Part shown: positions 1 through 64,000 of the stretch, piece after piece
How positions within the stretch are numbered: the stretch's first letter is position 1
Layout: each line of letters opens with the position of its first letter
Assembly: GCA_002269645.1 (NCBI GenBank)
Contig: NIVC01001376.1
Location: 238,176-302,175 of the forward strand
DNA from: Macrostomum lignano
Taxonomy: Eukaryota
Length of the DNA stretch: 64,000 bases
Reading direction: 5' to 3'
Made by a program: the position numbers and the translations under genes
The notes under the pieces: model-generated
Database searches by the model: none
Told to the model about the DNA's origin: nothing
Seen by the model: the letters and a program-made list of their open reading frames with translations, nothing else

Positions 1-1171
1 GGTACAAGTGCACCCGGGCACAACACTATATAAACAACCAATGTCGTTGTTTGTCACAGCGATTTAATTTTAAATAGAAAAGGGAAGTCTATGTTAAGGA
101 CATTTAGGGGGAGAATGCCAGACATTCCTTTGTTATACCTTATATAATGGACGCTTGACGTTCCCACTACGGCCGACCAAGGTGCAGCTTCTAAGAATGT
201 TTCCCAAACTATGATCAAACCAGCAATGTTCTCAGTGAAGTCAAAAATCATGCTAATCCGTTTTTAAATCTACCGTGTTACTATCAGTAGTATTTTTAGC
301 AGTCTAATGTGGTAGCTCTTTAGCAGTCTAACTAATCATTTCGGTTTTATTATTATCTTAACCGTCAATCGTCTTCCCTTGCTTGCTGCCCAACTAACCT
401 ACTGTTTCTTAATCTTTCCGTTAACACAAGTAAAGTCTTGCAAAATTGCACGATTTCAAACATTCTGAGTGCATGTGCTCAACTGTTTGTCCGCTTCTTG
501 AACTTCTAATCGCCCCTCAGCCAACACCCAAAGAATACCGCCTGAGCCAACACCCTAACCCTAACACTTGGTTGTTGTTAGCTAATGAATCCCCTCTTCA
601 TTCATTATTATTTTTGGAATCTGACCGTTGCAGCAAATCTTCAGGTAATGTATGTAGTATCCAATCTTCCATGTATGCGGTTCAATTACCAGTTCCCATG
701 GAATCAGAAATGACGTATTAGACTGCTAACTCAAAGTAAAAAACGCTGATAACACAGTTCCAATTGTTGCAATATCGCGCAGTGCTTTTCCTGAATATCG
801 ACTGCAGATACGTTTTGTAACGTCTTCACCATGCATCGGATGCTTATCTACTTAAACAGATGCTCAGGGCTATAAGCAGAGCCATGCCGCACCAAGCCAT
901 GCGAATTAATTGCCACACAAAATGCTTCCGTTGTTTCACTCTGCAAGTGCAATGCAGGCTCGGAGGACCTATAAGAAGGAACCTCACTTGCACCAGCTCT
1001 AACCAGAAGCTGCTGTTAACTCTCCTGTGGCGATTTATTCAGCTTTATCAAATTAATGTCATATGAATTAGAGACGCCACAGCTATTGATAATTGAAGCT
1101 GCTTTAGATAACTGATTTCCTGTCTTATCTCCCCTCTCTCATTTCTCATCATTTCTCATCTCTCATTTCTT

Positions 1172-1590
1172 TGAGGGTCAGTCAAAAAGTAATGATAATA
1201 TTATTGTCACGAGCTTCAAGCTTCACGCACTAATCTACTTTTCTACATAATCCTCCTCCAGGGTCAGGCACTTCTCCATGCGGTGTCGCCATCTCTCCAG
1301 GCCATTCGTGTAGAAGGCAGGCGCTGCGCAGCAAGCCACTGTACGGTAGCCTTCTTGGCAGCCTCCTTGCTTTCATGTCGAACTCCCTTGATCGCCTCCT
1401 TCAGCTTTGGAAACAAAAAAAGTCTGAAGGAGCCAAATCAGGGCTGTACGAAGGATGCTGAAGTATTTCCCAGCGGAAATCTCGTAGAGTCTCCCGGCAC
1501 AGTCGAGAAGTGTGGGCTGGTGCATTGTCGTGGTGGAAGAGCACTCCACGGTGCAGCTTGCCAGGTCGCTTTTTGGCCAGTTTTAAAAAA
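1172..1590 (-). mobile_element. mariner (DD34D) transposon 3' end: C-terminal transposase fragment plus right TIR
   Basis: Manual minus-strand translation of 1590->1235 gives KKRPGKLHRGVLFHHDNAPAHTS..WEILQHPSYSPDLAPSDFFLFPKLKEAIKG..(frameshift ~1322)..RWRHRMEKCLTLEEDYVEK*, including the mariner YSPDLAPSD motif. TIR-like GAGGGTCAGTCAAAAAGTAATG starts at 1173. Absent from the ORF track because it has no start codon. Confidence 0.85.
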
Positions 1591-2492
1591 GTTGGTATTT
1601 GTTTTTACGTGTAAAAAGACACAATCCTACTTATAGTAGAATGAAAAGTCAGTTCATTGATTTTTGTCGCGCGCTATTTTAGGTTCGCCGAGGAAGTCGC
1701 GACGCGACGGTTGGTTGCCTTGAGCCTGAGCTTGAGCTTGATCTTGAGCCTGGGCTTGAGCTTTTTGGTATGGTGGCGGTGGCGGTGGCAAATCGATGTT
1801 ACCGATGTTGCGAGTCTGCAGAGTGACTGCTCCTTGCTCGTCGTAGTTTCTTTGGCGTGCTAGTTGTTGTTTGAATCGTCTTAATTTTTGGATGAATCTT
1901 TCGGTCTTCTTTAGCACTTCTTCTAAAGCGCCTAGGAGAACCTCGCCGTTCATTGACGAAATATGGTTTCGGGCTTTAGGGCTACTAAGACATCTCTATA
2001 AAGCGCAGCTGTCATCTGCGCCGTAGCACGCCTAGCTCTAACTGTGGCAAGGCCAGACATTTTCCAGTAAATTTGTGAAAAGCCCAGCGCAGCGACTAAA
2101 AATATCTACCCAATATATAAGGCTGCAGAAACATAGAGAGACAACTTTCCGTTTTGAGAACGATAGAGGACAGAAGGGACAATAGGAACAATGGAGATTG
2201 TACGGAGGGATGAAATTTGTTGTACAAAGGGATGAGGACAGTCACACAAAGAAATGTAATCCTTTTTGTCAGAATTCTGAGTAGATATCGGAAATTTGCC
2301 ACGTTTCTGCAAATTTCCTTCAAGCTGACAGATATTTGACGCATTATAACACACATATTTTATGTTTTTGTTGACGTTTATTTTCCTACTCGTCATTTAC
2401 TATTAGTAGTTTTTCAATCCTATTCGCTCTCAAAAAAGCTATTATTCTCTGAACTACCAATGCTTCATTCTTCCCAATCATAATCATTTAAA

Positions 2493-2911
2493 TATAAAGA
2501 GTTCGGTATAGTTAATATTACTAGCGAAGGAGAGTATATTAGCAACGTATGGTTCAGCAGCTACATCTGTCAGTCCTGGACGATTTACTATACTCGTAGC
2601 ATAAGAAATCTTACTGTCTTAGTATGAATGCGTACGCTGATGATCGGCTCTGATTATAACTATTGTATCTCACGTACATGCTAAGTTGATCTACGTCCAA
2701 GGCTGCCACACGCTTACAGAAAAGACTAGAACTTACATGTTTAAATTATGAGTCGCCTTTCTTGGAAACGGAAAGAAAATTAACAGAAACGTAATATTAG
2801 AATCCTAGAATAAATTGCGCACATAATTCAAACAGCTAAGGATCTGAATAAAGTTAAAATACACCATGTAAATAAACTAAATTTGAAATACAGAATTTTT
2901 AAACCGTTACA
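2493..2911 (-). mobile_element. solo LTR (~420 bp), copy 1
   Basis: Reverse complement of 51870-52290. Begins TGTAACGG on the minus strand and the other end is decayed (TTATA for TTACA). Flanked by the 4-bp duplication TAAA (2489-2492 and 2912-2915). Strand label is relative. Confidence 0.7.
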
Positions 2912-3387
2912 TAAATATTCTGCAATTTGTTAAATTAATTCGTCTAGCTCTTGAATTTCTTCAATGTCTAGTGGATAAAGTTGTATCTCGGTACGATCTC
3001 GAGATTTTATTGGAAAAGTGTGAAGATATGGAGGACATTTATTTGCTCCATAACTGTCTATTAATTTCCTATATTCGTACAACATAGAATTAATTTCGGC
3101 GAACATTTTATCTCGTCTTTTAGCATCCGTCAGAAAATTTCACAAAATCATTGAAATATCTTTGGTGTAGTTTACCAGTAATGTTTGGATTTCTAACTTC
3201 CATTTTTGCAATAAAAAATCAATAGTTGTGGGAGTTTTACTCATTCATCTTCGGTAACTTAAAATGCGTTTTACAAAATCCTGAAAAGTTTTACTTAATA
3301 TCGTTCATTTGAAATAAGTTTTCAGTTGCCCTAAAACATCAATTTTATTATTGGAAGTTTAGGGTTAAGAGTACTATTTATAATATC

Positions 3388-3755
3388 TTATAAATGCTTA
3401 TAAGATATTAAACGAGTGTATGCGTAACTTACTTCATTGGAGGTTGCCGGTACAGCGTCGGCAGCTTCGGCAGCTAAGTCCGCGTCCATTGTTATAGCCG
3501 CGGCAGATTCTGGAAGCCTTTCAAGCGGCAAGGCTGGGTTAAGATTTAGTTTGGGCCGGATGTCATTAAAGGCCAAAAACTGCAGCCCCTCGAGCCTATC
3601 ATATGCCCTTGCCCTCGCCTCAGCTACGGCTACCTGGCCTACAACAAATGCTTTGCCGAAATGGCGAATGACTCGATCCAAGTTGGCTGTATGCTTCGAG
3701 CGTGACGAAGAAGGGTGGCGGCCCGATTGGTTGAATAGTCACACATCGGGCAAAT
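3388..3755 (-). pseudogene. degenerate ORF with a C2H2-like finger (CPMCDYSTNRAATLLRHARSIQ)
   Basis: Finger read manually from 3752 down. It is in a different frame from the 3388-3681 ORF, and its last His is replaced by Gln. Confidence 0.35.
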
Positions 3756-4008
3756 AAACTGGTCAGCTGGCATATTGAATGAAATTTATTTTCAACTCGA
3801 ACTTGTTTCTTTTTCGATTAAATAGTCAGTACTATTTCTGCACAGTAGATATGTTCCAAAAAGATGTCTCATATGTCTCATTGTCTTAAAACGGAAAGTA
3901 CGAGTTATAAACTCGTATAACTGAATTTCCCTAATCTCCGTTGAAGCTTTATAATAATAAGCCCACAACCTTTTTTTCGCGCAGCTCTTGAATTTCACCC
4001 GCAGGACA

Positions 4009-4311
4009 ATGTCTCACATGGTGCAGGTTCATCCAAAGATTTCCTGTTGAATCTGCAATGCTTGGACAGGACGCGCGTCTGGTTTCAAGGTACATTGCCG
4101 TCGAAAGCACTCTGATGCCACTGAAAAGCAAATTGATGCCACAATCCGCCTTTTTGGACTCTTAAAGGCGAAGAAGCCAACCGAATCGGGTTACCTCTAT
4201 CAGTGTCCTGTTTGCAGTGTTATCACCTCGAATTTACCAAACCATGTTCGGGTAAAACATGAAAAGCAATCTAAGACAAACGGAAAGTCGCAAGCTACCC
4301 ATTTAACTTAG
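4009..4311 (+). pseudogene. multi-C2H2 zinc-finger pseudogene fragment
   Basis: A single frame reads MSHMVQVH..C*ICNAWTGRASGFKVHCRRKH..YQCPVCSVITSNLPNHVRVKH..*, with one internal TGA at 4048-4050. Confidence 0.55.
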
Positions 4312-5732
4312 ACGACGCTAAAGAGAACGCTGAAATTATAATTTCCAAACTGAAATCACTAGCCGCCAGGAATCCCTCCGAAAAGTGTGCCGATTCACAG
4401 CTCTCCGGTGCAAGTGTTTTATGTTCTAACATTTTCGATTGCCCTGACAGCCATTGTAAATGCACCTGCCACAGTTTTAATGTAACTACGTTGGACAAAG
4501 GTTTTAATCACTTGTTTATTCCAGCTTCTCCGAGCGCTTCGTCGCAACAAACTCCAAATCCGCCAATTCCGGATTCCGTTTCACTTCTCGATTTGCTTTG
4601 TGCTTGAGTGACTGAGAACTTCATGCTAGTATGCAAAAATCTAGACTGTAATTCATTATCAAGTCCGTTAGAGTATCACCCAACCTTGCAAATAAACACT
4701 TGCCTTGATCTGTTTAGCTGCCTTTTATTTTTGTCCTGAGACTACGAGCGTAACATGCCTTATTTGCTTTCCTATTTCCTTATTTACGTAAATGGTAGCA
4801 TTAAATTAAGTATGGTATAGTGATAGTATATAAAGTTATTTAGTGTCTTGTGATGAAGTACCTACTGCCTCGATGGCCTAAGTAGTAATAGAAAATTACG
4901 TCCATACCCTATTTTTCAATTACATAACACGAAATAAGGTACCCGTAGGAAATTTTATTACGTACATACCTTATTTTTCTATTAAAAATCAAATGATAAG
5001 GTACCGAACCAAATGGTAGGGTATTCTACAGGAAATCTAACTACACTGCCTGCACCCACAAAGAACGAAAGAAAGAATCGCAATAAATTGCGGGAGTCAA
5101 ATTTTTGCGGTCAACTTTATGCTCCCTCAAGCCACCCAAACGCAGATCAGAGCAGCGCGCACACACACACATCAAATAAAGCCAGTTCTGCGCTACACTC
5201 ACCCCATAACACAGTCTTCTCTACCCCTAATCAGCGAAGTCTTACTACACAATCCACGGCGCCATGCACCCACATAGAACGGTGGAAGAACGGATCTCAA
5301 TTTTCATCAACGGACTTTTGCTCGTCAGTAATTCATTGGATATCCCCAAACCTTTACTGAGTTTTAATCCCGTTATTATTCCCCCTTTGTGAAATCATGG
5401 ATTAATCTCCCCCGTCTTAGAAAATAAATAGAACGAATTTTTTTTTCGGCTATTCTACAGGAATTTCAACTTCACTGCACGGTACCCACAAAGAATTCAA
5501 AAGAAAAAAATATCTCAAGTCCGATCGACCGACCAACTTCTTCAAGAACGCACTTTCAGTATATTTCTAAAGCAAGCGAATCAAAATATTCCCCGACTCT
5601 TCGTCCATGGTGCCCCCTAACCCGCCTGCTACGCACCCAAACCGCAACCCAATGCCTACTAGGAAGATTCGAAGTGTCTGTATTCGCCCCAAAGAAATAG
5701 TCTTTACCATCTTAAGGTAATGGTCCAAACGT

Positions 5733-6480
5733 TTAAGGGCGACGCACGCGCGGCGGAGCGCGCATGTATATCATCTTAAAACTATTCTCAGTTTTGTCCA
5801 CCCGGAAGTAGGCCACACTGCTAATGGTCACGGAGCCGTTGGACTCCAAGTGGCGGCAGTAGCCGGCACCGTCCAAAGAACTGCAGCGCCAGCCGTTGGA
5901 TGGCAGTCCCCACGCCGTCCCCCCGTTCGCGGGTACCCCCGGTCCGTGTGGTTCGCGCAGATTAATCCCCTCCGCCGTACACGCCGTCCGGATGTCGTCA
6001 CTCCGGGCGTTCGTCATCACCCGCCGCGGCGAATAAGCAGTCGCCACGCATACGGCCCTGGCCACGGTGTCAAGCACATGCGTTTCTAAGCACGCTGAGC
6101 GCTGGCGGTCTGGCAGGGCCGCAGATCGCAGGACGGTTCTCATGGAGTTGAAGGCCGCCAAAGCGAGTCTACGGCGACACCTCAGGTCGTCGAAGGCGTC
6201 AACCAGGCCGCCAAGGTACACGAACTGCTGAACGCGCGGCAACAGCGTTGCCTGCCCATCAGCGCCTCGGCAGTAGATGTCTGCTTGGATGTTGGTGGGC
6301 ATGGTGAGCACGACGGTCTTTTGCGTGTTGATCACCAGGCCGACGCTCGCAGCAACGCCAACCAGACGGTCCAGCTGACGTTGGGCGCCCTCGACGGTTG
6401 AGGACAGCAGGGCGAGATCATCGGCGTAGCCCAGGATGCTGAGGCGACGCTTTGGCTTGCGGCGGCCCACTCGGCGTTGC
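5733..6480 (-). mobile_element. 5'-truncated non-LTR retrotransposon RT fragment (RTE-like)
   Basis: LGYADDLALL..GLVINTQKTVVL..VQQFVYLGG corresponds to RT domains 5-7. It is a GC-rich island in AT-rich flanks and degenerates after the RT. Confidence 0.8.
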
Positions 6481-6855
6481 AGCAGGATAACTTTATGTAC
6501 AATTCAGAACGGGTCAATTATGGATGGAATGTGCTTATCTGTTGTCGCAAGATGCAATAACTCGCTAAGCACCTCCGCCAAGTATCAGAACGTCGAGTGG
6601 CGAAAACACGGCTAGCCAGCCAGGCTGCTGGGGTGCTGAAATTGAACTCAATTGGTTGCATTGAACAGCATTCCTAAGTACTATCCTGCCAAGCCTACTG
6701 GCTGATTATGACACTTTTCTGAAACATCTACCACTGAGCTCTACTGTTGTAAACTCTATGGTATGATCATTAAATAAGGAAGAAGTTGAAGCGCAAGATT
6801 TTCAATCTGCGCTTGAAGATTGGGCTGGGCAGAACCCTCGGGCCGATTAATTTAT

Positions 6856-7175
6856 TACTACATTATTAAATTATTACATTAATACATTATTAAATTAATA
6901 CAGTATTACATTATTACATTATTAAACATTATTACATTACATTATTACATTATTACTAATTTATTAATTTATTATTAATTTATTATTTAAATTACTTCAA
7001 TTATTAAATTATTTAAATTGTTTAAATTATTAAATTAATAAAATTAAATTATTAAATTAAATATTAAATTACATTAAAAAATTAAATTAAATTAAATTAC
7101 ATTAAAAAATTAAATTAAATTAAATTAATAAATCAAATTAATAAATTATTATTTAATTATTTCAATTATTAATTC
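6856..7175. repeat. AT-only low-complexity tract (TTACA/AAATT-type units)
   Basis: About 320 bp composed almost entirely of A and T short repeats. Confidence 0.9.
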
Positions 7176-7192
7176 CGACCCAATGGTTCATA

Positions 7193-7325
7193 TCTGATTG
7201 TAGTGAAAGTTTGTCTGTCTGTCTGTCTGTCTGCTTGTCTAAATAATTAATTTCAAATGTCTTAAACAGTAAATTTTTTATTCATCTATATCTATCTATA
7301 TATACAAACTTTCCCTACAATCAGA
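7193..7325. mobile_element. small element: 22-bp inverted repeats around (TCTG)n, Helitron/HINE-like
   Basis: TCTGATTGTAGTGAAAGTTTGT (7193-7214) is the reverse complement of ACAAACTTTCCCTACAATCAGA (7304-7325) at 21/22 positions. (TCTG)n follows the left arm. Confidence 0.5.
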
Positions 7326-7344
7326 TTTGTAGCCCAGCCCAAAC

Positions 7345-7458
7345 AGTACAGTACACAGTACAGTACAGTACAGTACAGTACAGTATTAAGCTCAAAGTAG
7401 CCGCAGCCGGCCGCTCCGCAGCCGCCTCAGCCGGCAAGCGGTGGCGGCGGCGGCGGTG

Positions 7459-7498
<40 letters not shown>

Positions 7499-7502
7499 GG
7501 GC
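7345..7502. repeat. (CAGTA)n and (GGC)n microsatellites
   Basis: Directly visible at ~7345-7386 and ~7437-7502. Confidence 0.9.
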
Positions 7503-7766
7503 GGATGCGGCCCCCTTCTTGATTAGTAACAATGTCCATCTGGAAAAGAAATCAGACGTGTGAGTGGAAAAGGACCATTTCTTTGGGCCATCTTTAAAAT
7601 ATAATGATGAATTGCGACCTTACAACATTATGCTAGTGTATGTCCCTAAACTATAGTGCACATGTTCCCCTCATACTACTTTTAGTATCCTACTAGAGAT
7701 CCTACTATCTACTATCTACTAGTAGGATACTATCCTACTATCTACTATCTGCTGTGTATGATTTAT

Positions 7767-8126
7767 GACACTGAGAATAGATTTGGGACACTGAGAATAG
7801 ATTTAATAGATACTGAGAATAGATTTGAGACACTGAGAATAGATTTGGGACACTGAGAAATGATTTAAGACACTGAGAATAGATTTAAGACACTGAGAAA
7901 TGATTTATGACACTGATAATAGATTTTAGACACTGAGAATAGATTTGGGACACTGAGAATAGATTAATTACACAGAGAATAGATTGGGGTTACTGAGAAT
8001 AGATTTGGGACATTGAGAATAGATTTGAGACACTGAGAATAGATTTAGGACACTGAGAATAGATTCAGGACACTGAGAATAGATTTGCCATACCAAGAAT
8101 AGATTCAGGACACTGATAATAGATTG
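7767..8126. repeat. 20-bp tandem repeat GACACTGAGAATAGATTTGG, ~18 copies
   Basis: Directly visible. Variation is concentrated in the last few bases of the unit. Confidence 0.92.
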
Positions 8127-8133
8127 GGATACG

Positions 8134-8597
8134 AAGAATTAGCTGTTAGACACAGATAGATAGGGGATTAGATAGTGGGATTAGATAGATTAGATAGGGG
8201 ATCTAGACCTAATATATGTACAGCCTATAAAGAACTGCATATATTTTATACTCGTAACTAAATGCACATAGCTTAAACTCACTATATATAACTTATAACT
8301 AAGCAAATATTGATTATTGTGGAGCTTATTATCAACCTTAGTTCTAGGAAATGGAGCAATTTTAAAGTTCAAAATACCAAGAATTAGCTGTTGGACACAT
8401 ATATAGATAGGGAATTAGATAGTGGGATTAGATAGATTAGATAGGGGATCTAGACCTAATATATGTACAGCCTATAAAGAACAGCATATTATCTCATTCT
8501 CGTAACTAAATGCACATAGCTTAAACTCACTATATATAACTTATAACTAAGCAAATATTGATTATTGTGGAGCTTATTATCAACGTTAGTTCTAGGA
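8134..8597. repeat. direct duplication of ~216 bp (8134-8349 and 8379-8597)
   Basis: Both copies run AAGAATTAGCTGTT...GTTCTAGGA with few differences. Confidence 0.9.
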
Positions 8598-8825
8598 CTA
8601 GCAATCTACGCCCCCCGTTGGGGAGCCAAAGAAATGCAATACACGTTTTTTTAATAAGCTACATGTATCCTTGAAATCTTAAAAAAATCTCCTGTCAAAC
8701 CTTGTAAGCCTTGACATGTCAGTAATTCCCCCCCCCCCCACAAGCTTTAACATATCAACTTCCCCCCTTGACATCTCAGCAATGCCCCAATAAGCCTTGG
8801 AAATCTAAAAATATCTGTCAACCTT

Positions 8826-8867
8826 CTAACCCTAACCCTTGCCCTAACCCTAACCCTAACCCTAACA
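8826..8867. repeat. interstitial (CCCTAA)n
   Basis: About 6-7 imperfect units inside the Helitron. Confidence 0.8.
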
Positions 8868-9769
8868 TAACATTGAAATTTCAGTAATCCTCTCTAAGAG
8901 TAATTATAGCACTACTACAGCATTATAGCGATTCCCTGCAAGCCTCGACATCGTAGGGATTCCCAAATGAATCTCTTAACTTCGACATGAAGCTTGTTTT
9001 ATTTTTTACATTACGCTTTTTTTATCAGCGATCCCTTCCCTGAGGAGGCATCAAATAATGTAATAAAAAGTTTTCAATAAACTACATGTAGCTTCTGACT
9101 TTAGCCTTGAAGTCTCATTTATACCCCCGTGAGCCTTGACATCTCAGCTATTCCCCCCCATAAACCTTGAAATCTAAAAAATCCCCTGTTATTCTGTTAA
9201 CCTTGAAACCCGATAAAATATAACCCTCAACCCACACCTGACCTAAACCTAACTTTAACCCAACCTAAAGCCTTGAAATCTCAGCAATTCTTCTCCCCTA
9301 AGCCTTGAAATTTTAGTGATTCCTTCTTTAAGAATCACAGCACTATAACGATTTCCACCAAGCTTTGACATCGTAGCAATTCCCAAACGAGTCTTTTAAC
9401 TTCGACATGTCTTTTATTTTATGTATACATAGTGCTACTTTTATTTTTTACATGACTCTTCTATCAGCGCCCCCCGTGGCGAGCCAACAAAGAATGCAAT
9501 AAAAAAATTGAGTAAAGTACATGAACTTTGAAGTAGCTTCTGACTATTGCTTTGACATCTCAGAAACCCCCCTCGTAATCTTACGAGCGTAGTTATTCTC
9601 TGAGAGCCTTTACGTCTCAGTTTTTCTCCACAGCACAGCATTATAGCTGCATTTAATTTTTACATGACACCCTTCATGTCTGACATGACGCTTCTTTTAT
9701 TCTACCATGATGCTTCTTAATTTTTTAAATGAAACTTTCATTAGTTTTTAAATGAGGCTTCTATGACAT

Positions 9770-11527
9770 TTTTCTTGACGCTTCTATGATTTTTATATGA
9801 CGCTTCTATGATTTTTTACATGACGCTTCTCTAATTTTTTACATGACGCTTCTATGATTTTTTACATGACGCTTCTATGATTGTTTACATGACGCTTCTA
9901 TGATTTTTTTTAAATGACGCTTCTATGATTTTTAAATGACGCTTCTACGATTTTTTACGTGATGCTTCTCTGATTTTTTACATGACGCTTCTATGATTTT
10001 TTAAATGACGCTTCTATGATTGTTTACATGACGCTTCTATGATTGTTTACATGACGCTGCTATGATTGTTTACATGACGCTTCTATGATTCTTTACATGA
10101 CGCTTCTATGATTTTTATATGACGCTTCTACGATTTTTTACATGACGCTTCTATGATTGTTTACATGACGCTTCTATGATTTTTTAAATGACGCTTTTAT
10201 GATTTTTATATGACGCTTCTACGATTTTTTAAATGACGCTTCTATAATTGTTTACATGACGCTTCTTTGATTTTTTACATGGCGCTTCTATGATTGTTTA
10301 CATGACGCTTCTATGATTTTTTACATGGCGCTTCTATGATTGCTTACATGACGCTTCTATGATTGTTTACATGACGCTTCTATGATTTTTTACATGACAC
10401 TTCTATGATTGTTTACATAACGCTTCTATATTTTTTTACATGACACTTCTATGATTGTTTACATGACGCTTCTATGATTGTTTACATGACGCTTCTATGA
10501 TTTTTTTAAATGACGCTTCTATGATTTTTAAATGACGCTTCTACAATTTTTACGTGACGCTTCTCTGATTTTTTACATGACGCTTCTATGATTTTTTAAA
10601 TGACGCTTCTATGATTGTTTACATGACGCTTCTATGATTGTTTACATGACGCTGCTATGATTGTTTACATGACGCTTCTATGATTCTTTACATGACGCTT
10701 CTATGATTTTTATATGACGCTTATACGATTTTTTACATGACGCTTCTATGATTGTTTACATGACGCTTCTATGATTTTTTACATGACGCTTCTCTAATTT
10801 TTTACATGACGCTTCTATGATTTTTTACATGACGCTTCTATGATTGTTTACATGACGCTTCTATGATTTTTTTTAAATGACGCTTCTATGATTTTTAAAT
10901 GACGCTTCTACGATTTTTTACGTGATGCTTCTCTGATTGTTTACATGACGCTTCTATGATTTTTTACATGGCGCTTCTATGATTGCTTACATGACGCTTC
11001 TATGATTGTTTACATGACGCTTCTATGATTTTTTACATGACACTTCTATGATTGTTTACATGACGCTTCTATGATTTTTAAATGACGCTTCTACAATTTT
11101 TACGTGACGCTTCTCTGATTTTTTGCATGACGCTTCTATGATTTTTTACATGACGCTTCTATAATTGTTTACATGACGCTTCTATGATTGTTTACATGAC
11201 GCTGCTATGATTGTTTACATGACGCTTCTATGATTCTTTACATGACGCTTCTATGATTTTTATATGACGCTTCTACGATTTTTTTACATGACGCTTTTAT
11301 GATTGTTTACATGACGCTTCTATGATTTTTTAAATGACGCTTCTATGATTGTTTACATGGCGCTTCTATGATTTTCATATGACGCTTCTACGATTTTTTA
11401 CATGACGCTTTTATAATTGTTTACATGACGCTTGTATGATTTTTTACATGGCGCTTCTATGATTGTTTACATGACGCTTCTATGATTTTTTACATGACGC
11501 ATCTATGATTTTTGCATGACGCTTCTT
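9770..11527. repeat. 21-bp minisatellite (consensus CATGACGCTTCTATGATTKTTTA), ~80 copies with higher-order duplications
   Basis: Directly visible. Variant GCTGC/ATTCTTT units recur at ~10057, 10652 and 11202, and the CGTGATGCTTCTCTG variant recurs at ~9958 and ~10921. Confidence 0.95.
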
Positions 11528-11591
11528 TTTAAAAAGTCTTTTAGTTTTCCTGACGTTGAAAAGCTTTAATAAAAAAAATTATACTCTATGA

Positions 11592-11650
11592 AAATTCGAA
11601 CCATCGTCGCTGCATTTAGCAGTTGAGTTTGTTCACCTCTAGGCTAGCTC
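11592..11650 (-). other. tRNA-derived (SINE-head-like) Pol III A/B-box remnant
   Basis: The minus strand reads GAGCTAGCCTAGAGGTG...GATGGTTCGAATT: an A-box-like TAGCCTAGAGG and a B-box GGTTCGAAT at tRNA-like spacing. Confidence 0.4.
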
Positions 11651-12107
11651 TCATCGTTTTGATAGCATCAAATTTTGCACTTATATATATAATTCAACAG
11701 TTTAAAATCCAAACATAGAGTAAATCACACGAAGCAGTTATGACATAATCAATTTCTTAGTCAGTCAGTATCAGTTAACAATATGGTTACGCAATTTAAA
11801 TCAAGTCTGGTGCTACGCTTCCACACTGCATTTTCAATTCAAGTCGGAGTTGCAATTCAGTGATGATGCAATCTATTTCAGAATCAGAATTCAACCAGTC
11901 AGTTTTTTCTCTAGCATTCTTACAATGCATTTCAAGTCGAAAAGTTTGCTTGACCTTTGCAAAAAAGCATGTTTTTTCGAATATTTAATGCCTTTAGCAT
12001 CGAGCAATTTCTTAGCCACGATGCATGTACAGTCACGGGAAAATTTCTGATCGGACAGTGCAACTTCGAACAAAATCGGTCCAGCCATTTTTTCTCTAAT
12101 CGATCAC

Positions 12108-12150
<43 letters not shown>
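12108..12150. repeat. (GATA)n microsatellite
   Basis: Directly visible. Confidence 0.95.
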
Positions 12151-12152
<2 letters not shown>

Positions 12153-12751
12153 CACAGACAGACCATTTTTGTATTTTGTTTGAATTGCAAGCATTCAAAC
12201 ATACAAACCTTAGAGATTTAGTATATTTACTAGAGCGTTATGGACATTCATTCAAGCATACAAATATTAGAGATTTAGTATATTTAGATATAGATATCGA
12301 ACAATTTTAAAGTTCAAAATGCCACCCGCTGTTTGTGCAAGCGGCATTCACAATTTAAGCCAGGGCCAAAGAAGTGCAAGGAAGTGCCACTGGGATACAA
12401 TGGCACTGGCGATGCAATGGATAAATAATCAGCGGTTCCAGTGCGTGACAACGATTGTCTGGCGAGCGCCGGTAGGCGCGAGCCATAGACAAATCGTTGT
12501 CACGTGCTGCGACCGCTGATTCTTTGCATTGTTTTTCTGTTTGACGATCCTACAGACGATGCATTGTTTGTAGTAATGGATTGTTCTGCACTAAAAATGT
12601 GAATAATGATCGTCAAATTGCTAAACAATGGCACTGGTAGTGCAAGGAGGCGCCAAAAAGGGGGCATCCGGGGCATTTTGGAGTCCTTAAAGGAGAAGGC
12701 ACTATACCCTTGCTTAGAGGTGCTTAAGGGGGTGAACACGTGACGCCCACG

Positions 12752-14896
12752 CTAATGGCGCTCGTCGAAAGCACCTAATATATTTATTTTATTGAAAAAC
12801 TTGACATCTTTTACGTCTTTGGGACGGGGCCAAGTTTGGATCGCTTCAATCTTCGTCTTGTCTGTTTGAATGCCTTGTCGGCCAATCACCTGTCCTAAGT
12901 ACTGTAACTCGTAATGGAAAAGATTGCACTTTTTGGGTCTCAACTTTAGACCTGCGGCAATTAATCGCTGAAACACTTCTCTTAAGTGCTCTAAATGGTC
13001 GGCAAAATTTTGGGAGTAGGTTATTATGTCATCAATATAGGACATGGCGAACTTATGTTGGATTCCTAATAGTACTAAATTCATTAAGCGTTGGAAGGTT
13101 CCGGGGGCATTGGAAAGTCCTTGGGCCATTACTTGGTATTCAAATTGGCCTCTAGTTAGGGTGGAGAATGCGGTTCGATGTTTATCTTCTTCTTTGATGG
13201 GGACTTGCCAGTATCCTGAGTTTAAGTCTAGGCTGCTAAAGTATTGGCTACCAGTCAGGTGGGAGAAGGTCTCTTGAATATTGGGGAGGGGGTAGGGGTA
13301 GTAGTTAACTCTTGAGTTGAGCACTCGGAAATCGCTGACTATTCTAATGGAACCATCTTTTTTGGGGACAATCACTAGGGGGGTGGAGTAGGTTGAGTAG
13401 CAGGGTCTAATTAGGTTTTTGGCTAACATATCATCTAACTGGGCATCAACTTGCTTTTGCAAGTGTGGGGGGATGCGTCTGGCTGGGATTCTAACTGGGG
13501 TAGGGTCTTTGATAGAGATTTCGTGGGTTACTAAGTGTGTCAGGCCCATGTCTAATTCATTCTGGGAAAAGGCTTCACGGTTTTCTTTCATAAGATCAAT
13601 GACTGCTTTTCGCTGTTCATCTGACAGTTCGGGGCCAAGGCTCACTTCATCAATCCAGGAATCTTCAGTACATTGAGTCTGGTTGACTTTCACAGAGGGT
13701 TGGGAGCTGGGGGGTTGGGTTTGCCAATAGATTAAGTCTTTAGCTTTCATGGGTCTGGCTAAGCCAATTAGAGAAGTTTTAGTTAGATTCACGTCTACAG
13801 GGTGACGGTTAATAATTTCAACAATTCCTTTGCCTTCTTTCATAGTTACTAGGGTTGGAACCATTTCTAATGAGAAATCACGGGTTCGGACAGTATCGCC
13901 AATGGCTTCAATGGTCATGGGGGTGCCATAATTCGATTCACAATTCTTGGCTAATTTCACGGGTATTCGGAGGGCACTATTAGCTGGGATGATTACTCTT
14001 TCTTGAGTATAAACTCGACAAACTTTCACGGGTAGGCGGGTATACTGCATGGGTATACAGGTACCTTCGTTAAGCACTAGCATTCCTTTGGCTAGCTGAA
14101 TGCTTTCGCATTGGGATAGGAAAAATTCCATACCTAGAATATTGTCACAATCATGTCGGCATAGGAGGAAATCAACTTCGATTTGGATATCGCCAAACTT
14201 CACTTGAGCGGATACTTCTCCTTCTAATTGAACTGGGGTACCGTCAAATGTACTAATGCTTTTGCTAGTGTCTCGGATTTGATCGGCACGGAATAGCTTA
14301 GACCAGGTTGAGCGGCTCAGGAAATTATTTCTGGCGCCTGTGTCTAGCAAGAAATCAATCGATTCTTTCTGGATTTCGCCGACAATTACAGCTTCATAGC
14401 CTTCTAGCTTAGTCAGGTCGATTCGGGATGGGGAATTGGGTTTTGGCTTTTGTCGCTTCTTTGAGCGGGTTTCAGCACTGAATAAAGCATTATTGGTTTT
14501 AATCGCATGGGATACATGGGGTGCAAGCGCAGTGGGTACATGGGGTGCGGACGCGTGATGAGCAGAAATCGCATTGGTTACATGGGAAGCAGTCGCGTGA
14601 GCTGTAGTCGCATGGGGGTCATCGTACACATGGGGGTCAGGGGGGGCATTTGGCATGGCATCGTCGATTTCGTCAAAGGCAAGAAGTGAAAAATTATTGG
14701 GGGAGACAGATATCGCATTATTCACAGGCATTGGCTGTACATGGGAGGTTTTGCGGGGATAACGGAAACCATACTGGGGAGGTTGCCGGTATTTTGGTTG
14801 GGGGGCATTTTCGAATGATGGGGAGGCCGGAGAGTAAGCAGAATTTTGGCCTGAGGGGCGTGGCCTCTTAACTCGACCCTGGCTTCTCAGTTTCCC
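12752..14896 (-). CDS. pol: Gypsy pol (protease + RT), expressed by -1 frameshift, truncated
   Basis: Aspartic protease FLLDTG and RT motifs (LVIVPKKDGSIRIVSDFRVLN, FSSLDLNSGYWQV, GLSNAPGTFQRLM, YIDDII). I checked that the -1 frame is open from 14896 to the ATG at 14731. Confidence 0.92.
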   Translation of the reverse strand, partial: GKLRSQGRVKRPRPSGQNSAYSPASPSFENAPQPKYRQPPQYGFRYPRKTSHVQPMPVNNAISVSPNNFSLLAFDEIDDAMPNAPPDPHVYDDPHATTAHATASHVTNAISAHHASAPHVPTALAPHVSHAIKTNNALFSAETRSKKRQKPKPNSPSRIDLTKLEGYEAVIVGEIQKESIDFLLDTGARNNFLSRSTWSKLFRADQIRDTSKSISTFDGTPVQLEGEVSAQVKFGDIQIEVDFLLCRHDCDNILGMEFFLSQCESIQLAKGMLVLNEGTCIPMQYTRLPVKVCRVYTQERVIIPANSALRIPVKLAKNCESNYGTPMTIEAIGDTVRTRDFSLEMVPTLVTMKEGKGIVEIINRHPVDVNLTKTSLIGLARPMKAKDLIYWQTQPPSSQPSVKVNQTQCTEDSWIDEVSLGPELSDEQRKAVIDLMKENREAFSQNELDMGLTHLVTHEISIKDPTPVRIPARRIPPHLQKQVDAQLDDMLAKNLIRPCYSTYSTPLVIVPKKDGSIRIVSDFRVLNSRVNYYPYPLPNIQETFSHLTGSQYFSSLDLNSGYWQVPIKEEDKHRTAFSTLTRGQFEYQVMAQGLSNAPGTFQRLMNLVLLGIQHKFAMSYIDDIITYSQNFADHLEHLREVFQRLIAAGLKLRPKKCNLFHYELQYLGQVIGRQGIQTDKTKIEAIQTWPRPKDVKDVKFFNKINILGAFDERH

Positions 14897-15855
14897 GACT
14901 TCTGGGAGTCACGGGGGTTGCGGAACTTCAGCGGCTCATATCTTGGGTTAGGGGGCTGACGCTCATTCCTTTTTGGGGGTTCACGCCTTGGCGGTTGGTT
15001 CATCAGCTGCTGGGGTGGCTGTCGGAACTGCTGCTGGGGTTGCGGTCTGTACTGCTGAGGAGGTGGCAGTCTATACTGCTGAGGGGGTGGCTGTCTATAC
15101 TGTTGCTGGGGGTAGGCTTGGGGTGGCGGAGCGCTTTGCGCTGCTAGCTGCTTCTTTAAGTCCTGGATGACTCGTTCTTGGCGATCAATCTGGTTCTGCT
15201 GATTGATGATCAACTGGTCAGTTCTGCCTTTATACTCCTCTTTTTCTTCCTTAGTCACTCGGATTCCACCTTTGTGGGACATTTGGTAAGCTGCTTCAAT
15301 TCTGCGCAGCATTCTGCGGGCGGCTTGGAGACTAGCCGGTTGGGCAAAGATCAGCTTCTCACGGGTGTCGGGAGGGGTTCTCACACCTTTAATGAACTGT
15401 TCGACCAGTTCTTCCTCTCTCTGCTCAGCATCCATGTTCAGGAATGCGCGGGAGGCTAATTCAATCAGGGCATCGGCAAAACTGTCAGTGGATTCATTTC
15501 TGCCTTGGCAGCGATTCCTAAACTCTTCGCGAAATTCGGCGGAACTACCTACTTTTCCAAATCTTTCGATTAATCTTTCTTTGAACTCTTCATAGGGGAG
15601 ATTAGCTGGGAGGTTGAGGCGTTGAACTGCTGCAAACGCAGTACTCAGGTCTAGATTGGTAAGCAGCTCCTGCTTCCGGTTTTCTTCTTCTATGCCTTCA
15701 TTTTCACATCTCTGGTCAAATGCAGTGAGCCAGACTCTAATATCTTGGCTGGGGAGGTATTTCTGGATTTTCACATGTCTAAGGGGGCCTAATTCGAGTC
15801 GGTTGCGGAGCTCTTCAGCTAAGAGCGCAAGGGCTTCATTGATTCCTGCGGCCAT
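14887..15855 (-). CDS. gag: Gypsy gag (no CCHC knuckle, Q/P-rich C-terminal repeats)
   Basis: Intact 322-aa ORF directly after the PBS and upstream of pol. It contains retrotransposon-gag-like segments (QGRNESTDSFADALIELASRAF, EQFIKGV). Confidence 0.85.
   Translation of the reverse strand: MAAGINEALALLAEELRNRLELGPLRHVKIQKYLPSQDIRVWLTAFDQRCENEGIEEENRKQELLTNLDLSTAFAAVQRLNLPANLPYEEFKERLIERFGKVGSSAEFREEFRNRCQGRNESTDSFADALIELASRAFLNMDAEQREEELVEQFIKGVRTPPDTREKLIFAQPASLQAARRMLRRIEAAYQMSHKGGIRVTKEEKEEYKGRTDQLIINQQNQIDRQERVIQDLKKQLAAQSAPPPQAYPQQQYRQPPPQQYRLPPPQQYRPQPQQQFRQPPQQLMNQPPRREPPKRNERQPPNPRYEPLKFRNPRDSQKSGN
14890..14896 (-). promoter_or_regulatory. -1 ribosomal frameshift slippery heptamer G GGA AAC
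   Basis: X XXY YYZ pattern in the gag frame immediately before the gag TGA. Pol is in the -1 frame. Confidence 0.8.
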
Positions 15856-15926
15856 TGTATTTCGGGGATAGGGGATGGAAATTATACTGGGGTTTGAGTG
15901 CGCGTTTCACCAGATTCAAATCCTTT

Positions 15927-15939
15927 ACCGCTGCCACCA
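15927..15939 (-). promoter_or_regulatory. primer binding site TGGTGGCAGCGGT (tRNA-Leu AAG/TAG type)
   Basis: Lies 3 nt after an LTR-like CA end (15944-15943). It is complementary to the metazoan tRNA-Leu 3' end ACCGCTGCCACCA. Confidence 0.8.
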
Positions 15940-15942
15940 AAT

Positions 15943-16461
15943 TGTCGTAGGGCTCTGGTCTTTCTGTCTAATTATCTCACTGCTGCAACCAATTTGTTGT
16001 AGGTTTAACTTCCGCCTGTGGTTTAATCACAACGCTGCTACCAAAATCTGTTACAGGGGTCTTGGGGGAGGGAAGTTTTCCTATGCTGACACCAAATCTG
16101 TTATGGGGAATTAATGGGATTCTTGGAATTTCTGAAAGATATGCTAGCTTTATTACTAATAGGAGTAAGCCAATGGTTGCTCCTGGTGGCGTGAGTGTCC
16201 GAGCGGCAAGACACTGTCTATATATATCTCTATTCAGTCCGAGTATTTAGAAAGGGGGGGGGGAGTAAGGGCTTCGCGGTGGACTTGAGTTGCCTGAGGA
16301 AATTAGCGCACTGGGGAATTTCAATACCTAATGGGTAATTTCAGTGTCTAAAGGGGCATATCAATATCTAATGGGGAATGCTGACATGGGATACGAAATG
16401 GGCCTGATAGGGAAGAGAATATCTAAGACTTGAGGCAAGTTGCTAGATATGCGCTATGACT
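15943..16461 (-). repeat. putative 5' LTR of the Gypsy element
   Basis: Imperfect terminal inverted repeat (TGTCGTAGGGC vs GCGCTATGACT). TATA-like run at ~16218-16226 lies upstream of AATAAA at ~16150 on the minus strand. The upper boundary is uncertain. Confidence 0.5.
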
Positions 16462-17376
16462 GGGCGGCGTGTACGTTGGGGGGGGGGAACGGGGGGGGAA
16501 GGATCGGGAGGGAGGCCTGACTGTACACTTGACTGGGGAAAGGACCAAGGAAGGGAGAACACAGGTCTTCCAACGAGGGGGGGGAGGAGATGTTCACCGG
16601 GAGGGGAGAAGCGGTCGGGGCTTCTAAGGGATATGGGGTTATTGGGGAAAGAAAGGAGGACTGAATCAATTCTATTTTTAGAACAAACTGTTCATACTCC
16701 AGACTCAGCTAGGAGCGATCGCCAAAAGGAGGCACCAGAAGCATGCAGAAAAGAAGTTTATTTGCGCGTATATATACTATTTTTACTAAACATGGCGTAC
16801 AAATTTAAACAAAAATACATAAAAGAATTTATTAGCAGCAAAGTTACAGTATAAAACCAGTTATTTATTTACGTATACTTACTTCTTGATAATGCTAAAA
16901 TTAATAATGACAAAAACAATGAATTTACGTAAAAAACGAGAAAAGCTAATGTATTTAGGCAACTTGGTTACTAGTAAGGCAAAATGAACGACAAAATATC
17001 AGGCTTGGCAAAAAAAAGTTTACAAAAATAGCACTGGCACAGTATTTTGTGATGTAGACTGAAATACCGCGGTCAAACAAACCTTAGAGATTTAGTATTT
17101 TGTGACTGTCTCTCTGTCTCTTTCTATCTCTCTCCCTCACCCTCTCTGTAGCGTACTTTAGTCCCAGTGTACATAGTGTCTCAGCGTCCTCTGGTGTGGT
17201 GTGGATTTTATAGTATACCAGGGTAAGTTTCCATACGAGTTATATGGTGGTGGTGTTAACTGTACAGCCTTTCTGCGCCTGACTCTTCTCCCCTCGGGCT
17301 TGGAGGGGTTTGCTCATTTGCTGTGCAGGTTAATTTAGGCTACAAGTTTTTTAAGGAATGCTGCACACCCGAAACC

Positions 17377-17380
<4 letters not shown>

Positions 17381-17453
<73 letters not shown>

Positions 17454-17600
17454 GTCTCTCCCTCTCCGCCAATCCGGATTGCCCCGGAGTCCAGCAACCC
17501 CCCATGTGCATGCACAAGCCCCTTTCTATAAACTATCTATATCAGACAGACGCTGGCTCGGTACACCATTTTACCTCGGTACACCATTTTACCTCGGTAC
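17381..17600. repeat. (CT)n microsatellite and 3x 19-bp repeat CTCGGTACACCATTTTAC
   Basis: Directly visible at 17381-17462 and ~17555-17602. Confidence 0.9.
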
Positions 17601-17662
17601 AACATTAGCCCTTAGGTAGCGGACGAGCTGGCAGAGATTCTCGGGCCTGAACAAAGTCTTGT

Positions 17663-19437
17663 TCAAAAGAAACAAGCAGAACTTCAATTCAAACACTTCA
17701 AGAATTATCAGCCCTTGCGGAAATTCAATTCAAACAAAGTCCCTTTCTATTGAAACAGAAGAACTTCAATTCAGACTGTCTGTGGCCAAAATTGTCACCA
17801 AGTGACGCGCATGCGCAGATTTGAAATTCAAAAGAAACAAAGTCACATTCTATTTCGACAAAGAGAGATAAAACACAGCATATCGACGAACATAGGAGTA
17901 AAATGAAAAACAGGAACAAGACAGTGTCAGTTGGCCAACTTGAGACAAGTAACCATCAATTGCCTGTCCACCAACGCAGCGAGGTGCGTATGTAAACACA
18001 TGGTTGAACCACTCAGTGCATTTGTCCACAGAGATGCAGCCAATGGTTCTGTCCACCATGTTGTACAGAATGTCTCGCCAATAGGGCGCCATTGACTGAT
18101 TCCCGTGCTGCTCAGCTATCGGAGCGATGAAATTTTGCTGGTCTGCTGCCAGTTTTCTCTTCAGAGTGTCTTTCCAACAGGAGATTGAGTTCTCCACAGG
18201 ACTCAAAAATGGACTGTATGGTGGTGGAAGCCGCTTGACCTGAATGGTGTCCGGAATCTCGTAGGCTGCTTTGCCGCTCTCCCTGACCTCACAATCGTGT
18301 TCGCTGTTGACCTCTTGACTCCAAGTTGGCGCGCCAGTTCCACAAGTCATCCCCACGATCAGCAGCCCTGATGATAGGGTCTCGTCACTGTTGCTTAAAC
18401 AATAGCGCACTGCCGAGGCTGCTATTCCATGATATCTTCATCGAATTCTGCTTCAAATTCATCAATTCCTCTTCTTCTTCGTCTTCTTCCACTGTTTTGT
18501 CGCCTTGCGGCGTCGGTTCCTAGCGAGCCATTATTCACCTCTACACGTTTTCCCGTGACGCGCCATGTTTGTCAAAGCTAGCATCTTTCCGCAGTCTGGA
18601 CATGGTCCGGTCTTGGTTCTGTACACGCGGGCTGTTACGCTCTGCTCCTCTGCTACCTGTTGTTCCTCGTGCTGTCTACAGTTCTTCCTGTGCCTGGCTA
18701 AGTTCGATTTGGAGACGGTTTTTCCGCACACATTACATGTGATGCGGTTTCCTTGCACCTCTTCCCCGCGGCATGTCTTCATGTGGTTTTTGCGCGTCGC
18801 TTCTGTCGTAAAGTCCGCGCCGCATTTCGGGCACGGCAGAACGGCTCTGGTTATCACGTGGTGCATGCGACGCTGGTGCACCGCGAGGCCTCCTCGCGTT
18901 GCGCAGATCTTGCCGCAGTCTTCGTACCGACAGCGGAAACCCGTCAGCTCGTTTTCATTCCATATTGTCTCATTCACGTTCATAGGGGCTGGTGGTGATT
19001 GGTTGACTTGCTTCCTCTTCCTCCTTTCCTCTTGCCGCAGTTGGTTTTGCCTTTCTCTGATGATGATGATCTCCTTCCACCTTGTTCGATCACGGACTAT
19101 CCGTTCAAGGTCCAATTCGTCTACCTTAGCGTTTTTCAGCAGTTTCTTCCAGAACGAGATTATGGTTTGCCTGCGGTGTTTCGCTTTCCAAACTCCTTCA
19201 AGGTCTTTACTCCATCCGAGGACGCACTGCTTCGCTAGGCTATCATCTGGTAGCCGCAGCACGTGTCCCATTCTCCTCCAGTGTGCCATCTCAATTTTTG
19301 TTGACAATTTTGGCCACAGACAGTCTGAATTGAAGTTCTTCTGTTTCAATAGAAAATGACTTTGTTTGAATTGAATTTCCGCAAGGGCTGATATTTCTTG
19401 AAGTGTTTGAATTGAAGTTCTGCTTGTTTCTTTTTGA
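17663..19437 (-). mobile_element. internally deleted Tc1/IS630-like DNA transposon with ~139-bp inverted repeats
   Basis: IRs at 17663-17801 and 19298-19437 differ at few positions. An HTH-like VELARQLGVKRSTANTIVR (~18330-18270) is joined to the C-terminus LPPPYSPFLSPVENSISCWK...ISVDKCTEWFNHVFTYAPRC. Confidence 0.75.
18469..19290 (-). mobile_element. 5'-truncated RTE-clade LINE 3' end with four zinc fingers and a (GAA)n tail
   Basis: The RTE C-terminal motif MGHVLRLPDDSLAK...RDRTRWK is followed by one C2H2 and three CxxC..H..C fingers. A GAAGAAGACGAAGAAGAAGA tail lies at 18489-18469. Confidence 0.8.
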
Positions 19438-19890
19438 GGTGGGGGCGATTTAGACTTGGTTGTGGTCGAAATTGTCCGGTGTTCACTTGATCTAATGTCG
19501 AATTTGAGCGGCTTAGGCCTCCAAATGGGCGCCGTCGTTATTTCGCACGAATTAAATCCGGAAAATTTGCGTGGGCGAATCCCGATAGAAACAACTCGTA
19601 GATACTCCGTCTGCCGGGGTCCTCAATTCCGGGGGAGGGTAGTTTTGGTCGTAGTAGGCGAGCGGTCTTCGTTTGGCGCGAGCGTTCAGATGGCGGGTCC
19701 TCAGACACCGTAAATTTAATGTGTCTCGTATTCTTGTTGGGTTACTAACAGTAGAGTAGCGCTGCCACCACCGTAATTTGCGTATTACGGAACGTTGAAA
19801 AGTCTCAGAGCTTGCTTCGAGGTGAGACTGGGTTATTTTATGCCCCACGGGCAAATGACTTAAGTTAAGCTATGGCTTTTAATCGAAGAA
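19433..19890 (-). repeat. unit A: LTR-like/PBS-like 5' end with palindrome
   Basis: Homologous to 20545-20990. GCTGCCACCA at 19761-19770 abuts CCGTAAT-N6-ATTACGG at 19771-19790. Confidence 0.55.
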
Positions 19891-20544
19891 CGGATTGTAG
19901 TAAATTAATGCGAGTTTATTGCTTAACGAGTTATTACAAAAGACAGCTAAAATATTATACTATGTCTCACGCGCGTAAATTAAGAGACAACCGACGACAG
20001 ATGATCAGGGGTGCCGCAGTGCGGACCTTCGCTTAAAGAAAAGTTAAACTAAATTAGTTCTCGGTCAGGCAGTAGTTAGTTGAGTTATCTTAAAGTTATT
20101 AAACTAGTAAAAAGGAAATCCCTGAAGGAAGTTATAGAGGGACGTCACAGAAGGAGACGGGGAGGCAAAGGCGAAGGGGGAAAGGAAGAAGACGAAGAAG
20201 ACGAACGAACAAAACGAAACGAAAACGCAACGCATGAGGAGGGGCAGGCGCAAGAGGCGGGAATAAATACCCGGAGACAGGACACAAAAAGGCTGGCGAG
20301 GCCCAGAAACTGGGAGGGGCGAAAACTCAAAAGGCCAAAAAAGGATTCAACAAAATTACCGCAGAAATACATAGTAAAACAAAAGAAAAACACAATTTGG
20401 TCATATAGCGCCAGAAAATGGGGCAAGGGGGAACAGAAAGGGGGCAAAAAAATACGTCATGACTTGCGCCAGGGAGTGGACTAACGGGGACCAGAATAGG
20501 GTACGCATAATTTTATCGTCCAGAAACTGTAATGTTATTAAAAT

Positions 20545-20990
20545 TGAGGTGGGGGCGGAGAAGAAAATAAAAATTTGGAAATAATTTGAAATGGGGTTGT
20601 TCGGGTTTTCTTCGAAACCGGTTAGCGTTGCGTTCGCACGAATCAAGCCGGAAATCGCACAGATGAATCGCAACGAAATTCTTCTCCTGTTTTACTCCGA
20701 CAGCCGGGGTCCTCAAGTTCCGGGGGGAGGGTAGTCGTAATCGTAGCGGAGCGGCCGTGTAGCGGTGAGGTCGTTCAAATCGATGAAACACGGTAATCGG
20801 AGATTCCTGACTCCGTAAAATAATGCGTCGAATAGCTGAGTTTGTTACTTTCAGTAGGGTAGTTGCTGCCACCACCGTAATTTACGTATTACGGAACGGA
20901 TAAGTCTCAGAGCTATCTTTGAGATGAGAACTTGGTTGTTTTACGCCCCACGGGCAAATGACTCAAATAAATACTATGGCTTATAGTTTA
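20545..20990 (-). repeat. unit B: diverged paralogue of unit A
   Basis: GCTGCCACCA at 20865-20874 and the same palindrome at 20875-20894. Shared blocks include GCCCCACGGGCAAATGAC, CCTCAA.TTCCGGGGG and CGCCCCCACCTCAA (minus strand). Confidence 0.55.
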
Positions 20991-23900
20991 ATTAATAAAT
21001 GGGGCTTATCGTTTATTAAATGTTCCTTAAGATGGAATTGAGCAGGCTTACTAATTATTATTAAAATATTAATGACTACGAGCGAGTGTAATTCGTCGGC
21101 GGCGCCGGATAATTATAAACTGGTTAAAACGAGAGAAATGCGCAGAGGAAAATGTTTAAAACAGAGCCAGAGTCGAGCAGAGGGGAAAAAATCTCTCTAA
21201 AATTATCGCACCAAAAGGTAGGGTTTATATAACAGATAAAAGTAGCTCTCCCGCTGGAGCAGTGACGGGACTAAGCAATGGATGCGCACTGCACAAGCGC
21301 TGGATCGAGCAAAAAATAAACCGTGGGGAGCGCATTCCTACAAATGAACCAGCACCTGGGAACGAACGCGCACCGCGTGGAAAATACAATGGAAAACGCA
21401 ATGGACGCAAATCCAGACTCAGGAGGACAAACAAGGGAATACCACACGGGCAGTTCCGACAGGCAAAATTTATCACCGTTTCGAACTTCAAATCAATAGT
21501 GGCATCCGCCTGCCACAAAATCAAATGAGCAAATAATCAATCGGTGGTACCCAACTACCACATTTTGAACAAGACAGAATAGGAGGTTCAAAATAGGAAG
21601 TAAAATGGTGTAGTCGTCTCGTCTCTCCCTCTCTCCCAAGCCATGGCTTTCAAGTGACTGGAATTCTATTAATTCTACAGTTCTGCATTGGTGAGTTTAA
21701 AAGCATATCTTGTTATTGTTAATGCTTCAGCATTAACAGCAACTAGCATTATTAATTAAGACATTAATTAAGACATCATTTAAATTAGTTTTGAATTAAT
21801 TTAAATACCTTTCAAAGTTTTATTTTATATTTATAGATTTTATCAATAATAATTTTTATTTCAGTTAGTCTATTTTAGTCTAATTCTACTAAGTCCTATC
21901 ACCAGTCTTTAGTTTTGCTACCAGTTGAAAAATACTTTTTTAATAAACAAAAGTTAAAAATTTAAGTCTTGGGATTAATTATTTAATTTAATAATAGATA
22001 TTTTTGGGGAAATTTCTATGCCCACTGAAAACTATACTACTGTTTTTCCACAACCCCAACCCAAAGACATAGTGTGTTGCGTGTTAGAGCGTGTCCTTAG
22101 GTTTGATTAGTTTGTCATTAGGGAACTAAGTTATTTTTATGGGGTGCTGGTAAACTTTTTTCATCAACTAGCTAAGCTAGGCCTACTATATAGTAAATTT
22201 CAGTTTTGGGCACTTCTGTTACCGAGTAACTTGCAAATGGTAATGAAAGTTACTTTTTCATAAAGCATTCCTTATGCAAGTTACTTTTTTCTTTTGGTAA
22301 TGGAGTAATAGTAAGTTACTCAAATTTTGGAAGTCTGTTACAGTTACTTTGTAACAATTGCAATATTTAAATTTAAAACTGAACTAAAATGCTTAGCTGT
22401 TATGCCAGTTGTCACATGTTTTTGTATTTTTCTTTCCTAAATTCAAAATTAAGTATGGTATTGCACTTTAATTAATGAAAAAATACTTGAAACATGTTTT
22501 ACTTTGTTGATTTCAATAAAATATTTTCGCCTTTCATTTTCATGTTACCAAAAATTTTCAAGTTTGATTGAAACAAACAACCAAAGAAAAAATTCATCTA
22601 TAGTCTCTACAACCACAAGTCCCTCCAGTGGCTCCACTAATACCAGTGGTGTGATTGAGGCGCGAATTCGCGCCAGGCGCGAAAAAGGCGCGAATACGCG
22701 ATTTCTGAGGGCAGGTGCAAATTTTCGTCAAGCAGAGGCACGATTTTTCAATTTTCGAATTTTCATTTTTTATTGATGAACTGATCACATTTAGTCTATT
22801 CACGCACACTTTATTCAAATTTAAACTTTATGTTATGGTGTACAATACATGCAAATCTGGATCTGGAGTAGCAGCTGAAAATGAAAGAAGACGAGATCCA
22901 GTCAAAACAGAAGCAGACTGAATTGAGCTCCAACGACTGCTGCTGGAGCTGACTCGTAACAAGGAGAAAGATCAAGAGTTGGAACAGCTTTGACAGGAGA
23001 AATGCAAGCTCCAGCAGAAGAAATTGAAGGAAGCTGAAAGAATTGCTGAGCAAGTGCTAAAATATAAGGCTATTGAGCAGGAAGTTAGGAATAGCCATTG
23101 CCTGCCCCAGAGTGTCCTTCAAAAAAGTTTAGAAATCAAATACCATGAAGTTTTGACACCCATTTTTGTCCAAGGACATTTGCTACTGGCTTTTTAGTTG
23201 TGGAGGCCAAACTTTTAGAGTGGTAAAGTACTGTCACAGCAAGGATTGATCTTTAGTGCTAGAAAAAAGAAGCAAAAACCATAAAAATATGGGTTTTCTA
23301 CATGTACATATATATGTAGTTAGCATGTTATTTAAGCTAGTAAACAATGGCACAAATTTTTTTGTGAGGTGCAAAAAAATGGCCCTTTGCCAATCACACC
23401 ACTGACTAACACTGCAGTACACTACACCATTTAATACAGTTCTACGAGCATATTTATTTTACTCTATATTGAATTATTGATATTTGTTCATTATCATTTA
23501 TAATTTTAATTATTGATTGCCATTGCCTATTAGTCTTTCTACTTGTCTCACATTGTGTTGCCAATTCTTGGCTCTGTCTATTAATTGGTTAATCCCAATG
23601 CCCAATGGCAAATTTCAGTAACAACAAAGTGAAAAAATATGCAATATGAAAAAAGCAGAAAATTTTGTTAATAACATGGGTAATGGAAGTGAGTAATGAA
23701 CAGTAACTTAAATGTTATTGGGTTTTTTGTCCAAAGTTACAAGGCTAACGTAAGTTACTTTTTAAAAATTGGGTAATTTAAGTTACAATAATGCAAGTTT
23801 TTTTTGAGTAACTTGCCCAACACTAGTAAATTTGTTAACTAGTAAATTGTCAAATAGTAAATTCTTTATATAGTATAGTATGTACAACAGTCTAAGTGCA

Positions 23901-24569
23901 TAGATATAATTAATACTAATAGATTCATAAAACCAATGAGCTAAGTTCTGTCATTTGTAATACTGGTTTTTAGGCATAGGACATGACAATTGTCAATTGT
24001 GACAATTTGTAACAATATTGTTGCCAGATCTGCGGGTTGTTTATCACTTAAATGTCTTTTCATTAGATTGACTAGATAAGAAATAGTTGTCTACCATATA
24101 TAATATAATAAAAAGTAAAATATGATAAAATGAAAAAAAACAATAAAACCAAGAATATTCAACGTCAGCAACTAGCTAAAGGACAACAATTATGAGCTAC
24201 GTAAGGCAGGATCCCTAGCAATCTTAATAAATTTTAATTTCAATCAGTTTTAAGTAATTTATTTCAACTAAAAATTAATACTTAAAAACCAATTGCAACT
24301 TAGTTCCTCTCAATTGCAACTTATTTCTCCTGATTAGGACTTATTTTTCACTTTGTAAATGACTTTTTTGCCCTTTTCTCTCTTCTCTTTTTGTTTTTCT
24401 CTCTTCTTTTTCCTTTCTCTCTTTTCTCCTTTCTTTTTTTCTTCTTTTCCTCTCTTTTTTTTCTTCCCCCAAATTTTCATTTTTTTGCATTTTCAATTTT
24501 GCAACTTACCTTGGCTAGTAATCATTTTACCTATTTAATTTAGATGGGTCAAATAGGTATTGGGTATAT

Positions 24570-24932
24570 ATGAGGACTGAGCTAAGTTGCAGCAGGTCTA
24601 AGCTAAGTCAAGTCCTACAGTAGGACTAAGCTAAATCACAACAAGACCAAGCTAAGTCGCACCTAGACTAAGCTAAGTTGTAGCAATTCTAAGCTAAGTC
24701 ACAATAGGACTAAGCTAAGTTGCAGCAAGTCTAAGCTAATAAGTCATAGCAGGACTGAGCTAAGTTGCAGCAGGTCTAAGCTAGGCCTAAGTCATAGCAG
24801 GGCTGAGCTAAGTTGTAATACGACTAAGCTAAGTCATACTGACTCCACTGAAGATAAGATAAGTTGCACTAAGGGCAAGCTAAGTCACAATAGGACTGAG
24901 CTAAGTTGCAACAAGACTAAGCTAAGTTGCAG
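24570..24932. repeat. degenerate ~20-21-bp tandem repeat (AGGACTAAGCTAAGTTGCAGC-like)
   Basis: A CTAAGCTAAGT core recurs about 15 times. Confidence 0.85.
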
Positions 24933-26328
24933 AGCATGTTTTAAATGTCATTTTTTATCCCATTTATTTTAATAATGAAATAGTGTTTTAAGGTTATTAG
25001 CTTGATAGATACTGATCTTTAATTAAAAGCAAATGCTTAGATTTTGCCTCTTGTTTCAATTGTCTAAGTTGAGTCTCTTAGGGAAGGGGGTTAATCTCTC
25101 TCTTCCTAAATTGTACTGATAGTAACAAAGTAGTAGGTCTTCCTAATTTTAAATTGCCAATTTAAACCTTAGAAGCAATACATAAATGTGAAGATTCAAA
25201 TCACTAGGCCCAATAGCTCTAAATATATAAATTCTTAGATAATTCTATAATAAGATAAAGGTATTAAATAATAAAGATTGTTTGCTGCCACCAGTCATGT
25301 CCTATCGAATATTAATAAATAAGTAATGTAAGACAGAGACAAAGCATGATGAGATTTATTACTTGACTAATTATAGACCATATAAAAAGAACATATGCAC
25401 AACAAATACAAATACAAGTTAAAAAAGGGGAAAAAAGGTTGCAGGTACAATTGCCTAAATATTGCAAATTAGACATTATAAATTTGTAATAATGTATAGT
25501 TAAACTAACCCCTTTTCTAATCAATAAATGTTCATCTCAGTTTTACTTTTTAGCAGAGATTTTCCTTAGCCCATACTTTTAGCTTACTTTTTTAAGTTTG
25601 CCATGTTCTATAAAATCTGTATTGGGGATACTAGAGAAGTGGGATTTTTTGTCAGAAAAAATTCAACAGAAAATATTTTTAGTAATTTTTGTTGCAAAAA
25701 ACCAAGAACTCGCAGGATGATTTTAGCAAAGAAAACTCCTTTACTTATAGACATCATATACTTCTTAAACAGGGAAACAGTATGAACTCAACTTGGATTA
25801 ACACTACTATTATTAGCATAAGTGCATAAAGCTTTATAGTGTATTAGATAGGGAAATTAAGCAAATTTGACAAGCTTTGGCCTTGAAAAATCAGAAACTA
25901 CTAAAGGGACAAACAAATGATTTTTAAGGGGATTTAAGGAAACATAAGAGAGGATTAATTTAATGTATCACTTACTAGGGTATAGGTTACATGTGCATTA
26001 ATGCATCAATTTGAAAAATGAAGAATTACAAAGGCAGAAATGACTAAATTGGATGAGGGATGCAAAAAAGGAATAGAAATAAGGATAGATTAACTTATAA
26101 GCAATAATTAGGACTTCTTCAAGTTTATGTTGATAAAATAGTTGCAATTTTGATAGGATCATAATTCTGTCTCTATATGGGTTTTTGATGGTGCTGATAT
26201 CAAATTTGAGCTCCATTTTTAGGTAGCTTTAACCCAATTATATGTAGCTTAAAACCAACCACCAGGGCATGGGGAATGGGGGGTTTTAGGGTGGGGTTTT
26301 AGTGTGGGGATCTTCATGGGGATTGATT

Positions 26329-26511
26329 TTATCAACATGAACTTGAATAGAGACATGGAGACCTATTCAAGATTGTGTTGATAGATTCCAATCCTAATAG
26401 GCGGGGGGGGTTAAAACAAGTTGGAGGTTTATTTGACAATGAATCTCTGTTTAATTATATCAACATAAACTTTAATAGAGACATAGAGACCTATTCAAGA
26501 TTGTGTTGATA
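26329..26511. repeat. two tandem ~55-nt hairpin units
   Basis: ATCAACA..CTTGAATAG-loop-CTATTCAAG..TGTTGAT at 26329-26384, with a second copy at 26459-26511. Confidence 0.7.
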
Positions 26512-26987
26512 AATTCCCCCAATCTACCACCACTCCCACTCCACCCCACCCTACCCCTACCATATTACAACAAACAATGTATATGAAAACAGACTTGAAC
26601 AAGGTACTCACCTTAAATAAATATAGCTTCTACGTGGATCTTCCATTTACAAGTTAGTAGACAGAACAACAACAAAATAGACAGACACTGGGATTCAATA
26701 AATAGCTAAGTAACATAGATAAGTTATACTTTTAAATACAATTAATAGTAACATATCTTAGCAACAGCAGCAATCAATTTCAGTAGGCAAATTAAAGCTA
26801 TATATTACATTCACTATTATTATGTGATTGCTAACTAAATCTAAACTAAGTATGACAGGATTGGATTAGACATTACTAATCCTTAAAGGAATAGTAGCGT
26901 CTAATCCAATACAGAAGAGACCCCATAGCGCTATTTTTGTAAAGCCATCGAAATTTGAACTCATTCAATTTTGAAATGTCTTTTGAA

Positions 26988-27813
26988 ATGCATTTGTGAA
27001 GTACAGGTGACTTGATCCCTAGACTGCGGAAGTCGCACCCGCGTGTCAGCCTCGCACAGTGCCTGTACTGGCTTGTGCTATGATAGTTTAGGCGGAGTAC
27101 AATAGTCGCTCATCACGCTCAGGAGCCTAGGTGAGTGTGGTCATGCGATTTGGTCATTCGAGCAGCTGTGCATTTATGAAGTACAGGCGACTTGATCCCT
27201 AGACTGCGGAAGTCGCACCCGCGTGTCAATCTCGCACAGTGCCTGTACTGGCTTGTACTATGATAGTTTAGGCGAGTGTTTAGGCGATAGTTTAGGCGAT
27301 AGTCTAGGCGATAGTTTAGGTGAGTGTGGTCATGCGATTTGGTCGTTCGAGCAACTGTGCATTTGTGAAGTACAGGCGACTTGATCCCTAGACTGCGGAA
27401 GTCGCACCCGCGTGTCAGCCTCGCACAGTGCCTGTACTGGCTTGTACTATGATAGTTTAGGCGAGTGTTTAGGCGATAGTTTAGGCGATAGTCTAGGCGA
27501 TAGTTTAGGTGAGTGTGGTCATGCGATTTGGTCGTTCGAGCAACTGTGCATTTGTGAAGTACAGGCGACTTGATCCCTAGACTGCGGAAGTCGCACCCGC
27601 GTGTCAGCCTCGCACAGTGCCTGTACTGGCTTGTACTATGATAGTTCAGGCGGAGTACAATAGTCGCTAATCACGCTCAGGAGCCTAGGTGAGTGTGGTC
27701 ATGCGATTTGGTCATTCGAGCAACTGTGCATTTGTGAAGTACAGGCGACTTGATCCCTAGACTGTAGTGCCTGTACTGGCTTGTACTATGATAGTTTAGG
27801 CGGAGTACAATAG
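26988..27813. repeat. 180/190-bp satellite, ~4.5 copies, two variants (A-B-B-A-partial A)
   Basis: The unit starts TGCATTTGTGAAGTACAGG. The B variant carries (GTTTAGGCGATA)-type sub-repeats. Confidence 0.92.
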
Positions 27814-28390
27814 TACCCCCGATGCCGGTACGGCCCGATGTCGATGCCGATAATGGCGGAAGAGAAGACGCCACTGTGTCGGTTTTTTCTCGCAGCTGAG
27901 CTGTGGCAAGACTACACTTTGAACTCGCCAACCTACATTATATTATTGCATATATTTATATGCATGCAATATATTTTTAGACTTTAAAATTTTTCACAAT
28001 TTTTTTTTTAAATTTCAGCACCAAAATAAGAGACAACCCTTAAGCCTTAGGTATTAAGCAAAATTGAGCAAAATGCGATGCACAGTGACAAGTTTACTAG
28101 TTAAAAATTAACAGGATCATGCGCAGGCGGACGGCCTCCATTCGGCGGTGTCCACCTGGCGCACATGACGGCAAAGTTAACAAAAACCATCACTGCCAGG
28201 CAGAAGATGGTCAGCAGCACAAACATGCCGATTTGAAGGGCTATCGGCGAGCTGTCGGCCTCGGCTTGCCACCGCTGACTCCGTCGGCGGAGGAGGCAGA
28301 CCGCGAGCCGCCGCTGAAGCTCAGGCCGTCGTCCTTGCCGCCGGAGTCGGGCGGCTGCTGCCCGCCGTAGCCGTTCCTGCTCAACCACCT

Positions 28391-30338
28391 TTTTGCTTTT
28401 TGCATAGTACTATCTTCGGTTTAATTAACACAGAGAAGGCACACAGGTTCTGCGTGGCGATTTTAAGCATAGAATATCTGCATTTTGAACGCTGATATCC
28501 CTCCCCGTTTCGCAGGCTGACGTCCTCGTCAGCACGTTCTTCTTGTATACCCCACTTGTGCAAACTCTTAGTCTTGATCTGTCGTTCTGATGTCTTGGCG
28601 TGCCTCACAACTTGGTTGCGCAGCTCTATGACTGATTATTATGCGGGCCTTCGCCCTGTGCGAAGGTTGTGGGTTCTTGTGGACTTATCTGGTGGTGGCT
28701 GCAACCACGTCGTTCTCCGCTGAAGAAAGCACGGGTTTGATCTGCAGGTTTTCTTGAAGTGCAAGCTTTTTGAATTTTATAGCCGGTAAAATGCTTTCAA
28801 CATTACTCTACTTCAAACATACTTGAGTTCTCCGGGTTGAGAGTAGAGGTAGATTGTAATCTCCGCGGGAGAGACTTTGTGGCGATCGTGTAGTCTCCCT
28901 GGTCGTGTGGTGTCCCCTAGTGTTTTTTATCTTTTGCGTTGCAATCTCGTGCATGAACTCTCCCCCATAAAGAGCCGTATTTAAAATATGCAAAGTACAA
29001 AAAAGTTCAAACATTTCTGTAATTTTCTAAACCAAAGTCAAAGATTTTTTCAGAGGTTAGTAAATCCTAGTTAATTGTAAGTGAATGAATATGCAGCATA
29101 AATTTGACAGTTCTTGCGGTTTAAGTGGCCAATTTTAGATTAACCCCATTGATGCAACGGGAAACGTCCTCCAACTTGTGCACGTTTCGGCCAAGCGCTG
29201 CAGTGATGGTGTAGATGGTGAAGATGGAGGAAGATAGAGCTGAATCTGTCCTATATGCGAGTCCCAGTCAGTTGCAGTTTCGTCACAAGATTTGCGGAGC
29301 ATGAGGAGGCATGTCTGGTTCAGCCTCTCGGCCGTTTTGACCATTGCTTTGAGGGTGGTAGGAGCTGGTGCCAGCACCCTTTCCAGAGTCTTAGGCTATG
29401 AAAAAATGACGGGCCGCTCATTCTCACTGCGTTGCTTCTGTGAGTTTTCCTTGTTCGTGACTTTTACGAAGGGTAAAGGTCTTTGCTTTTTCCTGTATTC
29501 TTTGCTACTGCACCATTCAGTTGCTCGGGAATGTCGACGTAAGAATTGGACAGCAAATAATGAAAATCCTGATTCAGCGAGGCAGTTGCCGTTATTGCGG
29601 TCAGCATTTAGTTTATTTTTTTATTGAGACTTGAAACTAGGGATTGGGATTGAATAAAGCTCAATTCTTTTGATCGACTAGGTTCCAGCTCTACAACCCA
29701 CCCTCCCTCCACCCTCATCCAAGCTGATAAGGCGCATCGAACACAGTTGACACCGTCGCTGGTTTGTTTGATTTGATCTCCTCGGCTGATGCTGTCGAGC
29801 GCTTCTGTAGAGCGGCGGCTGCACAGTAGTGACTGTTGATGTCATTGTCGCTTCTTATTACCTTCAAACATGCTACGTTGACACCAGATCGCATCTCGCT
29901 TGAAGATCGCTGTGTTGTACCCCAGCACATAGGCTTCCATGCCGCACTCGCTCTGTTTGACTCTGCCTCGTTCCTCGTCAATTCTACTGCCGTGACAGGC
30001 ATTCAAATGATGTCTAACGAACTTACACGGTCAGAGGGCACTACCTGTAACAGATCGCTAATCGGTAGTCTCTGATGGCCTTTTATGCCAACCACATTAC
30101 ACGCCTGCTACCCCTCTGCCACGACAGACTCAAAGAACTGAGTCCTGATTTGAGCTCAAACTTCACTACATTCAGGAGTGGAGAGCCTCGGCTCTTTCAA
30201 TTGCAATGTATTTATAAGCCCACCCATCTTTTCTGCTTTTTGCATAGTTGGTACTATCTTCGTTTTAATTAACACAGAAGGCACGTAGGGTCTGCATTGC
30301 TGTTTTAGTAATAGCATATCAGAATTTTGAATGCTGAT
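28391..30338 (-). mobile_element. heavily deleted Gypsy-like element: integrase relic between ~110-bp direct repeats
   Basis: TSSYHPQSNGQ(fs)TAERLNQTCLLMLRKSCDETATDWDSHI at ~29370-29250 is the integrase core. Direct repeats lie at 28391-28497 and 30232-30338. A purine tract GAAACGGGGAGGGA directly precedes the downstream repeat. Confidence 0.65.
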
Positions 30339-30651
30339 AAGTTGTTTTCCGCCCCCTGCCGTTTTAGGTGGTTAGAAACGGCATAGGTTTAAATTGGCAC
30401 TTTTTTCCGGGCTTCAACACTTGACATGCGTCATCAGGACGTCCTCAGAAGCAAAATTTCAACACTTGACATGTGCGCGAGGTTAGTTTTCTAGGCCTGA
30501 TTAGTCTATGTTGCATTAGAGCGAATTTCACAGAGAAGATTCAACTTACTGCCATACCCAGTGGCCACTAAATCAACCGATTGGAACGAGAGGAACAAGA
30601 GAGGGCAGTAATTTTCTCAGTGCTGCGCGCAACTCATCGGTGGGTTCTGAT

Positions 30652-30958
30652 TTCTAACGGCGTTAGAATTTCTATGAGAAAAGTTTCCCACAGGATAAGC
30701 TTTGGCACCAAATTTTCACATAGGAAATTCTAATGCCGTAAGAAAATCTAGCTGCTGACTCAAAGGAAGATTAGACTGGCTGTGTATGGTCAGGAAATTT
30801 TAACGCCGTTAGAAAATCTAGCTGATGGCTCAAAGGAAGACTAGGCTGGCTGCGATGGGTCAGGAAATTCTAACGCCGTTAGAAAATTTAGCTGCTGGCT
30901 CTAAGGAAGAGTAGGCTGGCTGTGATTGGTCAGGAGAGTCTAACTCCGTTAGAAAATT
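30652..30958. repeat. 70-bp tandem repeat with the 17-bp palindrome TTCTAACG-N-CGTTAGAA
   Basis: Palindromes at 30728, 30798, 30868 and 30938 (exact 70-bp period), plus one at 30652. Confidence 0.85.
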
Positions 30959-32266
30959 CAATGAAAGCTAAATTTCAAAAAAGTTACACAGTTTTCCACA
31001 CAGGATCACTGGCTAAAATTTCTTCTAGAAACTTCATCTTTGAGGTTAAATCTCTAATTGACATCGACACCTGCCCAATGCCGGGATAAGTTACAGAAAG
31101 TTTGTACGAGCGTACAGTCTAATGTACAAATAACCTGTTGAGGGGCTAATATTTACTTTTTTACATAAATTTCCAAATCTTTCTTTAACATATTGCTTTT
31201 AACGTTCTTCATTTCTTCGGTGCGCTACGCTATAAACAACCATCCAACTTCCAGAATCCAATGAAAACCTCCAATTTGAATCTTGTACTTTTCTAGAGCC
31301 GCCTTTACCCTAGTGATAATGTTCTGCTCACTCGACGGAAGCCGGTGATCAACGGCGTCTTGCAGCTGATTAGCTAGAGTTACGCGGGATGTGTACAGCC
31401 TCTCTAAACTTCTGCAGATCCGCTAGCGGCTAGCTTTTTTCTTCACTTCTCGCATTTTAAGCTTTGTTCGCTTCGGCAATATCGTCAGAGGCCATGGCGA
31501 ACGACTCGATTGGTAGGTCGCCAGTTTCTAAACCGAAAAAGGTGGCTAATTCCTCTCTTCTCTTTGCTTGTAGCTGCGTAGGAATATCCTTTAAAATTCT
31601 TTATGGCATGGCACAAAGGCCTTGCTTATCTGTTAGATAAAGGTTCCACTCCACTTCCATTTTCTACATATTTATAGAAAGCAGCAGTGAACTACAGCAA
31701 TGGCTTTATTAGCGGCCAACCAGGGCTTCCCTGCTTCCCACAAACTGGGCTTGAAAAAACGCCCCTAACTCGTATAGCGGAGTGGGGTGGGGCGGGTGAG
31801 TGTCCCTTCCTGGGAAGCGCAGTGAGTCGTGACCATAGTGGCTTCTCTGGGTAAACTCTTCCCCCTAACTAACCCTGCTAGTTTGTTCACCCCTGACTCA
31901 GCAAATCAGCTCTCCTCCACATCATACCCCTTGTCAGACCCTCTCAGGTTGAGCGAGCTTCTGACTGCTTTTCTGCACGCCCTCACCCCAAAACCAGACA
32001 CTGCGCCCAAGACTTTGCTTTCCCACTAGGACGCTAAAGTACGGTTTGTTACGAACTCTATGGGTGTGGGGGAGGAGTCTGTCCAAATGTACACCCTTCC
32101 TAATCAAATAGGAGAGAATGACGAAGCCCGAAAGAGATAATGACAGAGGGTCGAGGACTCGGTTTTCGGCATATTTATTTCATTGCCCTTCACCAGCCCC
32201 GCAGTCTTAAGACCTGCATACATCGAAATGCATAGAAGTATATTTTAATATACTAGCTATAACTAG

Positions 32267-32455
32267 ATGATTATAGCTGCCTTCATAAACACTTACTACT
32301 ATTTCGATAGCTATCGAACAGCTCCACCTGAAAAACCAAGAAATTACTTGAAAGGGCAGAAAGTTTATCGCTCAGACTTTATCCTTCAAGAGCTTAACAG
32401 TGACATCTGCGGTGAACTGTGCATGACTTTTTTATATGCCATGTTGAAAACGTAA
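32267..32455 (+). pseudogene. Polinton/adenain-type cysteine protease C-terminal fragment
   Basis: YYYFDSY..P and LQELNSDICGELCMTFL match the adenain/Maverick protease pattern YFDSxG...Q..S..CG.xC..FL. The catalytic His region is not recognisable. Confidence 0.65.
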
Positions 32456-33039
32456 AAGAGCCACAAAGAAATTGTTCTAGGATTTAGGGTTTACGTGTTG
32501 GTTTTTACTGTTGGATGTTGGTTTTTGTTGTTGGGTGTTGATTGTTGGGTCTTGGGTGTTAATTGTTGGCTGTTGGTTGTTGGTTGTTTATTTTTTGCTG
32601 TTGCGTGTTTCCAGGCCAAAAAATAGCTAATCCCCAGAGATCAACATTTACTAAAATCTATCTACACAATGTAGATCCTACTTTTATATCTAAAATCGAA
32701 TACCTTAAAAGCAATACTTACAACTACTGATGTTGTTCGGGGCTTCCAGGCCAAAATTGCCAAAATCCCCCTGAGATCAACATTTCCGAAAATCTTATCT
32801 ACATAAAATGCTTTTATATCTAAAATCAAATACATCAATGAAATACATACAACTACTGATCTAAGTGAGATTTTGAGGGGGGTCGACTTTTTTATCGCCC
32901 TTAGATGAGCAGTTGTAAGTATTGTGTCGGGTTTTGAATGCTGGGTAGAACTTACTTACTTACTACTGACGGGGGGCGCAGGCGCCGCGAATAGGCCGCG
33001 AGGCCCCTATCGCAACCCCAAGGTAAAAGAGCACAAGGA

Positions 33040-37915
<4,876 letters not shown>

Positions 37916-38699
37916 TTATCCCAGGATTGCTCCCAGGCGAGGCTCCGGCAGGCCCCCGGTCCACACTCTGCAAGATCAGGGGGCGGGAGGCCGGCTGCGG
38001 GCTTGGGACACAGGCGCCAGGTCGAGTTGACAGCCGACGCCCGAGCCCTCCCCCACAAGAGCGGCCCTCGAGAACCCGTGTGGTACCAGTTGCAACTAAG
38101 GGCTGTCGATGGGTAGTTGGCGCTTAGCCAGCAGCCAACTACTTAGCAGCCACCTGCCCCGCAAAAAAGCAGCAGGGGGGATCCGTCCCCCACCAGCAGA
38201 CCAAGACGAGGAAGCTAGCCGCTTCCACGCCAGGCCAGAACGAAAAGGAGGGGGAAGAGCCTCCTCGAAAAACGAAAAGCTGGCGGATGTCACAGAGTCC
38301 CTCGGTTTAAGTTGCCGTTTGCCCCCCATGCTGGGTAGAATTTGTAGATTATTTTAAATTATGTAGAATATTTTTGATTATGTGTAGATAGATTTTATTT
38401 AGTGTTGATCTCGGGGGATTTTGTTGTTTTATGAAAAATTTGGTCTGAAAACCCCGTCATGACAACTACTCTGCGTGATTTTAGATGTTAAAAAGTACGG
38501 GTGAAGTCGCGCATCCTTTACGTAATCCTCTTTGTGGAAAAATATGTGACTATCCTTATCCTCCGTGTGTACTTTGTATGCGGTGTGCTCATGTAGGTAC
38601 TTTCGTTTTTCGATCATTTTGTCTGGCATCACGTGGTGTGCGACTAGTCGCCAGTGTTGGATTGTGTATTTTTAGATCCAGCACTTAAACTACGGTATC

Positions 38700-39230
38700 G
38701 CTGTCTCCGCTGACTTCGTCTTCGTTCCCATTCTCTGCATTTCCGCTGATCTCTTTAATCAGTTTCGCGTCTTCTCTGTAGTCTGAGGATGATCTGACTG
38801 GCGTCCATCGTCGACCTGTCCCGCTTGAAACCCGCTTGGTTCTCGTCCAGGCAGTTGGTCTCTGTTGATTCGGGTTGCAATATTTCTTGCCAAGATCCTA
38901 CCTGTCATCGGTAGTAGGCAGACACCCCGATAATTGTTTAGGTCTTTTTTGTCTCCTTTTTGTGTAACGGGATGATGAGTCCTAGCTTTTGTCCTTCTCT
39001 CCATTTCGTTGCCGATTCCGTCCACAGTCTGGTTGTTTCAATGAAACATTCTTGATGTATATCAGTCAACGTGTCTTCTCCTGGTGGCGCCGTTTTTCAT
39101 TTTGTTCAGTTCTCTTTTGACACATGTCCAGGTGGTTGGATCTATTAAGGCCTGATTTGCTTCCTCTAACTTCCTTGGTAGTTGCCGGCTTTGAAGAGTG
39201 AAGATTTGATGAAGAGTGAGTGACGCCCTA
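38700..39230 (-). mobile_element. degraded RTE-type RT N-terminal fragment
   Basis: KRELNKMK and QKGDKKDLNNYRGVCLLPMTGRILARNIATRI. Confidence 0.7.
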
Positions 39231-40539
39231 GACCAGCCAATAAGATTAATACTTAATAAAAATGGTCTCAATATTTTTCAAAGCTTAATTGTTGTGGTGG
39301 CGTAGTGAACATGGCGTAGGTTGGTCACTCAGAAGGTCCAAGTTTTTGTTACTTTTTATTATCTAGCTATTATTTGCTTTTTAAGAATCACATACACCTT
39401 TTTGCATTCGACTTTAACTAAAATCGCATTCAATTTCAGCAAGCTGGCATTCAAAATCGGCAATCTAAATTAGGCCAACCAAATCTTCATTCAATTTAAG
39501 CATGCTCACATTCCATTTCAGCCAACAACATTCAATTTCGGCAATCTGTATTCAATTTAATTTTGTTTCAAAGTTGTCTGCTCGTCTATGGGTAAACTTT
39601 ATTGACACGTGCAGATTTTGCACTCAATTTCGGTTATCTGCATTCGTCATGACTTTATAGTTTTAGTGACTCCGCACTGGTTTAATTCGCGGTGATATCT
39701 GACTACCAGTTTTGTAGATCTCAGCTTCCTGTGGTACAAATAGAGCTTTCTAAGATAATTAGTTTTTCGTCGCTGGCTTAATTCGGTACAGCAGCTCTCG
39801 TTGGACAGCGAGCTCGTCCAGCTGCTCAATTTCTAGGGAGAATAACTTGACTTTATTTTTATCTGTATTCGAACCACGACTAAGTCGTTTCCAGCTCTGC
39901 TGGAGAAGTTCTGTCAAAGACACAGCATCATGAAAACTCCATCAATCACATTGTTTAAAATATACTGTTTTACAATTGTTAATTCTCTAAAAATAATTAC
40001 GAGATGTCGGACATTTTGAAGATTTGGGGTGACATTTTTTATAAAATTATTTCAGCTATTAAAATAATAGAATCACTGTTGGATAGTAGTATAGTAAAAT
40101 ACGGATTGGGCCCTCTTTTGGAAGAAACAAGAGTAACCCTATTTTTCAAAAGTATGGTGTTTTTCTCAAATGCCCCTCTATAGTAATTTTCGAAAGAGAA
40201 AAAAAAATGAGAAATTTTACGAAAAAGATAAAATCAATTTTTTCGAAAATCACTCATGTTGGGTGTGAAGAAAAAGTCACCTTTTTAAATAGTGTTTTCT
40301 TAAATGCCCCTCTATGGAAATTGCTTTTAAAGAAGTTTTTATAATGATTCGAATTTTTTATATATATTTTTTTTCGAAAATCGCTCGAAAGTCGGGTGTA
40401 GAGAAAAAGTTTTTAATTTTTAAAATCATTCTTGGGCTGTGCCCAATCTGTATATTTACTATACTATTTAGAGGGTAGAACACCTAATATGGAATTGGAT
40501 AAGTAGGCATGACGCCTAATAGACGAGGGGTTTTGGGGA

Positions 40540-40757
40540 TAGAGGATAGGCAGAACGCCTGGAGAAAGTACGTCTAAGTAAATAGGCAGAACGCCTGGAG
40601 ACAATGTCTAAGAGCAGAAAAAACGTTTTGACCGACAGAACGCTTGAAAGAGGATATGCAGAACGCCCTTGCAGAAAAAACGTTTTGACCGACAGAACGC
40701 TTGGAAGAGGATATGCAGAACGCCCTTGCAGAAAAAACGTCTGCAGAACGCCTTTCA
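40540..40757. repeat. short CAGAACGC-cored tandem repeats including a near-exact ~60-bp duplication
   Basis: AAAACGTTTTGACCGACAGAACGCTTG.AAGAGGATATGCAGAACGCCCTTGCAG occurs twice. Confidence 0.8.
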
Positions 40758-40759
40758 AA

Positions 40760-41280
40760 AAGCTGCCAAACTCGTAGCTGGATTTACCTTGGAAGGAGAC
40801 ACATCAGTCGCAAAAGCATGGAATTCTGTTCATTAATTGAAGCGGCTGTCGAACTGAGCCAGGATCTGCTGCAGAAGTGGACAGTAAGTGCTGAGTCCAA
40901 AGTGATATTCAGGTGTTTTGCTGTGATGTGGCTGCCCACCTCGGCCTTGTGCAACATATTTAGAGCACACAACTTAACGCCTGCTGCAGCTGATGCTCCA
41001 CATGAAGCCGACCACACACTTGAAGGATTGCTTGCCTCCTGACGTTTCTGCAATGCGCTGCAAACGCTTCGAATGTGCTTGTCAGCCATAAAGAGAACTT
41101 TCTGTAGATAGCTGCAGAGCGGCTTCGTTACGCTCATAACTTCACGCATGACGCTCGATACCACAATGAATGAAAGAAGTCTATCACGGCATCGTGTCGT
41201 TCGACCCATCGTGTTTCACACAGAGCCTGCAACTTTCGTTGGCGACCAGTCCTGGCCTTTTGACTTGCAATGACCTGAAT
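40760..41280 (-). pseudogene. hAT transposase fragment
   Basis: Manual reading gives RKLQALCETRWVERHDAVIDF, then (other frame) VMREVMSVTKPLCSYLQKV. Confidence 0.75.
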
Positions 41281-41583
41281 TTTTGTTTTGGGGGCTATTT
41301 ATCTCATTTAGATCCGTTTGTTGTAAGTACTGTGTAGAGATAGTTGATTTCAAAAGTTATAAGAGCAATTTCTATCAATAAATTTTAGTAGATGTCAATA
41401 TCTAAGTGGGTTTCGGTTGTCCCAGAGACTGGGGGTGGTTGACTATTGTTATCGCTCTTAGATCAGCCATCTAAGAGCGATCTAGATCAGCCATCCGCCA
41501 CTTGATTTTAGACACAACAGCAGTATATATAAAAAAACACGGGTTTACCTGGCCAGCTGGTCCACTCAGCTTTAGATATCAGA

Positions 41584-41612
41584 CTAGCAACCAGTTCCCC
41601 CTTTGGGAGAAG
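41584..41612 (-). mobile_element. second Helitron-like 3' end
   Basis: TTCTCCC-AAA-GGGGGAA hairpin, 7-nt spacer, then CTAG|T. The 5' end was not located. Confidence 0.5.
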
Positions 41613-43474
41613 AAAAAGACGCTTTTAGTATCTTGGTAATTAAAACACTAATAAACACCTGAGATACATCACGCTATGTTGTCGCCTAGATATCCTAGAT
41701 AGCCTAGAGATTAAAAACTGACAGACTGGCGTCTGTCGAAATGAAGTCATTCCAATCGAGTGGATCCCTTTGATTTTTGCTGGTAAACATTGAACAGACT
41801 GTCTTTGTCTTGCGGAGCAAATTCTCTGTCTCTACTCGCAATAGCCGGTTCATACGCTGACCAAGCTCGGTTGCCGCATATTCGAGTAGATACTGACATT
41901 CGCAGGCAATGCTAAATAGTTTTCGGATAGTCTCAGACTTGGACGAAGACGACTCACGCGCAGATAGCAAATTGATCAGCTCCCGCCTCCAATCAGCTGC
42001 CTCCCCTAGATGACATTGACCGACCTATTCTTACAAGATCTGACTTGAGCTTTCCAATAAGTTATTGCAAGAGTCCACAAGATTTGTACCATTCAAATGT
42101 ATAAGCAGATCTTACATTATCTGCTAAGATCTTGCAAGACAAATCTGCTACCCTGAGAAAATAGTGCTGGCGAAAGGGTGACAAATTTTTTTCAGCATTT
42201 TTTTCTCATTTAAAAACGCATAAAAGAATATCAACTGGTATAATTATTGTGTTGCATCAATTTTAAAAGCTGCCCAATTTTATACGTGGGCAGCCGTGCG
42301 TTTAACGATAAAGTTAAGAAATACTTAAAACACAAAAAACTAAAAGCGATCAGTAACTAAAATAATAAAGTATCTGCGGTGCTGGCACAGCAAATGATTG
42401 ATGAGACAGTAGAATCGGTGGCAAACGTTTCTCAATACGTATGGCGCACGAGGGATCAATCTGGCAATCGCGAGACTGTAGTAGCGGCGGCGAGACTAGA
42501 CTTGGATCGGCGAGACTAGACTGGGATCGGCGAGACTGGAGTAATAATGGATAGGTCGGTTTGATAGGTAGGTTTGAGCGCAGAGCATACATAGCATACG
42601 CAGGTCTTAAAACAGTGATTTTAGTGATTAGTTTTTTTAAATAATTTTGAAAAAGTGCCATTTGCACAATTTTAGCTCTAAAACCAATAGTTTTTTGGAA
42701 CTGTTGGTTCATCTCAATGCCATTTCAGGTGTAAACAGTTTGAAACTGTCATCAAATTTGATATTGCTTACTTTTTTCGTCATATAATGGTCATCAATAA
42801 ACCACGATTTCTAGGAACTGCTTTCGACATTCAGTCATAACAAAACTCAGCTATAACAAAACTGCCTCCGATTATCTCCACTGGCAGATACCCAGGAGAA
42901 CTTCATATACCATCATACAATTTTGCAGGTCACCATGTGGCCTCAGTGAGGATGTCAATGTCCTTTGCTAGTCATCGGACTTTAAGTCCGCGACCCTTGG
43001 TCGATTTCACTAAGCATTTGCTAAATTTTCTGTATTAAAAATGGAACAAATAGTACGAGAAATTCCCATGAAACCACTTTGTATGTTGTGACTCAGCTTT
43101 AACGTCGTGCGAAATCCACAGAGTAAGGCGTATGGTCAAACAGGCTCTCGCAGGAACTCTAACAAGGTCAAGGACAGCTTCCATTGCACAAAGTTAAATT
43201 TTATTTCACTCAAATCAAAATTGCTTTGAAGAATATACCATAGGAATTAAAAAACAACAGCCGAGATAATATTTTTCCGCTCCATTAAATCCGTTCTTAG
43301 GTTACACTTCGCATACCTTACGCAAAAAATAATGTTTTTTAATATTAAAGTAGTGATTACTAAAAAAAGAACTTCATAGTGCGGTGGAAGGCTATCGTCT
43401 TCAGCATCCAAATCACTAATCGCTTGCATAACTTGAGTTTCAGTTCGAATTCCTTTCTATGATCCCTATATCTT

Positions 43475-43790
43475 TTGCGAAGTTCCTTTTCGGATGGCAT
43501 GTCTATTAAAGCTTTGGTTGTTGCAATGAATTTTAGAAGAATTATCAGCCATCTCTTAATTCATTCCTGCATTGCAAAAGCAGCGCATAACCTCAATTCT
43601 CATTGGTTGCCAAAACTCGAGCCAAACTCCTTTCAACTTTGGCACGCCATTTCAGAGCAAACTTTGGCAGAATTTTTGGCTTTGGCAACCAATGAGAAAG
43701 CGACATCGGGTGAATAGAATTCAACTTTGCACGCTCATGCCAGATGCAGAAAAAAGTCCTCCGCATGAGTCAGAATTGTAGTTACTTGAG
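43475..43790 (+). pseudogene. very decayed mariner transposase relic
   Basis: HWLPKL...ISEQTLAEF...TSGE* parallels the mariner pattern RWVPK.L...S...L..F...TGDETW. Confidence 0.35.
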
Positions 43791-44329
43791 AAGCTCGGCA
43801 TCGCACTGCACAATGCACACGGAAAGAAACTATGTTCCTTTTTTATTTAAAGCACAATGACTCAAGCTTCTTTCTAGCTCTTCACATCAAGAATGAAGCA
43901 AAGCAACTTACCTAACCCTAACAGTTTGGCAGTTGAGTCAATAAGAATTTATTGTTCATTTATAAATAGGTTTTGAATATCAGCATGCTGCAGCAGGAAT
44001 TGAGCACCTCATAAACCCCAACTCTAAAGCAGCGGCCATGGTCGTTTTTTTTCTATTTTCATGACTCAGTGCGCATGTAAGAAGTCGCTTAGGTGGCTTG
44101 ATAAAAACTCGCTTTAGTTTTGGAAGCAATACAACACACGTTAATCAGACATACTAAAGCAAACAGAGCGAACATATAATGCAAACAACTCAGGAACAAC
44201 AAAAAGGGTTTTTAGAGTTTTAAGAAATAAGAGTTTTGTACTTGTGTTGATTTTGATACTAAATAGTTATAATGCCCTACATTTTAGAATCCCGTATGTA
44301 GGCAGCAATGGCATCAGTCGAATCCGACT

Positions 44330-44570
44330 TCGATAGTCTTATCAAGGAAGTTTTTTGTAGTGGGGATTTAAAGCACTGTAAAAAATAGATAGGAGAATGT
44401 AACAAGGTTTCTAGAAAATTGAATAGGGGGAATTTTGCTATTCTTCTTTATACCAGCTTCGTATTCTTGATCTTCATGCAAATTTATCGGAGTGCCTAGA
44501 GCTTTTCGAAATAGGTTTTTAATTGAAAAAAGTCAAATGTGCGTTGAAACTTTTCACTCAAGAGGATGTT
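44330..44570 (-). pseudogene. minor capsid (penton) N-terminal relic
   Basis: DFFQLKTYFE(fs)PINLHEDQEYEAGI matches the mCP start pattern DF.T.F..PI.L....YE. Confidence 0.45.
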
Positions 44571-44613
44571 GACTTTTTCTATTTCTTTTTCCATTTTTAA
44601 GCAAGTAATTCTG

Positions 44614-44946
44614 CTAGCTCTTTATCAACATTATGTTACTCTGCTTTGCGGCTAGTAATGTCAACACTCTTTCACTGAGTCCAGATCCTGGTTTTACTCG
44701 ATATCCTGGTGGATTATCTTTCAGTATCCTTACTGCTTGCTGATAATTCCCACTTGATTTGGCCGCTGGATTTTTACAATGTTCAATGAGTTCAACATAA
44801 TCCTGCAATGTTTGCATCCTGAATTGCTTCAGCTCTTCACCATTTTCAGTTACTTCAGGCATTTTGAACAACTTCAAGATCTTCAGAAAATGGTATTCGG
44901 AATTTGTTGACAATGATGTCCCGACCTTGCTCATGGAATTACCCAT
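44614..44946 (-). pseudogene. Polinton-associated ORF (GSGL..ERVLTLLAAKQ)
   Basis: Resembles the L.ERL.LL.A...AGN motif seen in Maverick accessory proteins. Confidence 0.4.
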
Positions 44947-45011
44947 ATTACAGATGATCCAAATATATATCCAGCATCAGTTTTTTGAATCCGTATACTA
45001 GGAGGTGGTCT

Positions 45012-45320
45012 TTAAGTTATTGGAATCTTTCCAATTGCTTCAATTATTTTGTCAAATTCTTCTTGACGTTCAAAACGTCCTTTTGTTGTACTAGTACTTA
45101 CTTGCGGAACTGGAACTTTTTGATTCTGAAGTTTATCAACAAGGTTGGCATTGACATCAATAAATTCATCAAGCTTTTCTGTGACAGGTTTCTGAGCTAA
45201 TGGAGCCACTCTTGCATATAAACTCTCTTCTCCAATTTTCAAATAGCATTGAGCATCATTTATGGATTTGTACATCTCTCGCTGCTCTGCTAAATTAATG
45301 AGTTCTCTATATATTCATTA
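45012..45320 (-). pseudogene. Polinton/adintovirus accessory ORF downstream of the ATPase
   Basis: EQREMYKSI..KIGEESL..LAQKPVTEKL resembles the ORF that follows the ATPase in such elements (from memory). Confidence 0.4.
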
Positions 45321-45367
45321 GTCATTTTTATAATGAAATTTTAGTTAAAACATACTTATACAAATCT

Positions 45368-46073
45368 TACTCATCTTCATCAGCTCTAGTATTTATATAG
45401 ATATAGCCATACTTCTTTTTCCAGCCTCTCTATCTACATTTAGCCATGAATATGGCGGGTTCATAATTCGTTTCTATATTTCTAGCAATGTGATTCAAGT
45501 TTGTATTTTTTTGTTTAAAGATTATGTAACATGTCATATTCTCCCTGACAGTATTGCGATCTAGTTTAGTAAAATTTTGAGCTAGATAAAAGCCACAACA
45601 GTTTCCATGCCTTCCTCTCTGAAACAGACTCCTGGAATGTTTGATTAGCTTCTCCCAAAACATCATTCTATATCACAGTCTTTAGTCCTTTATGAAAAAT
45701 TTATTCATTTGGAGTATGAGAAAGAGTGACAGGAATTTTCTCTATTACTTCTGAATTTTCCGCTGCCTCGTTACAAATATGCCTAATATCTTCAGGGGAT
45801 GCATAATCACTTACTTGATAAACATGATAGATGGAGTTGATGAGACTAGGTGGGAGACCATTTTCAAAGCCATATTTTAGAAACTGATACTCTGGATCCA
45901 TTTGAGATGCTCTGGGAACATATAAAAGTAACTAATTAAAGTCAACTAGTTTTTCAGGACTTGTAAGAATATGGAATAGTAAATATGTTTTACCTGCATT
46001 TATAGCTCCTATAGTACAACATAAAAGTGGATTAGGAAAAAATTGAATCGTGTTGAAATTTTACTTTAGGCAT
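45368..46073 (-). pseudogene. A32/FtsK-like genome-packaging ATPase
   Basis: Walker A GAINAGKT (46009-45986), DPEYQFL, a decayed Walker B (VI*ND), and LFQRGRHGN..YLAQNF..VRENM..IIFKQ. Confidence 0.8.
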
Positions 46074-46104
46074 TTAAAAAACTAAAAAATGACCTTATTC
46101 GACG

Positions 46105-47260
46105 CGAATCATTTGATATTGACTGGTAACTCTGATAACATTCGTTGTTTTTTTAAGAATTAATGCAAATGCTGTTAGCTCAATATTTTGACTTCTTGAT
46201 AAATAATCGAGTATTAACTCCACTCTTGACTAGAAACTCATCCTGAGCTGTTAGATCAAAGCAGAATATTGAATAGATAGTAAGAAAGTCTTGTTTAATA
46301 AATGGTGGAGTCACTCCAAATCTGCTGCAAATATCCTCGTACATTTCATACGCTCTGTGAATGTCTTGAGCTACTGGATCAATTTTAACATAATCATTCG
46401 GATACATCACCTGATTTAATCTGACTTGAAGCTGGGTTATTTTTACTGCATTTGCTCCAGTTTTGTAAGACACATACTTGTGATCATTAACTATGTATGA
46501 TGGGTTGTTTACGTCATATTTGAAGGCTACAAAGATTGCAAGTGGCATATTGGAGATGTTGGCTATGTTCCATCCATATGGACTTCCTTGAATAAGTTGT
46601 GGAGGAACCGTTACCCTCTCTGGAAATGATACTGTAATGTCCTTGTTGAGTGATTTTAGAAAAGGTGCTTCAGCACTGGGTGACAAAGTAATAGCAGGGA
46701 TCCAAATCTCAAAGCTATTAATAGTTAACTTAGCTTCCGTCCCGGCAGCTCCAAAGAAAATTTCAGCATCGTTAGTCTTTCTTGTCCATGTGAATTTATA
46801 TTTATTCCTTTGCTAATCTTCTGCCAATCAAGGAACCCAATGAGGGGTGTTAAAGATAGTTTGATTGTTCCACCTCTGTTTGGAGCATTAGTGACATTAT
46901 TGTAATTTTCAAGCCTCCTAATGTATCCAGTACTAGAATCCTTCTTATTAAGTTTATTTTTCATAGCGATTGCTGCATTTCTCACAGCTTCAGCATCTGC
47001 GTTGTTTGCTAGGGGTATATCAGAAACAGTCCCAGCATTTCCAGTGTCTGGAATCCATCCGTATACTTCTCCAACTTCATTCATCAATTTTGAGTACATT
47101 ACGGACTTTAGGATTGTGTCATACTCTCCAGGATCATTATAGACTTTCGTTGTTCCTCCGATGTCAACTATGAGTTGAAAGAAAAGTCTCAAAGCAATTT
47201 ACTTACTGCTGACTGAATGTCGTAAGCAGAAGCATAAAATAGTGGTTTATTGAAAGCCAT
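46105..47260 (-). pseudogene. double-jelly-roll major capsid protein
   Basis: PGEYDTILKSVMYS..GWIPDTG; LTPLIGF; (fs ~46800) FEIWIPAITLSPSAE; ITQLQVRLNQVMYP; YSIFCFDLTAQDE; (fs) TAFALIL. This follows the Polinton MCP pattern. Confidence 0.75.
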
Positions 47261-48869
47261 TTTGTAGTAGAAAAATTATGTTAAAATTGAAGACAAAAAT
47301 AAATTTCAATCCAACGATGCTACATTTAATTACAAATAGAATAGTTTGCTAAAATTTTTGTTATTTTTTGCTCACAATCATTGGCTGTGACGATGGACGG
47401 CCTTTCTATTAAATTCTGTTTTGAAATTAGAGGCATTGTTTTTTCCATTTTTAAAAAGAGGAAAAAGAAGACATTTTTCGTCGCGAATTTTTATCTATAG
47501 AATGGTAAACATTTAAGAAATTATTTTAAAAAGAGATATACTTTCGATTTAGTAGGCGTTAAAGGAAAAAACACAACATTGAGTTTTACTCAAAAAGTTC
47601 CAACGCGTTGGAAAAGTTTGAAATTCATATGTCACTGAAGATTAGTCCAAAATCCGACGTCGGCTTTACAGACTCCCTCTAGAACCGGCAAAATCGCTTG
47701 GAGTTCTCGGAGCGGCATAGCAAGTTGTTGAATTGTTGGGTAGTTCTCGGAAAGTTTCGCTAGCTTCATGAAGAAGTAAGCACTTGCCTTCTTGATGCCA
47801 ATCTTGTTTGTCCATTCTCCTTTTCTTCCAGAAATTTCTTGAAGGCACCCTTAGTTCGATTCAACTTCCGTTTGAGTTGTAGAAAAATCTGGCCAGCTTG
47901 AATTGCATAGAAGACTATGTTCCTCGAATTGTTATTAATAGCGACATTTATCCTTACAGTGATTCCGCTGCCTCACTTAGGGCTTTTCTTCAATCTTAGT
48001 GAAAGCTCTCGAGCGCTGGGTTGCAGATCAAATTCAGTTTTCCTTTCACTACATTGTTCTTCAAAGTCTTCTTCAGTTCTTCGATCTTCCTTTGACTCTG
48101 TCGCACCAATATTCTTTTCTTTCGTCAGGAATCTCTCTCAAAAGTTCTCCAAAGAGATCTTTTCTTCAGTTTTATCTTTTGTCAACACACCTTCCATATC
48201 GTCGATCAATCCTGTTGTAATGTTTTCCCCAGTCATGCTCAGAGAGGTTACAGATTTGCTAATGTTGGATCTGCGGCTTTTAAGTAGGTAGAGCTCTAGC
48301 AATTTTTCTCATTGTATTATACAATAGACACTGTAGAGAGAATAAAACAGTTGTCAATAGCAACTACTGAATGAAGACGCTGTCGTCTTCAAAGGTGGGA
48401 CGATGGTTTTTAATGTTCGTAAATTTTATGGCTATGACCTAAATCAAGAACTAAGAAGCTTAATGGGCTACAATTATAATTTAATTTAAACAAAGTTTAT
48501 GCATTGTATTTCTATATATATATATGTATTTCTTTTTAATGACGGTCGTGACTATGGTGTCTAATTTAGTGAATAAAATTGCCTAATTGTTACAGGTGAC
48601 TCTAAAAATGGCTTACCATCAATATATAGGAAGCTATATGTCAGATTACAAGGCTTAATCTCCTACATACTGTCTAGCGAATTTTTTATTAAAGAAAGAT
48701 AGACGTGATGGTCGTGACGTATAGAAATTCACATTGTGTAGGAAAAAACGTTCGTTGCATTTTTTCATCAAAAAGATGATAGAATTTGCAATGCATGGCA
48801 CTATTTATTATTAAGAATGAGTAGCACTTTGACCGTTGAGAAGCATTATAGCATTAGACATGTGCATTA

Positions 48870-50805
48870 ACCGAAAAAATCTAACTTGTTTAAACTGACG
48901 GTCGTAAACTGTTTAAATGCTTCGAGAATCTCGGACTTTGAGATGTAGGAACAGGTGATCGCACAGGTGGATATTACTTTGAAGAAGTCGGCCGCACAGT
49001 TGATAATAGCCCTCCGTGACATCACTTCCTTCTAGGCGAAGCGCTTTAGAGTTCCTCCGACCCCATCGATGGCACCTTTGCCATGTGATGTGGCAAAAAA
49101 GTTCCATGTTAGACGTCTGAGGTCAAACTTCGTCCGGGCCAGGACCATAAAGTACTGCATGAATCGACTCTTAAATTGAGACGATGGACCGTCGCTCCAG
49201 AAATGCACAGTCATTACTGGCTTTGTCAGACGCTGTGATCAAGAAATGTAGATAAAAAATTAGGAATTGAATGAGTAAGTAAACAAAGATGATCCATATT
49301 ATTAAATTAGTTAGCTATAAAAATAGTTATTCAAGATGACATACCCTTAAGAGAGTCTCAAGAAAGACCACAATGCTGGTCTTGGTGTGATCCGTAGTGT
49401 CGCTAATAATCGCAGACATCTCATGGTTGTCTGGACTAGTAGGTCCAGGATAGACACCAATAGTAAAAATAGTCACCTGCGTCTGTGACCAGTACGCACT
49501 TTGAGTTGCGTCTTGGTGGGCACATGAGTAATTTTCTGCAAAGTCGAAATGCAGTAGTAGCTCATGCTCTCCCAAATTGTCTTTCTGCGAGCGGTAAAAT
49601 GCTGCCTGCAGCACGCGAGTTCGTTCGTGAATAACAAATTTCGGCAGCAAGTCCAAGAGGACTTGATGGGCTTCGGCAACAGTTTTTGTCAGTGACACTT
49701 GCTCAACTCGATTAGAAATTGCATTGTTCTGCCAGAATCGGTAGGTGATTGGCATACCAAGCAGCCTGCTCATTAGGTGCTGGGATTCGCATGGCTGCTA
49801 GGTCTTTACAGAGTACACATGTGCCTTGAAGGCAATCTGGTGATGTCACGTTACAAAGAACGAACTCCTGCAGCCATTTTGAGCTATAGGTATTGCAGGC
49901 GCTATAATGGGTAGTTAATTGATGATAAGCTTCTTTTGGTATTGATAATTGATGAATTCATGTAAATTATGTACATATCATGTACTTTATAACAGAATTC
50001 ACAGAGAAATATACTTAAAAAAAACGGATTAATTCTTACCTATGAAAATTCTCATGTTGAGTGCAGCACCAGGCATGCAGTGGCGTTGAACCAACAGGGA
50101 GAATGTGTTTTGGACGAAGCGTGCAGAACTTCGAAAACGATATTCTGCTGCCTGCAGTCTCAGAAGAAAACAGTTCGTGATGTTCCCTGAGGCTCGCTGT
50201 CAAATACCGTTTTTGGACCTGCTGACCACCGACCTTAACGTACTCCTTTCGGCCTGGGGCCCATCACGACACATCTTCACGCAGGAAGTAGCTAGCAACT
50301 TGGTCACGAACGCCATCTGCCAGTCGAGAATAGCGACTACATTGAGCTTTGATGTCTGGCTGCAGCTGCAGGCCTACCATGCTGGCCAGTTTACGGACAA
50401 CTATAGCTTGCCGACTCGGAGTGCTTGGCAGTGCCAGATGAGCTCTGTGTACATGTCAGATGAATTAATTAGCTTTTAAAAGTTTCAAGGTCAATGAGAT
50501 AATTAGCAAATTAATAATTTGAAAAAGTTACTGCACCTGTTCACAGCACGTGACTCAGCCTGCCTAGAGCCATAGACCTGTTCGGACTGTTCATCATTAG
50601 CAACAACAGCGAGCCCATTGGCCAACTGTTGCTTTAACTCGCGGCTTTTTGCAGCACGAAGTCGAGCCTGTTCTCGTTGTTTCGTGATCGTCAGTGCATC
50701 TCGAAGTTGAGCTCGTCGCTCCCTGCTACGAATTTTCTCCTTTTCTTTGAGAACATCGCCGAGCCTTTTTCGATAATGCATTGAGTTCTCTGCTGCTGTT
50801 TTCAT
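48870..50805 (-). pseudogene. three-intron DDE DNA transposase (DFxENY / SDG / SHGKGxxDGxGG family; superfamily uncertain)
   Basis: Removing GT-AG introns at 50536-50445, 50039-49902 and 49344-49233 gives in-frame joins. Motifs: FLREDVS*WAPGRKE, FSKFCTLRPK, HFDFAENYS..QDATQSAYW..QVTIFT, FWSDGPSSQFK, FATSHGKGAIDGVGGTLKR. It has two stops and one frameshift. Confidence 0.85.
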
Positions 50806-51271
50806 TATGGCTGATCAGCTAGAATCAGTGGCTGAAATGATCAGTTCTAGAATGAGAAATGATACCTAGGCCTAGCTCAAAAACATTGATAGCAAATCTG
50901 TAATTACATAACACAATTCTTTTGTTAAAAAAACTAATTTTTTGATACCTTGGGGATGCTGGCTACGCTTAAATGATGGTCGTGACATGATGGTCGCACT
51001 TATCTTTGATGCTTTTTTTTCCAATGAAAGGATGCCTCTATATTGATAATTTTTAACAATTGTCTGACTATTAATGAACTAAATTAAAGAACTGATTTCC
51101 CGATTCATCCAAGACAAAACTATATTGATGTAAAATCTGATGGTCGCACTTTTACACTGCTGCAACTTTGTTCGTGTTCCCTACAACATACAATTTTAAG
51201 TTCTAGTCAAGAAAAAAAGGAATCAAGGCACTAATATAATGCAAAAATGAAAAAAATGCAAAAAATGCAAC

Positions 51272-51430
51272 TTAGACTGTTAGTCTTGCTTCTCGTGCTG
51301 CTGTTGCGGCGACTCCTGTTGCTTTTGCTCCTGTTCCTGTTGGGTTTGGAGTCGGTGGTTGCTTTGTCTTTTTTTCTGTGCCAACAATTCTTGGCCAGAT
51401 GGCCCAACTTGTTGCAGACGTAACACCTCT
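51272..51430 (-). pseudogene. gag-type CCHC zinc-knuckle fragment
   Basis: A frame not in the ORF track reads RCYVCNKLGHLAKNCW (51425-51384), followed by an R/S-rich tail. Confidence 0.7.
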
Positions 51431-51627
51431 ACAATACAGAATTTTTTTTGTAAATATTTTTGCCATTTATATGCATACGTACATGTATAATACTAGTACA
51501 CATATATATTAATACAGACTTACTTTGAACTGACCCCGTCCCGCTTCCGCCTCGGCCGCCACCTCCGCCTCGGCCGCCACCTCCGCTTCCTCCGCCTCGG
51601 CCGGCAAGGAAAATATATGTTGATAGA

Positions 51628-51822
51628 ATGGTTGAACTTTATCAACAAATTGAGAGTGGTCTGAAGGAGCCTAAACATATTAATCGTAATTTGACAGCGA
51701 ACAGGAAGGCTTCTTTCTGTAAGGCTAAACAATGTTACATATGTGAGAAGGAGTTTGATATGGTTCCAGATATGAAGGTACATGTGAAGGAAATTGACAG
51801 TAAAGTTACTATAGAACCTTGA
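51628..51822 (+). pseudogene. possible Polinton pPolB N-terminal fragment
   Basis: LTANRKASFCKAKQCYICEKEF resembles LT......F..A..C.IC...F, which precedes the RDH motif in Maverick PolB. Confidence 0.4.
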
Positions 51823-51869
51823 TGCAAAAATGTCTGAGCAAGAGCAATAATAATAATAGTATTACAAAG

Positions 51870-52290
51870 TGTAACGGTTTGGAAATTCTGTAATTCAAAT
51901 CTAGTTTATTAACATGGTGTATTTTAACTTTATTCAAATCCTTAGCTGTTTAGATTACGTGCGTAATTATTCTAGGGTTTTAATATTACGTATTTTGTTA
52001 ATTTGGTTTCCGTTTCCAAGAAATGCGACTCATAATTTTAACATGTAAGTTCTAGTCTTTTTCTGTAAGCGTGTGGCAGCCTGGGACGTAGATCAACCTA
52101 GCATGTACGTGAGATACAATAATTATAATCAGAGCCGATCACCAGTGTACGCATTCATACTAAGACAGTAAGATTTCTTATGCTCCGAGTATAGTAAATC
52201 GTCCAGGACTGACATACGTATCTGCTGAACCATATACGTTGCTAATACTCTCTCTTCGCTAGTAATATTAAATATACCGGGCTCGTTACA
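51870..52290 (+). mobile_element. solo LTR copy 2 (TGTAACG...CGTTACA)
   Basis: Perfect 7-bp terminal inverted repeat and homology to 2493-2911. No matching TSD (CAAAG vs TCAAC). Confidence 0.75.
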
Positions 52291-52469
52291 TCAACAATGG
52301 AAATAGTTTTACAAGGCTGGAAAATTTGCGAATAGTACAACAGTAGTGGGCCGGACCGGGCCGTAAATTACACACACCGGAACATAGATTCCCAACCGGA
52401 TCATAGATCATTGGGCTAGATAGCCCAGCTACATTCATTGTGGAAGATAAAGACGACACCATGATGTCA

Positions 52470-53870
52470 TGGGAGCTGCGGGCTACCACTGCACCGCTAG
52501 AAAGCCATCCTGCGGTTCACCGGGGAATAGCAATGAGTTAGTCAGAAAGACACTGTTTTCTAATGCATTCAGGGTCGCAAATGCAATTGCTGCCCAGGAA
52601 CCCCTCAACCAGGTTCCTTCCGCTGAAGCCCTTCGCATTCGGCTTGGCAATAAATAAAAAATGCAAACCTCGCCGCTTGCAATGGCCTTTTCGTGCAAGA
52701 CTGCAGGAGCTCAATGTGGCGGTTGACACTGACTTGTGCTTTCATTGCCTTATTCTGTGAAGCAGTTTGTACATAGGTACATAAGTCGGGCCAAATGGCA
52801 AGTGCACGCTTAGCAACAGTGACATTTTCTAGCCAACGACAGGCAACAGAACTTTAGAGGGAACACACGTGTACCTGTGGCCTCAATGAAGTCTGCGACG
52901 TGCAGGCGCATTTTTGAACAGGTAGTAAAAGGAGCTCAAAATAGCTTTAATGTCCCAACCACTGACTAAGACACCCTGGTTAAATGCTCTGTGGACTCGA
53001 TGTAGAGAGCAGGATCAGCAGTGAATGATCTTTGCATCCGTAGCACTACTACTAGCAACATAGGCATCCAGTAGCTTGTGAAAGGCCCAGTTGACATTAG
53101 GTCCATCCATGCCCACTTGTAATATCTTGCTGACAGAGATGCCATTGAAAGATGCTAGGAAAGACTCCAAGAGATTTGCTGCAGTGCATGAAAGAAGAAA
53201 TTGAGAATCGAAGTAAAATGTCTTTACCGGAGGCTCAGTTGAGTCTTTCTCCTCAGTCCAGACACGAACATGAATGTCCATTTTTTCGATTGCTGCATGA
53301 TTTTGTTTAAACTCTCGTCAAAGTTAACAGAAAAGAACCGTTGGTTATTCAAAATAGTTGTTAACTGCTCCTTTAGAAGTGGTGCCAATCCGAAGTTGAT
53401 TATGTATCGGATTTTGTCGTAGCCAAGGGACATTTCATTTACAATGGCACTGTCAGTAAACATGGCTTTGAATCGATCAGTAATTCCAGCTGCTGAGCGA
53501 AATAAAAAGTGCTAGTCTACCATGTAAAAAAACCCATAGTAGCTTAGCTTGCTCAGCACTGTTTTTTAAGCCTTTTAGTACTTCGTCATTTGTAGCAGCA
53601 ACTGCAGCAACAGTACCGCCATTAGTAGTGCTGCCCGAGGGCATAAGGAATGCTCGAATACTTGGTGTTGTTGCGACTAGATGATTTAGATGAGTTTTTC
53701 TTTTAGCATGGGAAGTTAAGGCCGTCTTTCCCATATTGGAAAGTTCGACTTTCTTTTCGCAGCTTTTGCAGTAAGCTGCATTTCGATTGCTCGAGTAGGA
53801 AGTCACCCAGGGGAATTCCTCTTCCCACTTCTTGTCATAGTAAGTTGTTTTTTTGAAGTGGAACTCATAA
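52470..53870 (-). pseudogene. hAT-like transposase with BED-like finger, multiply frameshifted
   Basis: AYCKSCEK..SNMGKTALTSH; YIINFGLAP; FSVNFDESLNK; QVGMDGPNVN; LHRVHRAF; NAPARR..F; RWLEN. Confidence 0.8.
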
Positions 53871-55529
53871 GGCTGGAACTGGAAGGAGTTAGTAGTAAGG
53901 TGTACATAAAATTAAAATAATCTTTGTAACATTAGCAAGCTATTTTGTATTTGCAACAACTTATTTAGCTCGTATATAAGTCTACTAAAAACCTAAACGC
54001 AATATAAATTTATACAAAAGAATAGCAATAAATAGTGATTAAAACAAAATATAGACGGACCTTTCTATTAATGGCCTGGTTAATACCATATTATCATAGT
54101 ATGGACTATATATTTTACTGTCAGTGTGATTAGCACAGCAATTATAGATTAGCAATATGTACAAGCCAATAAATAATTCATTTAAGAACAAGTATCTGCC
54201 TATTTCAAATACCAGCTTTTAAAAATAACAATACATGGAACAAACAAAAATGATTTACTATTCTAGCTACTTAGTGCTATCGATTAGCCTCTTTCTTGTC
54301 TCACAATTTTTTCTCCAATTTTCTAATTGACTTTCAAATTTTCCCTGACTTCCTAAGAATTTCCCTGACTTTCCCTGACCGCGGCCACCCTGATCGCGCT
54401 TACGTAGAGCTGAGTTGGGAATTCCAGATTTCGATGACTTGCTTGAGCTGCAACGACTCGAGCAGACACAACAGCCAGCATATACTCGGAGGACTATTGT
54501 TAACAAGGGATGAAATTTGATGCACAAAAGGTGTGAGGAGACGAAACTTGGCCTCATTTCATGATGGCGGTATGAATGGGCTTTTAAAGAATTTATCTTT
54601 AAATTTGTCGGCTTAGTTGGTGACGAGCGAATGCTGTGACTATAGAAGCGTGTTAATCATTATTGGACATTATTTCAATCGTATCGCTCATCAACTTTCC
54701 AGGCTTCTAGGGGCCTTTCTCAGAAAAGAATGCCCCGCGAGTCTTTGAACTTCGCCATGCTGCGAAATTCTGGTTGGGCCAATGACGTGCCGGACACTGA
54801 TTGGCGACGCTTTCGCGCTTATGTGTATATCGCTTGTACAGCAGATAACCTGCTTACTGCACTGACTGTGGCTTTCATTGAGGATCCTGCTTTCAAGGCC
54901 AGGCCAAGCCAGGAGACAAGTGTGTTATCCACGATCAGCATTTTACGGGACAAAGAAATTTTATTAAGGTTGAATTGCGTTCCTTCTCCTATTTAATAAA
55001 TCTTCATTTTACCAGTACACCACTCGTCATACTTGTATGCACAAGTTGATTAGACATTCCATGGTCGTTGTGGGACAGTAAGTTAGTACTGTTAGTACAG
55101 TACGAAAACACTCGGAACAAAATGTGGTATAATAAGTAGTAAAACTGCGTAGAATAGTAAAATATTAAAGTAATTTTAGGGGCTTGACGTAAGTTGAGGG
55201 TAGAAATACGAGAATATCAATCAATTTTTTCGACTTGCTTCTTGACGATTTTTAAAGAATATTGTTTTAATGTTGTCTTTATTGAATTTTTTCTCTTAAT
55301 TGAATCTCTTAATTATTATTACGCCGCAAAAAGATGACAAAAGTAGTAAAAAGTTAAGTAGACCCGAAAGCAGATCGATTTGTCTACAAAAGCGGAACAG
55401 TCATTTCTTCTCGTTACAAACTACTTTTTTGCTTATTCGCATACTGTTCTGCGACATTTCGTAGAAACTGAGCTCCTAAGAAATTTAGCATTTTTCACTG
55501 CATTCGCCTACATTTCCTTTACGTCGTCA

Positions 55530-55700
55530 TTTCTTAGTCGCTCTTTCCTTAATAGTCTCTGCCTCGTCTCCAGCTCTCTCTTCCGCCTCCTTCCAAGCTT
55601 TCTCTTTCGCCTCCTTCCGAGCATTCTCTTCCGCTTCCTTCCGAGCCTTCTCTTCCGCTTCCTTCAGAGCTTTTTCTTCTGCTTCCTCCGTAGCCATCTC
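55530..55700 (-). repeat. 24-bp coding-like repeat giving (KEAEEKAR)n in a 57-aa ORF
   Basis: Manual translation: MATEEAEEKALKEAEEKARKEAEENARKEAKEKAWKEAEERA...*. Confidence 0.55.
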
Positions 55701-57574
55701 TTCTTCCGTTCTTTCCGTCTTGCGAAAAATTCACTTTGCGTCCTTTACTTTTAATGAACGAAACACTATATGTCGATTGCTCAAATTTTATTGTCCGAAA
55801 GTAATTTTCTAGTCGTTAGTTTACGAATTTTGGATTGGCACACGCCTGTTCACTTTTATGTCACAATTGTAGCAACTATTCCAGCAAACGGTATTTTTGT
55901 ATTTCAGAATTTCAAATCCTTACACAGCATCGAAGGCCAGCCTACAAGGTCGTCAAAAAGTGATGGCACACGCATAACTGGTGACTATTTATGTTATTAA
56001 ACTATTTCTAGAGATGGCACAGTCAATTGAAAAAATCGGTAGTCTGTTGGTGGGGGACAGAGAGGTCTGAAGATAGCAGCTGTTATATTTAAAAGTCTAA
56101 TGGGGGAGTATGTATCAATTTTAATAATATTTCGAACCGCATTGTGGGGATAGAGCGTGTGGAGGAGCAATTCTCCTCCAAGCCTCTGGAGCCTCTCCTT
56201 CCGAACTTTTTATGGCCACAGCTGCCTCCGTCTCGTCATGCCCCCCGATAAGAAAATGTTTTTTTCGAGCCTCTGTTTGATCCAGGCATGGTCCAGGCCG
56301 GGGTTTGCAGACCAATAGCTTGCTTTAAAGGGGGGCAAGCTTGCTGTAAAGGGGCCGGGGGGCCAAACCTCTAGAAAATGCTGATTGGGGGGGGGGAGAG
56401 CAATCGTGAGATAGATGGTGCTGAGTTAGTTAAACTGTTAGTTAAACACTTATTCTTACTTGCTTAATTGAGCGGTTGTTTATGCCGGAATCAATCTATG
56501 CATAAGTATACATTATAGAATTGATCGATACAAAAAAGATGCAAATTATTAAATATATTATTTAAGGAAGTTTTCAAGCAGCATTAAATGGAAAGCATAG
56601 AAGTAAAGTAGACTTTCTAATTACAAGATCGATATTTTAGGAAATAATAAAGAATATACACTTTACATTGATAATTACATATAGATGAACCCAGCGCAAA
56701 AAAATTTTGCCTGATGGACGCCGATGGGATAAAAAACTGTCTGCGCAAATTGGGATTCTCCGTTGAAATACTTTACCGATTAAAAATATTGACTCTTGAG
56801 AATTTTCGCGTGAGCAACATTTCAATGCTTTTCCAACGATTTCGACCTGTACAGCCTATTTCTTTGTGCTAACTTTCTTCATTTTTCTGTTCCACTCTTC
56901 AGATCCCGCATCGCGAATGCATATTAAAACTTTACACTTTTTCTCTGACAAATCCGTTTTTCAGCACGTTTGCTTGGGGACAGAAACACGTGAAGTTTTT
57001 CTGTCCATGGATTTAGTCCACAGAAAAAGTAAAACAAGTTTAAGTTTGATTCCAAATTTCTTGCCTGGGTTTTTAGTTATCTGGCAGTCTGTTGGCTTGA
57101 GTGCCTTCGCCTCTTTTCCAGTAGGAACCTGCAGCCAGGGAATACTCTACAGGAAGAGTATCCTAGTTCCTAGATCCACCCAGGCCCAGCGCCTAAAGCC
57201 CAGCGCCCACCCCCACAAAATCGGTTTTTACAGAGAGAGACAAACAAATGGTTGAGCAGAAATTTTAATAAACAATGTTCATGATGTTGTACATTGATGT
57301 GGAGCATTAGAGATAGTGGTTGGCGTGGTACGTTGAGCTACGTTGGGCCGAATGTTGGACAGAGTGCTTTCCGTACCGATGCAGCGACAGATCAACTACA
57401 GCGGCAAAGAAATGAAAAAACGATCTCGCAGCACTGACCTGACTGATACTCAACCTTGCTTCCAGTGGGTGTTGCTTCCAGTTTTTATGGGTGAGAAAGA
57501 CTATGCTTAGATGAATATGTACTTTGCAAAGCTTAAATGTGAAATGTAATTTTTATTTCATTTTACAATCTCAG

Positions 57575-57879
57575 ATGTAATTGAATCTCTGTACGGCGCT
57601 GAGCGACCAAGTGACCGGGATGCTGAGAAGGCGGTCATCTCAGCAATGAAGCACGCTGGTGACCGTGAGGGTGGTCATACTCAGCGTCGGAAGTCGGCAG
57701 CGGTAGCTGCTGAACAAGGCCAAATTCAGGCTTCCAATGCCGCTGCTTACGCTGCGACTGCGTCGCCCACAGCAAACACAGCATTATCGCTGAGTTCAAC
57801 TCCTGCTGTCCGATGTGGCTCAAAGTGTTTTTGTAACGATAATGAAGATGTAATCGTAGATGGCTTGTTTACGAGCTAG
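57575..57879 (+). CDS. possible terminal exon of a DUF4806/BEN-like protein
   Basis: A T-rich acceptor ..TCTCAG| at 57574 is followed by DVIESLYG..DAEKAVISAMKHAGDREGGHTQRRK, which resembles the E..+..W+..A.DR.GG...R ending of that family. Confidence 0.35.
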
Positions 57880-59199
57880 TCTTGAACTGTCTGTATAATT
57901 ATACGACTGCAATTTTATGGTGGAACAAAAACAGTAGCAGAAATCGCAGGCTTTCTGCTGTAAAACTTTTAGGAGCTTAGTTGTCGACGAGCTCGAATTT
58001 TAAGAGACGGTACCTTGTGATGTAGATAGTATGGTATAACTATATAAGGGCATAGGGCTGCCGATTGAAATCAGAGAAATCAAAATTATTTACTACATTT
58101 CTCACCATATTTGCTCATCCATTTGATGTATTGTTTTCGTTTTTACTTTTTGCTCTAAATAATGTTCTCATAATTTTTGCTAATAATTCAATATTCATGC
58201 AGTCTCACAATCAAATGCTATGCTACCACAGTAATAATTTACTAGCATGATTTTTAGTAACTGCAATAAATACAAGGTTTAAATTTCAACATCAAAATTT
58301 CGTCATTTCGATGAGACGATGTGAGAAGATACTCACAGCTTAAACTGAAACGCTTTGATTTCAAGTATTAAATTCTCAATTAAAATCTGAAGGATACAGT
58401 GGGCCATTTAAATTGCGGTATAAATATTTTACGAGCTACTAGAAGTGACGATTGACAGACCAGAGGAGTTGACCTGGCCAACGAGTGGCCGTACGTTGAC
58501 CCGGACGTAAATTTTTTACTGGGCTTCCACTACCGTGGGGCTAAGCTAAGGGCCAAACGATACCAGCTAAATTCGTAGAGACACCCGTTGCACAGCTACA
58601 GTATTCTTAACGGCTGGTTCATTTGTGAATACATTTTATTCATTGATTCATGCTGTGCCCGTAAAGCAATTACTCGTTCAACTACTAAATATGTGTCGGT
58701 TTGCTTATACTCGGTAGTTATGTTCCTCATAGGCGGCACCCGATTCCAACCGGACTTGAAGCGGCAAAAAAACTTTTTTTGTAACGAGACATTTTATCAA
58801 CGGATTCCTTGCCTTTTTAAACGTCTCATTCAGATCGGTCATAGATCTACTTGATCCATTTCCGTCCTGTAAGTAAACTGCGACTTCTACGTACCCAGTG
58901 TCCTCTTTTGTCCAATTGAGGTACGGAAAATCTATGAAATCAATTTGACCAAAAGTTAACCAAGCAAATTTTAACGTTTGTAGACTGTAGTCTGTAAGTC
59001 TAATAACAGAGCATAACTGAAAATTTTCTTGGTTAACTTTTAGTCAACTTTTAGGAATGCTACTTCGCTTAAGAAATTCAAAAAACAAGAAGATGATTAC
59101 AAACATTTGGCAATTATGTTTAAATCTGGATTTGGATTTGAAATATCAATCGCACCTGACGATGCTGCAAGTTAAAGGGAAACATGTGAATGGTATGGG

Positions 59200-59293
59200 C
59201 CGTGTCTTAGCGGTCTAAGCTACTGGTTTTCTAGTTTGGATTTTTAGTGAATTTTATTATACTGGTTTGAGATTAGTAGATTCGCTGCCACCA
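59200..59293 (+). pseudogene. decayed tRNA-Leu-like sequence ending in CCA
   Basis: GTGTCTTAGCGGTCTAAG resembles the tRNA-Leu D-arm GTGGCCGAGCGGTCTAAG, and the sequence ends GCTGCCACCA. The middle does not fold as a cloverleaf. Confidence 0.4.
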
Positions 59294-60239
59294 GGCTTCC
59301 TGTTTCCTAATCCTAGTAGTTAGAGATAAAATGAGTGACACAGGAAAACCAATAATTAACGAAACTTATTATTTCAGAAGAGAGAGAAAATGTTAGCATG
59401 CAATGGTTACTGCTACTTTACTTAGTTAATTGTGCGAGAAATTAGGCATTGACTACATTGTGCACTGTCTCGGCATTGACTACCTCAACAGTTTTACTTT
59501 ACTTCCCTAAAATTTCCCTGCCTCTTACCAATTCCTTGATTAATGTTCTGAGTTAGCAAATTTTCGCAAACGGGATCACAAACGGATGCTTTCCCAAGAG
59601 CATTCATTCATTGTTAGGTATTTGGGCTTAGAAAAAATGCCCGGCGCCTCAGCTTTGACGGCTCTTACGCCACTGTATATTGTTTGGTTTCAAAATATTT
59701 TTACTAGTATTGGTTACAAATTGTATTAAATGATGTGGGAATTATAAAACAGTGCATCTATAGAAGTAAATCGAAGTACAGTATAAAACAAATCGAATGA
59801 TAATGGAGATTTGATATTTGAAATTCAATAAAACAGAATAAAATAAATTATATCCAATAAAACAGCTAAAAAAAGATGAGATAAAAAAGATGCAGGTGAT
59901 GAAGGATTGATGACAAAGGAGAGAGCACAAAGTACATGTAGAATCACTTCATTTGGTCATGGTTGGATTCTATAGTACAATGATTTAAGATTTAACATTG
60001 TGGGGTTAAAAGATATCTCAATTATTAGCAATGAAAATTTTGGTTACAGGTATTGTCATGGAGATTTGGGTAGTTAAAATATTGGTTAAAAGTATTGTCA
60101 TGGATATAGGAGAACTTCAAGTGACTACAGTTATCAGCCAATTGCACATTACTTAGTAACAGATGTAAATAGCATTCAATGAAAATTAATTTAAAGTGAA
60201 GCAGTGATGACTAGTTAAAGAGCTTTTATTTGGAATCAG

Positions 60240-62720
60240 CAACAATTACGTTGCTCAAATCATTACAAGTACATGTATCTCAAACATTTCTCAGGCGGGC
60301 CACTGCAGGCACCCGAAACCTCCTATCCCAAGGTTTTATATCAAGGTCGAAGCTGTGGACCCCGCTGGCAATAGTTTTTTTTGACCAGCGCTTGGCCAAG
60401 CCCCAGATGCGCTCTTTCATCATCGGCATTTTAGTAATGTGATGGAGATAGCTAGTCTAAGTGTAATTTGGAGCATCAGGAGTGATCTTAAGTGCCTTGT
60501 TCTGGAGAAGTTGACGTTTGGACAGCTGAGCGTCGGTAAGATGTATCAACACCGGTGCCCCATGTTTCCTAATCACAAAGTAGGATAACATGTAACTTTC
60601 AACAATAACGACAAAGGTGTCGCAACTCGTTAAGGTACACAGTGAGACAGAGAGTGCATAGAGACAACTAGTAAAGAATATTTACAGGTTCTGAATCTTG
60701 ATCCATGCATTCTAACAGAAGCCGTCCAGGCGCTAATCTTTCGTGTTTCGAATGCCTTTCGCTTCATGATGATTGGAATGCTAGAAGTTAATGGTATAAT
60801 TAACGTGCATCGCACTGCTGGCGTAACACACCGGATCAACAACACAAAAGCAACAACATCCGTGCTATAATAATTAGAGTCTGCCAGGGAGAGCAGGTCA
60901 GGGAGCAGACCAGGGAGCAGGCCAGGGGGAGCTCGGAGCAGGCCAGGGGAGCAGGTCAGGGAAGCAGACCAGGGGAGCAGGTCAGGGAAGCAGGTCAGGG
61001 AAGCAGACCAGGTGAGCAGGCCAGGAAGCTGGGAGCAGGCCAGGGGAGCAGGTCAGGGAAGCAGACCAGGTGAGCAGGCCAGGGGGAGCTGGGAGCAGGC
61101 CAGGGGAGCAGGTCAGGGAAGCAGACCAGGGGAGCAGGTCAGGAAGCAGACCAGGTGAGCAGGTCAGGGTAGCAGACCAGCGGAGCAGGCCAGTTGGAGC
61201 TGGGAGCAGGTCAGGGGGGAGCTGGAGCAGGTCAGGGGGAGCTGGAGCAGGCCAGGGGAGCAAGGCAAGCAGAGCTGGACATAGGAGTAGGCCAGTGACC
61301 CAGGCAGAATAGCAAGATATGAGGAACTAGGGGGTAGCCAAAGAAATGGACAGGAAAAGTGACTAGGAGGATATGGTCAGGCTAGTGAAACCTAGCCATG
61401 GAGTACAGATCAAGAGAAGTAGGCTAGGGGAGCAAGTTAGGGAGGGTAGGCTAGGCAGAGTAGGCTAATGGCAGTAGGCTTAGTGAGACGAGAGCAAGCT
61501 AGGAAGAGCAGTCAGAGAGAATAGACTAGGAGGAGACCAAGAAGAGCTAGATTATGAGAATAGGCAGCCAGGTAGTCAAAGAGTTGGCTAGGGAAAATCC
61601 AGGTAATTGCTAGACATTTTAAAAGGAAATATTGAATAATTGGTTTTGTATGGCTTGCTCTGTGAAATAGCTAATCTGGCTAGTTGAAATAATAATAGCT
61701 AGTTTAAGCTATAGCCAATATGTTATATAGCCAGGGATTTCTGATTTCTAATGTACTAGGTAAGAGTACTTAAAAATTTAAGTACTCTGCATGCAAATGA
61801 CCTTGAGGCTACAAGAAATATGAAAATCAAGAACTGTAATAAACTGCCAATTTATTAAATAGTATAGTATTCATATGGATAGCAGAATAGGTAGGCAAGA
61901 ATAATGCTGATTGTTGGTCTTATTGGATAACTAGGCCTAAGCTAATATGAAGTACAAATGACCAACAATATTTTGTTTGATTAAATTTGCTATTTATGCT
62001 CCTCCTGCAAGTGCAAGATGCAATTGGATTAATTCCATCATTGCATTTTCTGTCAATCACTTGTCAATTTTTCATTTGTCAAACAAATTTAAATCTGAGC
62101 CGTTTGATTCGTTAGCTAGCGTATAATATACTGGCCCCTATGCTATTTAAGTGCATAGCTCAGTATGATATTTCGGGTAGAAATCGTGTCGTCTTGACAC
62201 ACGACATGCTCGCAAGTGATTATTGGTCCCAATTGGTACATCTCTACCGATAATATCGGTGCCACTGGGGTGAGCTGCAACATCTTAAGCACATCATCGG
62301 TGATTCTGACAATGTTATCAAAGGTGCAATGGTCTTGTATATAGGCGCACTGATCTTCATTGATAATATTCAGGTTTTCCAGTATAGTTCGAATATTCCT
62401 AGCAAGTATTTTCACATAAAGTTTACCCAAGCATGAGGTTAGACAAATTGGTCTGTAGCTATCTACTTGATGTTTTGGTTTATTAGGTTTGGGAATCATT
62501 TTGACAATACCTGTTTCCAGAGCCGCGGGTAGTAGCCCAGAAGGGAGCAGGTATTGAAAAGTTTTGTGATAATTCTGATAGAGTTTAGTCTCAGGCCCTT
62601 TTTGAGAACAATGTTTGGGATATTGTCTGGCCCAGGTGCACCCCCAGACCTGAGACTGCTTATTGCCATAGTTACATCTATGTTGATGATTTCCATAAGG
62701 TAGGCTAAAGCATCATCACA
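60240..62720 (-). mobile_element. fragmented Jockey/I-group LINE RT split by a ~1.2-kb insertion
   Basis: 62105-62720 reads GAPGPDNIPNIVLK and IPKPNKP..SYRPICLTSCLGKL. ~60240-60530 reads QLLQNKALKI..APNYT*TSYLHH..MPMMKERI. Confidence 0.7.
60886..61300. repeat. G-rich 12-13-bp minisatellite (GGGAGCAGGYCA / GGGAAGCAGACCA)
   Basis: About 30 units directly visible. Confidence 0.9.
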
Positions 62721-64000
62721 GTCGCCTCAGCCTCCTCATTTTATATTTGAAGTAGGAGATGTTGTATAACACCACTATGAGGTTTAAAATGTAATCGCCT
62801 TGCTTAATTGGTCTTTTTCTTGGTAGTCGTCGATCCACAGTTTGTCCATTTATTTCCGGTTCAATGAGTGGTGATGTCAGCCGCGCGTTCATGTCCTTTT
62901 CGCTCGTTGTTAACACGCAGAAGCCAACGCCATGATATATGTTCTTGACCGATTGAATTCTGATGTTTGGAAAGTTTATATTGAGAAACCACTCAAACTT
63001 GAGTGGATCTTTGGCTTCTGGAGCAGTCTCAAATACTACTGGAGTTATCTTGAATTTAGGTTGGCTGCTACTTTGTTCTTGGTCGGCTATACAGCTGCCA
63101 GTCTGTGAGTATTTTCTTGGTGAGTAGCTTTGTTATTGTTGATTGCCTGGTCAGCTATACTGGCCGCGTTTGGTGTCGATATAAGTGTCGAGTTTGGAAT
63201 AAAACAATCTATAAAACAGCAGCATTATTCAGTAATACAAATAGGAGCAATTAAAAAAGTTAAACTAAATAAAACAAATTAAAACAAATCACTTAACCCC
63301 TGCCAGCCCCGGGGAGGTTTAGATAAGCCTATTGGGTTTGGGGTAGGCGTACGCTCTGAGGGTCGGGGGTAGGGCCCGCTCTCGGCCTGACTGGCGCCGC
63401 TTGCCCGGCTCGATGTACAGTCCTCTTAGTCCCAATTAGGATGACTGTGGAGGATGAAGGATGACTTAAATCCAATTAGGATTTAAGTGTACATTAGTAC
63501 ACTCCCAACCTGGAAACCTTATTTCACTAGTGGCGTAAGAGCCTAATTCATTGGCTGAGGCGCCGGAAGCATCATTGTCATTGTCAATGTCAGATAAAAT
63601 GAAAATATTATATGATGTTAGTAAAATAATTTAGCTCCTAGTAAAATTAAATGAGCAGTCTGGACAGATTTTATCAGGTCGTGCCGCGACTGAGGAAGCC
63701 TCTCCGGCGCCGTCTCGAGGTGAGTTAGTTTTTAGTTTATATGGCTTTTATTGCTTATTTTTTGGCTTTTCTAAAATTTAGTATAGTAACGCGTTCTCTA
63801 AACCCTGGTCTGCTCCATTCTTTGAGGTCAATATCGAAGTTATGCACCCCTGTGAGCAGACTTTTTTGAACCATCCTAGGCCAGGTTCCATATTCTCTCT
63901 TTGAACCTGGGCATATTCGTAGTTTCATGTAGATAGCTAATTTTAATGTACCTGGGGGCACCAAGCGCGATTCTAAGGGCTTGATTTTGGAGGAGTTGGA

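Follow-up and report, generated by a model that had tools for sequence, protein, structure and literature searches.

Co-oriented mobile-element relics in a 64-kb window of the Macrostomum lignano genome: a candidate uni-strand piRNA source locus

Introduction

Mosquito unistrand piRNA clusters hold endogenous viral elements that derive from RNA viruses. In Drosophila, flamenco and flam-like clusters carry fragments of transposable elements (TEs) on one strand; these flam-type loci, 0.2-1 Mb long, show specific enrichment of antisense Gypsy/env-carrying elements, and Gypsy drives the strand bias (van Lopik et al. 2023, PMC10643416). Flam-like loci were discovered by a strand-bias scan, the same logic that is applied here, and TE strand bias is an accepted route to the de novo discovery of unistrand clusters (PMC10643416). 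For M. lignano itself, 436 piRNA clusters are known, both unidirectional and bidirectional, which make up 0.63% of the genome and have a median length of 9.7 kb and a maximum of 93.7 kb, and most piRNAs bound by Macpiwi1 are antisense to TEs (Zhou et al. 2015, RNA 21:1885; PMC4604429).

We analyzed a stretch of 64 kb of M. lignano DNA (the window), which an initial annotation had proposed as a candidate flamenco-like uni-strand cluster. Like the unidirectional clusters of the same species, the window is TE-rich and within their length range, and a plus transcript of it would give TE-antisense piRNAs, as in Macpiwi1. It would be unusually long by comparison; given the median of 9.7 kb, a 61-kb locus would be among the largest. 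With flam-type loci it shares TE fragments on one strand. In contrast to flam, it comes from a different phylum, LINEs and DNA-transposon relics predominate in it, and its one Gypsy relic is truncated and lacks env; with a single Gypsy relic its content is therefore not flamenco-like, and the name does not apply in its strict sense of antisense Gypsy/ERV enrichment. The likeness to mosquito clusters lies in a virus-derived fragment, here a double-jelly-roll capsid gene, amid co-oriented TE fragments, but this fragment is a single relic of Polinton/Maverick (DNA element) type. The published M. lignano clusters were delimited with 28-32-nt reads that map uniquely, whereas the window is a candidate on sequence grounds. 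Finally, TE "graveyard" DNA (intergenic or heterochromatic) shares with the window truncated and frame-shifted copies, many families, satellite arrays, and an absence of host genes, but mixed orientations are expected there, whereas here all 10 robust relics, and all 14 when weak ones are counted, lie on one strand. A one-strand piRNA "transposon trap" would look like the window; coincidence could too.

Results

All recognizable coding relics lie on the minus strand

In the M. lignano genome, the window is a region poor in genes where transposons have accumulated (Table 1). It contains truncated copies of at least 10 unrelated mobile-element families, all coding on the minus strand. They comprise mariner, Tc1/IS630, and two unnamed families that resemble DNA transposons, together with three or four non-LTR elements, one Gypsy relic, a gag knuckle, and one capsid gene of Polinton/Maverick type. 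Orientable TE- or virus-type coding relics extend from ~1.27 kb to 62.7 kb and on to the window end, and no recognizable plus-strand gene was found within the 64 kb when both strands were scanned alike.

Table 1. Features of the window (coordinates are window positions)
Feature	Position	Strand	Remarks
Mariner transposase relic	1267-1604	-	C-terminal third only; two reading frames, 1 frame switch
~360-bp non-coding repeat	2548-2911	.	Second copy at 51870-52234, opposite orientation; 90-95% complementary
Non-LTR RT relic	5736-6503	-	C-terminal half of RT domain in a 256-aa open segment
Other tandem arrays	7767-8597; 26989-27764; 60883-61262		Tandem Repeats Finder
23-bp satellite array	9683-11526	.	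~80 copies; Tandem Repeats Finder
Gypsy/Ty3-type relic	12689-15906	-	gag frame 14890-15906 and protease-RT frame 12755-14908, both open
Inverted-repeat unit, 1.77 kb	17665-19434	.	Flanking 137-nt inverted repeats, 97% complementary
Tc1/IS630-type DDE transposase relic	17853-18437	-	2 blocks, 1 frame switch, 132/380 residues covered
C2H2 zinc-finger frame	18534-19622	-	363 aa open; several fingers; zf-C2H2 at 9.5e-9
TMEM132 C-terminal (transmembrane helix) match in open segment	28104-28409	-	PF15706
LOA/I-clade LINE	32955-37915	-	ORF1 36857-37915, open; ORF2 32955-36869
Decayed non-LTR RT relic	38758-39096	-	RVT_1 0.16, profile positions 3-44; weak
Protein-like open segments	40787-42024	-	Candidate relic only; "hAT" of the initial annotation
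Double-jelly-roll capsid gene relic	46183-47198	-	Polinton/Maverick type; one open segment
First unnamed-family relic	48864-50811	-	4 blocks, 3 frame switches, 506/680 residues covered
CCHC zinc knuckle, gag-type relic	51234-51428	-	zf-CCHC 1.6e-4, 22 bits vs. cut-off 20.8
Second unnamed multi-copy family relic	52608-53872	-	5 blocks, 4 frame switches, 339/845 residues covered
Jockey-like non-LTR relic	60283-62726	-	RT N-terminal part 62146-62726; ORF2-tail-like segment 60283-60456
Second LINE-tail-like segment	63758-64000	-	Runs off window; weak, motif-level only

A symmetric Pfam scan of all six frames, covering all stop-to-stop segments of 40 aa or more at E<=0.01, detected TE domains at at least nine loci on the minus strand and 0 Pfam families on the plus strand of the whole window. 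The minus-strand families were RVT_1 (four loci), aspartyl protease, Exo_endo_phos_2, RNase_H, a DJR-like capsid domain, DDE_3, zf-CCHC, and zf-C2H2. In relaxed scans (E<=1; twenty long segments from each strand), TE-type matches were again confined to the minus strand, with none on the plus strand. When ~300 retrieved relatives were compared with the window by tblastn, 728 of 728 HSPs fell on the minus strand: 372/372 for 144 retroelement proteins, 313/313 for 150 relatives of two DNA-transposon-like relics, and 43/43 for 13 relatives of a third family, that of the relic at 52608-53872. There were 11 open segments of 190 aa or longer on the minus strand versus 1 on the plus strand, the sole plus segment being antisense to a minus frame.

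No relic is a copy of another (blastp among window segments), and we therefore counted the relics as independent events; there is also no segmental duplication. The tally of well-supported relics is 10 minus to 0 plus (two-sided binomial p=0.002), comprising the mariner, two non-LTR RTs, the Gypsy gag-PR-RT, the Tc1/IS630 DDE, the LOA/I-type LINE, the double-jelly-roll capsid gene, the CCHC knuckle, and two unnamed multi-copy gene families; adding four weaker minus relics gives 14:0 (p=1.2e-4). The strand bias of coding relics is thus real, but it is carried by fewer elements than the ~18 initially claimed. Of that claim, minus orientation stands for every verifiable coding relic, and the count falls to 10 robust relics, or 14 with the weak ones; the two Helitron ends and two PBS units, which offer no signature to check, stay candidates only. 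About five short plus scraps had been listed as well; the scans gave no coding relic on the plus strand, and the plus-pointing scraps found were an inverted-repeat arm (17665-17801) and the ~360-bp non-coding repeat. Thus many unrelated TE families, co-oriented at the protein level in a TE-dense region, are upheld, and the proposed piRNA reading is supported in part. Orientable relics occupy only ~16 kb (25%) of the window; the remaining 42.7 kb (approximately two thirds) has no annotation and a symmetric composition (AT skew -0.015).

Retroelement relics

The best preserved retroelement is the LOA/I-clade LINE, whose ORF2 has endonuclease, RT, and RNase H (Exo_endo_phos_2 2e-21; RVT_1 6e-12 and 3e-13; RNase_H 9e-13) and, compared with related elements, 2 frame switches. 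Judged by its 90%-100% identity to M. lignano UniRef proteins, which also identifies the window as M. lignano DNA, it is a member of a young M. lignano family; "loa-3" is among the relatives, and tblastn also supports the assignment. The Gypsy relic matches RVT_1 (3.7e-34), gag-asp_proteas (3.2e-8), and Retrotrans_gag (0.002), and gives one tblastn block (1.4e-140, PR-RT part only). It lacks the RNase H and integrase part (one 3' truncation), and a direct-repeat search detected no LTR pair. A separate "integrase relic" reported in the initial annotation was not confirmed by tblastn with retroelement proteins.

The other retroelement relics are more fragmentary. The RT relic at 5736-6503 lies in a GC-rich stretch (0.63) and matches RVT_1 at 1e-4 (profile positions 146-202) and LINE proteins by tblastn at 2e-6. 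The motifs of the decayed RT relic at 38758-39096 are spread across three frames, with neighboring RT-like segments on the same strand. The Jockey-like relic (RVT_1 6.3e-5; tblastn 1.5e-9) is akin to the LINE RT at 34.9-35.9 kb and is interrupted by a 13-bp tandem array; its tail-like segment and the one at the window end are homologous and in the same orientation (blastp 1e-5).

DNA-transposon-type relics

The mariner relic aligns with residues 230-289 of the 345 of Mos1 transposase (phmmer against PDB, E=3.6e-16) and matches Pfam DDE_3 at 0.007. For the Tc1/IS630 relic, phmmer reaches 1.1e-23 to P0153 and tblastn 7e-30; its relatives carry DDE_3, which the relic itself matches at 0.027 in the relaxed scan. 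The 1.77-kb inverted-repeat unit, one arm of which is the plus-pointing scrap mentioned above, encloses this relic and the C2H2-finger frame. That frame, at 18.5-19.6 kb, had been labeled "RTE", but only C2H2 fingers could be shown in it, and a PDB search returned zinc-finger proteins exclusively.

The first unnamed relic belongs to a very large family (phmmer 1.9e-38; 1874 representatives at E<=1e-3; tblastn 3e-115, all HSPs minus), whose members showed no Pfam domain, save one relative with an Ulp1 protease domain; it is presumably a transposase of an unnamed family. The second (tblastn 8e-41, all HSPs minus) had been called "hAT" and instead belongs to a large unnamed family that elsewhere forms single ORFs of ~800 aa, with 88 related loci in metagenome contigs; no Pfam family was found in 10 full-length relatives, nor any match in a profile search of PDB. 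The same label for the open segments at 40787-42024 found no support: these had no Pfam match at E<=1, fell outside the top 150 of a representative search, and did not match the 52608-53872 family.

Discussion

Tentatively, the most likely reading of the window is a uni-strand piRNA source locus, which would entail transcription of the plus strand, production of piRNAs, their loading into PIWI proteins, and an effect on the elements. A long plus-strand precursor, made by RNA polymerase II, would be cut to 28-32-nt piRNAs starting with U and antisense to every captured element. In PIWI proteins of the Macpiwi1 type, such piRNAs would guide the silencing of active copies elsewhere, for example, those of the young LOA/I-type LINE family. 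The orientation bias would arise as insertions giving antisense piRNAs are retained. Against this reading stand the low base rate (clusters are 0.63% of the genome), the confinement of orientable relics to ~25% of the window, the one non-coding family present in both orientations, and a content that is not Gypsy/ERV-dominated; further, the minus TMEM132_C match could be a minus-strand gene fragment inside the region.

Coincidence, which we consider rather unlikely, would make the window ordinary intergenic DNA, rich in TEs, in a genome of which repeats make up more than half; here, 10-14 independent insertions happen to share an orientation and a scan picks the extremes. The robust tally is only 10, and p=0.002 corresponds to ~23 of ~12,000 windows by chance in a 764-Mb genome; the strand statistic is modest because the window was selected from many by a scan. 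The initial 18:5 count gives p=0.011. The symmetric composition of the unannotated two thirds, the repeat family found both ways round, and the small genomic share of piRNA clusters also favor chance. Yet no method that treated the strands equally gave a plus-strand coding relic, and with the weaker relics included, the 14:0 tally (p=1.2e-4) leaves ~1.5 expected windows. DNA transposons, LINEs, the LTR element, and the capsid gene are all co-oriented, and classes this diverse leave no shared insertion mechanism to explain the bias.

That intronic retroelements in animals are biased antisense is well established, and it counts for a further explanation, a long plus-strand non-piRNA transcription unit (a giant host intron or lncRNA), which we hold to be improbable. 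Sense insertions would present splice and polyadenylation signals of their own to the transcript and would have been purged by selection, leaving antisense minus copies. The observed minus orientation is what this predicts, and exons of <40 aa or beyond the window would escape protein scans. However, the scans gave no plus-strand protein domain or exon-like match, and bias in introns tends to be partial, with DNA transposons showing it least; here, four DNA-transposon-type relics are also all minus. In M. lignano, the mean intron is 1.1-1.4 kb and the mean gene 7.5-9.4 kb (PMC5730564); an intron of at least 61 kb would be exceptional, and the plus-strand intron is thereby weakened.

Least probable by far is an orientation set at insertion, by target-primed reverse transcription favoring one replication direction in a region replicated from one side, or by a minus-strand host gene with sense elements: four or five relics are non-LTR elements, which insert in this way, and the TMEM132_C match on the minus strand is above the Pfam cut-off, but replication-linked bias is mild where known and inapplicable to co-oriented cut-and-paste DDE transposons and the capsid gene, the TMEM132-like segment has neither relatives among the 5.8 billion proteins searched nor, in the Pfam scans, a second TMEM132 domain on its strand, and selection normally acts against sense insertions in genes.

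Other features of the window

The TMEM132_C match itself spans 28167-28253 (9.5e-7, 28.9 bits vs. cut-off 27). A search of 5.8 billion proteins, the M. lignano proteome among them, found no relative of the segment, and Pfam scans gave no further TMEM132 domain on the minus strand; the segment may be a host-gene fragment. The two copies of the ~360-bp repeat lie in opposite orientations, and at least one family is therefore present both ways.

The initial annotation had placed a "Polinton module" in the window. Its capsid domain is borne out (PF21738 DJR-like_dom, 7.6e-8, 32.4 bits vs. cut-off 27), and no other Polinton gene was found. The relic has no relative in IMG/VR or PDB, and its match covers profile positions 94-292 of 316, which leaves the N-terminal part unconfirmed. 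A weak 69-nt inverted repeat lies at 42769-42837 / 47210-47278.

Strand survey of coding relics

Coding relics were surveyed with both strands of the window treated alike: the six frames were split into stop-to-stop segments of at least 40 aa, with X marking gaps, and were compared with Pfam at E<=0.01. All of the transposon and virus-type domains recovered in this way lie on the minus strand (see table), and the plus strand (27 chunks, ~24,800 aa, within the 64-kb window) yielded no Pfam family at that threshold. Three additional minus-strand matches, all to DUF3915, were discarded as artefacts of (TC)n repeats. A relaxed scan, in which 20 long minus-strand and 20 long plus-strand segments were each run singly at E<=1, added DDE_3 (0.027), Retrotrans_gag (0.002), zf-CCHC (1.6e-4, over its cut-off), and a weak RVT_1 (0.16) on the minus strand, and no TE-like match on the plus strand.

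Protein-to-DNA searches gave the same orientation. When 144 LINE and Gypsy proteins were compared with the window by tblastn, the 372 resulting HSPs were on the minus strand only, as were all 313 HSPs from 150 relatives collected by a HMMER search in which four minus-strand segments were queried against 1.84 billion representative proteins. When tblastn was run at low stringency to look for an integrase relic or for scraps of retroelements on the plus strand, it returned only noise on both strands. In a count independent of annotation, the minus strand has 11 open segments of at least 190 aa and the plus strand has one, which is antisense to a 363-aa minus-strand frame. The pieces that do point to the plus strand are one arm of a 137-nt inverted repeat and one ~360-bp non-coding repeat that occurs both ways round.

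Thus, the strand bias of transposon and virus relics reported in the initial annotation is real, and the co-orientation stands; its extent is smaller than the ~18 minus-strand elements claimed. A robust set, in which every relic reached E<=1e-4 in one or more of the searches, contains 10 minus-strand relics and none on the plus strand (two-sided binomial p=0.002), and inclusion of four weaker relics gives 14:0 (p=1.2e-4); the same test on the original count of 18:5 gives p=0.011. Apart from tandem arrays, two pairs of inverted repeats, and a distant similarity among reverse transcriptases, comparison of the window with itself found nothing, indicating that the relics are separate insertions of unrelated families rather than duplicated blocks.

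Positions, strands, and supporting matches of features in the window (Pfam domains at E<=0.01)
Feature	Position	Strand	Match or description	Set
Mariner relic	1267-1604	minus	DDE_3, 1428-1583; Mos1 and Sleeping Beauty matches, 1404-1604	robust
RT relic at 6 kb	5736-6503	minus	RVT_1, 6210-6446	robust
Gypsy relic	12689-15906	minus	RVT_1 (3.7e-34) and aspartyl protease, 12.9-14.4 kb	robust
Tc1/IS630 relic	17853-18437	minus	DDE_3-bearing relatives	robust
C2H2 frame	18.5-19.6 kb	minus	C2H2 fingers, 18.9 kb	weaker
TMEM132_C segment	28104-28409	minus	TMEM132_C, 28167-28253 (28.2 kb)
LOA/I-clade LINE	32955-37915	minus	RNase_H, RVT_1, Exo_endo_phos_2, 33.5-36.4 kb	robust
RT relic	38.8 kb	minus		weaker
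Frames at 40.8-42.0 kb	40787-42024	minus		weaker
Capsid-gene relic	46183-47198	minus	PF21738, double-jelly-roll capsid domain, 46204-46797 (46.2-46.8 kb)	robust
Unnamed family, 48.9-50.8 kb	48864-50811	minus	HMMER query segment 49330-49797	robust
CCHC knuckle	51.4 kb	minus	CCHC knuckle	robust
Unnamed family, 52.6-53.9 kb	52608-53872	minus	segment 53018-53317	robust
Jockey-like relic (RT at 62 kb)	60283-62726	minus	RVT_1, 62.3-62.5 kb	robust
LINE tail	63.8 kb	minus		weaker
Non-coding repeat, ~360 bp	2548-2911; 51870-52234	opposite orientations	two copies
Tandem arrays	7767-8597		20-bp and 248-bp units
Satellite	9683-11526		23-bp unit
Unit between 137-nt inverted repeats	17665-19434		1.77 kb
Tandem arrays	26989-27764		189/369-bp units
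Inverted repeat, 69 nt	42769-42837; 47210-47278		4.4 kb apart
Tandem array	60883-61262		13-bp unit, GC-rich

Retroelement relics

The LINE shows the domain order of the LOA/I clade in its ORF2 (Exo_endo_phos_2, then RVT_1, then RNase_H), and its relatives include a "loa-3" protein. ORF1 is open and ORF2 carries two frame switches relative to relatives; a 580-aa open segment at 33264-35003 matches dozens of M. lignano UniRef proteins at 90-100% identity, which traces the window to this free-living flatworm or a very close relative. In some UniRef gene models of M. lignano related to this segment (P0035, P0059, and P0101), the RNase H region is fused to host-type domains (RGS; Ras/Arf, named "E3 ligase"; amino-acid transporter), so that sequence of this LINE family contaminates the public gene models of the species.

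The Gypsy relic retains gag, protease, and RT in canonical order, with the gag and protease-RT frames open. Neither RNase H nor integrase was found by tblastn with relatives, a direct-repeat search found no LTR pair, and env is also lacking; from its sequence, this Gypsy/Ty3-type element is a truncated relic (3.2 kb, 5% of the window). The integrase relic listed in the initial annotation was not recovered by tblastn with integrase-bearing pol proteins or at low stringency. In the M. lignano genome, retroelement relics form conspicuous islands of high GC: the RT relic at 6 kb has a GC content of 0.63 against ~0.40 in its surroundings, and that of the LINE is 0.56. In the Jockey-like relic, ~24 copies of a 13-bp unit lie between the RT part and the tail. 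No copy of any element in the window looks functional.

DNA-transposon-type relics and two unnamed families

The mariner relic matches Mos1 transposase (3.6e-16, PDB search) and Sleeping Beauty, placing it among Tc1/mariner DDE/DDD transposases, of which it preserves the C-terminal third only, with one frame switch. The Tc1/IS630 relic belongs to the same group by its DDE_3-bearing relatives (1.1e-23, HMMER), against which it aligns in two blocks with one switch. It sits beside the 363-aa open frame, which encodes several C2H2 zinc fingers, inside a unit flanked by 137-nt inverted repeats (97% complementary), and this unit may be a transposon carrying a zinc-finger gene. Only zinc fingers were found in the 18.5-19.6 kb frame, which had been labeled RTE.

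Two families are without a name. The query segment from the 48.9-50.8 kb relic belongs to a huge family (best match 1.9e-38; 1874 representatives at E<=1e-3, HMMER) whose members are typically 450-1000 aa long and have no Pfam model, with an Ulp1 protease domain in one relative. The relic aligns with relatives in four blocks separated by three frame switches (506 of 680 residues), and the family resembles transposases that have yet to be described or modelled. The 52.6-53.9 kb relic is more decayed (five blocks, four switches, 339 of 845 residues). Its segment at 53018-53317 has at least 88 related loci in metagenome contigs, where the family is encoded by single ORFs of ~800 aa with many invariant columns; 13 long metagenome ORFs match the window at this relic only (8e-41, tblastn). 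Neither the relic nor 10 full-length relatives matched a Pfam family, and a profile of the relatives had no match in PDB. PDB searches for the Tc1-like relic, both unnamed families, and the capsid relic were likewise negative.

The 52.6-53.9 kb relic and the frames at 40.8-42.0 kb had both been called hAT. We found no hAT dimerisation domain, BED-type finger, or likeness to a solved hAT transposase in either, and the latter frames matched nothing in Pfam (E<=1), among the best 150 relatives from a representative-protein search, or in comparison with the 52.6-53.9 kb family. The lack of a sequence match is compatible with a distant hAT fold.

A capsid gene of Polinton/Maverick type

The capsid-gene relic matches the double-jelly-roll major capsid protein typical of Polinton/Maverick elements over its cut-off (7.6e-8), in a partial alignment that covers profile positions 94-292 of 316. 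No domain of a protein-primed DNA polymerase B, a retroviral-type integrase, a packaging ATPase, or a maturation protease turned up on either strand in Pfam scans or in neighbouring frames at E<=1, and an IMG/VR scan found no relatives of the capsid gene. Of the Polinton module proposed initially, the partial capsid gene is the only detectable component. Polinton/Maverick elements also have long terminal inverted repeats; here the only pair is weak, 69 nt long and 72% complementary, with its arms 4.4 kb apart, and it brackets a 4.5-kb stretch that holds the relic and several small minus-strand frames.

A candidate piRNA source locus and its rivals

Uni-strand piRNA clusters are defined by 24-32-nt 1U small RNAs from one strand only, and by a long precursor with a promoter at one end, running opposite to the TE coding strand. 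They are also dense in TE fragments of many families with one dominant orientation, and here 64 kb contain at least 10 unrelated families, every one of them truncated or carrying frame shifts, at 10:0 or 14:0 at the protein level, with one non-coding repeat lying both ways. TE strand bias is accepted as the mark of unistrand clusters at the sequence level, and clusters have already been discovered by it (PMC10643416). In M. lignano, 436 piRNA clusters, both uni- and bidirectional, cover 0.63% of the genome (median 9.7 kb, maximum 93.7 kb), and Macpiwi1-bound piRNAs are for the most part antisense to TEs (PMC4604429). That the window would be a unistrand piRNA source locus is a possibility we take seriously, at somewhat less than an even chance. 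The fuller proposal, that it would represent most of a >60-kb uni-strand cluster, not centred on Gypsy, which traps LINEs, cut-and-paste transposons (including two unnamed superfamily-level families), and a Polinton/Maverick-type capsid gene, strikes us as rather unlikely.

Several considerations count against a piRNA source. It has a low prior, and a scan is what singled out the window; genome-wide, ~23 windows at 10:0 and ~1.5 at 14:0 are expected by chance, to be set against published clusters that total ~75 window-equivalents and are mostly short. Further, sequence with a readable orientation makes up only about one-quarter of the window, and the rest shows no compositional asymmetry; AT skew, used as an annotation-free orientation marker across the unannotated 43 kb, gave no signal. 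The content of the locus also departs from that of flamenco. A rough Bayesian sketch returned posteriors from <0.1 to >0.9, varying with the prior and the relic count. Chance co-orientation of independent insertions is in our judgment doubtful but carries real weight. If it is correct, the window is a cautionary result, as repeats make up over half of this genome and some two dozen 64-kb windows should then reach a 10:0 tally. Strand bias alone is therefore insufficient to call a cluster.

Another long plus-strand transcription unit, from which sense insertions were removed by selection, would leave the same bias and is improbable. The M. lignano assembly (764 Mb, more than half repetitive) has a mean gene length of 7.5-9.4 kb and a mean intron length of 1.1-1.4 kb (PMC5730564); because introns are ~1 kb and Pfam scans gave no plus-strand exon-like match, a giant plus-strand intron is an unlikely form of such a unit. 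Orientation set at insertion, or by a minus-strand gene, is very improbable.

Comparison with flamenco and implications

The locus had also been described as flamenco-like. In flam-type loci, the strand bias is driven by enrichment of antisense LTR/Gypsy elements carrying env (PMC10643416), and such loci further extend over hundreds of kilobases and are expressed in somatic (follicle-cell-like) tissue (van Lopik et al. 2023, PMC10643416). The window, in contrast, holds a single truncated Gypsy relic among relics of non-LTR or DNA-transposon type, and thus is not flamenco-like in content. Uni-strand clusters are already reported in M. lignano, and this kind of locus is not new; as a piRNA source, the window would be unusual chiefly in its length and mixed cargo.

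Flies and mosquitoes have well-studied uni-strand piRNA clusters; to our knowledge, sequence-level descriptions from Spiralia are scarce. Flatworm PIWI proteins are active in germ cells and also in pluripotent stem cells of the soma. If the fuller proposal of a >60-kb cluster is right, the flatworm piRNA system would preserve a heritable memory of DNA-virus-like elements and not of retroelements alone. The mixed cargo of a confirmed cluster, with its capsid gene of Maverick type and its transposon families without a database model, would reveal targets of that system, and the window would be a ready locus for comparative work, in a neopolyploid genome that has duplicated (homeologous) copies.

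Non-coding landmarks and an orphan match

GC content across the window is patchy (0.31-0.58), and tRNA and Rfam scans for SINE, PBS, and ncRNA landmarks returned nothing. The Helitron ends and PBS units listed in the initial annotation could not be confirmed. The TMEM132_C match, to a transmembrane helix, scores 28.9 bits against a curated cut-off of 27. The segment that contains it has no relative among 5.8 billion proteins and no further TMEM132 domain nearby, which makes this an orphan match and leaves a minus-strand host exon unsupported. The two copies of the ~360-bp non-coding repeat, 49 kb apart and 90-95% identical, represent the sole family seen on both strands. The 23-bp satellite comprises ~80 copies (86% matches) and has a strong plus-strand excess of T.
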